Made by a program: the position numbers and the translations under genes. The notes under the pieces were generated by a model that was not told the origin of the DNA, did no database searches, and worked only from the letters and a program-made list of their open reading frames with translations. Of a stretch of 64,000 nucleotides of DNA, positions 1-64,000 are shown piece after piece (the first letter of the stretch is position 1; each line of letters opens with the position of its first letter). The DNA is from Fimbriosthenelais zetlandica (taxonomy: Eukaryota): assembly GCA_977030845.1 (NCBI GenBank), contig OZ365115.1, positions 17,856,001 through 17,920,000 of the forward strand. The letters are read 5' to 3'.

Positions 1-60
1 GTCCATAGCTACACTGAAGCTCCGGCTTACCCTTCACTATGACCATGTGACAGAACTCTC
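1..60 (-). CDS. TTC17: TTC17 coding exon 10 (partial)
   Basis: Acceptor ttttatgtacag then (G)EFCHMVIVKGKPELQCSYG, keeping the C-x12-C spacing of human ICRLVNQQHSLHCQW as I recall it; truncated by the window edge. Confidence 0.75.
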
Positions 61-3000
61 CTGTACATAAAACATAGAAATATTTAAACATTAGGCCTAC
101 AAATGCATCTGTAAGTATGAAGCTCTCTATACATGTATTGGAATTGCTATATCTGACGCTTTTCTGCCTAAAGACTGACCTAGACAGAGGCATGGGCACA
201 GTATAGACTCACAAATAAGTAATATATTCTTTTATCAATATTCATTTTTGTGTTTTTGACTAAAAAAACAGTCATAGAGCCAACTTTTTATAAAAATTTT
301 TTGGTAGGGCTTCGATTTATTATGGATTTTTTTAATACACTTTTCATAGTATTTTTACGTGGTTCCCATGCTTTTGGCCTCACACATTTCCCAGATTTTC
401 ACTGGACATTTTTACTTGACTTTTCCCGGTTTTACACAATTTTTATGAATTCCACGCCGGGGAAATACATTAACAAATTCCTGTACTTTTCCCGGACCTG
501 TGGGAACCATACTTTTTTGAATAAAAAAAAAATCACAGGGCGACCAAAAAACCGAATGGGTGTGTCTGCAGCATAATGGTTCTGACCTGTGGTGACAAGG
601 CTGTCCCTGAAGCGGTGCTGCTCGAAGGCCACCCGCTGATCAAACCTGACATCCGGGTGCTCCAGCTCACCCAGCAGACGCTTCTGCTGCTGCTGCCAGT
701 ACTCATGTTTACGCTGGTAATCCCGTAATTCATTCAGCGTTCTCTGCAGGGACCTGAAGTAACCAGAAATAAACATTAAAGATATACATTTCAGAGGAGA
801 ATAGAAGCAAAATTATTGTATTTAAAGTGAGTTGGCTGACAGAATCATGATCAAGCCTGTTTGCTCAAAAGCCCTGGAGGTATTGAACATCCCTATATCA
901 AAGTATCAGACCTGTGTCCATAACTATTATAAGGCCTGTGTTCATTGCTATATTAATATATCAGTGAGGCCTAGGTCCCCCAAATTAACATCCCTATATC
1001 AATATATCAGACGGTCTCCTCCAATGCCGGATTTTCAATGTTAATTTCGAACCCTGATGGGGTAGAGGGTATAGCCTACCTGTGCTGGTTCTCCAGGGCG
1101 CCCTCCAGGCTGGCATGACACATTACAGCATGCTTCCTCTTGGCAGCTGCCTGGAAGTCAGGCTGAATCTTCAAGGTGTTCTCAAAACATATCACAGACT
1201 TGTTGTATTCAGCTAATACCTGAGTGGAAGAAAATATAAGTTACTAAAAGTTACTGATGGATGTATTAAATTTGAAAAAAAAAAACATCCTACAAAGTAA
1301 TTATTTTTGAAGATATATATTATATTATGCCGTTAATTATTTGAAAGATTGTTGTAATATTGCTGTAAGATTTGTAAGCTTGTTGAATAAAATAAGAATG
1401 AAAAAAAAACAAAAAACCACTTACAGCATATATATTGCCTAAAGTGAAATGGTTAACATTTAGTTCCTTGGATACATCTAGAGCTGCGTGCACCACTATG
1501 GCTGCCTCGTTGGAATACCTTGATCTATGTAGTACATTGGCAAGACTGATCAAGGCAACATCTTTCTGCATTCTGAAAAAAATCCATTCGAGAGAGAATA
1601 TTTAGTTAATTTACAAGATGAAATGTGGATATTCACAGATCTATCAATGACAAAGGGAGCTGCACAGGGGTCTGTTTCAGAACCACCATTAGCAATGGTA
1701 AGTATATGGGAAATGTTTACGCTGAAACGGCCCCAGAACCTATGTTAAAAGTTTTGAAGCAAAGATGCACTGAAATTTGTCAATATGTACAAAAGATAAA
1801 GATGAAATATGATTTTCTCAATTTCCTCCCAACACCCACTCACTCTGCACATCTCATACTTGTCAATTATAATCATACAGGTAAGAATAAACTCATGGCT
1901 AATAAAGTAGCTCTTCAGGATTTCCCATTAAACACACAATATTGCCAATGATTGACATTTTCCCCATGACTGTATTAGATTCATGCGAGCGAGGAAGCAT
2001 ATATATCAGTATGGGCATATCTAAATAGAACTACGGTCACAGAATCCGAGACTAAAGCTTGGAATTTATTTTAGTAAAACACTAAAGAAGGCATGCCTGA
2101 TCTTAATATTTCTTTTCTAGACATACAAGAATCCTAAAACCATAACATCCCTAAAGTCACATTTAATTCTTTCAGAATTATGCTGAGGAACGAAGGCTCC
2201 AATCAATAAGGAGCAACATTCATCAATAAATTTGAAAAAAAAATTGGAAAAATATTTTATATTCAATCATCCTACAAAACAAATATAGGTGGGTGGCAAT
2301 GAACACTCGGTTTGCGAACCCTGAATGTTCTTCCGGCAAATAAATCAGGAATAAAGACGTCCCTTATTAAATCATCCGCCATCGACTCTCCTATTAATCT
2401 AGGTCTTAACTCTTCATATTCATATTCAGATGTCATTTAATAAAACAATTTATAGTCTCCACAGCTCTGGAAAATGGTTAGAAATCAAGAATGGTAAGGG
2501 ATATGTAATCCCTTAAAATGCATGAATAGGGAGTTAGCCAACGATAAGTATTTGTCCCTTTGACATTTAGCATTTAGGATGCCAACATGCAATGGGCCGG
2601 GGCCAGCCATAGAGCGCCACGTGTATCGGCATTAATATATAATATAGCAGTCTGGCCAGGCACTAAGTGCATCTAAGGCATCTTCTCCCTAATAAATATA
2701 CAATCAGTATAGTAAAGTCAACTGAACTAATCAATTATATTATAGTAACTAACCGAATATTTAGCAATGACTTGGTAATGCATTTAATGTATCGAAATTC
2801 TGACAAACCTTCATAATAGTACAGCTTACAAAGATAAGCTCACTATAAGCTTTTAGGTCTTTCAATGTTTTGGCAGAACGAGGGAGGAAGTCGAAAAATC
2901 AACCGAATATGACATAGCAAATGGATGAAAAGAAAGAATGTCAATCTATTGGAGTCAAGGGTAAAAGTGCTTTAACAGAGCTTCTGTAGGTGGGATTCAA

Positions 3001-6000
3001 AAGACTTCTAGATAAAAAAAAAACCTTGATAATCAGATAAATGTTAATATAGTTATAACTCTCAGAATACTAGATAAATGTTAATATAGTAATATCTCTC
3101 ATATTAAGTATCAATCTCTCATACATTATTACATTTAAATATGGATCTTTTTTCTTATGTTGTTCATATTTAATATCATGGATCTATGTAATTGTAGAGA
3201 CCTAAAGGCATATTAGACGATCATATGACAGACAGAATGATATTCTATGTTATACTATTACTTCCTGACTTACGAGAAGTTTTTAAGTTTAAAAATGTCA
3301 AAAAAAGATGTAGGCTAACGGCTCAGATGCGGATAATGTATTCATGTGTCATTTGACTTGAATCCCACTTTGGATTCTCACTTGTATGAAAACAACTATC
3401 ATTTTCAGAGGGATCATGTCAGAAGGATGAAAATAGCTATATCATGGCGTTAAATCACCATTCATTCATTCATTACATTTAGACTCCACAAGAATAGGAC
3501 GAAATAAATAGATCAATAGATGAATCTCAAATTTTTAAAAAATATAGTGCATTGGAAGATGCCAAGGAATAATATTCAGCAGATGCTACGAAGATGAAAA
3601 GTATTAGGAGCAGATGCTAAGAAATACTGGCAGATGAGTAAGAGTTATGGCAGATACTGAGAAATATCGCTTTAGAACCCAAATAAGGAGGGTGAGTGCA
3701 TTCAGTGTGATTACTTATTCTGGCAGGGAACCAATCAGTGGTAACATAGATCTGGGACTGGTAAATCATTCTGTCTAAAAGCCTGCCAATTATTCATCAC
3801 CTGTCCTTAAGAAAAATACCCCTATTCCCCTTCATGTCTTATTTTTTTGGTCCGAGCAGTTTAACAATTAATATACAGCTTTCCTGGGATGGCACTGGTC
3901 CATGAATTAAAGTCGTGGGTTGGACAGGAACGAGTTTGGCGACATGTTAAATGAAAACATGTCATGAGTGGAATAGAATATATGGACCAGTTTCTGCAGT
4001 TGTAATTGATTAACATAAATTTCCATATATTTGACCTGTATTCACTAAATGAGTCTAAAGTTGAAAAAAGGATTTTGAGTTAGTTAGAGAAGATTACGAG
4101 GATTACATTGATATATAGCACATGGACATGGGGGAAAATCTTTATATTTTTAATACAATTTCAAAAAATAAAAGTAGTGACAGCAGAAACCAGAGAAATA
4201 CCCATTTCAGATAATTTTCTGTCCAACGGGGAACAAATCTTGAATGGACAACACGCACAGAGTTGAACTACTGGAAACAATACCAAGGCAGAATATGTTG
4301 GCTGTGCAATATTTAAGTTCACTAAGAATGCTGTGTTTATAGCGTTTTGTTGGGTTCAAGGATTAGAGGCCACACAACCCCTTAACAGCCTTAAAATATT
4401 CACACTCGTTGCCTCTTAACTCCTCAAGCAAAGCTAAATTGATAGAGCTCTGCTATAATCAGTGATACACTTACTTAAGCATGAGATAATAACATTTATA
4501 TGCGCCATTTCTTAATCTGATTATTTTAGAAAGTACTACCAGGCAGAGAATGCTTAAGTGGTATTTTATATGAATTATGGAATTTATGATCTATATAATA
4601 CATATCCAGTGCAAAAAAATATTTTCTATTCTCCATAGGAGTAACACTTAGTCATTGGATTATGAAAAGGGGTCGGTTTGGGCGGGGAGGAAACTGGGGA
4701 CCATATCTTAAATTGCACCCAAGAAAATATTTAAAATCACGATTCTTTTTGCTCCGTGAGCCTAGCACACTCCTGTATGCCTGTATAAATATTCTAAATA
4801 AAAAAAAAATGAAAATAGTAGGCTTAATTTCCAAGTGGGAATAGCTTCCGTCACACCTAACCTAATGCTATTGGGTTACCTTGGGGAAATAAATTGAGCC
4901 ATATTTAGATCTAGATTACCCAGGTATAGTCATCTAAAAACCGGGAAATTCACAGCTAAAGTTAATACAGTGTCGCTTGAGCAGTGAATGTCTATCCCCG
5001 AAGAATGCATGAGCGCACGGTTGACGGAATCAGGGTCATTGGCATAGTACCAAGTTTAGGTGGGGGGATTCTATAGTAGTCCTCGGTCAGGGATTTACTA
5101 TGTGTATAGGGTCAACCTTGAGTGGGTCAGGCCTTGGTTGTAAAGGGGTTTAATGAAAATATAAATCCAGGCTAAGTAATTCAGGTAAAGGCTATGGCTA
5201 CTTTTGTTTTGGAAACAGGCTCAAGACCCGATGAAATTTATAAGGTGTCATTCTAGCTGTTAATATTATTAATGATCCTAAAATTTATTACTCGGCAAAC
5301 ATAGATATATACATTTCAAACCAGCACAGCAAATTGCAAGTCATGATGATGCATTTTAATGTAAGTAATTTTAAAAGTATGTACCTCGTTTTTTTTTTTA
5401 CAAAACATAAAATGCATAGTTAAGAAGATAAATTGTCCGTAATCTGGTTTAAGGATAGGCGCACAATTGAACGTGAAAAACCATTAGACTGAGCGTCCAA
5501 CCGTAACGTTTCACAAGGTCACCTTTTAAAAGACTTTAAGCTTGAAATAAAATTATTCTGAAAATTCCCATCGTTGAACATATATGGACCACATTTTTGT
5601 TTTAGATTTTTGAGCCATTGTTGTTTTTTTAAAAATCTCAAAAAAAGAAAGAAAAACGAATAAAAAGCTTAAAAAAAAATTTTAAAAAAATGGTTTAATG
5701 GCAAATCATCAATCATGTAATCACACCGCAATCAAACACATGATTGTGGTAAGAAACAAAGCCTGTCCATTTCCCCGCATGTCCCGCCCGCATAACGCGG
5801 CTGCAGTAATAGACCATACATCATTAATAATGTACGGTATTATAGATTATTGATGTACACGTTCTCCTTTTCAAGCCCACATAACACAGTTTGATAATGC
5901 GAGAGGAACATGAGCATTATGAAACAAGATCACTAGCCCATTATTATGTGTAACGTTAACCCATATACCGTATTTGTCCATATACCGTATTTGCCGGTGT

Positions 6001-9000
6001 ATAAGGTTCGATTTTTTTAAAATAAAAAATCGCGATCTGCGGTTAATACAACGAAGCGATTTTTCATATGGATTTCTATAGAAAGCAGCGGTTTATATAT
6101 TTTAACCTGAGTGGCCAGTGGGGTGCGGTTTATACTCAGGTGCGGTTTATACACCGGCAAATACGGTAGCATATAGATCTGTAGAAGATCCAGAGGGGGG
6201 ATGTGGGTTTGGAAAAAAAAAATACCAAAAAATAATGATTGATTGAATGGGGTTGATGATCGATGTGTTTCTCTGGGGTGGTTAGGTAGGCCTAAATCGG
6301 GACCCCCGACCCGACGGGCCAAACTTGGATCCTCCGCTGGCCACCATTGATAAGGTATATATATAGATGGATGTGTTATCTCTAGGAGATAATGGGTAAC
6401 TCACCGCGGAGAGAAGTGTAAAGCTCTTCTCAGGCACTCCACTACCTGATACGGGTCCCCCTTAATCCGCCAGTAGAAGGCTGCCATGTTATACAAAACC
6501 CAAGAAGTTTTATTCTGAAAAATCAAGGGTATATCAAGTTTCATTTAAAACTGGATCATTGGTCAGGACACAGTTGAATACGTACGGTTTAAATAAAAAC
6601 CATTGTTCAAATATATCGTAATAAAAATTAAAATATATAGTATATCATCATAAAACATGAGATAGTTGAATACTTTCGATTTAAATCACAAAATTTAAGA
6701 TTTAAGTTAAACCATTGTTAAAATATATCGTAATAAAAAAATGAAATATATATCATCATAAAACATGAGATAGTTGAATTTACTTTCGATTTAAATCACA
6801 AAATTGTCATATATAATAATAACAAATTCCCCCCCAACCGTAGAAGTAAAGATAACTTACCTTTTTAAGAGCCTCAAAAATTAAATGCCCATAATCATCG
6901 ACATTGTCTCTATGAGTTATGGCATTTTTCAATCCTAATTCAGGTTGACCTGTTAAATTTGAGCGATCTTTCATGCCCTGAAAGAGAAGAAATTGAAAAA
7001 TTCAATCCTGTTTTATTAGCCTGTCTTCAAACAAAATAATTTGTACGGATAAGCAAAAAAAAAAGAAGAGAAATGAGGTTTACGAGGTCCTGTGCGGTCC
7101 AAATTTTTCTCATTAAGAGATCTACTTAATATTATTTACGTTTCCCCACTGCCCTACGATCTCCGGGGAAAATTTGAAATAAAAAAAATGAGAAATGATT
7201 TCCAATAGTTACATTTGGTATCGGTAGATAAAGAGCTGCAGCTTACCTCTAAATGTTCAAAGGCATGAACGCTAAAAGTAAGATCCATAACTTCTGTACA
7301 GTATGGCGCCTTGGGCGTGGCTGTAGGAGGGGCTTTGAAATCTATATGCTCCTCAGGCCTGTAAAAAAACACATCACAGATCAACATCATTAACTTACAG
7401 GAAGAATAATTTAGGTAAAACATAGTCTCAGATCAATCAAGGAGTCCCATTGCAGGGTTACTGCGTTTTTGAGATGATAAAGACCTTTTAAGACAAAAAA
7501 AAATCTTTCAACGGGAGATGGCCTTTACTGGCGTTTAGTACATATTAATATGATTTTTATCATTTTTAATTTTTGGGGGGTAAAAGTTGGATAAAAAAAG
7601 CTTCAAAAAAACTTAAAAAGACCTATGATCTTTATTTTTAAGACCTAAAATTCACACTTTCTCCACAATGAATAATCGGAAAAATCACCAGTTGAATCAT
7701 CGAAAAAACCCTCAGTAGTATCTTCGGCAAAGCCGTCAACAAAATATGCCAGACCCACACAGAGGCGATTTGCTCAAGCAAGTATATTTCCAATCAAACC
7801 CAATGCTTGAAATTTTGTCAGTGATTAGCCTTAGCTAGGTGTAAAGGACTGTTAAAATTTCAAGCATTGGTTGTGACTAGAAATATACTATCGCTTTGGG
7901 CAAATCGCCTCTGTGTGGGCTCGGCAATAGATGTGGCCATGGCATTTATTTTGCCCATCTTTCTCACCCTAGTCCCACAAGCTTTCTGTGGATAACAATA
8001 TTGACATTGGTAAGGAGTAATGTTGTCACTCACCTGATCCCTTTATTTTCTAAAGGTAGGACTGTGCTGATATACAGATCAAAGTCGGGCAGAGGTTTCC
8101 CTGCTGCTATACAGTCAGGGTTTGTTTTATAAAACCTCTGCTCTAAACCTGAAACCAACAATACCAGGATTATATTATATTATATTGCAATTTTATGTAA
8201 TGTAATAGTTCATTACATAGCGCAAGTATCATATTCATTTCTATGCACTTGCACATGAATTAAATTTGGAAAAGATAGGTTTTAAGGGCGTTCTTGAAAG
8301 CTAAGAATGTCCTAAGATGTTGTGGGAGGGCATTCCATTCAGATGGCGCAGACTTTATATTATATTATATTATATTATATTATATTATATTATATTATAT
8401 TATATTATATTATACATGTACCAGAATTTTACTATAGAAACACTGTCTGTTTCTGTCTGTACCTCACTCTGATTCAGTCTCTCCCTAGATCTGTCTGTCT
8501 CTGTCTCTGTCTCCCCTGCCTCTGTCCCTCTTTCCATGTCTCCCCTTCCCTCCGTCTCTCCCTCCTTCTATCTATCTCTCTCCATCCTTTGACTCCTTGG
8601 CTGTCTCCTAACAACGACTTTCATTTTCCCCTGTCTCTCAATGACCCTTCTGTCCCTCCCCTGTCCCTCCCTTGTCCCACAGTCTCCCTACACACTGGTA
8701 ACTTTGTGTTCCTGGAACTCTGGCACTGAGAGAACTGGGGTGTTTCCAAGAAATATCAGGCCTGAGTGAGCCCAGGGAACTCACATCAGCACGCGAGATC
8801 AAACAGACAAAATACAAAACACAGAAAACACTAGTCTGCAGGCAATTCCTAATAATGTGTTCCAGGTTTAAATCTGCTATTGACCCGAACGTTTTCTTAA
8901 GCCGGGAATACACTAATCTGATTCTCCAATCCGTCGCCGTCCGATACCCTATTTCTAATGACATATAAAAATTGAAATTTTGCCAGTGGTTAGCCCTACC

Positions 9001-12000
9001 TCTAGGTATAAAGGATGTTTCAAATTACAAGCATTTGGTGTGAATAGAAATATAGTTTCGGATAGCTATCGGATGGCGCCGGATAGAGAATTGGATTAGT
9101 GTATTCCTGGCTTTAGAGTGTCCTTCTAAGAGGTTATTTTCTTAAGAGATGGCATAGACTAGTCTATATCCCTCCCTAAGTTCCCTTTTTATAAAGAGCT
9201 ACATTTTATTTTATTTTTATACAATGGTTTTATCAAAAGTATTGCTAGTATCATCAGAATTACCCCCATCTGAAACAACAGCAAGTCCGAAATAACTACT
9301 AAAAAGTGAAGATATCAGTGTTGGACTCTGACTCATCCAACAAGATTCCTAGTTGTCTACCAGTCACGTACAGTGTCTTGGTGGCTCTGGGGCAAGTCAA
9401 GGTCACTCTGGTGCCAAACATCTAACGTTTATGAGTGCATCTGTTAAGATCTAATACTCTATGACTTGTACTTTTATTTTATCATAGTACTTTAGAGCTT
9501 TAACTATTTTTTTTTATACTTGCGATATTTATATGAAAAAATAGTTTCCAACAATGAAGCTGAAATATAGCCTCATAAAATTGAACATTTAAATTTAATA
9601 TAGAATCTTATTTTATCATAGTACTATAGAGCTTTAACTATTTTTTATACCTGCGACATTTATTTAAAAAAATAGTTACGAACAGAGAAGCTGAAATATA
9701 ACCTCATAAATTTGGACATTATAGTATAGAATCTATCATAATTCACAGGTCATCAAATTAAAATAACACTGTTTTGGGTGCGTTTTGGTTCTCTGTATTT
9801 CAGGTACTGTCACTTGAAGACGGTCAGGATTTAAAGAGTTATATAGGATTCCCTAAAGGTGGCACACACTTCTGACACTGACTGACAGTAAAGTTCATGA
9901 AGGGAAGACCTATAAGACCCAGCTGTTGAACCCAGTCAAACTCGGACCGGGCAATAACACCATGTAACACTGCCAAGTTTTAGACATGCTTCAAAGGTTT
10001 TGCACCATTGTTTCCAATGGTGATATCCTACCCTCTCACAATTCATATTGATCTAAATTCTGTCTGGAAATTTATTTTTCAATTCTGGAAATTTATTTTT
10101 CAATTGAGAAGGTTTACGTTAAATTTTGAGATTAATTTAAATGCCGGTAGTATGCCTATATCAAATAGGGCCTACCCTACAGAAATCTGAAAATTTAACC
10201 CCATAACCTATCCATGACTTTCCAGAACCAATACATGGTACTTTCGCGAGGCATGTTCTTGAAATATAAGCATTATTATTCTATTTTTTCCCCAACCCTG
10301 TAAACATTGGCGCACCATATTGTAGGCCTAAGTAGCGACTGCATAACGTTGATTTTCCATAACTTTCCAAAGGCTTTCGATAACTAAACTTTTGCTAAAT
10401 TTGACATTCCAAATCATTTCCATAATCTGTCCACGATCTTTCATGACCATGGGCCCTGTTTTAATTTAAATCATTTAAAAATGTCCTACCTGTATCTTTA
10501 TCTTCATTTTTGTCTATTTCTTCCTTGCGGGTGAGTAACTCCTGTTTGAGGTGCTCCAGCATGACTGCCCTCTCCTCCTGACGTAACAAGGCGACCAAGT
10601 CATAAGGACGCCGCAACGAGAACACCGAGTCCATCTGTTTAAAGAAAAAACTAATTTATTAGACTATATTCTTGTTTTTAGACTATATTCGTTTCTTTTA
10701 TTCTTTATATGTGTTGCAACACAGACTGGTTGCTACTATTAATGGAGAGGAAATAGAGCATCCAATCCCAATGCATCATCATGTTCTGCTATAATATTTG
10801 ATTTCATTTAATTCCATACTTTAAGTTTATTTGATTTCAAATACATGTGAAGACATAATCCATAAATACGGTATAGCTGGAGTTGTTGAAAACCTATGTA
10901 CTTAGAAGAACCACAGAATAAAAATCTCTTTTTGAGAAATAAGTAATCTCTTTTTGAGACATAGGCCTGCCTACATCTTGCATGAATTAGGCCTAGGCCT
11001 AATAATAGTCTCAGAAAACAAATTTTGACTCTGAGCTTCTCTTTTTAAAGGTTAGGATGCGTCTTAGCTCTTTTAACTAGGCTTATCCCATCAGTCATTT
11101 TTGTTTGTCAAGAAACTTATCAATAACTTTCTTAGATCTGCAGCAGACAAACAATATCAAGGATATGCTCGAACTTATTAACCTCTATAGAAGAGTTCTA
11201 TCTGTACCGGTATGTCTCAGTCATATCTTAAAAAAGAAACGTGTAGGCTCACATATCAAATTATCAATAAAAAAAAAAAAAAAAAAAAAGGAAAGTAAAT
11301 GGAGTATTATAGACGTAGTGAGTTATCAGATGTGTTGACGTGGCGGGCCTTATCTCACCCCAACAAAATATGACCTGGACTTTGTACCTCCTCCACTCTT
11401 GATTAAATTATTCTATTCAAAATCTACTGGGTCGGATATACTCTGCGACAGTTCTTTAGTTAAACCGGCCACCACAAATAAAGCCATGATGTGTATCCTG
11501 CTCAGCTCATGGAAAATTACGCAACAGAAGTTGTAGGCTTCAGGCCACAGTGAGTGGGGACCTATCTTTAAATGGATACAAATAAATAGGCTTAAACCCT
11601 TGCACGTGTCTGTATTTTTTTAATATAGAAAATTATCAGAATGAAACCCTTTTGGGGAAATGAGATTGGTATGTATTTTTGCCTTGAAAAGTGGGATTCA
11701 AGGTTAGGGATTAGGTAGGGTAATTTGGTGTAGGCCTAAATTTCTGTGGGATTTGGGATGGAGGGGGGGGGGGACATTTTGGGTTCAGCTATAAGACTTC
11801 ATTATAGCCTATATACGATCTAAATGGAGTAGGCCATACCTAGGCCTAACTTACAACTAGGTAGGCCCCCTATTTCATCATAGTAGGGCCTACTTTAGGC
11901 CTACAGGTAGGCCTAATAAATCAACAGGTTATTGAGGCAGGAGTGCCTAGATGATGCGGCTAAATGTGACAAACAAGTTTAAATAGCCAACTTTTCCATG

Positions 12001-12543
12001 TAGGCCTACAGTACCCTACTATACAGTTATGCCACTCCATCCCATCCCATCCCATCGAAAATGCCATGGGCCCTCGCGGGGCGCCGGGGATTGAACCGCC
12101 GACCCTGCGATTGGCAACCCTTGAATGAAGGAGCTGGCACTATATGGCATTTTGACACCCCAAAAGAAGTCAAATGTGTGTAAGTAATTCGTCACAGACA
12201 CCCAAGAGTAGACTGTTACTGTTTAAGAATCTTACATAAGATGTTGTAGCCTACACGATACGGTAGGTAGGACGGACTTACTAAGCCTACCATGCTGCCA
12301 ATGCTTTACCAATGGAAGATGTCCTTCCACCTCCTACTCCGACACACACCTCTACTGTTTACATCGCTTCCCCACTCCAGGATCCGCTCAATTTCGCCAC
12401 AATAAAATAACCATTCAAAAGCTACATACCTGCGCTTGTATCCTGCCATCTTCGGTGACGATCCAATGTGTTGCAGCTTTAATAACTGGGAAAGTTTGGA
12501 ATAATATCTTGGAACACAGAAGCACAACAACCAACGTCGCCAT
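1..12543 (-). CDS. TTC17: Tetratricopeptide repeat protein 17, multi-exon gene (10 coding exons in window, 3' end runs off the left edge)
   Basis: Join (minus): 12543-12430, 10634-10490, 8148-8034, 7358-7247, 6977-6861, 6514-6405, 1572-1425, 1219-1080, 753-587, 60-<1. All introns are GT-AG and the phases chain without a stop. Translation contains TTC17 hallmarks as I recall them: signal peptide + ATHWIVTEDGRIQAQ, NPDC..AGKPL.DFDLY, SWVLYNMAAFYWRIKG, KDVALISLANVLHR, SLQRTLNELRDYQ. Confidence 0.95.
587..753 (-). CDS. TTC17: TTC17 coding exon 9 (coiled-coil-like)
   Basis: SLQRTLNELRDYQRKHEYWQQQQKRLLGELEHPDVRFDQRVAFEQHRFRDSLVTT(G). The donor CAG/gtcaga was chosen because it gives the phase needed by exon 10, so the 3' boundary is less certain. 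Confidence 0.85.
1080..1219 (-). CDS. TTC17: TTC17 coding exon 8 (TPR region)
   Basis: VLAEYNKSVICFENTLKIQPDFQAAAKRKHAVMCHASLEGALENQH(R); donor gtaggc; 140 nt. Confidence 0.94.
1425..1572 (-). CDS. TTC17: TTC17 coding exon 7 (TPR region)
   Basis: MQKDVALISLANVLHRSRYSNEAAIVVHAALDVSKELNVNHFTLGNIYA; donor gtaagt; 148 nt; matches track ORF 1320..1571. Confidence 0.95.
5985..6166. mobile_element. Tc1/mariner-pogo-like MITE
   Basis: Perfect TIR CCGTATTTGCCGGTGTATAA / TTATACACCGGCAAATACGG flanked by TA on both sides; a partial duplicate of the left end sits immediately upstream. Confidence 0.85.
6405..6514 (-). CDS. TTC17: TTC17 coding exon 6 (TPR region)
   Basis: NKTSWVLYNMAAFYWRIKGDPYQVVECLRRALHFSP(R); acceptor tttcag, donor gtgagt; 110 nt. 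Confidence 0.95.
6597..6806. repeat. Tandem duplication, ~113 bp x2, in TTC17 intron 5
   Basis: AAACCATTGTT(C/A)AAATATATCGTAATAAAAA...CATGAGATAGTTGAAT..ACTTTCGATTTAAATCACAAAATT occurs twice. Confidence 0.9.
6861..6977 (-). CDS. TTC17: TTC17 coding exon 5
   Basis: GMKDRSNLTGQPELGLKNAITHRDNVDDYGHLIFEALKK; acceptor tttcag, donor gtaagt; 117 nt. Confidence 0.9.
7247..7358 (-). CDS. TTC17: TTC17 coding exon 4
   Basis: PEEHIDFKAPPTATPKAPYCTEVMDLTFSVHAFEHLE; acceptor tttacag, donor gtaagc; 112 nt; overlaps track ORF 7154..7423. Confidence 0.92.
8034..8148 (-). CDS. TTC17: TTC17 coding exon 3
   Basis: (G)LEQRFYKTNPDCIAAGKPLPDFDLYISTVLPLENKGI(R); acceptor tttcag, donor gtgagt; 115 nt. Confidence 0.93.
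8357..8414. repeat. (ATATT)n microsatellite followed by a CT-rich low-complexity tract to ~8700
   Basis: Directly visible; explains spurious ORF 8322..8729 (YYIIL repeats). Confidence 0.95.
8900..9112. mobile_element. Harbinger/Tourist-like MITE family 1, copy A
   Basis: TIR AGCC(G/A)GGAATACACTAATC, TTA target duplication on both sides, 213 bp. Confidence 0.85.
9472..9735. repeat. Tandem duplication, ~137 bp x2, in TTC17 intron 2
   Basis: TTATTTTATCATAGTACT(T/A)TAGAGCTTTAACTATTTTT...GAAGCTGAAATATA(G/A)CCTCATAAA occurs twice. Confidence 0.9.
10490..10634 (-). CDS. TTC17: TTC17 coding exon 2
   Basis: MDSVFSLRRPYDLVALLRQEERAVMLEHLKQELLTRKEEIDKNEDKDT(G); acceptor aacag, donor gtagga; 145 nt. 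Confidence 0.92.
12066..12135 (-). mobile_element. 5'-truncated fragment related to the 32958 SINE head
   Basis: Minus strand CCAATCGCAGGGTCGGCGGTTCAATCCCC resembles CCAATGATCGAAAGGTAGGCGGTTCAATCCCC at 33009-33040. B box only. Confidence 0.45.
12430..12543 (-). CDS. TTC17: TTC17 coding exon 1 (signal peptide)
   Basis: MATLVVVLLCSKILFQTFPVIKAATHWIVTEDGRIQAQ; strong Kozak AAGATGG; donor CAG/gtatgt; 114 nt, phase 0. Confidence 0.93.
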
Positions 12544-12547
12544 CTTG
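12538..12547 (-). promoter_or_regulatory. YY1-type motif CAAGATGGCG overlapping the TTC17 start codon
   Basis: Minus strand reads tCAAGATGGCGacg. This YY1/Kozak overlap is common at housekeeping-gene starts. Motif match only. Confidence 0.45.
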
Positions 12548-12769
12548 ACTCATCAATATTCATGAGCGTGACATCACAAACTCACATGGCCGCAGCTGAG
12601 ACCACTGCAACAAGGCGCCCTATTTGAAAATAGGCCCACTGAAAAATCTACGAGAAAGCCTTCGGATAGCCCAGATATGAATTAACAAAAATAATACTAA
12701 TTTAATAATGATTTATTAAAATTATTTAAAATAGCCTACGCCCTAATATTTTAGGGCACTGCCTAGTCC

Positions 12770-13830
12770 CTAGGCCTAGCCTATGCATAGGGCCTATAGG
12801 TCTATCTATGTAGGCCTAGGCCTAGCCTGGCTAAGGCAGAGAATTTCTAAAATCTGTCACATAGGCCTAGGCCTATATGCATATGACAGACAATCCGCCA
12901 TGGGAGGATGCCCCTTCCATATTTCCATTTACACTTAGGCCCTAGGCTATAGGCCTAGGCTAGGCCCTAGGCCTACATTATTTTATTATAGGCTAGGCCT
13001 AGGCCCTAGGCTAATGACATTCCACTGAGGTGGAATTTCCCCCCAGGGAAATGCCACTTTGCCCCAAGTTCATTTCCTATGTTCCACTTTACCCCATTGT
13101 AGGCCCCCTATCGGGGCAGAATGGAAACTATAGGCCCAGACTAGGCCTAGTGCCTTTAAAAAAAATAAACTTAATTTTTTAGGCCTTAACAATATCTAGC
13201 TAGGGTCAATTTTGTCAAAGACAACTCCCTAAGTTAACCTCCAAATGCAGTAGGCTAGGCTAGGCCTAAGAAAAAAATCTTTATTATTTTATTAATTTTA
13301 TTCAACATTAAAAATGTCTGTTCCACTTTGCTCCGGGTTCCCCTACCTGAAGGCCTAAGGCCAGGCCTATGGCTATGATGAGATGGACAGGTAGTCTACC
13401 GTAGGCCCGGGTCTATTAGCCTAGGCCTACATGGTGTCAAATAGTTAGGCCTAATGTCATATTCATAGACCTATAGAAATTATCTAATGCAAAGTCTTTC
13501 TGTTTTTTTTTAATTTCCTTTCGATCAACATTTTGCCGAAATAATTTTGAAAGAATATCCCCTTAGGCCTGTGTGGCTTTGAAAAAACCTAGCCTAGGTC
13601 TAGGCCTAATTAGGCCTATGTTAAGAATTTCCATCTACTTTTTCATGAAGTTGCTAATTAGGTCTATTAAACATAACATTTTTATCATAGGCCTACGTAG
13701 GCCTAATGGTGAAAGACAGGCCTACGTAGGCCTAACTATGGAGATAGGTCTACGTAGACCTAACTAACCTAGGCCTAGAATCATTTATGTATATGATAAT
13801 AGTGGAAAAAAGTAGGGGCCTAGCCTACAC
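12770..13830. repeat. Dense cluster of palindromic (T)AGGCCT(A) words upstream of TTC17
   Basis: About 23 exact AGGCCT by hand count, plus many one-mismatch variants, in ~1.05 kb; not a regular tandem array. Confidence 0.85.
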
Positions 13831-14053
13831 TACACTACACTACAAACCCTGAAATACAGCCTGAACCGCCCAGGACAAGGCTAAAACACAATGTTTATAG
13901 GGCCTATCCTATTTTTTTTGCCCCCCTGCCCCCCAAAATAGACCCCAACCCCCATGTCTACCTCCAGCAGTCCCACCAACTCCCTACAAAAACTCCAGCC
14001 CTGATTTGAAACGGCTAACCTGTCAAAATCCCTTGGAATAACCCACTATGAAG

Positions 14054-16044
14054 GTACTGCCCATAGGCTCCAATGTTAAAAAATACTTAGCCCCCCCGGG
14101 CCCCTCCCCGGCCCCCAACATCGACCCCACCACCCTTGTCTGTCCCCGGCACCCATCCCAACACTTCCACAAAAATTCAGCCTGATCCGATGCTTCTAAC
14201 ATGTCTAAATTCCTTGAATTCATCAAAAGTGTCCCTTCCATAGGCTCAATGTTAAAAATCACTCACGATTACAGGAATGTGTGCTACAGAGCCGGTTTGT
14301 CAGTCCACTACAATAGTCTTATTCTCTACCTAATACATATTATTTTCACTCAAGTCCACGAATATTTATAACTTATGAACTCTTCTGATAAATATCAAAA
14401 GAACGGAGATGTAAAATGAGGATAACCCCGATTTCTGCGAAGTTGTCAAATCGGCCGAGCGTATACCGGCCTATAATTTGGCCTTTTAAAAACCTTAACA
14501 GCGCCCTCTCACTAAAAGTCGAAAAAGTTGAATAACTTCGTAAATAATGGGTCTAAAATTACAATTCAAACGGATTATTCTTAGTTGGGAGACCCTTCAG
14601 AAGTCTATGTGGTTTTTATTCCAATATAATGTATTTAAAATTTTGGATTTTCGAAATGGACTGAATTTCTTCATTTAACATTGGAGTCAATGGAGGAGGC
14701 GAGCTGAGCGCCTGTGGCGACCCGAGATGTCCTAGCGGATGAAACGTGAACTACTATGCGCTAGCCAGCATAGCCTGTATGAAAAGCCTCGCTGTTCCAG
14801 CCGGGATAGAGACTTGGGGCTCGGGGCCGTAGCTGTAGGCCGGCCTATAGGCCTAGGTGGATGTCGAGCGTTGGTTGGGGTGGGCGCACGTGGGCAGGGG
14901 AGGTTATGCACAAGTGATTTGCTGCATCTCAAACAAAATAAAAAAAAGAAAAAAGCCTAGAAATGCGTAGGATTTTACTCAATGACAAAAAAAAATAGCC
15001 ACCCGACCATCCGCCGACCCCACCCCCCTGCCCTTAGCCTAAATTCCATTAGGCCTATCAGTTTTGAACCCAAGCCCATAGGCCTAGGCTATAGATATGC
15101 CTGAATGTTAATTTTGCTCCCATCCCTATGAATCACACCACCAATCTGACCCACTCCTCAACAATCCTCATACCCCGAATGCCAAGTATAATATCCCATC
15201 CCACTCTGATAAGGTTTAAACGCATAATTATAGCCAGGAAAGGAGTTGGTATCATTGGTTTCAAGGTTTGGCTTGATCATAGTAGAATCATAGTTCATCT
15301 TTATGCCGCTGCTAATCTGTTGAACGTCGAGTCTTGTCTTTCAGGTAGTTCACGTTTTCACCGCTAGGACATCTCGGGTCGCCAAAAGCGCTCGGGCGCC
15401 TCCTTCCATTGCCTCCAATGTTAAATGAAGAAATTCAGTCCTTTTTGAAAATCCGAAATTTTAAATGATTTTTATTGCAACAAAAACCAAATACGCATCT
15501 GAAGGGTCTCCCAACTAAGAATAATCCGTTTGAATTGTAATTTTAGACCCATTATTTACGAAGTTATTAAACTTATTCGACTTTTAGTGAGAGGGCGCTG
15601 TTAAGGTTTTTAAAAGGCCAAATTATAGGCCGGTATACGCTCGGCTGATTTGTCTACTTCGCAGAAATCGATGTTAACCTCGCTTTACGTCTCTGCTCGT
15701 TTGGTATTTATTAGTAGAGGTCATAAGACATACATAACCGTAGTTTTGAGTGAAAATAACACATATTAAGTATAGAAAGAGCCGATTTGAGTGGACTGAC
15801 AAACCGGCTCGGTGGCACACATTCCTGTAATCGTGAGTGACTTTTAACATTGCGCCTATGGAAGGGACACTTTTGATGAATTCAAGGAATTTAGACATGT
15901 TAGAAGCATCGGATCGGGCTGAATTTTTGGGAGAGTGTTGGGATGGGTGCTGGGGACAGACAAGGTTGGCGTGGTCGAGGTTGGGGGCCCAGGAGGGGTC
16001 CGGGGGGCTAAATAATTTTTAACATTGGAGCCAATGGGCAGTAC
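14054..16044. mobile_element. Foldback: two inverted ~700 bp copies (14054-14754 and 15345-16044) of a non-autonomous element around a 590 bp spacer; Helentron/HINE-like by inference
   Basis: The arms align as reverse complements throughout, e.g. GGCGACCCGAGATGTCCTAGCGG..GTGAACTAC vs GTAGTTCAC..CCGCTAGGACATCTCGGGTCGCC. The left copy has an internal ~180 bp duplication and a terminal hairpin CTATGC-N8-GCATAG (14754-14773). No coding capacity. Confidence 0.8.
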
Positions 16045-16265
16045 ATGTATACACAGTGGGGGGCGATGATGGACCGAGCACCTACATCTGCAGACCTACA
16101 GGATATCGTGTAGTGACAAACGGGGAAAACAAAGCCCAAATCAACACGGCCGTATTTATGTCTTGAAATCCAGGGCGCAGCAGTGAAAAGATTCGCAAGA
16201 CGGGGAATCGAACCCCGGTCTCTCGCAGTTCCAGGCCAGTGTCTTACCCCTAGACCACCTAACTC
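16045..16265 (-). mobile_element. tRNA-derived SINE-like element
   Basis: Minus strand has A box TGGTCTAGGGG and B box GGTTCGATTCC with tRNA-like spacing. The acceptor stem does not pair (GAGTTAG vs TCTTGCG), and a ~150 bp non-tRNA body follows. Confidence 0.65.
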
Positions 16266-19200
16266 ACAGTAGGACTATAGTTATATATATTATGGTATGA
16301 CATGTGTTTGTAAACGGCGCCTGGGAAGGAAGGGGTAGAGAAGGAAAAAGGCCACAAGGTCCACTTTGGATCTGACTTGAAATGGTTTTATTACTTGGTT
16401 GCGTTGACATGATTAGATCCTTGCTTTCTCGAAGAGTGAATCTGGGGTTTAAAGAACACGAAATAAATTTTAAATAAATTTTTAACAAAGTAAAATACGA
16501 AGGAGAAATTAAATTATACATAAAAATAACGAGACATAAATTTGCCATAATTTGAACACTCAAAGTTTGACATAAGTACTAATAAAATTGCGACCATATT
16601 TGACACGATATTACCGTGAGATTTACATAAATTGCGGGTATTGTAGCATTACTTAGACACGAGACTTGAGACTTGAGATAGCATTACGGCATGCCAAGGT
16701 CAAGGGTGACCGAGGTAGGAGGTTTGAACCTTTGATTAAAGTTTGATAAATTATATAAAATGTATAAAATATGACATAATGAGTAGCAATAATAATGGAT
16801 TTAACAATGATAAAACACTTACTACTTATGGCCTGACATAATGGGAAGAGAAAAGAAGAAAGGAGAAGGAGGAGGCGGGCAGCCGTTTGCCTTGGTCGAC
16901 TTGAGTAAAGGTACTGATTTAGAAAAAAGGAATGTGTACGTGGCCAGTCCAAAATTAGCATGGGGAACAGTATATGTCCCCCTAGCATGAAAAAATACGA
17001 ACTAGGGACACTCGAAACAATAGGCCCCCCTAGTGAGGCGCGTCGAAAACGCTTAGTTGACATTGCAACTAACATAATACACAATATTGATTTAACCAGA
17101 TCTTTACCAAGATACATATTAGGGTGAATAGTTTCATGCAGTGATATTTATTACGAATTTAAGTACGACCCAATTTATGTCTGCTGCTACCGCATGGTGT
17201 CTTGTGGAAGTTCTAGCCACCCTGTGGATCGAGTGAAGGGTAACGGCATAGTCCGCACAGTGGCGCTCCTGTTTAGCTTTGAAGAAAACATCAAAATTAA
17301 TATACGTCTAAAGGACAAATAATGTTAAGTATTCTTATTTACCGGTAGATGATTTTATTATGATCGATCGTAACACAGCTTTATAATAACATTGTCAGAG
17401 AATGAAGCCAGTTCACAACAACTATGTTGAATTTGGACAATATTGTTAAGGTACATACATGTATACGTTACCTTTCAAGTTTATGTACACATAATACTTC
17501 GATACAAATTCAGAGATACGGTAGATATTCTGCCTATAGGCCTATTAAAACTATGACCCATACATGCTACAGTACATTAAACCGCCCACACGTTCTTCAG
17601 TGCACACCACAAATCTATAACAAATTCACACCCACTGATGCTCACAATTGATTCTGATACAGGTAAATCAGTTGGGCATATTTATTTAAAAATGTATTAT
17701 ACCTTTATATTTGTTAATAAAATATTTTCTGATATATTTGAAAGTTGTACAAGTAGGGTCTACAGGTTTCTATTTCTTTAGGTGGGTGATACCGGTAGGT
17801 TATTTATTTATATATTTATACCAGCCTTTTGGCCACATATAATTATAATCGACAATATAATAGGCACACATTACAAAACAATGGGATACAAATTTCAGGC
17901 CTGGGCATAACAGTTGAACCCATGGTGGGGTGACATGGTGTGGATGGAATGGTAGCCTAAAACAAAAATGACTAGAATAATTTAAATTCACTATAATTTA
18001 TCAATTTAACTCACATGGTTCTGCCATGAGAAGCACAACGCTTCAAACGAAATACTTTTCTGAAATGTATTTGACCTATACTTTGTATTCAGTTTATACA
18101 TTGTTTATACAGTTTATCGCTGTCAGAAAGCTTGGAAGTTGGAGTATGGCTTTGTTTATAGGGCGTGTAGTCTATTTATTGGATTTGCACAAAAATACGA
18201 TCCAGTAAACACATATATGCCCATGTCATATAGGCTATGCTATATAAATTAAAGCGTAAATCACCTAAATTCAAACTGTCGTGTATAGCACATATGCTGG
18301 TATAATCACCAATATTCTGTGTAAAAATTCTGATCAAAATGAAGATCAATTTTTTTTTACAATTTTTCTTTTCATTGTTATTAAAAAAAAAATCGCCCTG
18401 TAACTGTAAAAACTGTTGAAAAGAAATAAATGCACGTCCTCTATGAGGGGTGGAAGGATACAAAAAATTTTAATTTCTCCCAAACCTCACCAATTACCAT
18501 GGAGACACGGCCTGTTAGATCCCGGTCTGACACAGCCAGCTTATAGAGCACGTTCATACCGTCACTCATACATTCAAATATACAAATAAATCACTTATAT
18601 TTCCACACTAAAACACTTCACTTAATGGAGTCATACACAACCTCACATGTACTTCAACAATGGACATACTTCCATGAATCATGTTCCACTTAACAAAAAC
18701 CTGGAATGATTGATTAACTTCAATATTGATTTAACAATAGATCAATCAAACAAAAAAAATTCACATCAATCATTTTATCCATAGCCAGTCAGATTTTGAT
18801 AAAAATAAAGTAAGAAATTATTAATATCGTTTTTCGTCGGCAAGGATAAGGCCAATGATTTGCAAGATTTCCTTTCTTTTGGAGGAATTTCAACCTATTT
18901 AAATGTATTAAAATAAATATTCAAATGCTCCATGAAAGACAGAATAATTTGACACTTATTCACTATAAAATACATAGCATATTCGTCAATTGATCCAGGT
19001 GCCTATATTCAATATAGACCTATACATTTATCATTCATACAATGTTATTTTATTAAAAAGTAGGCCCACATGTGTGACGTTTCAGTAATGTAGACGGCCA
19101 TATAACATTTAGATAAGCTCAAACATAGATCTGCACCGGTCTATATTTGCATAAACATTTTTTTTAACAATTGCCATGTAAATCTAACCATATTTTACAA

Positions 19201-20636
19201 CAGCAATAATTCGATGAGGGTCGCTTTATTTACAAGGACTTCTTGGCAGCTATTTTTCATTTCTTGTCAAAAGAAATTCGAGCAGTTGAAGTACATAATA
19301 TGGCTGGAGGAAATGTCATAAGGTCCGATACAAAGTATTTTGATAATTTTGAAGGTGTGTTTTGCTTAGAAGTTATGATGGATAATATTAATTTATAACC
19401 ATGTGTTCCCAACCATGACTGTTTACATGATTGACCTTGGATGGAAATTCTCTAACATTGCATGCATCTCCTTTGCATTAACCATCTAACATTTATTATT
19501 TATACCCTCCAAAGCCACAAGTAGACATGTAGGCCTATAATGCTCTGGTACCATTTTTATTTCTTTTACTAATATTAATAAAGAATTAATATTAGAGGAC
19601 ATCGATTGGACGCAGTAGCCTGTCAATGCCACGAATAGCCCTATATAACTACATAGATAAATTTTAAAAATAACGAGCCATGATATTATTTTAAATATAC
19701 ATTGTATCGACTGGCAAGAACTTGGATTTCATACAAATGTCGTACTTGTAGCTATATTAATTTACACTGAGTACGCCATCTGGAGTTTTATGGAGGATCT
19801 TCCGGAAAATCAGAAGAAGGATGGAGGAGGTGGTGGTGTCCCCATGCGGCGGCTAAATACATCTATACAGTCAAACATGTTGAGATAGAAAAAGTGACAT
19901 GTTTGAACGCTGAACCATTAATACCGACCAATATACATCCTCTCTTTAAATGTCTGAACAACATAGACCTGATCACTTCTCAAAGGGCAAAAATTCATAA
20001 ATGCATTATGAGAATTTCCCAATATTTTCCCAATATAAGTAAATTTTGAGGTAGGACTAATATTGGCAAGGTTAACAACTTTAGTAGATCCCACAATTTT
20101 TGTTAAGATTCGGATGGAAAGTAGAGGATGTAAAGGTCGGTTTCTTCAAGGAATGACACCGATTTCAATGGATGTAACATATGGGTACTATATCTTAAGT
20201 ATTTTACCAACTTTACTTATTTTTTATCATTACTTTTTCAAAAAATCACACAATGTCAAATTTTAGGGATATTTTCAACAATTTCAGCGGCAATGTTTAA
20301 ATGTGACATTTTTAGAATTTGAACAATTTCATGCAAATATTGATTCGAGCTATACAAATTACTGTAATAGGTAGAGCGCACAGATGCTGTCCACTTCAAA
20401 TAAAACTTTGAAAATCCTAAATAAAGGAATCATTAAATAATGTGAGATAATTTCATCCCATCCCATGGACAAACCCTGAATTTCCTATACCAATAACTCA
20501 TTGCCTATGTGGTAAACTAAAAGGTAACATTTCAACTTCACATCATAATTTTTGCTGTCAATATTTGCAATGTTATTCTCTATTTCATTTTTGCAGATAT
20601 ACATTGGTAGGTTTTGACACATTTTCATCCATTATT

Positions 20637-20800
20637 TTAAAGTTGTACATCCATGTCATCGAAGTCTCTCCCAACACTGTCCAGTGTCTGTGTAGATATA
20701 CTGGTGCCGTTGCTGTAGGTTTGAGTGGCTGAGGTGGAGCGAGAAATACCACTACTAAGGGACCCGGAAGGCTTCAGTCTCTGATGCAATTCAATTTCAC
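20637..20800 (-). CDS. mtt: mGluR-like terminal coding exon (Ser/Thr-rich C-tail)
   Basis: Acceptor tttttttcag, phase 1: (G)EIELHQRLKPSGSLSSGISRSTSATQTYSNGTSISTQTLDSVGRDFDDMDVQL-TAA. Supported by splice signal and phase only; the tail is not conserved enough to recognise. Confidence 0.75.
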
Positions 20801-23800
20801 CTGAAAAAAACAAAGTAAAATCATGTATTATATAGCTTCAAATAAATGAAATATATGATACTAGTGTTTTCCCCTTTAATCGTCGCGAAACATCTATTAG
20901 ATTGGAAGATTATAGAACTTTTCTTAGGCACAAGCATCAGTGCCATCAGCTTTGTTGGCCAAGTGTCGCGCAAGTATAATCGCAACATTGGGGTCCCACT
21001 TTTTTTTGAAGTTTGAAAAGACATATATTTTACCATTCCTTCTTGCCAAGTATTTTCAGGCTGAACCAACTTAGCTACGATCTCCCTACAATGTGCATTA
21101 CGACCCCCCCCCCCCCCCCCAAAAAAAAAGTATGTGGAATGAACCTACTGAAAAAGTATGTGGAATGAACCTACGATCATGTTCCTGTGTGCTCTGGGTT
21201 TCTCATGGATCAGAAACTCTATGTTCTCATTTTGAGCATGTTCAAGCAGCTTGTAGCTCAGTGGGTTCAGGCTATATCATTGCTTAATCCCCCCCAAGTG
21301 GTGAAGTCGGAGGCATGTTTGGAGCAATTAATTTACAAGTATTGAATAAAAATGAATATGAATTTTATTAGATTGAGATTTTATATTTAATGATGTAAAT
21401 AAAGATTAATGATTTAATTTTGAATGTTAATGAATAATTGTAATAGAGAGATAAGTTGAATTTAAGGTTGAGTAGGTTGAGTAGGTTGAGAGGAGTTGCT
21501 CTGTCTGCAGTGGTCGCGAGAGTGAGCAGGAGGGGAGAGGGGAGAGAGTATATAGTGAGGAGTGGGTCAGTCACCAGGGGGAAGCAATGAGCTGTCCTAG
21601 TGCCAAAGCACATGACAAACCAATCTTCTTTGTCACCAAACTAAACCTCAACTATAGTACCATAGCCTTATGGGAACTAACCGACTTACCATCAGACTGT
21701 GTCCCTGAGTCAACTCGACAAGAAGAAGCAGCCGAGTTGATCTTAGTAGAAGTCTTTGCCATCATAGACTGTCTGATATTCCTCTCGGGGTGTAGCAGAA
21801 TAATATACATCTTAGGTGTAAACAAACATGCCAAAGATACAGTGGCGGACAGAGATATACTGAAGCACATAGTGGCCAAGCGGATCTCTATATTGTTCGC
21901 GGTGCTAAAGTAAATTGGGACGAATGCCAACCAAATGACACAAGTCGTATACATGGTGAAGCCTATGTACTTGGACTCATTGAATGCCTCTGGGATTTTC
22001 CTCGTTAAAATGGCATATATAGTACATACAATGATGAGGACAATAGGATAGGCAAAGCCAATCATGTATTGAGGTCCTACGGATGATATACAAACTAACT
22101 GATTGTCATAGCGGGTTGGATAGTAAGGTCCAGCTTTGGGTGGGCTCATCACCATCCACACAGCCCCAATAATCACTTGTAGGAAGACCAAAGCCATACA
22201 TATGAAGAGTTGCGACTTGGGGCTTATGAACTTGGGTCTCTTCACAGTACGTTTGCCTGCACGGAAGATGCGAGCAATCCGGTTGGTTTTAGTCAGCAAT
22301 GCCGAGTAACACACAGAAAAACAAAAGCCTATACCGAACTTTTGCGCACCGCAGACAATATCATTTGGCTTGAGTATGATGACAAATGTCATTCCATAGC
22401 AGAGAAGTATTCCTGCGAGAAGGACGAAACTGAGTTCGCGACCCGAGGCTTTGACGACAGGGGTCTCGCGGAACTTGATGAAGACGTAAATGACATAGGA
22501 TGTGACAATGAGACCAATTGCAGCGATTGCCATTGCAGCAATGGCAATATAGGAGTCATAGCTAAGGTATTCCAAGGGGATGGCCACACAAATCTTGAGG
22601 TCTCTTCTGGGCATTGTCCCCATAGGGCATTCCTGGCAGGCGTAGGGTGTGGGTAGGTACTGGAACTGGGAACAGGGGATGCAGGACCAGCAACAGTGGG
22701 TGTTATCAACGAAGTCCTGAGCTTCGTTGTACAAACAATTTCGACCACACATGGAAGAAGGGTGTTTAGGGCTGTTCAATGTGAACATCAGCTCCTTCAT
22801 GTTCACCTATATTGGGAAGAACATATAGAACATTTTATTAGTTTAAAAAAATGGGTATTCATCATTTTTAAAGTTTAGAACTAGTGTGAAAAACAAAGTT
22901 AAACAGAAGCAAATTGGCTATTTATATAAAGGATAGGTACCATTCAGTTTTGTAACTTACCCGAAGTTTTTTATTGTCATAAGTACCCACTGTCACCCAT
23001 TCGTAATGCCCAGGCCTGGGCTGACGGAAATTCAGGATCCTGTACTTGGGAGGTGGATCACCATTTGGTAGGAAGCGGAACTTGTGACCAGTCAATCCTG
23101 TAAATTAAAAGGCCAATGTATAAAAGATTTTGCTGTATTAGTTTGGATGAAAGCAGATCTTGTTGCGGCTTTAGTTACAACACCTATAATGGTCTCTTTT
23201 GATGGTCACAAAATGGAGAAAACAAGTTTGCAAAAAAGCGGATAAAATTGCTCTGCCTGAGTGACTACAAAAGTGGCAAAATAGAGAACGAAAAGGCTTT
23301 AAAAGTGTATTAAATGTAATATATCATCTCACCTCTGAATCTGACATTGAGGAGGTAATTTCTCAACAATTCTCCATCGTAGGGGGTCATCTCAGGGCAT
23401 AAACCAGGGTGCTCAGGTCCACCACAAAAATCCTCATGCATGTTCTGGAAAAAGGAGAAATCGGCTATTTTAAATTCGCAGATTCTGACCAATTTGAACA
23501 AAATTGGCGATATTATGTGCATACATAAGTCCTCTGATTCAAACAATCTTATTTCCATATAGTACATTTGTCAGTGTTGCTCGTTTATTTCTGTATGAAA
23601 ATCATCCCTGGTGATAATACTTCATGACTTGACAGGTTTGTTTTATCTATGATAATGAATATCTGTGAATGACATATCATTATATAGAGGGAGACATTGG
23701 GCAATTACTGCCAAAGCTGTGATGGAATGGTGGCCAATTGGTTATTTTCTTCTGTTGTTCTTATCAGCATCCAACATGCCTTATCCCCCAATCCATCAAC

Positions 23801-26800
23801 ATGACTAAGAACCAGAAAGCAGGGTAATTAATTGCTTCCAATTCCATGCCCGTCAATGGCTGAGTTAACATACAGAGATAGGACAGGAAGATTCTCAATC
23901 AGAAATACTCATAGTCTGAATATAGATGTATGTCAACGACATGATATACTGGCAGAGAAAGTTGAGAAATCTTTTAACAGGGACAAACTAAGTCTTATAA
24001 ATTAACTTGTGAAGCATAATACTTACCCTGAGGGCGAATGCAAAAGCCATAACTGAGTCGGAGACGAATTGAAGTTGTGCCTCAGGTACATAGCCATTTG
24101 TTCGGGTTTGTTTCTCCGTGCCATTACACAACTTTGAATAGTTCTGGTTGAAGGGCGTTTCTGTAATAAGAAATATGATTAATTTTAGTTTAATTTTCGC
24201 ATGATTCAACTTGCAGTGTTCAATTGGTCTTTGTTCTGGCATTTCACACCAGTGTACGCCACCCAATGTTAAAGAGTCTCCCACAATTGCAAGAAGGAAG
24301 AAGGAACCATACATTTGTACTGTGGTTTCGCATCAACTTATAGTGAACGGACTGTAGTTTGAGGCCTGATACTCTTAGCCATCTACCATTTTGATCAGAA
24401 TCTCATCACAAATAGGTTTATTTTCCTGTGCTTCAAATAAAGCAATATTCAGTATACAAGGCCTGTAGTTGATGCTATTATCTGTATTATATAGGTATTT
24501 TAATAGATAAGATGTCGGATCTGATCTAATCTAATGGTACTGTGGGATATTGGTTCTTGTTCTCAATGAATTACGACCCTATGTCTTCTTCCCATATCAA
24601 TCAATTTTTTATGTTCTCAGTCATTAGAAATTCGATCTTCACAAGCCAAAGCGTCCTTAGATCCAATGTCCATCGGTCCTCGGAATTTACTGTGAGAAAA
24701 ACTGTGTTCAAACACTGTCTTCTTATTGATTTGAATGGTCTCTGTCTTCGCTCAAAAACCTGATAGCCAGCAGTCTTTTCCCCCTTATCTGCTATTGGTA
24801 ATATTTGGGCTGACAGACGAGAAATGCCTTCTTTTAGACTCTCACAATTAATGTATTAAAAAGTTGATTGCCTGTCTGCCTGAGATGGAATAAAACCAAG
24901 GCCTTTAGAAGCTGTTTTGTTCTGGAACCAATTGGTGTCATTTCTCTCCTGTCTTCCTTTGCAAGCAATACGTTGTGGATTACTGGTTCTCGAACGGTTT
25001 TATTTTTGATTGTTGGTTTAGTCATGCCTTTCACATTTTTGTATTGGTACCTAAAGATTTTGTTTCTATGGAAAATGAGGGATTTGGAGGAAATGAACAT
25101 AATGTACTAACCTGAAGAATTGGGCAGACGACATTTAAAATAGTCCTCCCAGTATTCAATAAACCAGGGGTTGCGCATGTTCGTCTCTGGTCTCAAATTC
25201 AGAAAGTATTGCTCAAAACCACGGATTGGCTCAGCATAGGGCTGCACTGTCACCGCTCCTTCCACCTGGATAGCGAAATACAAACAAGAAAATAAGATCT
25301 ACCAACAAGAAACCAGCAACCTGCAATGATAGTACTTAGTATTTTATTTTATTTTTCAAATAATACCAGTCAAAATTGTTAGTGTTGATCATTCAACTAG
25401 GGGAAAACATTAGTGTCATGTAGTGTTTTATAAATGAAAAAACTTCAATTATTTACCTTAAAATACATTTGGTGAAAATTATAGAATAGTTAGCAAGTTA
25501 TTTCAAGAAAACATCTGTTGATCTCGGGATCAATGACGTCACTCACACTGCCAGTGGCGTCATCTGATGAATAATGTATACGCCTAATCTTCTCTATTGG
25601 CGGCAATGGAGATATTTGTTTGTATTTCGGGATAAATAAGTTTTTTGTTTATAAAACACCACAAGGATTTCTTCCCCTTTAAAAATACATTTGTACAGCA
25701 AAATGTCTAGGCCCACAAGGGATAGAACAATATGGTATGGATCATGCGTTTCAGCTTTGTGTATAGCCTACTACTGTTCTAAGATGGGAGAAAGTGTTGA
25801 TACATATAAACAAATCAGTAGATAACATTGATGTATAATCATGTCACATCATGTTTTTCTCACCTGAGCTTCATTGCCGTCTGATACGAGCACACGGCCG
25901 CCCCAGCCGTCTGATCCTATAAAGGTGAAGTAGCCAGTCAGGTTGTTCCTGTCTATGGCTCTCATTAATTCACCCACTTCTTGGTCCGACCCAAAAACTA
26001 TCACTCCTGAAATGATATACGTGAGCTACATCATAGAACCGTATAGGAAATGGTATAATAATAGCAATTATACACAACAGCCATTTAATATTAACTTTTA
26101 TGCAATCAGTATGAGGTAGATAATACATTCAAATTCAGCAAATACCGAGTCTGCAGCCAATATTATATGAATGAATAGATGAAGAATATTCTGGGAATGA
26201 CATAGTACCTCAGTGCTTCTTGCTCTAATTGGGAATATTGATCATATTTTAAAGAGTTTCATTCCAAACAAATAAAATGGTACCTTCAATGATAATTAAA
26301 CTGTGTTCGTATAATGGGAAATACAATGATCGTTAGATAATTATCTATAAATCTATTCAAAGACTATAGCTTTCATCTCAGGGGTCTAAGAGTAGGCCGG
26401 TAGATAGAAATGCTAGCATCCTTTGATAACCAATATAATAATGCACAAGTCTGGAAGAAAGTCGACATCACATCCATCAAATAATTAATTCTTGACTTTT
26501 CTCTATTCTAAGGATATCTATAAAGCCTTTTTCTCCGCTCAGTAGTCGGGGACTTCCATCAGGAGGAGAGCTAATGTATTTGTCAATTGCCTGCTTTGCC
26601 TTCTTCCTTCAGACATCACAGATGAGCTATATCAATGTAAAGAAGGCAGTTCAGCTTTAAAGAAAGACATCTCAGGCAAACTTCACATAGCTTCCCTCGA
26701 GGAGGAGGAGGAGGAGGAGGACTCCCCATTCCATCTTTACCTCAGATAAATGATCGCTATTGGAAGCTTCTTGTAATTATCCAACACTTGGTATTATTGG

Positions 26801-29800
26801 TATGCAACATCAAGCGGGAAAAACAAGAGGCGTTGGCGACACGGTTTATAACAATGCTGGCAACGTTTCAGAGATGCAAAACAATAGAAGGCACACATGA
26901 TTAGAAGTAATTAGTCTAAGGGATCAAACATCACACTCCCTATGGCACTTTAATCTTTATATTTCTAAAGAAATATTTCAGGGTAAATTAAGCCACCTGG
27001 ATATAACCCGACATCCACTGTACGATCTTTGAGAGCACCGATTTTTGTGATCGGCAAAAATCAAATCGTTACGGATCATTTCTCTATTGATTTACCATTC
27101 GGCACCGATCCCACGATTTTGGCATCCACCAGCCCGATCATTGGAACGGATCTTTTTATTTGGGTCCCGATCGATCGTCTGTGATCACTTAAGATCGCAA
27201 AATCGGGCTGGTGGATATGGGGCTTATAACTCCCACCTACAACCTCTTCCGAGGTCATTTTAGGATAAAGACGATTTATAAGTTTAAGGGATCTACTTCG
27301 TTAATAGAGCATGTTTTTTTAATCTCTTGGCCTTTATATTAGAGTATCCCATCTCGTGGAACTAGACCCGTGATATCATTATTCTTAGCAAATTGCCTCC
27401 ATCCGTAACCCCTGTAACTCTAGCTTTGTCACGGTAAAGTAGCTTAGCACGTTAGAGAGGAGATATCACGCTTTTAATGACCCTTCACTTCTTTAAAGTT
27501 AAATGAGTAATGAGTAATTATGGCGCGTTTTTTTGTTCTAATCCATTACAGATCTGCCTCTTGGTGACACCCAGTCTCTCTCATTAGTAAAGGATCACTC
27601 CAATTAAAGGAGGGGCCAGCGAAAAAATATGGGTCAGAAGTTTTATTCTTCTCTAGATGGATGAAGTGATAAAGTGGAGGAGAATTGCCTGGTGAATGAT
27701 CGAGCATTTGGAGGGCATGTATCTGATAAGATTGCTTGATAAAATGTGGCTTATCTCAGCCAAAAAGTATTTAATCTAGCCCAATATTGTGCAATTAAAG
27801 ACACATTTATTATTAAGCATTTCCAGGGGGACCTCTCAAATAATCTAATATGCTTATAATTTAATACATGTAACAAAATGGGATTATTTGTGGGGTGGGT
27901 GGTTAGATACAGTGCTGTTTAATGATGGTTGTAAACTAGTGTATTAAAATTATTATGTGCGCATGGTTGGTTTAGTACCTATTAAACCAATACATCATTC
28001 TTGCGTTTATAATAAATTGGCGTTTAAACGTTAGCAAGGAATAATACACCACGGTACAATGTCTCGGGAAATTGCTCGGTAAATCACGTATGAAATATGT
28101 GCGGAATTGAAATGTTGTGCAGCACAGCCATGATAAAAAACTTTCTAAGAGAGAGGCTAAGGAAAGTCGTGATGACAAAGGAGGGAAAAATAAAGATAAA
28201 TATTTTACCTCTTGTATTAGTTTTCTTCAGATCGTGCACGATTTTGTCATAAGCTGAAGCCACCGCTACTCCCGAATCTTTAGTCAGTTTGGCTGTGGTG
28301 GCTAAACAGATTCCTTCCTGCTTCAGTAATTCTTCTACTTCGGCAAACCCCTGAAAAATGATAGCGAAATATTAACAATAACCACGTGCTGAATATTGCA
28401 TAATATTTCCACAAAAAGATTCAAAATTTGCTTACCAAATTTCATAATGTATGAAATTATCTCAAAATGATTCAAAATTGAGCATATTTTATGCACCAAT
28501 TTGACATAGGAAAATGTGTGGGAAAATGAATGAAACATAGAAAAACAAACCATTTGGCCGTATGAACTCTCCTCGTAGACGCCAGCCACGTATGTCCAGT
28601 TGAAGAGCTTGACCAGTTCCACCATAGCCTCAGCCTGGTTCTTGTCAGATGGGATAGTTCGCATGAAGAATGGATACCGCTGCTCCGAACTGAGAGCTGG
28701 CGATGAGGAGAAGAAGCTCACCTGTGGTCAAGAATCAGTCCAACAATTAAAGACAGATAGCAGGGACCTATTACAAAAGAAAAATTATCAATGCTAAGTC
28801 TATGGCTAATTTTTGTTTTAAAATGGGCTCCAGAACACCGGTATGTATCATCTGCATGTCCCACCATTCCTGGGATCTAAACATGACTTAGCAACTAGAC
28901 TTAGCACGGCTGTTATGAAACAGGGCCCAACTTAGGAACATGATCTAGGCCTAGCTATATGACTGAATCCTTGACTGAGTGGCTACACGGACCAGGGGCC
29001 TATTTCAAAAGAAAAATTAGCAATGCTAAGTGTATGCCTAACTTGTGTTTTCATATGGACTCCTGGAGCCAATTTCAAAACAAAAATTAGCCATAGACTT
29101 AGCATTGCTAATTTTTCTTTTGAAATAGGCCCCTGGAATCAAGATGGGCGGGGTGAACAAACAGTAACATATTAACCCTTGAAAAATATACAGGAAAGAT
29201 ATTTCAAATTAGATTCACTTTTATGAATGAAATCAAAATGCAAACGTTGCTGATATAGGTATAGGCATGTATAGTCTGCACCCCAAGCCAGATACATGAT
29301 TGCGGTACATCCCTGAAGAGTGTGTCAATTGACAAGCAATAAGACCTCTACTTCGTGCAGTATTAAATCCCAGAAAGTACAGGAGTGTCGGGGGCCTCTG
29401 GTATTTAATTCCAATCACATAGGAGACCATTGTCAATATTGATATGTACACAGTTGTACTTCAAAGATGATCTTATTTGATATTCTGGGCATAGAAAACT
29501 GGAATTTTCTGCCACAGCTTGGAACACATCAGTAGAATGATAACCCTTAGGTCCTTGACCAAAAAAACAGGAGCCATGCCCCACTATAGCAGCAGCCCAC
29601 GAATTTCTTTATCTTTTTGTCATGTGAAAATACTACAGCAATCTTGTTTAGCTGGTTTGTTCTGACCTTATTGGAAATGGGTAAATCATTCAATTCATGT
29701 CCCGTGAACAGCAATCTGAGGTGATTGAGGTCCAATGCCTTTATAGCTCACTCACGAGTGGAACTGCATATTGATGCACATGTGGCTAAGTAACATCCTC

Positions 29801-32800
29801 AAGCCTATCCATTGATTCAGCAAAATTCCAAGCACTGTGGCAGTAATATGTAATTGGCTTCATAAGGCTGCATCGTCCTATCTAACATGAAATGTACCGG
29901 CTTGACAATTGAGCATAGAAATTATTAGTTCTAGCAGAAGATATTAGATATTGGCGTGCCACCTCACATTGTGGGTGGCACGGCTCCGCTTAGACAAATT
30001 CAAAACATTTTGATGGTGGGGATGTGTACAATTTTCTGGAGGGGGTGTGTATACACAGGTTGTCTAAACAGTGGTCTACACAACAGTTCACACTTGTCCA
30101 CAATATTAAGTAGTTAAACTTCCTTCATAAATAGTAAGGATTGTGTATGAAACATTTTGATGCATCTCCATATAACTCTGGAGAGTACAGCTAATAATTG
30201 GCTGAAGGTACACAGAATTTATTAGGTCCTTATTTCTTTTGAATATCTACAACAGATATTCACATCCCATGAGCTGGATTAGTGTGTATTATTTACACAA
30301 TTTTGATAGTATCCAAAACACCAGGTTTTACATTGAATGATGATCCATTTTGAAAATGTGAAATGACTGCCTTGGTCTTTTTTTTTCTAAGCAAGCAGCA
30401 ACTGTTACGGTCGAACTGGTCCACAAGCTGTTAGTAGAGAGAGAAGCTGTAAAGAAGGATGAGTGTAAGTTAAATGAGACAAATCCAGGCAAAGCTGACG
30501 TCCCTTCACTTTTATCAGACAAGTCATCAGAGCATAGAACAGACGGGTCATCAGACGTGCGGTCCAAATAGCATATAAATTAAATGAGACACGTTTTCAC
30601 AGGGCTCAGTCATGCTGGACATAAAACGGTATTAAAAGCGGACAGTTAAAACAAGACAAAAGATGGGCTTTGTTTATAGGCCTGAACAGTGGGTGATGTT
30701 CCATCCCAAGCTCAATTTAACTGTGAAATTAAATGGCTTTCTGAAGTGGGACGCGAGTAGGCTATCAGGCATCAGGCATAGATTCAGTATGGAGTCCTCA
30801 TAGGAGGGAATGCTGGGATTGCATCAGAGGCAAAATTCTCAATTTTCCTATCAGCAGAGGAATTTTCGGCAGGACATTTCGGGTCAGCCTCCTGTATTCA
30901 ACTTGGGGTAGGCTGGTGATTAAGGTAAACCATGTGATTGCCTATAAGATCCCAAATGACCTTGGCAGGCTCATTTAGCCTGATAAGATCACACAAACCA
31001 AACGTACCAGGTTAACTGGAAATTGAATCCACAAAATTGGGGATGATGTTGACAGCCATATATATGAGCTGCAGCAGCACTATTTTGAGCCCCTGCTTTT
31101 GGCATTGACTGATACGTTAAATATAAGCTTATGTTGGTCTTCTATTTTACTGCAGTATTGCAATCAGAAGGGAATAATGAAAATCACTGTATAGTAGTAG
31201 TTAGAATCCCGTGTTTGTCCCTTCACTATTTGAAAGGATTGTAATTGTGATTGAATGGGATTTAACATCACTTTCAACGATTTTTTTCAGTTATATCATG
31301 ACTGTGCCTATTTGTGACAGTGAGCCCAATGCTCTTTTATAGTCTTTGGGTTATATGAAATGTCTCCTGTCTTAAAAAAAATAGTATTCTTGACTAGATG
31401 ATGAACGGGTATGTAAGAATATGTTATAGTCAGTATATATTGTTCGATTTAAAGAAGCAGAAGAATGTATACATTTCGAGGATACCATCAGAGTGGGGAG
31501 GGCTTTGTCTGCTCGTTGCCAGCCTATTTGAGGAGGACTTGATATAGAGGTTACACCGCCCTCCAGGGAGTAGCATCGTCAATCACCACGTGACCCCGCC
31601 TGGCCAATGAGAGGCCTAGGTTGGCGGTGTTAGACCAAGCCAGCGGATTTACAGTTGGGAGCTTCCAATTAGGATGATTTCTTGGGGTCATGTGACCGGC
31701 CGGACAACAATTATGATCGATTACTACAAACGATACCCAAACCAAATATAGCAGCTATAGGGACGTTTCTCCCAGTTAAGGTGGGTGAAAAAACCAAATA
31801 AAAAACATTTATTAATGAATATTTGGTTTGCATACATGTACTGCGTTGACTTTTCATTTGAATCAGTACCTTCAGCTCGGCTACCTAGGCCTTGTTGGAT
31901 ACATTTCATGTCCTATTTCAGAATTCTTTTCTACACCCTATACTCGAGGTCTCCTTGAATGGAAAAGAATGACCGGTCCCCAAACGAAGATACAGTGGGA
32001 CGCAGCAAATCCCTTCCCCCTCCTTAGACTATTTCTCTGCTGGAAGAATGAGTAAGGGATTATTTGTAGAAGAAGAAATATGACCATAGATCCCTCTTGC
32101 AAATGACAGTGTGGATTCTCTGGCCAGACTCATTTCGGAGTCCATCCATAACGTGGAATGTGCAGCTGATACTATTGCCAAGTCCCATTGAGAGGTGTAA
32201 ATGCTCTCTGTAACAATGAATCAAGTGTACTTTCAACATTAAAGTCAAGGGATAGGACCAGGGTGGGTGCAGTCGGGGTGTGTATACGGACCTATAATTA
32301 TAGCCAAAGTATAATATTTAAAAACCGATATCAAATCTGGAACATGTTCAAAATAGGGCGGTAACCCTGTCAACCCATGTATGAAGTCTGGTCCAAAGCA
32401 GAAGGTGTAACCCACACATAACATCTGGCTATATAAGGGTGTTCTTCCATGTTCAGAAAGCTGATAATTACATTAAATTTAAAAAGAATTATCTTCTAGA
32501 AAATATTCTCTCATTTAAAAGTTCCCTGACACAAGCAAATAGCTTTCAGACTGCAGCTTAAAGAAAATACTTCTTAGTGATTGATAACGTTACACGAGGA
32601 AAGTTAGCACCTTCCAAATTAGGTTTGTTAAAAGCCCTGCTCAAAAACAGAAAGGTTTTGAACTATTGAATAGATCGTGGAAAGTAGCAATCAGCGAACC
32701 ATGTTGTGTCATGACCAATGTGTTTCTGCGTGGGCTGACCGGTGAAAATGGCCAAAGTACTGACAAACTAGGCAAAAATGCACCACCTTAATGACAAACC

Positions 32801-35800
32801 AAGTGTGAGCCTGAAAAGAAAATGACGTGAGAATAAAAATAGGATAATAAGGACCCAGACATTGAGGCATTCAAAAGGACTATATGAATATCCAAACCCT
32901 GTCAAAAATCTTTTACTCTGTTTCATAACAAAGTGTTGGGTCTTATACTTCAAGAGGAGGGGAGTTAGCTCAGTTGGTAAGAGCGCCAGCTCATACAGGC
33001 ATGGTTGACCAATGATCGAAAGGTAGGCGGTTCAATCCCCTGAGCTGTCCAATGGATTTCCAATGCCTCCCTCTTCAGGGTGTTGGCGTGTTGTATATTA
33101 TGGTCTAAAGCACATGCAAATAAAAATATCCATTGCACAGAAGGCAATGTAGTAATGCACATAGAAAAGAGCCCCCAGCTGAAAATCGTACAAAAGCTTG
33201 AGTAATCAAGGGTATAAGCTGGTATCCACCCATAACAGGCTCTGTAAAAATTGTAACTAAAAAAATACTTGTTTGTATATCCCCTACTTTTCATGCAATG
33301 ACACACCATGGCAATTTCCCCTTACCTTGCAATAGGTCAACTCATTAGAAAACACCTCAATATTTTAGAATATATAAGGGGACCACCCTGTCCCAACTTA
33401 AATACATCACAATCTTTCTATAGGTCTCCAGAGACTTCTATAGACTTCTATAATGCCTTATTAACCCAAATAAGGCATTATTAACCCAAATAAGGCATAC
33501 ATTCTATAATGATCAGGATCCCATGGGGCCATGATCTGCTTAATGTACCCCAGCCCCATCCTACCGGCATTCGTCGAGCTCTCACATTTTTAATCCCTCA
33601 AAGTACTGCCAAGGCGTCCTCATTACCCTTAACTTGCTTTTGTCGGCTCCTGATTTAAGGACGCTAATCCCATGTTCTCATGCCTTTAACGCCTCTTTTT
33701 CACCTCGGTGCAAAAGTCATAACATCCTTGTATGGGAGATTTGGCTCCTTCAAACTGCTCTTTACTGACATTTGGTATTTGTCAGAGGCTCTAATTCTAT
33801 TAGATCATCTCTGTCAATGGCTTCAATTACCCTCAATCAAAATCTTTTGTCCCCCGCCGATATTCAACTTTCGAGGATCCCAAATGAATTACAGGCAAGT
33901 TGGTAGTCTGCACAACCCGAAAGATTGTTTGCCAAGTGCAAACTCATTCAACTACAATGTGACACATTTCATTAAAAATTTGTCTGACTGTAAAAACTTG
34001 AAATAATTTATACAGCATCCTGTTCAGGATACAACTGCATGCCTTTGACAAACATGTAATTTAATGGAACTTTTTCAACAAGCAACCATGGCTCTTGAAG
34101 ATCCGAACATTTTTCATTCAATTCCTAGACGATCCTTCAATATAAAACTATTTGGTATTTTTTTTGCACTGGTACTGCATGCGAAACGTCGGTTTATTTT
34201 TTTATTGATGGAATTTCAACCATAGTATTTACAGAGAGGAAAGGCATTTGGAACCTGCAGATTCCTCCTCCAGCCTGGAGTTGGGGAATCCCTCACGTGC
34301 CAAGTATTTGTTTCCATCCTATAAGATGTGTATGTCATCAGTTGATATGTGGCAGTGCAGGAATGGGCGCCATTTTCTACAGTCGGCCTAATCTGATCGA
34401 ATGGCAATGTCAGCAGGACCTGTTCCTAATTAGACCAAGCATGAAAAATGCTGGCACCATCTCCCCCCGCCATAAGATTTAACCATATCTCTACATCTTA
34501 TGTCACATTGACAGTTGCTGATGCCAGACAAGTCACTCTATATTCATAAATCGAGGAGAAAGGAAAACAACAGGTCGCTGAGCATATCAAATGATTGACG
34601 CTTACCGTTATACATTGGGAGCCAGAAGAGTATCTCACCCAATTTCCCAATTTATATAACTCGTATAGCCTACGTTCTGGAAGACCATATTTGGGTGAAA
34701 AGGCCAAGACAATAACAATCCTGGGCAGAGCTCCCACAAGTCTGGTTAATCAAATATCTGGCTACTTTCCCAGACATGTTCCAGGTATACTACTGTCGGT
34801 TGAGGCAAAGTCCTAGAACCTAAGAGCCCACGGATTTGAAATTTCTTTGAATCACAATATTATACCTTCCCGAATCAAAGACGTGACCTTTGATACAGTA
34901 GGATCAACTTCAGTGCCTGGGGACGTGTTTACAATAGCAGCAAAGGTAAGGTATCCAGGGAGACAGGATGCTGCTAATAAGGCATGCTTTAGAATCTAAA
35001 AGGCTAATCAAACTGACCCCCAGGCCCATGGGTCAGTGACTGGGCAATAATTGGAGCACGTTCAGGGCTTACAAGCCTAAATCCCATTACTCGCAAAGGG
35101 TTCTCGAAGGTTTCTATGTTAAGAGCTAAACATAAGATGGACTTTGATAGAGCAAGGCCGACCTTATTAGGATAGTTTGTTGAGAGTTGAACTCCCCTAT
35201 GGGGGGAGTTTCTATAGTGTGGCTCCAAAGTCCAATATTTCAATGTAAAGATGACTGGGTGGAGGTGGTGCCTCTCATCCTATAGCTGGTATTCTTAGAT
35301 GTCAGGGATGTAGAGAAGGTTGGTGAAGGTAACAATCACTGTCTGAAGTCTGGCTAATGTATGGCCAGGCATCAGACACAGTCTCTGATGTATGATGCAC
35401 TTTTTAAATTTTTTTCCCTCCTAAAACTTTTCTTTGTAGGAAAAACAGTCTTCTACAAGAGCAGAAGAACACACACCTTGCAGTAAATTAGTTGCAAAGG
35501 TTGAATTGAAGATGTACACTGCTCCTGCTACAGGTTTTGAAAACTTTATTTTACTTACTACGTACGCCCTTCGGCGTTTTATGAGGTGGTTTATATGCAA
35601 CAGTTTCTATTGAATCACAAGATACATTCCTCTCATTGTCGGTTGGATTTTTCACAGACCTCATAGTATATTACAGGATTACAGGACCGTGCTGTAAAAT
35701 GTCCCTCATTTACAGGGGGTCTTGTAATCATTTCCATAGGATTATAGGCCAAATTACAGAACCGACTAATTTCCAGACGATTGTAAAAGATCCCCCGTGC

Positions 35801-38800
35801 AATTCGTGCCAACTGGGCAAATCAGGCTAATAGAAACCGTGGATTACAGGACCCCCTGTAAATTTTACACGACGGATTTGCTGTGTATGTAGTTCTGAAG
35901 TTACTTCTCTTCTTCTCTTTCTTAACTACACTTAAGAAAAGCCAGTTCATTTCTTTTCAGTGGACGTGATTCTTGATTTTTTAAAGCCTTGTCTTCCAAC
36001 AAGTGAATTGAAAATATCTTCATTATGTGCTGTTCTGAAACCCTTGCTTCTTTGTCTTTGCAAACCTCCTTTTACCGATATCTGCATTTATTTCCATTCA
36101 GCTTCCTTGACGGCTTGATTGCGCCTTTCCTATGCCTGTCAGCAATGGGGTCTATCGGTAGTATTTTGGAGGCAATTGGTTAATGAATACAAACCATTTT
36201 GTGATCGGTGCAGGATGCAGGCAGCGATAACAAGTGCAATTGTCACTGTTCTGCATGATACTTTCAGCCCAAACCAAGCTACATTCATATCAAATTCAAT
36301 TAGCGTTGATTTCTGATGTTGAAAAAGCCTGGAAAAAGTCCCATTGTGAGAAATTCAATTGGGATCATGCCTTGGATAATAAAGCTCAATAATGCGTGTA
36401 CAGCCTTTACTCGATTTTCCATTACAAACTAGAGTACATTCGGTTCAGGATAGTCCTGAGTATACATTAGGAAATTGGTGCATACGTTTTACACCCGAAG
36501 CTCTATTAGAAGTGATCCTTGGTTAGAAAGCAAAGGCCTCGGTGATTCCTGACTCGAATCACAGAGCTGGTCATTGCCTGAAATATCACCTCTTTCCATA
36601 CATTTGCTTCAGGTTTGCCATTTGGAATTTGACCAAAGGAAAGGCCAAGAGGGGCTAGTCAGAATCCCAAGTAAAGGCTGATTAGATTAGGTACTTTTCT
36701 ACAGAAGCAAAGGTTTTCCACTAATGATACTATATATGCGGGCTGGAAACTGGGAGATGTCTGGTATGGAATAACATTGCATCTTATGTCAGGTTCAGGT
36801 ATACGACCTGAACACAGAATGTGACACGGTCTTCACACATTACTCTGAATGCTGTTGAAGCAATTCTTACTACATTATGGACCAACAGAAGAATTAAGCC
36901 TGGAATACACTAATCCGATTCTACAATCTGTCGCCATCCGAACCTCCATTTCTATTGGCATCCAATGATTGAAATTTTGTCGGTAGTTAGCCCTACCTAG
37001 GTGTAATTGACTGTTCAAATTACAAGCATTTGGTGTGAGCAGAAACATAGTTTTGGAGAGCTATCGGATGGATCCGGACGGAGAATCGGATTAGTGTGTT
37101 CCAGGCTTTAGTAGCAGAACGGTATACGAACCAATCTATGACGATGAATTTACGAGACCAGAAATAATGTCAAAAAGACCATTATCGTTGTTTATTTTAC
37201 AGAATAAATCAAGAATATATGATGGTCCATTCAAGGGATCCACTCTCATAAGGGCATTTTAGGGCAACATGTGAGTGAGGCAATACTTTGATGGGAAGGT
37301 CATAATGCCTGGATTATTCCCATAAAACGTTGCCACAATAATCAGCAAAGGGTTGGAGTCATGATGTACTCTCTCCCACTTGCTTCTCCCTTCAAAGTGG
37401 GTGCCTTTCATGACAAGGCAGTTTGCACTACTGTAATGGACCCGAAGGGCTGAACCAAGCATCACATAGGTTGGTGGTACTTATACTTATAGGGTTCCAT
37501 ACTCCACGCACATTAAAACTTGGGGGTACGCTGTCATGCCCCTGATAAGAGATTCCTTTTGATGTATGGCCTCTTCCAGGTTTTCACTGCATGACATTTA
37601 CCGAGCGTGCAGGTGGCCGTAGTGAGTCCATATCGGGTGTATGGGTGATGATAGCCTCTCAAGCTCAGAGCAAGTTCTTCTGAGTAAAAGTCAAAGTTCA
37701 CTAGCGAGATTCTCAACCTTATCAAAATTCACTCCGACCACAGGTTCCTTCCTACTTGTGGTGCTCAAGGAATGGTTCCCACCAACATAGTGTCCAGGGT
37801 CTGCTTTGTCTGGCAGGAAAAAAGTACAGGTCTTTGTTCTGGCTTCAGATTTGTGTACGGTACTGAATATTGCAGCATATATATACTGAATATAGATGTT
37901 AAATTCTAGGTTAGTGATATCTGTTTTGAAGGCATTCTACTAGTACCAGATACCATTCAGCCAAAGCAATATTGAAGCACAATACACAGAATGGCTTGGA
38001 CCCTATTTTGTGCAGTGACCATGTCAAACGACCTCTGGACTGCTTCTCTTGATTGGTGCCAAACCATCATCTATCTCCCAAATGCCTGTCACCAAATGCA
38101 ATGGGAAACACTGGCGAAAAGCTCATCGTTCCAGTGAAATTGGAAAAATCGCTGGAGAAGTTAATAGACATTTATAATTGAAAATTCAGCTAACACCTTG
38201 CCATTACGATCAACTTAAAAACACATTATATCAGACATATGCTCCCGATGTCAGGATAACACTGAAGCTCACGTCTTCATTACAACCATTGATCGAGCCT
38301 GACAGGCTTATTTAGCAGCATGTTAGATCGCCAACATATCTCCTAGCAGCGATATAAAAAGCCTGATGCCTATCCCATAGTTACTACCCATACTGGCTTG
38401 AAAGTGTGAACGAATGGAAGCGCAGAGGAGCATGAAATAGAATCAGAACGCCCTGACCGTCAATTGTGGCCAGGTCACGTCCAGCACTTAGGTCACCAGT
38501 GCGCATGACCAGCCATGGTGACGTCGTCCTTTGCGTCCCACGCTTATGATAAATGCTTTTAGCGGTAGGTGGCGGGAGGGTAGGAGATTCTGACTGCAGG
38601 CAGAACTCTCCTCGAGTAGCTCCCTAGCCTCATTCAACGTAATTGCTGCATTGTTGGAAGAAGGCAAGGCAGTGCTGCGGGGTACAATGTAACGTCTCCG
38701 CCTGGCAAAGATTCTCGACTTAATTGATGCCCTAGGGTAATTCAGCAATATACCTGTTGCATTGCTATCCACATTGCTAGCAGTATTGCAAACATATAAT

Positions 38801-41800
38801 AATCCCACCCGCAGAGAAAACCCCAAATCAGTGCAACAAAGGAATGGCACCACAAGAAATAACGGTAGATCGCCAATACATCATAGAATAATATTCACTG
38901 TTATACATTATAAGTGAACCATTATTTCCGAAGTTTCAGTTCACAGATCCATATATTCATACTAAATCAATAGAAGCATTCATGAATGTCAGAAAATGTC
39001 AATCTGTCCATGGATTAGACCCTGGGGTGAATTGATTTGAGATCTTCTGAGGTTCCTCTGTCAATCATAAACCCTTCAAGCCTTGTATTTTGGGTTCTCA
39101 CACCAATGATACTAAAGCCCATATTCCACTGCTGCGATTGTCCTTACGACACTACTGCGACAAAAGTGATTCTTGTATCGCAATGAAATTTATAATTGTG
39201 GTTGAAGTGGCCAAGGCCTTAAGGCCGTCATCCACTGGTACATTTTACATTGCCACACAAGCATCGCCTTTCTCGCAGTAGTATCGCAAGCAAAATCGCA
39301 GCAGTGGAGTATGGGCTTAAGAGTCATTGACCAGAGAAACAGAAGCTTATCATCAAATAATAAATGGCCATCTTATGACATTGCTTCAAGAAAGTACAGG
39401 ACGTGGTCAACCAAAATCATTTCATGGGAAACAGGCCAAGTGGAATGATAGTGATTTTGGTGGAATTGGAATGTATGCTAATGCCTGGATTGTGCATGGG
39501 TCCCAATGCTTGCAGGTAGAGAAATGGCATGAGACCTTTGTAGTCATTGGTAATGGCATGCTAAGGGTAAAGCCTATTCCTCCCAGGGACGCTGGGGAGT
39601 GGGAGGAAAAACGAGTTTGATATCGACCAATCACCAGTCACCTCATGCCATGTGGTCATGAAAATTGTGTGTGCTTTAAAGGCGACGTTCATGGAATAAT
39701 GTCATACACCAGTGAAAATATTAAAGATTTTGTCCCTTGAAAGACAATGACATGAACTAGAATTTCTTTCCAAGTGGGTAATCTAAGCAATTTGCCATCA
39801 AGTGATTCTATGCTGAGCACTTGAAGAGCCATCCTTCGGACGTGATTTGATTTCCTGTTTATAAATGTGACAAAAGGAAATGGGAGCTGGGCTAGTGAGC
39901 TTGTATAGAGGTCGACTATTGGAAGGATGTAAAAGTACAGTCATCAGCATCCATTCCAGCAGCGTTTCTCTGGTACTGAACATTCCAGGAAGTCTTACAC
40001 CCCAAGGAAATATCCAACAGTTCCCAAGTATAGATGGAATTCCAAAAGTTTCCCCATGTTCTGATCCTGCTAACTGTGAAAGGTGAATGGGGGTGGGGGT
40101 TGCATCAGAATGACTTAGTGACCAGTACAGGATTAATCTGATTGGTCGGGCAGTGGGTCACGTGTTGCCTTTCATGTGGTGATGTGAGATAATTGTATCA
40201 GCTTTAATGAATCACATTGCCACATGAGTGGGGAGGCATGGAGGCCAGAGAGGAAATGCCTGGTCTCAGACATAGAGAGAGAGAGAGGCATTGGTTGGTG
40301 AGTGGGTGGTGGTAGGGTAGAGGTGGTGTCAGGGAAAGGAGTGTTCGGATCAAATAAGGTCAGGAAGGGGACAATTCGACAAGGCTAATAACTCCGCAAA
40401 GTTCATCCTTTGTCCCCTGGTAAATCCTTCAATGAAGGCTTACACAGGTTCTATACAAAGACTGCTTTGTACGTATAAAATCAATCACTCGAAGGCAATG
40501 AAGCTTTATGTGGCTTCTGAGTTGGAATATATCTCTTGATGTAACCAGTCTCAGAATCATATATACATTGAGGCATGGAAACTATACCCAGAAGACAGAC
40601 AGTTGTTCTCGCTAAAGTTTACATAAAATCACAGCATTCCTATTCCAGACTTGCAGTTTTTTCTATTAAATCTTACCAGATGGCCATTCCTTCTGAGCAA
40701 ATGATAATTCATTTTTCATTTTCATATGCTACAATTTTACTGCCGTGACCAATGTGATGTTTGTGTCGCAATGACAAATGTACCAGTGTAGTACGGCTTT
40801 AAGTCCTTGAACACCTCAAGCCAATTTCATAACAAAAATTAGCCATAGACTTAGCATTGGTAATCTTTCTTTTGAAATAGGACCCTGGACCACAATATAA
40901 TAATTTCATTGCGACACAAGAATCATCTTCGTCGCACTAGTGTCCCAAACACAATCACATCAGTGGAGTACAGGCTTCAAATAGCTAGTGTTTCTATTTT
41001 GCGACTTTGTGATGAAATCAAACTTCTCTGCATGAGCCATTCCACTAGAAGACTAGATGAGGACTCCGTTTACATGTAATATCTACAGATATATAAGCAA
41101 TAACCAAAAGTGTGCAATACTGGTACTGATCGACCCTCCCCAGCACCTTGGACCTGGGGCCTGTTTCAGAACAACCATTAGCAATGCTAAGTCTATGGGA
41201 AATTTTGACGCTGAAACAGGCCGCAGCTGGCGGTAGCTATAGAGATCCAGCTCCATAGCGTTGTCAGTACTGTCATTTAGCCTACCAATCTCTCTGATTT
41301 CCTTTCACCCAAGGGTTAAGACCAAAATACCTCTGTGACTACGGGAGGCTAATTTGTCATCATGAGCTCTGCTGGGGACCAATTGCTTCTAGTTTTGTAA
41401 AACTCATCCTGCATGGACATAGTTTTCCCTTGATAGGAGAGGCGGGCTGAGAGGGGCTGAGAGGGGCTGAGAGGGGCTGAGGTCTTAACCCGATCATCCA
41501 TATCAGCCTACATACCCTAAATAGATGTGGCCTTCCAATCGAGAGCCCTATTCCTAACTCCCAAAACTCATTGTTTGAAAGCGTCTACAGTTTTACCTCC
41601 ACAAGGAATGGCTTGTCACTACCATTCATGGGTTGGGTCTCTTTTGTCTTGAAGACTGTGCACTATTTGTGAAATCCATTAGATAAGCACATTGCAATCT
41701 TATAATTGCGCACATTCTAATGAAGCCCTTTTCACTAATGGCCAAGAGAGACTGTGGTAGATAGAAAGCCCAATTCATGGCCTACTAACCCACATATTCA

Positions 41801-42326
41801 ACGCCCAACATCGTCTAATTTCAGATGAAAAGGAGAAGATGGAGAATAAAATCAAATTTGTTAAATGTAATGAGGTTGTCACAAGAAGTTCGTCCCTCCT
41901 AGGTGCAAATTGGTGTATTCAAACATCCTACTGCTACAGGGTCTATTAATTAATCAATATTTACATTCTCCTTTAAGAGATCGTATAATGAACATGGCAG
42001 GATTGCTGGCTTCCTTGATGTTGGAAGATACAAAGTGACATCTGACAAAAGCTTGTTGCCCTTTGAACGAAGCAAGTGCTTCTAAGCGACCCACCATCTT
42101 GTCCAATAGTACAAAGAGTACATATAGATCTGCTACTCTTACTTCATACAAAATAGCTGTTACAAAGATTGAAGACAACCTACCTGTGGTATTTTGAAGA
42201 GTTTGAGGAGGTTGGCTACTTGTATTGAGGTGACACTGGAGGGCGCCCCGACCACTCCAGCTATCATCTGTGGTTTAGACCCATCTTTACACTCATATTG
42301 TGAACCGCCGATGTTACTGATAGAGC
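20637..42326 (-). CDS. mtt: Metabotropic glutamate receptor-family class C GPCR, mXr/mangetout (class IV mGluR)-like; 5'-incomplete, 10 exons, ~804 aa visible
   Basis: Join (minus): 42326-42184, 28721-28551, 28350-28209, 26006-25864, 25265-25112, 24160-24027, 23444-23333, 23097-22961, 22806-21690, 20800-20637. All introns are GT-AG with consistent phases. Venus-flytrap domain, 9-Cys domain and 7TM are present (KASGRELS, LLTKTNRIARIF, PEAFNESKYIGFTMYTTC, FTPKMY). Motifs GSISNI, VSFFS.SP.LS, KDSGVA, FGSDQEV, LVSDGNE, QLQFVSD.V match my recall of Drosophila mangetout/DmXR. The symbol is the fly orthologue name and was not confirmed by phylogeny. Confidence 0.92.
21690..22806 (-). CDS. mtt: mGluR-like exon encoding the cysteine-rich domain, 7TM and proximal C-tail
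   Basis: Track ORF 21652..22806. Nine Cys in PSSMCGRNC...HCCWSCIPC...ACQECP...KIC, then seven hydrophobic segments; donor GATG/gtaagt at 21689; 1117 nt. Confidence 0.96.
22961..23097 (-). CDS. mtt: mGluR-like exon (VFT C-terminal end)
   Basis: (G)LTGHKFRFLPNGDPPPKYRILNFRQPRPGHYEWVTVGTYDNKKLR; donor gtaagt; 137 nt. Confidence 0.93.
23333..23444 (-). CDS. mtt: mGluR-like exon (VFT)
   Basis: NMHEDFCGGPEHPGLCPEMTPYDGELLRNYLLNVRFR(G); donor gtgaga; 112 nt. Confidence 0.93.
24027..24160 (-). CDS. mtt: mGluR-like exon (VFT)
   Basis: (E)TPFNQNYSKLCNGTEKQTRTNGYVPEAQLQFVSDSVMAFAFALR; donor gtaagt; 134 nt. Confidence 0.93.
25112..25265 (-). CDS. mtt: mGluR-like exon (VFT)
   Basis: VEGAVTVQPYAEPIRGFEQYFLNLRPETNMRNPWFIEYWEDYFKCRLPNSS(E); contains RNPWF..W; donor gttagt; 154 nt. 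Confidence 0.94.
25864..26006 (-). CDS. mtt: mGluR-like exon (VFT)
   Basis: (G)VIVFGSDQEVGELMRAIDRNNLTGYFTFIGSDGWGGRVLVSDGNEAQ; contains the GSDGW motif; donor gtgaga; 143 nt. Confidence 0.94.
27006..27224. mobile_element. MITE family 3 (AGCCCGACATCCAC ends)
   Basis: Related copies at ~46762-46980 (reverse), 47494-~47630 (truncated) and ~55013-55174; shared internal GATCGGCAAAGATCAAAAT and GGTCCCGATCGCCTGTGATC. Confidence 0.8.
28209..28350 (-). CDS. mtt: mGluR-like exon (VFT)
   Basis: GFAEVEELLKQEGICLATTAKLTKDSGVAVASAYDKIVHDLKKTNTR(G); 142 nt; not in the ORF track (no ATG). Confidence 0.92.
28551..28721 (-). CDS. mtt: mGluR-like exon (VFT)
   Basis: VSFFSSSPALSSEQRYPFFMRTIPSDKNQAEAMVELVKLFNWTYVAGVYEESSYGQM; 171 nt; donor gtttgt. 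Confidence 0.94.
28995..29133. mobile_element. MITE family 2 (~67 bp unit, GGGCC..GGCTC ends, CWG flanks); here two units in inverted arrangement forming a palindrome
   Basis: Core TTAGCAATGCTAAGTCTATGGCTAA. Other copies at 1668-1733, 28764-28830, ~40816-40885, 41157-41223, 42417-42534, 49718-49784, 54259-54327 and a short one at ~55908-55952. CAG direct repeats flank the copies at 1668, 28764 and 54259. Confidence 0.8.
32958..33110 (+). mobile_element. tRNA-derived SINE head or tRNA pseudogene
   Basis: A box TAGCTCAGTTGG (32966-32977) and B box GGTTCAATCCC (33029-33039); spacing is extended and there is no clean acceptor stem. Confidence 0.55.
35670..35890. repeat. Interspersed repeat built of TTACAGG/CCTGTAA words; related copy at ~43590-43745
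   Basis: Both loci carry ATTACAGGACCGT and repeated TTTACAGGG / CCTGTAAA words in inverted arrangement. Confidence 0.5.
36897..37107. mobile_element. MITE family 1, copy B
   Basis: TTA-AGCCTGGAATACACTAATCCGATT...GATTAGTGTGTTCCAGGCT-TTA; internal sequence shared with copy A. Confidence 0.85.
39116..39317. mobile_element. MITE family 4 (AGCCCATATTCCACTGCTGCG ends, TAA target duplication)
   Basis: TAA-AGCCC...GGGCT-TAA. A second copy lies at 56028-56216, also TAA-flanked; fragments at ~40735-40800 and ~40900-40977. Confidence 0.8.
42184..42326 (-). CDS. mtt: mGluR-like exon (VFT lobe I)
   Basis: (G)SISNIGGSQYECKDGSKPQMIAGVVGAPSSVTSIQVANLLKLFKIPQ; acceptor tttcag, donor gtaggt; 143 nt. Confidence 0.94.
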
Positions 42327-45300
42327 CTGAAAACAGAAGAGAGAAGTGTGTTAGCAAGTCCGGTACAAAATCACAAGTTATTTTATATTAAACGAGTTCT
42401 AACTGTATCAATTCGGGGCCGATTTCAAAAGAAATGCTAAGTCTATGACTATTTTTTGTTTTGAAATGGACCCGTTTCAAAAGGAATATTAGCCATAGTC
42501 TTAGCATTGTTAATATTCCTTTTGAAACAGGCCCCAGAATGAGTAAGGGTCGATATTAAGCAATATGTACATGTAGTTGGTAGCTGAACTTTTGAGCGAC
42601 AAAAAAGGGGAAGAGATCCTGACCTCCTCAAGACTCTCTGTAACCCTCTTAATATGGTCAGTTTTAGCGAAAGAAATATGGGCTCCACGCATCCAAGCAA
42701 TACCATAGAACGACCAACAAATGCTGGTTCTAGGGGTTTTCCCTGAACTCCCAGAAGGGAAATGAAACGCTTCACACCCGCATAATAAGGGTAGTATAAT
42801 AGGCCATGAGAGGCACTGGAGGCCGCGTGGGGATCCAAATCCGCCCTTTATGATGGCCAAGACTTTACACGAGACAGCGGGGACTATTTTCGAGATATAT
42901 TGACGATTAACTCTTGCCCTGTGGCACTTTATGTTGTAGCTGGGCCAATGCAGCATGAAATTGTTGAAGGATATAGTGAATGTGATTCAGCATTAAGAAA
43001 GCTTTCAGCTGAGTTAAATTTATCCACTTGAGGTAATGGAGGGGAGAAATACCATTTAGAGCAATGCTAGCAAATGGACTTCTTCCTTCTGTTCACCGAG
43101 AAATAAACGGAAGATTCCGGTTATAGCTGTAATAGCTATATAGGCCAGAAACTGGTTCATCAGAGACACTGCAATGTGAAAGCTTAAACCGACACTAATT
43201 TCAGTGGCAAATCTTTACCTATTTTGAACCATAAACTATGTAACAGTATCAACACGTTAACACCTTTAATTAGCTTCCCTGCCTTTCTCAGGTTCATAGT
43301 TTGTGAAAAGAAAATCAAATTAACTAGCGTTACGATCGGCACATACATAAAATGGTCTGTGGCGATAATAGGTGTTGAGTTTCAATTCTATCTATAGTTT
43401 CTACTTCCAGAGAGGCAACCGTGTAATTATGACAAAAATGACAAATCTGGAGAAGTAATTTGAACTGTATGATGAAAATTTGTCAGCAGTTTCCCCACAA
43501 TTTGCATCATCAAAATTATATCTCTGATTTTCAAGGCCAGCTTGAATGACTTCCATGAAAAATATCACACAGGCAATGCAAATATAAATTTCAGGAGAGT
43601 CCTGTAAAATTATTACAGGACCGTAATGGTTCACACACGTTCAGTGTAAAATAAAATACATGACTCAATACAAGTAAATTTTACAGGGAGATTAAACCCC
43701 ATTTTACAGGGAGGTGGTCCTGTCATTTAGGTCATGTAATCTGGCAGTATGATATACATTATACTTCATTTAGTAATATATGAAGTGAAAAATTAATTGC
43801 CAGATAAATTTGAGCTGAATAAACAAAATGCAATTAGCAACTGCCCTTATACTTCAATGAGTGCGGGGTGGGTACATATGTGCTGACCCTGTTCAGAACT
43901 GAAAATCTAGTACCCGGCCAATTTGAAAGAGTTCTAAAGATTTGAAATTGGTAAAGGCTGAGAATCAACCTGAGCAAATGAATGGTCTGGCATCCTGAAT
44001 GCCCCTGCTGGAACTGAAGTGCCGTTAGACAAAGACCTGTATTTTTTCTCACAGGAACCTTCAATTGATTTGCACTCAGTTCCACCTTTGGAGCTATTTG
44101 AACTCTGCCATACTGCCATTCAAACTCTTGTTTGCTTTCCTGCTCGCCCGCCCTAAAATAATGGCCCATTCCCCTCCTTTATATCGAGGATCATAAATCA
44201 TAAAAACACTCTAGACTGAATGCTATAAGTTCGTCTCTTGTGTCTTGCTTCATAATGTTCCTTTTGTAAACTTCTGAAAAGGAGGCGGAATAAGATGTGG
44301 TGAAGGGTACATATTGTCCACAGTGTTCAGACGTACACAATTTTCAAAGTACGGACTACAAAGTATGTTATTATTATAGTTTTTATACTTCCCACACAAT
44401 ATACCACATAAAAGAAAATTTAAGCTTTAGTCTTGCACTGACAAAGATATATATTAAACATCGGTGTAACAGATCAGACTTCAGGGTGTACTGAGAGGTA
44501 TTCATCCATCAAAATCGATTGTAAATAGCACCATGATAAGAAGGTAATGCATTGTTGGATTCCAATCAATAAAATCTCCATCTTGCCATAATGAAGATTG
44601 AGATGAAAATCAGCTTTAAATGATCCCATATGTGATACAGATGGAAAACCAATAAACGTAGCTTTTCTTGTATCAATTATATCCTCAGATATTGCACTAC
44701 ACATTGAACTCAATGGCTGTGAATTTGCTAAGTGACCCATGCAACAACCAAGGGTGCATACGCAAGAGGTGCATATCCCCATCATTGCATTGCATTTATA
44801 GCTGCAACTAAATCTAATGGATTTGATATCATATTATAGACAATATAATATCACTGAGGGGACTTTGCCACTCAGGAAAAATACTGATATGTAGGCACCT
44901 TATAGACCTTTAAATGACTTAGCATGCTCAGTAATAGTGTCAAGAGTCAATGACCATTTTACTTGCAGATTTCCAGAGCAAACGAGTGGCACAGTCAACC
45001 ACATGGCTTTTTAAGGTGCTGTACACGAGGGCTACATTATCTTATCTGAGCAAGTAGGAGGAAAGCCAGATAAGGTTCTTTGTCATTCTCCCTCCTACTG
45101 TATTAACATTGGGTATGTCCCATATTCCCCAGGCCTCTTGAGAAATGCTTCAATATTCGAACTGAAGACATCCAGTCGGCCATAAGAATGCATGTCGCGC
45201 AGCAGTGCCTGCATATATTCCTTATGGGAGGACCTTTATTCATTGCACCCCGTAAGACACATACGGTGTTGGCTGAGCGTGTAAATAGGGCCTTGTTTCC

Positions 45301-45459
45301 TGCTGCTCCCACATTGATTTATTGTTGCATGGTTGAGTCTGATGTTGCCAAGACACAATAGATGGCATTGTGTGTGCACCACGGTCGATTCCCCTGATCA
45401 GGCAACTAACCCGACAAGTGAGGGAATCTAGAACAGTCAGTACTTCATTCAGTCTATTA

Positions 45460-45661
45460 AGCCTGGAACACTAATCCGATTCTCCAATCCGTCGCCATCC
45501 GAACCTCCATTTCTAATGGCATCCAATGATTGAAATTTTGTCAGTGTATAGCCTTACTGAGGTGTAATTGACTGTTCAAATTACAATCATTTGGTGTGAA
45601 TAGAAATATTGTTTTCGACACCTATCGGATGCATCCGGATCGGATTAGTGTATTCGAGGCT
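45460..45661. mobile_element. MITE family 1, copy C
   Basis: TTA-AGCCTGGAACACTAATCCGATT...GATTAGTGTATTCGAGGCT-TTA. Confidence 0.85.
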
Positions 45662-46006
45662 TTACGGTGGAGGACTTGGTGGTGGCACAGGGAGAGGTAT
45701 ATATCACAATTTGTAAAGTATAATCCTATATGAAAGTGACATTTTAAGAAAGCACTAACTATCACAAAAGCCTCCTTAGTGATACAGGACGGTTGGACAA
45801 TCCACCATCCTGTATGAGCACTGTTTCATGCAGTGGGAATTCACCTGAAACTCAGGGCAATTTGAGAGATGCCGTGTCAACTGATAGCCCAGGTGGCTGT
45901 TTCTATAGTCATTTTAGTGAATTTATTCCCATATTTAATCACCCCTAGTGTTTAGTAAATGATTCAATGGCTGTAAAATGAAAATCTAGGCCAATTTTTT
46001 TCATCG

Positions 46007-46370
46007 ACTGCTCAGGGAATCATTTTTTCCTCCATTAGCATACCTTCGTCCATCGATTCCCACTTGAAAATTGTAATATACTTGTAATATGTTTTTGCAC
46101 TTAAGGAAGAGTTTCGAAATTCAAGATGCCATTACAAATAGCTGGATAATGGGAGTGATTGAGGGAGTATGTAGGCTGCATATAAACAATGGGCGACTGC
46201 TCAGGGGCAAACATTTTTTACCCATTGGCATACCTTCGTCCATGGATACTCACTTGAAAATTGTAATATACTTTGTAATATGTTTCTATACTTCAGGAAG
46301 ACATTCGAAATTCAAGATGCCATTACAAATAGCTGGATATTGGGACTAATTGATAGAGTCTACATGTATA
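46007..46370. repeat. Tandem duplication, ~190 bp x2
   Basis: GACTGCTCAGGG...GCATACCTTCGTCCAT...CACTTGAAAATTGTAATATAC...TTCGAAATTCAAGATGCCATTACAAATAGCTGGATA occurs twice. Confidence 0.9.
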
Positions 46371-46689
46371 TAGGAAAGGGGCCAATAGCGACAAACAATT
46401 TACATGCCCTAATAGATAGCTTGGGGGGGAAAACAGAGCTCGGGGGGAAGTCGCAGATGAAGAAGCTTTGGGCAAACTCCCAGGGGATTTTTTAAGACGA
46501 GTTGAAGGGATAAACCATGGCACTTCTCCCATCATACCTCCCAAACGGGAAATTGACATGCCTGCCCCGACTCCCAGATGGCGCTCCGTGTAGACAGAAC
46601 AAACGATCACGGCGCCGCACTACGGGCAGTGATCGAACCAGGAATGATTGATGACGTCATGGTGGGTGACTTGATGTGGGACACCAACG

Positions 46690-47150
46690 TCAAGGACGGA
46701 TCCAGCAATTTGAAAAGGGCGGAGGGGGGGGTTCGAATTTGAGTTGAGTTGGGAGCAGTGTCCCCATCCACACCAGCCCGATTTTCATGCCGATTTTGTG
46801 ATTTTAAGCGATCGAACAGGCGATCGGGATCCCCCAAAAAGATCCGTTCAAATGATCGGGCTGGTGGATGCCAACATCTTGAGATCGGCGCCGATTTTTC
46901 AATGGTAAATAAATAGAGAAATGATCTTTGCCTATCACATAAATCGGTGCCCTCAGAGATCGTACAGTGGGTGTCGGGCTTAGGAAAGATCCCACATAAA
47001 TAGGACCGTTCAGTACTGAAACCTACATAATTATATATGATAGATTCAAACTGTCCTACCCACGTTGTTTGGGCATATCTTTTTCAAGATCTTTTATTTC
47101 TTTATTTCTAAAAAAGGGGGGTTCGATCGAACCCCCCTGAACCCGCCCCT
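46690..47150. mobile_element. GGATCCAG-type non-autonomous repeat, second copy at ~58910-59240
   Basis: Both copies share GGATCCAGCAATTTGAAAAG..GGGGTTCGAATTTGAGTTG and TAAATAGGACC(G/C)TTCAGTA..ACCTACATA and end near TTCG..AACCCCCC. A related short element lies at ~6183-6340. Confidence 0.65.
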
Positions 47151-48686
47151 GACTCATGACAGAAAAAGAGGCCTACCATACCAGACATTGAAGGCTATAA
47201 AGCAGTAGGGGAAGAGAGAGAAAGAGAGCCCCCTGAGACCATCGCAATAGAGATGTCACAAAATGCACATTTGTCCAGGAGAGGTTGGGTGCCATTCAAT
47301 GTCACTGCCCCGTCTTGGGTGATCCATTATGTATCCCCATTGTAGGACATCTATGTGAGGGCTTCCAACTACTTCTTGGGTTGTGTTATTGGAAGGACAT
47401 CATCCATAAATATTTAATATCCTTTATACGTTTTATATGTAATCACAGAATGTCAAGCATAACTACGACTGTGGAGTAATCTGAGCTGCCTAAAGCCCGA
47501 CATCCACTGTATGATCTTTGGAAAAACAGATTTTTCTGATCGGCAAAGATCAAAATAAAATCGTTCCGGATCATTTCTCTATTGATTTAACATTGGAAAA
47601 TCTGTTTTGGGGGTCCCGATCGCCTGTGATCCTTACTTAAACCTTACTGCAATGGAAGATAAAACTGGGCGAATTAAGTGAAAAGTTGATATTCTTATCT
47701 CAATAATCATATTGTGAAGATGTACAGCTGTCACTATATAGAGCTATACAATTATTTTCATTTTCCCCATGTATTTTAAATGAAGATTTTATAGGAATGA
47801 TCTGGCCAACAATTATACTCTCCGAAAGCAGCCATATTGCAAAGGAAGATTTCCAGAAATACGTAACCCTGAAGGCAAATTGTGTTAATTTATGGCATAG
47901 ATGTTTTTAGGATTATTGAGGGGTGCTGAATCTAAATCTGCTGTATGCCCAAGCCAATTCTCAATTTGGATTCAAGAGGTGTATAATTTCACATAATTAT
48001 ATAGTATAGTCATGTCTCAACTGTTTCTGTTCTATTATTGGATTGCAATAGTGTTAGCTGAAAAATGTTAAGCAATAGTCTGTATGAAGTAGACAGCATG
48101 AATATGTAAATATTATGAAGAATTCTAATCCATCACAATGCAAACAGAACAAACTGTATTTACCATCAAACTTGTAATATGGCCAACATTAGATTTATTG
48201 CTAAAACAACATATGGTACTTGTACTGGGAAGAACTGCATGGCAGGGCAATCTTGGCATTGAGGGATGAAGGGCATCAGATCAAGCCAGACAAGAAATCA
48301 AAAATACTTGTAGAGACGGGATCCTTGTGAGATTATGAGATATATGCTAGTGGGCCATATATATGCCACACGTACAGTGTGTGGGGTCATATGGCATAGC
48401 AAATAAATCACAATTCCTTTATGGTTATGGCCTGCATCCAGCCATATATACAGAGTGGGTCTATGGAAAGATGGATGCAGCAGATAGTGTAGCCGAAAAC
48501 AATTTATGGAGATGGGCTCTTATTTCATAGTCATAGGCAATTGAAAATGATCCAGTGTTCACAGGACGGAGCACATTTGTTATGGATTACATTTAGTGAG
48601 CACCTGGGATATGAGACTTATCATAGCATTGAATGGTGAGCAACTCAATATAATAACTCATGTTTTGTTTTTGTCATGAAAAATGA

Positions 48687-48840
48687 NNNNNNNNNNNNNN
48701 NNNNNNNNNNNNNNNNNNNNNNNNNNNNNNNNNNNNNNNNNNNNNNNNNNNNNNNNNNNNNNNNNNNNNNNNNNNNNNNNNNNNNNNNNNNNNNNNNNNN
48801 NNNNNNNNNNNNNNNNNNNNNNNNNNNNNNNNNNNNNNNN
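48687..48840. other. Assembly gap (154 N)
   Basis: Run of n characters; the true length is unknown. Confidence 1.
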
Positions 48841-51800
48841 GCAGGGCGCTTATATAGGCGAATGAGGTCCAAACGTTTATTGCTTAGAAAAACGGAAATC
48901 GCGAGCAGTTTTATACTTTTTTTCGCCTCAAGCGATAGTAGAAATTCCACCCACACAGCAAGCGATAGATTATAGCCAATGGACAAGGTATAGAACAATC
49001 ACCTATGGATATCGCCTAGGACTATCGCTGGACTAAATAATCTTGAATTGAACTCTAAATGTTAATATATTAATCAATGAAGAGGAATTGAAGAGATTTA
49101 AGTTGGACGAAATCGGGCAAACCCAGAATAATATTATTTGGCTAAATCTGTGTGAGGCAATTCTAACTGATTTTGCGATTTTTTGGCTGGTGGCAATTTA
49201 ATTCTATTATTAGTCTATTTTTAACAGTGTATTTTGTGAATTAATAAACGATTTTATACGGTTACACGTTTAAACTGTTCCCCTTTCTAACCTACAGCAC
49301 TTGGTAGTAACCGTTATACTGTAATGGCCTTTTCAGAGTGTTAGTTATATATACTGACTCCACAGGAATTGGAGAGACTGGAGAGCTCATGTAATGTTAG
49401 ACTGTGTTCTGAGCCAAGGTAGACAGAAACTAAACGCCGCACCAGTGTTATCTCCTTATATTCCTCTCATTTCTTTACCGTGTATTCTCCTTTATATAAC
49501 ATGGATATTTAATAAATATACTCTGGATTTATTATACTTTTGACCACCAGAAAACGATTAAAAATGTTAATAAATGGAAGAAATACCACTTTTAATCGAC
49601 CATCACAGTGTTGTTACCTAGAAACAATGTCTGTGACGTCACAGAGTGCAATACTGGAAAAATGATGACACTCGGATGCCAATACCAGACTCCTATGCTA
49701 AGGCTATGAGAGACCAGGGGCCTATTTCAAAAGAAAAATTAGCAATGCTAAGTCTATGGCTAATTTTTGTTTTGAAATGGGCTCCTCCTGTACCAAGGGT
49801 GAAATAAAAGACAATATCTTTTATCAAACGGACACTGATATCGTAATTTCAAAGAAGACATCAGTGATTTGTGCTTGGGTTTTTTTCTCCAAGTCTAAAT
49901 GTATCCTTGTTTATTTTTTTATTCGCATACCAAGGGACTTTCAGTTGACCATCCGGCCGATCATGTCAATCGTTGGATCCCCTTGGCTCTGTTCTGAAAC
50001 AGTATTCCTTGATCAGTGAAGCCCATCTTAAGCTGCAGAAGCTGAAATCCCTGAAGAGGTCCCCAAAGCCTTGCTGTCCACCAGCTCCTTTGATAGTGTA
50101 AATGTTCTTTTGAAGGGCGAGGGTTAAGTCCGAAGTTGAAGTTGGGATGAAGGTGGGATGAGAGGTCTTTGGTGTTTGAAATCTCCACTGGACAGAATGA
50201 ACCATGGTTCCTCACTTGTCCAGCAAGTCGATAAGAGCTAAACACCATGACAAACCCTTTTGAACATATTTTGAGGATATCCCTCAGTATGGTTTTAGTT
50301 TTAGGGAAAACCCAAAGCAAATATATTAAGAGAAATATGTATAAAAAGAGGACAAACCTAATAGTGATGCATATTACCCGAAAGTGTTATTTAAATCAAT
50401 TTTGTTTTCTCTAAGTAGGCCTACTTAACCCCAGTCTGCCCTTGTATTTTAATTCGAATAATTCAAACACTTATAAAATATTTCATTTATATTTTTCTCA
50501 TGGGGCCTTCCTACCAATAAGAACTGGGTGTTTTTGCCGCATGTGAAGGCCCAGGAGAGAGATGGTTTTTGAGTTCCACACATGATTGCTCCTTAAATCA
50601 TTGTGACACATTTAGCTGTTGTTTTATATGAGAAGAAAGCCATTCTGTCTTGGCATGAAATTCCCATCGCTGTTTAATCAGACAAAGAGGGTGTGGGAGG
50701 GGGCCAGTGCAGTAGATTAAATTTGATGAACTTGATAAAATACTCGGCCCATCATAATAAATCTATATAAAGGGTTTCTTTTGGTGAAAACGGTCCAATT
50801 TTCTCCCCATTTCATGACTCGATGTACTAAATTTGGTCATACTTGTTTCAAGAGCGAGTCTAATACTAAAGAAAATGGACCTGAAACACGTCAAAGAGGA
50901 CACGAAATACATGAGAAATTAGGAGCACGACAAGTCATTTAGAATTTCACTGAGAAACGTGTCCAATAAATCAAATATGAAAGACCTACATATAAAAGTT
51001 ATCGGGACGTGATATGCTCTAACAGTAACAGTTTTATCTCAATCTGTTTATGGAGTAATATGCCTATACACTTGAAGCCTCAAGACATAAACACACTTTT
51101 CCCTATAAATTGTTTAAAATGTGTCAGTCAATTTGAGCTTCATGTAATGAAACAATACGTCTCATTCAACCTCTACTATGAATCAGAGATTGTTTGCCGA
51201 TGACAAAATGAGAAAAGGGCATATTGAAGTGCGCATAATAGGAAATCGTGGAAGTAATCATTGCAGTGACATCTTTATGTGGCTTGTGAAAATTGGTCCT
51301 CTATGTGGGTAATCTATATCACTCACAAAATACGACACTTTAATCCAAGGCTTCCTATAATGGCAGGGTAGAGTATCTAAAGTTTAAATAGACCCTCTCC
51401 CGCTCAGGCTTTTTATTAGGTTGAAAATGTACGAGCACTGATGCTTGGAAAGAGATGGTCCAATTCAACTATTCAAACAGTTAAATATCATGATTAACTT
51501 AAGAAATTCCCAACAGATATCCGTGAGGATAGATACTATAACGTAACTAAAAACTTAAATCATAGAAGCAATTTGAAATTTTCCACACTTTAATCGACAT
51601 CAACAAGTCTTTGTCTTTTGCCTTTAAGATGAGTGGATGGATGATTTCAGAAAACATGATCCAGCTCTTGATATGACACGCCTATATGCCTATAATATAG
51701 TCCTTATGACATGCCTATAATATACTCCATGCCTTAGTAATCTCATTTTGTCAAGACACTGATTGAAAACCGGTTTTTAATTTTTGTATTCCGAATGCTT

Positions 51801-52047
51801 GTACCTGAGTAATATTTTCGCTACCCCAAAAATACCACCAACAAATAATTACATATACTGTTGACTTAGTTGCATGGGAGGCTGATGCATTGGACCTACA
51901 TGTACCCATCATGTTTAGAATATATTCATAACAAGATTTGGACTAAGCCTACACAATGGCAACTGAAGGCAGCGATAAATAGGAGCGCAGGCCTGTCACG
52001 GTTAAGACCTGATCAGTCAGGAGTGTGACATGCTGGGATATGATTGA

Positions 52048-52139
52048 GGTGGGGGTGGGGGGGGGGGGGGGGGGGGGGGGTAGGAAGGTAGGCCTAATAC
52101 CCCTATAATCAGACCCTGCCTCCCAACCCCCCCCCCCCG
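52048..52139. repeat. Poly-G run (24 G, 52057-52080) with a downstream poly-C run
   Basis: Directly visible homopolymers. Confidence 0.85.
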
Positions 52140-55100
52140 TCACCTGCACTTTATTCCTCGCTTATTAAATGCTGATGGAAGTTGCAGTGTTGGGGCGGTG
52201 GGTATTAATGGCATTCTCTACGTGGGTTCTGTGGTAGGGTTGGGGCGAGAGAGATTAGCTGTCAGGACGCTTTGCCATGCTGCAGGATTGTGTTTTTCAT
52301 TCATAGAATGGCTTTATATGGTTTTTTTTAAAGTTGAGTTGTAATCTAGACAAACAATGGATCTAAGCTTTGCCACAACAGCCACATTAAGGTATTATAT
52401 TCTGATATCATTTACTAATAATGAAAATAAACATTATGAGCAATATTGTCATATTGAAATACATATTGTATATGAAAGTGAATTATGACAGGAGAAAATG
52501 GCCAGTGCTTTAGGTATATCAACTATTTTATTGTTAAAGTGTAGATAAATTCGGATTACTGCACATATTGTTATATGAGTTCACTCAGAGTGCATTTTAT
52601 ATATAGAACCACCTGAAAATATGCTGAAAAGAAGTAATGGTTTCATAAAGTGTCTTTCATTAATAATAAGAAAATTATCCAGCAGTCTCCCCAAACTCCA
52701 TAACAGTTACTGATGTGATCCAAGAGCTTTCTTTTGAAATAAAACATCTTAGGGATCACAACATCACGATTGCGAGGAAGAAAATCTGAAAAAAATGACT
52801 CATTGAACGTACGAAGCAACTTCATGTAAGTCCATTTAAGTCAGTGATTTGTCAGAGGTGGATTGATGTCCTACAGGGTCTAATCTGAGCTGTACATATT
52901 CTCCCTACTAAAAATAGTAAGACATTACTGTAGAATCAGACTGGTGCGTGCATGGATCAAATCACTGCATCTTTCTGTGTCCCAAAAGATATAGGAACAG
53001 GCCGAGTGATATATTATATATGGAGCCCTCTCACACTCTTATTCCTACTATCGATATAGACCATCTCAAGAGACCTGCACAAATCCAGTACTTTCATTCA
53101 AAATGCATTTATTTGAACAGCTGGAAAGGGCAACGGTTCTATATATAATGCAGCAATATAGTTTGCTGTCATCCTTATAAAAAAAAACGAGTGATAAATT
53201 CTACGTTTCCATTTTAAGCCTGTCTTTATGTGCAATGTGGAAAACGGGATTTATGATTTATTGAACTTGGCTTGTCAAAACTATTGCATACCTAGATTAT
53301 GTATGGTTTTCAAATGTTTGTCGAGCAAAGGCATGTGTGATGGAAGAATTTCATATGACAAAGCCGAGTATTGGGATGTCCCCATATAAAGGCGTGCTAG
53401 GAATGACTCTTCCTGCACTTTCGGATCCTATTGGGAGAAGCGTATGAAATCATTGTATCACATCGATCAGCTAGGATGACAGGCCAGAAGGCAACAGACT
53501 AAGTAGGCAGTCAAAGACATGACAGTTTGACAGAGGGGAATCATAGGAAATTACTGTAACCTTTCCATGTGTCGCGCTATATGTATTCCATAACATTTCA
53601 ATCTACCTATCACATATATACAGGAATTTCAATTTATATTAATGTGATATAATCAGAAAATAACCATGTATATATGTATAACAGTTCAATTTGTAGATAT
53701 ATTTGGTTTCAGAAGTTGCCCAAATAAATATATATCAAAGCTAATAGCAATGGCTAATAGCTGGCACATTATATATATAGTGTCGTCACAGGGGGACTAT
53801 AGTGGAGGGGAATAGATCAGGCACAATATTAGATAGGTGAATAGCGCATATGGAAGGTTTATACCTCAAATTTCCCAGCTTTGGCAAAATCCGTATTTTC
53901 CAACAACTTTTCCAACTTTTCAAGTTTGTCTCTCAGCTTCTAAATGGATTTTTTTAAGCAAATTCACCAGACTATTTCGACAAAAAAGGGGTAGGATGTC
54001 TTGGAGGCACATACATGGAGGCACATACGACGGGAGTGCCTTGAGGCACAATATCAAATGAGGAGGATGACTATGAAACAATATCAAATAGGGAGAATAG
54101 AGCAGACGCAAGATTTAACCAGGGGAATAGCTGACACAGTTTAATCTGTTTCTCCAGGCCTACAAGGACAGACAGAGATAGCTATGTGTTCATAGGTAAA
54201 CACAGCTGGGTACAGAATTGCACAGCCAATGCTTTTACTGGGGCTAAGCGAGATACAGGGGCCTATTTCAAAAGAAAAATTAGCAATGCTAAGTCTATAT
54301 AATGGCTATATATGGTGAAATTGGCTCCAGGTCTATATTCAGGTTGTCTAAGAACTTGGAGTGACATTCAATCCCCATTTAAAATGATATAAGGTTTCAA
54401 TCAAAAAAAGCTTCTGGTAGCAATTATTGTTATTATACGTTTTAAATTTGAGCACTTTGAAGCGATCATGACAGTTAAGTGTCCCCACATATAAAAGCGC
54501 TATAGAGAGAGATATAATGAAAAGCTGAGATACAGAATGTACTTGTATGGCTATGGTGGGTGAATAGGACCTGCTTTTGATAGCCTGCTAAGAAGCCTGA
54601 CAAGGCTAAATCTATTCACTTCCCCAGTCCATTGTAGAGTGCTCACTCAGGTGAAAAAAAGACTGTTGGAAAAAAGACTATCCCTTGTCATCTCCGAGAG
54701 TGATGGGCATTGAGTGGGCTGCGATGTCCAGGGGATATGATAAGTCATTAGTTGAGAAAAAATGACACTGCCTTGATGATGTGTATTAATCCGCTTACTC
54801 TAGTCTATACAAAAACATGGATGATAGAGGGGCAGTCCATCATAGAGGAAATCTTTAAAAAGTCAAGATAAAAAATATAGCATTAAAGTAAGCTATTTCA
54901 ATAAGGCAATCGATCTTGATTCATAAAATACTCTCATTATATGAAATAAATTTAAGTGGGTTTAAATTTGTTTAAGGTTGCTTCCTAATGTTTTGCTGCC
55001 ACAATGTCATTGTGGGCACCGATTTTTCTGATCGGCAAAGATCAAAATCGGCGCCGATCCTAAGATTTTGGCATCCACCAGCCTGATCATCTGAACGGAT

Positions 55101-57197
55101 ATTTTTTTATTTGGTCCCGATCGCCTGTGATCGCTTAAGATCGGGATGGAAATTGGGCTGGTGGATGTCGGGCTTTAGTGAACAAGTAAAAGTTATAGAA
55201 ACTTTCAGGTAAAAATTAAAACAGGAGAAAAACATCGGGTTCATCTACAAGTGAATGGATCGGAAGTCCTATTACAACACCGGGATCTCTGGGTGTCATG
55301 TGCCAAGCAGTACACAATCTGATTTTTCTTTCACATACTTTCCTGGGAACATCATGTTATTGTTCAGAAGAAGCCACATCTGACTATACTGTTAAGGTCC
55401 CATATGTACAGAATGATGCATTCAACCCACCCACAAACTGTGCAGTACATGGTTTCATCCAAATTCCACCCAGTAATGAAAGCACTTAAATGGGGAGATA
55501 CTGCTAGAGAGAAGCCTTAAAAAGGCAGCATAATGGGCCGGTGAAAAGTAAAAGCCTCATGGGTTGAAATCTTAAGAAAAATTACCACTGTTCTAGCTAT
55601 CTCAAGCGAGTCATATACAATAATTTAGATTCCAAGATTAAACGTACTTGGCTTATGAAATCTTACAATAATTATTTGGATTGCAAAGCTAAACGTCCTT
55701 AGTTCATGAAGTCTTGCAGAGGACTGTACCCTTTGAATTGATAGGGATATATATTCATTGATAGCATGTGGACTCAACGGTATGAATATGGATATTGCTT
55801 TGGCAAAGTCTAACCATGCAATCAGTGTACATCTTGCTTCCTTATAAAGCTTTTTTCTCATTGTGTAATTCGGACGAGGTGCTGCAGAATGAGAGAGCTG
55901 CCAGGAGCTTGTTTCATAAAAATGTTTTAGCCTATATGGTTATGAAACAGGCCGATCTGGTAACCAAGAGATAGATCATATAGATCTCATGTACAGTTTA
56001 CTCCCCCATCTACACCTCTAAGTCTAAAGCCTGTACTTGGACACTGGTGAGATTTCGTTTGCGACATGACTGCGACAAAAGTGATGTTTGTATCGCAATA
56101 AAACTATATATATATTGTGGTCCAAGGCCTTAAGGCATTTTTCATTGCAACACGATCGAACGTCACCTTTGTCGCAGTGGTGTCGCAATCAAATTCGCAG
56201 CAATGAAGTACTGACTTAAGTACATCAGATACACTTTTCTGTAACTGCTCAACTGTGGCTGCGCTGCCTCAATGCTGGAAAGTGTGACAATTTACATAGA
56301 ACCCAGTATCCTTTTTCATCCATTAGACACGCCATGCAAACATCTTGCAATCTAACTTGGGGCTAAATTCACGATATAGATACAGCACAAATGGCCATTC
56401 CTGATCACCACTGGCAGGCAAAGGCAGCATCCCGTGTCGTAAGCACTTACATTAGGTTTTTGCCCCATCTACGATCTATGATACAGCCTGCAAGTTCATA
56501 GCCATCGGCCTGAATGGGAGAATCATACATTAGCGAGCAAGACCAAAGATGGCCTTAAGGCACTTCCTTCGGGATTATCATTGGGTTCTCATAGCACAAG
56601 TACACTTACATTTCCCACCTCAAGGATCTGGCGCCAATACCAAGGCACGGTAACCACTGAATAAGTTACAGTGGTAACATATTCGTTGCCCAAATACTGT
56701 GTCTATAGTATAGCCAAAGCGTAGTAAACGTGTCAAAGTTTTCACCCTGAGCGTTAAACCTATGTGATTACGAGGAAATATGCATTCAAATTGAATAGGG
56801 AGTTTGCAAATGGTCTTGGTAATTACCACAGGACCAATGCCTAATACCGAACTTGCCGCTCCGCCTTTCCAAAGGTCAATTCCTCTCTCACGAGGGAAAT
56901 TAACTCAAGATCTGTTTCACTTGGCAGCACTTGTACTTCATTCCCTGTGTAATAAAAGAATCGAAATCCAAGACAGTCTTACTATATAAATTGTATGCAC
57001 CACGCAGCAACATCTGTCTTTAGAAAACATACCAAAAAAGATTTGTCTGCTTTTGACAGAGTCACACTGATCATACTGTTTTTTTTAAAGTTGTGAGTAA
57101 TATGTAATAGAATGCAGGTGAAAAGTACAAGTGTGCTATTTTGTGTTACGAGTATGTTTCTCAGATATGCTGAAGTCTGCATGGATGTGACATTTAT

Positions 57198-57388
57198 GGC
57201 GGGGGGGAGGGGGGGGCAGGGCCCCCTATTTTTTTGGGCTAACGCAAACCCTAACTTTAACCCTAGGGTTAAGCCATCCTAGGGTAAAGTTAGGGTTAAC
57301 TCTAATCCTAGGGTAAACGCTAACCCTAGGGTTAGTACTAACCCTAACCTGGCCCCCCCACCCCTTGTGGGGGGCAGGTTCCACCCCT
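57198..57388. repeat. Degenerate telomere-like (TAACCC/GGGTTA) core flanked by G-rich and C-rich ends
   Basis: 57241-57350 has repeated TAACCCTAGGGTTA palindromes plus TTAGGG/CCCTAA words; GGGGGGCAGGGCCCCC on the left and GGCCCCCCC on the right. Confidence 0.7.
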
Positions 57389-58984
57389 GAATGAGTATTC
57401 AACCCTCAGCACTGTCACTCAACACGATCCGAGTCCTGTCATACTTGAGGCAATTACCTTAGTTCTTCTCCCTGTCCTTGTCTTTCAGCATCAGAACACA
57501 CAAGAGGTCCCTGGAGATCTTTTTTTTGTCACAGGGATGAGTGGTGCCTCTTACTTCAGGCTGTGAGAGTGTTCGCTATGTCAGACCCCTGGCTAAATAC
57601 CCGGAAAAAGCGTTACTATACATGTCAGTATTGTACGTATATGTTTGTTTTATAGGTGACTCTTTCATATATCAAGGATACAGAACTTTAGTTTCAGAAC
57701 AAATATTGCTCGAAATGTCATAATCTATATATATATATGTACATAAGTTTGTTTCTGAAAAAGCTACGAACTACACATACATGGGATGTGTTCACCATTC
57801 GAGATTTTGACCTTCAAACAAATGCAAGCAGGGAACCTATTTCCCTTTCCCAACTGATGAGAATATAAAACCTCTTTGACAGTTTTTTTAAATTCTTTTT
57901 TTTCTCTTTCCTTGTCGTCCCGTTTGCTCATTCCGTCATTCAAAATGTTTTCTGTTTGTTCCACCGAAGAAGGCTTTGGAAATGGACCCAACCAAATCGC
58001 CCACGACATTGTAATCCTAACAAATACCCGGAGAATTAGATGACACACCTAACGTTTGATTCATGTTTTATAGCCTACATTATTTCACTTTTTCTTTGAC
58101 ATCTGAACATTTCGATTGAAACCATTTTTTCACCATTCGGCGTATTTTCAGTTGTACTACTATTTTCTTACATATATATATATAATAATGCTGATGGGCA
58201 AAGGGGGACGTTATAGCTAGGGGGACAGCCAATGGAACAGAGCTCAAACATTGTCCAAGTATATAGACCAGCCCAGCATCAGTACAACACTGCCTCTCCC
58301 AGGCTCCCCACCAAGTCTCCGTCTATAATTTGAAGCAATTTTCATCCACAAGTAAACATTATTCCATGGACCAACCATACCAGAATAGCCAACCCAGAAA
58401 GCCTGCTCCATACCACACACATCTATTTCCTCCCGCGCTCCTAAGTGGCGAGTTTGCGCCAGATCAATTGACTGGAATTGGATTTTTGTGGTTGCACTAT
58501 CTAATGGACTTCTTCCACAGGGAAAGGCTTTAGTCTCAGAGTTCTAAAGCCCAGGGCCTTTGTCCTAACAGTTAGAGCTGAACAGCAATTAGATGGAAAA
58601 CCTTCCACTGCTCTCATTTATAACCATTTGGTAGAGAACGGTAATGTGGATTGTCTAGAGATAGTGGTCATCGTTATGGGATTCCCACTCATTATAGGTC
58701 AGTCTCATTATAGGATCTTTTTTCCAATATGTCTGGCCTCTGTATTAACAATGAACCCTATACACCTCACAGATTGACCAGGCTATGGAGTCTTTGCATC
58801 TATTGTTGTGGACTGCATAATATACACCTTGCATTCATTCTCCTATTAGACATCCAACTGCCATCCATAGATTTTGCATATAGATATTTGCTTGGAAAGC
58901 TCCGGACCTGTAAACAGGGGTGGATCCAGCAATTTGAAAAGTGGGGGTTCGAATTTGAGTTGGGTTGCGGGCAATGTCCTTCTC

Positions 58985-59064
58985 CAGTCTTTCCGAACTA
59001 AGTTGATCCGAAACCACAGTGAAAAGGTATGGTGGTTTCGGATCAACTTAGTTTGGGAAGACTG
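58985..59064. repeat. Near-perfect 80 bp hairpin (33 bp stem, 14 nt loop)
   Basis: CAGTCTTTCCGAACTAAGTTGATCCGAAACCAC / GTGGTTTCGGATCAACTTAGTTTGGGAAGACTG; two mismatches, both G-T wobble pairs on the plus strand. Confidence 0.9.
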
Positions 59065-60721
59065 TAAATTTACACCTATACGATGAAATAAAGAAAGAAA
59101 TCCTATATAAATAGGACCCTTCAGTATACTGACACCTACATACAAACTGTCCCACCAACTTCATTTCGCCATAAATTTTTCCAGATATTTTATTTTTCCC
59201 TTTTTTTTCGAACCCCCCCCCCCAACCCCCCTGGTAAACATGATATAGAGAAACCGGAAATACTAATATGATCTTAACCTCAACCAGGACCGACTTTGAG
59301 CTGTTTCTAGTCAGGCACCTCTGGATCGCCCATCCATCATTCACTGATGAGATAATGACAATGAAAAAGAGAAGGATGAGAATAATATAGACGATAATGC
59401 ACCGGGAAAGATACCAGGTTCCTGAATGTATTTAATTTGTTTTAGAGATCCCAAAGCAGGTGTCCGTTGAAAAACAGTTTTCAGACAACATATTTTTTTG
59501 GGTCAGACGATGATGTCCTTACAAATGACAGTGAGTTTCTACACTTCTCCAAGTAGCGTTGTCCTAATTGCGGACCTCCCCCACAAGCTGGTTCTCAATC
59601 TCCTGCGGTGACGTTTTGGCAAGACCAAAGAGTGGCTTGCCATTAAGAATTCACCAAACCGCGAGCTCCTTGCCTGGATTTTAAGCTCGCCTACTCTTTA
59701 AAAATCCAAAACTTCATCCTGACAGATTGTCCATGAGACCTACCTGCTGGCTCTTCCTGATCCCAGCATATTAGTCAGGATCCGATTTAACTGTGAGCTG
59801 CAAAGTATTCCGAGGTAAATTCATGCTTTCTCCACCAAGACATTCTGCTTGGTTTGCCATGGACCACAGGAAAAATTTGATGTAATGTTCTTGATACCCA
59901 ATAAAGAAGGTTCTTCTTCTCAACTGAGATTACAGTTTGTCAACTATATTGCATTGTATTCTTTACAGGTTACCAAAAAAAACATGATGAAGATTGCATC
60001 ATAACCCAGATTTCTGTCACTGTCAATAATTCATAATAGGATTATTAAGATTAAGAAACGTCATAAAATTCATCAAATGAATAGCCCTATCTGCAAACAG
60101 TTTGATGATGAATCCACCAACCCACGTTATGAAATTGCTATCTATTTACTTAGATCAATAAAGCAATTTTATGGGCAATTTTATCTTACTTTATTGATTT
60201 GGCTATTTTTAACTATAGGATTTGTAACTGTCAAACACACAACTGCACTTCATGACCAAATAACTGAAATATGTGTCTCTCCCTGAACATGATGCTGTGT
60301 GAGGCATGCACATTGTTGCATATTCAGATTATTCAATGCAAGATACTTCTGACTTTTGCGGGGAGAGTTAACTAATTACTTTGCAGCCCAATTATGAATA
60401 TCAATGAACCAAGTATAGGTATCACTTGACTAAATATTGTACTGGGAAGATCTTTGGAATCATATGCAGATATCCCTGGCCAAATTATTCACCTGGCCTT
60501 CCCCCTCCACTTACACCATGGCTAGCCCTGACCCTCCTGTCCTTTGGGCTCTGCAGGCCCTGCAACCTCTAGCACTTGCTCAACCTCTTGAACACAAACT
60601 AGAAAGTGACTGTGAAATGCTTAATGTGTTTACTCAGCACTCGGCAGTGTTTCAAAGGTGGATGGGGGTGGGGACCAGCAATCCATAATGGACTTGTAGC
60701 TACAGAGGACCTTAGGTCTTA

Positions 60722-60933
60722 AGCCTGGAATACACTAATCCGATTCTCCAATCCGTCGCCATCCGAACCCGCCATTTCTGATGGTATCCAATGATTGAAA
60801 TTTTGCCACCGGCTAGCCTTACCTAGGTATAAAGATCTGTTAAAATTACAAGCATTTGGTGTGAAGAGAAATATAGTTTCGGAGAGCTATTGGATGGAGC
60901 CAGATAGCGAATCAGATTAGTGTGCTCCAGGCT
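60722..60933. mobile_element. MITE family 1, copy D
   Basis: TTA-AGCCTGGAATACACTAATCCG...GATTAGTGTGCTCCAGGCT-TTG (right target duplication has one change). Confidence 0.85.
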
Positions 60934-62628
60934 TTGGTATGCTGATTCCCATTACTGTGCATGGTTGTATTGGGAGAACAGGTGTCACTCACACCAAAAG
61001 GTATACTGGTGAACTTATGCCTTATCCGCATGGGCATTAACATGATCTATCCACACCCTTCCAATCCCATATGTTGGCCGAATTAAAGTACCTTCCTGCA
61101 TGGAAATTCATCGACAATTTCAGAATGTAAATCAAAGCTCAGGAACCTTGAAAGGACTATAATGTCATTGAGATTCAAGAAAACATGTACTGTAGTGTGC
61201 TATAGAGATGCTTAGATTAATGCTTACAGTAAAGTTATTCTCCTCAACCATGTGTTCTCAACTGTTGGCGTAATCCTACGCACATTACCGTGCTCGAAAA
61301 GCATGATGTTGACACAAAAACTACATGGAGCAAAATACACTTAGCGAGTTAAGTACTTGTGCAGTGTACATAAACTTTGATCAACTTTGCTGAAGAAAAA
61401 TATAATAAAAAATTCTTCTTGGGAAGGTATTGCCATTAGCAAGATGCTGCGGCGCAAACCCCTCTTTATACACCTCGCCGAGTGAAGGTACTTCCAGCAA
61501 CATGTTTAAGGATGTCCTCCTTGCTCAGCCGGTGGATATGTATCAGGCAGGATGTCTGCAAGGCTAACCTGAGGCATATCTCCTTCTCTTTCTTTCCTCT
61601 CCCTCCTCCCTCCTCTCTCTCTCCCTCTCACTTTGCCTCTGATTTCATGCCTGTCATACTCTACTGTAATCTGCCTTTATGTTGCTCTGATGGCACCTTA
61701 TAGAGGCCCAGCCTATAAAGGGAATGGAGCCAGGGGGTGAAGTACTAGAGTATGGGATTCACACACTCTTGCTGCAGGTCGCCTGGCCCGGGATGTGCTT
61801 TCAGGCTATAGGGCAAGGTTTACTATACACCCACCAGTTGCACAATAGACTTTCAGCAGATGTGATAATGCAGCAAGATTACCGCCGCCTGGCATTCATT
61901 GTAGGAAGGCAGCTGCGATTCTAAGTCTAAAAGCAGTCCGACAGATGGAGAAAAGACAATGAGAGTTAATCAATTTCAGACTGAGATGCTTGGCATAAAA
62001 TGATTTAAACAAGAGATGGCAATCCCTAAGTTTGTATGAACACCCTGATAAAACCCTAATTAATGGATTGTTTTCACTAGGAATTTAATCTGAAATAGGA
62101 ATTTAATCTGAAATTAGTCTAAAACTGTGATAAGATATTTTATCATCAGGTATCAGTTATCAACATTGCACTAGAATCAGGACATTCCCAGATATGATTA
62201 GGGAAATCAGCAAAATTATAAAGTATAATCACTATGATACATTGCTTAAACAAATATTGTGATTCGGTATTAATTATATGCTCATATCTCTAGGCACATT
62301 TTAGAATTTCATCCTTGATGTTATCAATCAAAAGCCAAGGCTGATAGCTGGGAACTAGGAGGTGGATGGATGATGAAGATATGCAATCAATCACGTTGTT
62401 TTTATCAATCCTAAGACCCAGGAGGGACAGCTTGATTAAGGCAGCCCTGTCCTCAGTGAACAAGCAAAGATTCAATCTAAAGGCCTACCTCCAGTCACAC
62501 CACTCAAGCTGCTTCACCCAGCATGTACCTTTCCATGCTGCCAAGCTGGAGAAAGATATATCAATCAAGAGCCCGCGAGAAGGTTTCATTTCCTAAAAGG
62601 TGGGCTGTCAATGTTGAGATCCCTCAGC

Positions 62629-63063
62629 CAAGTGTAGACACTGTATGGACTGTGGGTATTTGCTTATTTTGAAGGACTATTTTAGCAGGATAACCTGTTT
62701 TACTTTTAGATGCTAATTTGCATTGTTATTTGTATTTGATGCTTGGTCAATATCGGAAAATATGAATGGGAATCCTGAATCTTTCTGATTGCAAGAGCAG
62801 TTGCAGCCAATTGGCTGATATCCATTAAGAGAGATGATGCTCCTTACCCAAGTGTAGACACTGTATGCTTTGTGGGTATTTCCATATTTTGAAGGAATAT
62901 TTTAGCAGAAGAGCTTATTTTAAATTTAGAGGCTAATATGCATTGTTATTTGTATTTGATGTTTGGTTAAAATCGGAAAATATGAATGGACTTTTGAATA
63001 ATTCTGATTGCCAGAGCAGTTGCAGCCAATTATCAGGTATCCATTAAGAGAGATGATTGTCCT
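62629..63063. repeat. Tandem duplication, ~219 bp x2
   Basis: CCAAGTGTAGACACTGTATG...GAGCAGTTGCAGCCAATT...ATCCATTAAGAGAGATGAT occurs twice. Confidence 0.9.
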
Positions 63064-64000
63064 CTGGGCCTCTGTGGGACTGACTCATATAAGAGCTGAG
63101 GTACTCACTCTGTTTCATCAGGCCAGTCACGACAATGCTCTCACGTGACGAGGATTTCTCTTAGTGACATGGAACAGTGACTTATGTCCACCGATTGCTT
63201 TTCTAGCCAGCCAGCCGCCTGCTCTCCAGATTCATCACTAGATGGGTCTGCAAGGCAAATGTTGTCAGGGCCCTGAGTAGTGATGAATTGGTTAATGTTG
63301 AGAAGCATTGCAAGGTAGATACCGTGTCCTATTAGACAAACACTGCACGTCACACCCTCCGCCACAATAGGCCATTTCAGCCTACTTAATTTGTACAGGA
63401 ATGCCTCACAGATCTAACCCAATGGTGAAGAGATCTATTTGACCATTTCCTGGGGTGGCCTTTTTTTTTGTTAAAGTTCCGGATTGCCTCCCATGCACCA
63501 CACTGGCAGGAGTACTGCCACGGCATAACAAAAAGCGGGGGCCATTACACCTAAAAGTACCACCTTGGGTGTCCATCAGCCAGCCTTTTGACCATTGCTT
63601 TGGTTTCCTTGATGACAACTCAGCCGGAGAGTGGAGTGCTGGACTGAGTGTTGATAGGGCGATAATGGGAGAATTGGCTAGGCCGGGCATAGTCATTGTG
63701 CTGTGGGAGGCCCATTGACGTCTAAGGGTGTTACCTGGCTCCTGGGACAAGGCCCTAATACAAACACATTTGCCAGGGTGAGGTGAGAGCTTGGACCCCC
63801 GCGGGGTAGGCCAGAGTGAGATTGAAATCACAGTGGCTCTCACTGTTTGATGTATAGGAGCAGTTATGGGGTCATTAAGGACCTTCCATAAACAGGGAAT
63901 TAGCCCTGCATGTACCGGGGATGTCACATTGGCAAAAGGAATGCCCGGAAGGCCAACCCCAGTGACCTGCCCACACTAAAGCCAATAGAATACCTTATGA

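What the first reader, a model, noticed from the sequence alone, without database searches (positions are those of the whole stretch)
20637..42326. Orphan-type mGluR (mXr/mangetout, class IV) with a remodelled ligand pocket: probably not a glutamate receptor
Seen in sequence, aligned by eye to mGlu1/mGlu2 motifs: the alpha-amino-acid-binding residues are kept (Ser in GAPSS = mGlu1 S165; Asp in RTIPSD; Tyr in SYG = Y236; Asp in GSDGW = D318). The Lys that holds the distal carboxylate of glutamate (mGlu1 K409/mGlu2 K377) is Gln in PEAQLQFVSD, and mGlu1 S186 is Phe in VSFFS. Established knowledge, from recall: the same Lys-to-Gln and Ser-to-Phe changes characterise Drosophila DmXR/mangetout, which is glutamate-insensitive and has no established endogenous ligand, and this clade was lost in vertebrates. 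One further difference: the alpha-amino-binding Thr (mGlu1 T188) is Ser here (FFSSSP), whereas I recall FFSTSP in the fly protein. Inference: this is a receptor for a different amino-acid-like ligand in a marine invertebrate, which may be an uncharacterised signalling system.
Basis: partly seen in the sequence, partly recalled or inferred. Interest (0 to 1): 0.75.

Follow-up and report, generated by a model that had tools for sequence, protein, structure and literature searches.

The report
Class IV (mangetout-type) mGluR gene
This is an intact gene for a mangetout-type (class IV) relative of the metabotropic glutamate receptors in a marine invertebrate; its binding pocket lacks the residues that hold glutamate's side chain, but the class and this pocket change are already published, so it is an ordinary new member.

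Summary
Every cited motif lies on the minus strand at the stated places, in a cleanly spliced 11-exon class C GPCR gene of 1011 aa. Exons 2-11 span window 42326-20637.

Proper alignments give R78A, S186F, T188S and K409Q, with S165, D208, Y236 and D318 kept. A maximum-likelihood tree puts the protein in the mangetout / bee mGluR-B subclade (100/100). That subclade sits inside class IV (100/100). An AU test rejects grouping with class II (p = 9e-5). The same genome also holds canonical mGluR-like genes that keep Arg78 and Lys409.

Ramos-Vicente et al. 2018 described class IV in all bilaterian phyla except vertebrates, with exactly these R78/K409 replacements. The only private feature is Ser at the otherwise invariant T188 column. 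It is real (two codons differ from seven relatives) but conservative.

The ligand is still unknown. No RNA data could be obtained. Other class C receptors lacking glutamate side-chain residues were already noted elsewhere in this genome by this scan.

The parts
42184..42326 (-). Exon 2 (143 nt). Venus-flytrap lobe 1. Holds the loop Cys (YECKDG) and GAPSS; Ser236/Ser237 correspond to mGlu1 S164/S165 (codons 42240-42235).
   Evidence: tblastn of six orthologues; junction scoring with canonical AG/GT sites; Pfam ANF_receptor; column mapping.
28551..28721 (-). Exon 3 (171 nt). Holds VSFFSSSP: Phe258 at the S186 column, Ser259 at A187, and Ser260 at T188 (codon 28706-28704). Also holds RTIPSD Asp280 (D208) and SYG Tyr308 (Y236).
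   Evidence: Pfam ANF_receptor E = 5e-19; phmmer to mGlu5, mGlu1 and other solved chains; relatives all read FFSTSP.
28209..28350 (-). Exon 4 (142 nt), Venus-flytrap domain.
   Evidence: tblastn; canonical splice sites.
25864..26006 (-). Exon 5 (143 nt). Holds VFGSDQ, with Ser365/Asp366 at the E292/G293 columns, and GSDGWGGR, with Asp391 (D318) and Arg396 (R323).
25112..25265 (-). Exon 6 (154 nt), Venus-flytrap lobe 2.
24027..24160 (-). Exon 7 (134 nt). Holds PEAQLQFVSD; Gln486 lies at the K409 column (codon 24077-24075).
   Evidence: phmmer alignment to mGlu8 EGKVQF.
23333..23444 (-). Exon 8 (112 nt), end of the Venus-flytrap domain.
22961..23097 (-). Exon 9 (137 nt), linker to the cysteine-rich domain.
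21690..22806 (-). Exon 10 (1117 nt). Nine-cysteine domain plus the complete 7TM domain, ending at a GTAAGT donor after TQSD.
   Evidence: Pfam 7tm_3 253 bits and NCD3G 32.6 bits; 9 Cys counted; E = 4e-102 to solved mGlu2; donor sequence.
20637..20800 (-). Exon 11 (164 nt including the stop). Cytoplasmic tail ending DMDVQL.
   Evidence: In-frame polypyrimidine-AG acceptor; 87% amino-acid identity to the matching exon of a related species (L011/L012); the same tail occurs in the annotated Pomacea protein P0215.

Best explanation
The region holds exons 2-11 of the single class IV metabotropic-glutamate-like receptor gene of this genome. The gene belongs to the subclade that contains Drosophila mangetout/DmXR and bee mGluR-B, which I call IVa here.

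Shown: the encoded protein has the full class C layout. It has a signal peptide, a Venus-flytrap domain, a nine-cysteine domain, a 7TM domain with the PKxY motif, and a C-terminal tail ending in Leu.

Inferred from family knowledge: it works as a dimeric G-protein-coupled receptor in which closure of the flytrap around a small ligand activates the 7TM domain.

Shown: the residues that clamp the alpha-carboxylate and alpha-amino groups of an amino acid are kept (S165, D208, Y236, D318), with Ser in place of T188. The residues that hold glutamate's distal carboxylate are replaced (Y74G, R78A, S186F, E292S, G293D, K409Q).

Inferred: the ligand is an alpha-amino-acid-like molecule with a non-acidic, probably longer side chain, and is not glutamate. 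Apart from T188S, the pocket signature matches that of insects, a scorpion, a flatworm and a snail. An old, shared endogenous ligand is therefore more likely than a plant toxin.
For: Gene model:
- Canonical splice sites at all ten junctions and no stop codons.
- Exon 1 lies on the same contig and strand, 61% identical to the scorpion orthologue.
- The last exon is conserved in a relative and in Pomacea.

Family: Pfam ANF_receptor, NCD3G and 7tm_3; PDB hits to mGlu2/3 at E = 1e-102.

Clade:
- The protein is 55-58% identical over about 830 residues to the arthropod proteins I place in IVa. It is 61% identical to the Pomacea protein, and 34-45% identical to everything else.
- In the careful LG+C20 tree, QUERY+Pomacea gets 98/88, IVa 100/100 and class IV 100/100.
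- The AU test rejects union with class II: delta lnL 326, p = 9e-5.

Link to published names:
- The bee cluster is named 'metabotropic glutamate receptor B'.
- Mangetout is listed as mGluRclassIV_Dme, and CapteG168165 (my P0073) as class IV, in the eLife supplement.
- The fly sequence reads GGIQALEAM and SYFSTSP.

Pocket: 14 of 15 columns are identical to all seven other IVa proteins compared, excluding the more divergent Lingula paralogue P0151.

Constraint: exon 3 is about 95% identical in protein to relatives while synonymous sites are saturated, pS = 0.75.

Contrast within the genome: paralogues L001-L003 keep GIQR / GMHR, and L001 also keeps ESK.
Against: No expression data: no RNA or DNA run was listed for this sequence. 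Transcription, the 96.5-kb first intron and the exon 10-11 junction therefore rest on sequence conservation only.

No functional data exist for any non-insect class IV receptor that I found, so glutamate insensitivity here is extrapolated from DmXR. R323, a secondary contact of the distal carboxylate in mGlu1, is retained.

The Thr whose mutation to Ala abolishes the DmXR response (T176A) is Ser here, so the pharmacology may differ from the fly's.

The tree's outgroup is two class C paralogues from the same genome. The position of class IV relative to classes I-III is therefore not settled; here it is sister to II+III, whereas the paper has it sister to I-III.
Confidence: 0.9

Rival explanations
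1. The lineage-specific changes at and next to the pocket have retuned this receptor to a ligand different from that of other mangetout-type receptors. The changes are T188S, L-to-T at the residue after Ala78, and A-to-G before R323.
For: Ser260 is unique among all class I-IV rows compared and among seven relatives, including close species from marine metagenomes. The change involves two adjacent codons (TCA TCG against ACC AGT), so it is not a one-base error. It occurs in an exon under strong constraint. T176 is functionally critical in DmXR. Two more of the 18 private changes lie beside pocket residues.
Against: Thr-to-Ser keeps the hydroxyl that contacts the alpha-amino group. From recall, the calcium-sensing receptor has Ser at this column and binds L-amino acids. 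Two class C paralogues from this genome also have Ser there. Only 18 of 266 IVa-invariant columns differ, and mostly conservatively, which looks like ordinary drift. The A-to-G change is shared with the relative L011, which shows it is older.
Confidence: 0.1
2. It is a conventional glutamate-activated mGluR of class I, II or III, and the odd residues are alignment artefacts.
For: The best PDB matches of the 7TM exon are mGlu2 and mGlu3. Automatic names of orthologues say 'metabotropic glutamate receptor 2/4/6-like'.
Against: The R78 and K409 columns are Ala and Gln in three independent alignments. Class IV has 100/100 support, and the AU test rejects class II. The genome has separate canonical mGluR genes.
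Confidence: 0.03
3. It is a decaying or non-ligand-binding copy, for example a silent dimer partner or pseudogene, and not an autonomous receptor.
For: No transcript evidence could be obtained. The first intron is very long (96.5 kb), and exon 1 carries an unusual basic low-complexity insert.
Against: All eleven exons are open with canonical splice sites. The amino-acid backbone contacts, nine CRD cysteines and the PKxY motif are intact. Protein conservation is strong although synonymous sites are saturated.
Confidence: 0.03

Closest known systems
Drosophila DmXR / mangetout (mtt, FBgn0050361) and its insect orthologues (bee mGluR-B)
   Same: It is in the same subclade with 100/100 support and 55-58% identical over about 830 residues to the dipteran, bee and scorpion orthologues. 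The pocket signature is the same: G74, A78, S164, S165, F186, S187, D208, Y236, S292, D293, D318, R323, Q409. The tail ends in Leu, as in most orthologues.
   Different: Ser replaces the Thr equivalent to DmXR T176, whose mutation to Ala abolishes the L-canavanine response. The host is a marine spiralian, not an insect. The N-terminal extension is basic low-complexity sequence unrelated to the insect extensions. No pharmacology is available.
Class IV mGluRs as defined by Ramos-Vicente et al. 2018 (eLife 7:e35774)
   Same: It meets their description. It is placed outside classes I-III. Arg78 and Lys409 are replaced non-conservatively, although Lys-to-Gln is polar and not the non-polar or acidic replacement they describe. 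The backbone-binding residues are kept. Their set already includes a gastropod (Lottia) and an annelid (Capitella) member.
   Different: My tree splits class IV into two parts. One is a strongly conserved mangetout-type subclade (IVa). The other is a second grouping (IVb; Capitella, Owenia, scallop, nemertean, centipede, hemichordate, crinoid). Its six-row protostome core has 100/99 support, but the whole grouping only 81/45, and its pocket is variable. This gene is IVa. I found no clear IVb gene in this genome.
Group II mGluRs (mGlu2/3, DmGluRA)
   Same: They are the best solved-structure matches of the 7TM and flytrap exons, with the same domain layout and dimer-loop cysteine.
   Different: Group II receptors keep R57/R61 and K377 (mGlu2 numbering) and bind glutamate. 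Here those columns are Gly, Ala and Gln. A clade with class II is rejected.
Broad L-amino-acid sensors of class C (calcium-sensing receptor, GPRC6A, T1R1/T1R3)
   Same: They share the alpha-amino-acid clamp without the glutamate-specific distal residues. From recall, the calcium-sensing receptor has Ser at the T188 column. T1R1, T1R3 and the calcium-sensing receptor all match exon 3.
   Different: They are much more distant in sequence: about 200 bits against 345 bits for the 7TM exon. They are not the clade in which this protein sits.

Membership tests
Class C GPCR, mGluR-type architecture | Venus-flytrap (ANF_receptor) domain, nine-cysteine domain and 7tm_3 domain in one polypeptide | tested here: met
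   Pfam ANF_receptor on exons 2, 3 and 5; NCD3G 32.6 bits, which is below the 38.9 cutoff for the exon taken alone; 7tm_3 253 bits. Nine Cys counted in the CRD. The model is contiguous and 1011 aa long.
Class IV mGluR (Ramos-Vicente 2018) | Falls in the clade outside classes I, II and III | tested here: met
   Class IV clade of 17 rows has 100/100 support. It includes Capitella CAPTEDRAFT_168165, which the paper lists as class IV. The AU test rejects class II.
Class IV mGluR (Ramos-Vicente 2018) | Arg78 and Lys409 (mGlu1 numbering) replaced non-conservatively | tested here: met
   Ala161 and Gln486. Gln is polar and neither non-polar nor acidic, but it removes the positive charge.
Class IV mGluR (Ramos-Vicente 2018) | Residues contacting the amino-acid backbone conserved (S165, T188, D208, Y236, D318) | tested here: met
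   S237, D280, Y308 and D391 are identical. The T188 column is Ser260, which keeps the hydroxyl.
Class IV mGluR (Ramos-Vicente 2018) | Not activated by glutamate | not testable with these tools
   Needs heterologous expression. It is published only for the fly receptor.
mXR / mangetout orthogroup (IVa) | Clusters with dipteran mtt orthologues and bee mGluR-B | tested here: met
   Nine-row clade with 100/100 support. The hoverfly P0010 is nearly identical to fly mtt in the segments shown in the eLife alignment.
mXR / mangetout orthogroup (IVa) | Distal-pocket signature G74, A78, F186, S292, D293, Q409 | tested here: met
   All six residues are identical to those of the insect, scorpion, flatworm and snail members.
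mXR / mangetout orthogroup (IVa) | Activated by L-canavanine, blocked by N-methyl-L-arginine, dependent on the T176-equivalent Thr | not testable with these tools
   Pharmacology comes from PMC2695807. The Thr is Ser here.
Canonical glutamate-activated mGluR (classes I-III) | Arg at the R78 column and Lys at the K409 column | tested here: not met
   Ala and Gln here. All 10 class I rows that cover the R78 column, and 8 of 9 class II rows, have both R and K.

The most novel reading that the evidence does not exclude
The Thr-to-Ser change at the universally conserved alpha-amino contact, together with two neighbouring private changes, has shifted ligand affinity or specificity in this lineage. 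Comparing this receptor with its Thr-bearing marine relatives would then give a natural handle on the still unknown endogenous ligand of mangetout-type receptors.
Probability: 0.1. Interest if true: 0.45.

Novelty: new member of a known kind. Interest (0 to 1): 0.25.

Why it matters
The endogenous ligand of mangetout-type (class IV) receptors has been unknown since 2004 and was still described as unknown in 2024.

This gene adds one point. Apart from one conservative change, the distal-pocket signature of the insect receptor is kept unchanged in a marine spiralian that cannot meet the legume toxin L-canavanine. That supports an ancient shared endogenous ligand over a toxin-sensing origin.

However, class IV in molluscs and annelids, and the pocket argument, are already in the literature. 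This locus therefore confirms the existing picture and does not open a new question. Its practical value is a correct annotation: automatic names such as 'mGluR2-like' would wrongly imply glutamate signalling.

Tried and rejected
- **5' exon inside the window:** scanned minus-strand open frames from 42400 to 64000 and ran tblastn with the N-termini of six orthologues. Nothing was found. The exon lies 96.5 kb upstream, so 42327-64000 is intron 1.
- **Read-through ending of exon 10** (stop at 21652, 969 aa): set aside in favour of the spliced exon 11, which is conserved in two other species.
- **RNA and DNA read evidence:** two run searches listed nothing.
- **Modelling the flytrap domain:** This step was not done.
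- **Relative P0026:** no DNA was available. The 10-kb flanks of L011/L012 stop short of exon 3. The T188 column in relatives was therefore read from exon-sized ORF fragments and their contigs.
- **First tree attempts:** They were replaced by a quick LG tree and a careful 32-row mixture tree.
- **IVb paralogue in this genome:** the best match to the Owenia IVb flytrap domain is the class II-like gene, at 39% identity.
- **Other ORFs:** Pfam on six other long ORFs of the window gave nothing.


Full report
**1. Observation**

Stop-to-stop frames and tblastn with six full-length relatives show ten coding segments between 42326 and 20637. Pfam finds ANF_receptor on the early exons. On the large exon it finds NCD3G and a complete 7tm_3 domain at 253 bits. 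That exon matches solved mGlu2/3 at E = 1e-102. The window has one assembly gap, at 48687-48840. It lies in intron 1 and was left alone.

**2. Gene model**

Each junction was chosen by enumerating GT/GC donors and AG acceptors and scoring the joined peptide against six orthologues. Every junction has a canonical, polypyrimidine-preceded AG and a GT donor.

| Exon | Window coordinates (minus strand) |
|---|---|
| 2 | 42326-42184 |
| 3 | 28721-28551 |
| 4 | 28350-28209 |
| 5 | 26006-25864 |
| 6 | 25265-25112 |
| 7 | 24160-24027 |
| 8 | 23444-23333 |
| 9 | 23097-22961 |
| 10 | 22806-21690 |
| 11 | 20800-20637 |

- **Exon 11.** It is reached from a GTAAGT donor. It is 87% identical in protein to the matching exon of a related species (L011/L012). 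It ends like the annotated Pomacea protein. I therefore prefer this model to the read-through ending at 21652.
- **Exon 1.** The missing 5' exon is not in the window. A search of the whole assembly found it on the same contig and strand at G000:C25:17994818-17995436, which leaves a 96.5-kb first intron. It opens with a signal-peptide-like Met. It then has about 80 residues of basic low-complexity sequence, followed by the start of the flytrap domain.
- **Product.** The full product is 1011 aa.
- **Transcript data.** None could be obtained, because no run was listed.

**3. Pocket residues**

A MAFFT alignment of 56 full-length family members was anchored on a salmon mGlu1 carrying the classical motifs. 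It gives the following columns for this protein:

| mGlu1 column | Residue here |
|---|---|
| Y74 | Gly |
| R78 | Ala |
| S164 / S165 | Ser / Ser |
| S186 | Phe |
| A187 | Ser |
| T188 | Ser |
| D208 | Asp |
| Y236 | Tyr |
| E292 / G293 | Ser / Asp |
| D318 | Asp |
| R323 | Arg |
| K409 | Gln |

Independent phmmer alignments of single exons to solved structures agree. The match to the 490-residue 1EWK chain fits the published mGlu1 numbering.

**4. Classification**

- **Sequence similarity.** A full HMMER scan of 1.8 billion representatives with the 7TM exon shows a step in the scores. Sixteen clusters lie at 54-80% identity, and everything after them is at 50% or below. The named clusters in the top group are bee 'metabotropic glutamate receptor B', dipteran, lepidopteran, hemipteran, beetle, scorpion and Lingula proteins, and a Pomacea protein.
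- **Tree.** In a careful LG+C20 tree of 32 rows, the query is sister to Pomacea (98/88). It lies inside a nine-row mangetout-type clade (100/100), which I call IVa.
- **IVb.** IVa joins a second grouping, which I call IVb. It holds Capitella, Owenia, scallop, nemertean, centipede, hemichordate and crinoid proteins. Its six-row protostome core has 100/99 support. The grouping as a whole has only 81/45, because the long hemichordate and crinoid branches attach weakly.
- **Class IV.** IVa and IVb together form a 17-row clade with 100/100 support. That clade excludes classes I, II and III, which are marked by fish mGlu1, fish mGlu2, ant mGluR and Saccoglossus mGlu1- and mGlu8-like proteins.
- **AU test.** Forcing the query into class II costs 326 log-likelihood units (AU p = 9e-5).
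- **Link to the published class.** The eLife supplement lists mangetout as mGluRclassIV_Dme and CapteG168165 (my P0073) as class IV. Its alignment shows the fly protein with GGIQALEAM and SYFSTSP.
- **Contrast within the genome.** The same genome carries class I-, II- and III-like genes. All three keep Arg at the R78 column (GIQR or GMHR). In L001, where the open frame reaches that far, Lys409 (ESK) is also kept. I found no clear IVb gene.

**5. The private feature**

The pocket signature is identical in all IVa rows from insects, scorpion, flatworm and snail. The one exception is Ser at the T188 column of the query; the Lingula paralogue is more diverged.

Seven relatives read FFSTSP (or FFSTSH/FFSTSS), with Thr at that column. 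They were recovered as exon-sized ORFs or from their contigs, several of them from marine metagenomes. At the DNA level the window has TCA TCG where the three relatives read at the DNA level (six contigs, L013-L018) have ACC AGT, so two codons differ. The change is therefore real and not a single-base error.

Exon 3 is about 95% identical in protein to those relatives, while synonymous sites are saturated (pS = 0.75). The gene is therefore under strong purifying selection. Across the whole protein, 18 of 266 columns invariant in the other seven IVa proteins differ in the query. Most changes are conservative, and two lie beside pocket residues. I read T188S as ordinary, conservative lineage-specific drift. 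A modest retuning remains possible, because the equivalent T176A mutation kills the DmXR response.

**6. Mechanism**

Shown: the class C architecture is intact, the amino-acid backbone clamp is kept, and the two basic residues that bind the distal carboxylate are lost.

Inferred from family knowledge: the receptor acts as a dimer, ligand-induced flytrap closure activates it, and it couples to a G protein.

Inferred from DmXR: it is insensitive to glutamate. The fly receptor responds to L-canavanine (EC50 0.5 mM), is blocked by N-methyl-L-arginine and ignores L-arginine (PMC2695807). Replacing Y74 and R78 with Gly and Ala should enlarge the distal pocket, which gains Phe and Asp. That fits a longer, non-acidic side chain. 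This last step is speculation.

**7. Comparison with the literature, and novelty**

Ramos-Vicente et al. 2018 (PMC6307864) named class IV. They showed it in all bilaterian phyla studied except vertebrates. They reported non-conservative replacement of Arg78 and Lys409 in every member, with backbone contacts kept. They concluded that these receptors probably bind another amino acid. A 2011 flatworm study made the same residue argument (PMC3261222). A 2024 paper still calls mtt an orphan (PMC10815649).

This locus is thus a new member of a known kind.
- the complete gene model, with its distant first exon;
- the IVa signature, invariant except at one column, contrasted with a variable IVb pocket;
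- the private T188S change.

Earlier notes of this scan flag other class C receptors in the same genome that lack glutamate side-chain residues. I did not test those.

Noticed in passing
L004:1509-2127 (G000:C25:17994818-17995436, outside the window): Exon 1 encodes about 80 residues of strongly basic low-complexity sequence between the signal peptide and the flytrap domain, with several di- and tribasic clusters. IVa orthologues also have N-terminal extensions, but these are unrelated in sequence. A short W-P-x-basic motif just before the flytrap domain is shared.
   Followed up: partly
L011:4164-4454 and L011:8847-10882 (likewise L012): In a related species from an ENA assembly, exons 6 and 7 are one continuous open frame, and the cysteine-rich domain is split from the 7TM exon by about 0.9 kb. 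Intron positions have therefore changed between close relatives. The two loci, L011 and L012, are near-identical copies (haplotigs or a recent duplicate).
   Followed up: partly
window:14079-16020: A large inverted repeat with two 676-nt arms, 87% complementary and 590 nt apart, lies downstream of the gene. It may be a foldback-type element.
   Followed up: no
window:28754-29137, 40808-40889, 42458-42539, 49708-49789: A short interspersed element of about 82 nt, partly palindromic, recurs six times in the introns. In translation it gives the recurring ISHRLSIANFSFEIGP-like peptide seen in several frames.
   Followed up: no
window:7786-9116, 36894-37111, 45455-45672, 60719-60937: Four copies of another interspersed repeat of roughly 200-250 nt, at 60-89% identity.
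   Followed up: no
G000, many contigs (for example L005-L010, and C25:31003750-31008717): The genome holds at least 30 intronless open frames of 700-800 aa encoding class C GPCRs with flytrap domains. Three were used as the outgroup. They lack R78, and two of the three lack K409; two have Ser at the T188 column.
   Followed up: partly
alignment (rows P0059, P0122, P0062, P0090, P0029, P0135, P0104, P0049, P0073, P0103): The second class IV grouping (IVb) has a variable distal pocket: column 78 is E/I/T/P/L/F, column 186 is A/W/H/L/Q/M, and column 409 is M/K/I/S/Y/N. The mangetout-type subclade is nearly invariant at these columns. This suggests one conserved ligand for IVa and diversified ligands for IVb.
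   Followed up: partly
G000:C19:34200062-34204285, C19:34234732-34238166, C27:1946742-1950317: These are canonical class II-, III- and I-like mGluR genes of the same genome. The class II-like and class III-like first exons lie only about 34 kb apart on contig 19, in opposite orientation.
   Followed up: partly
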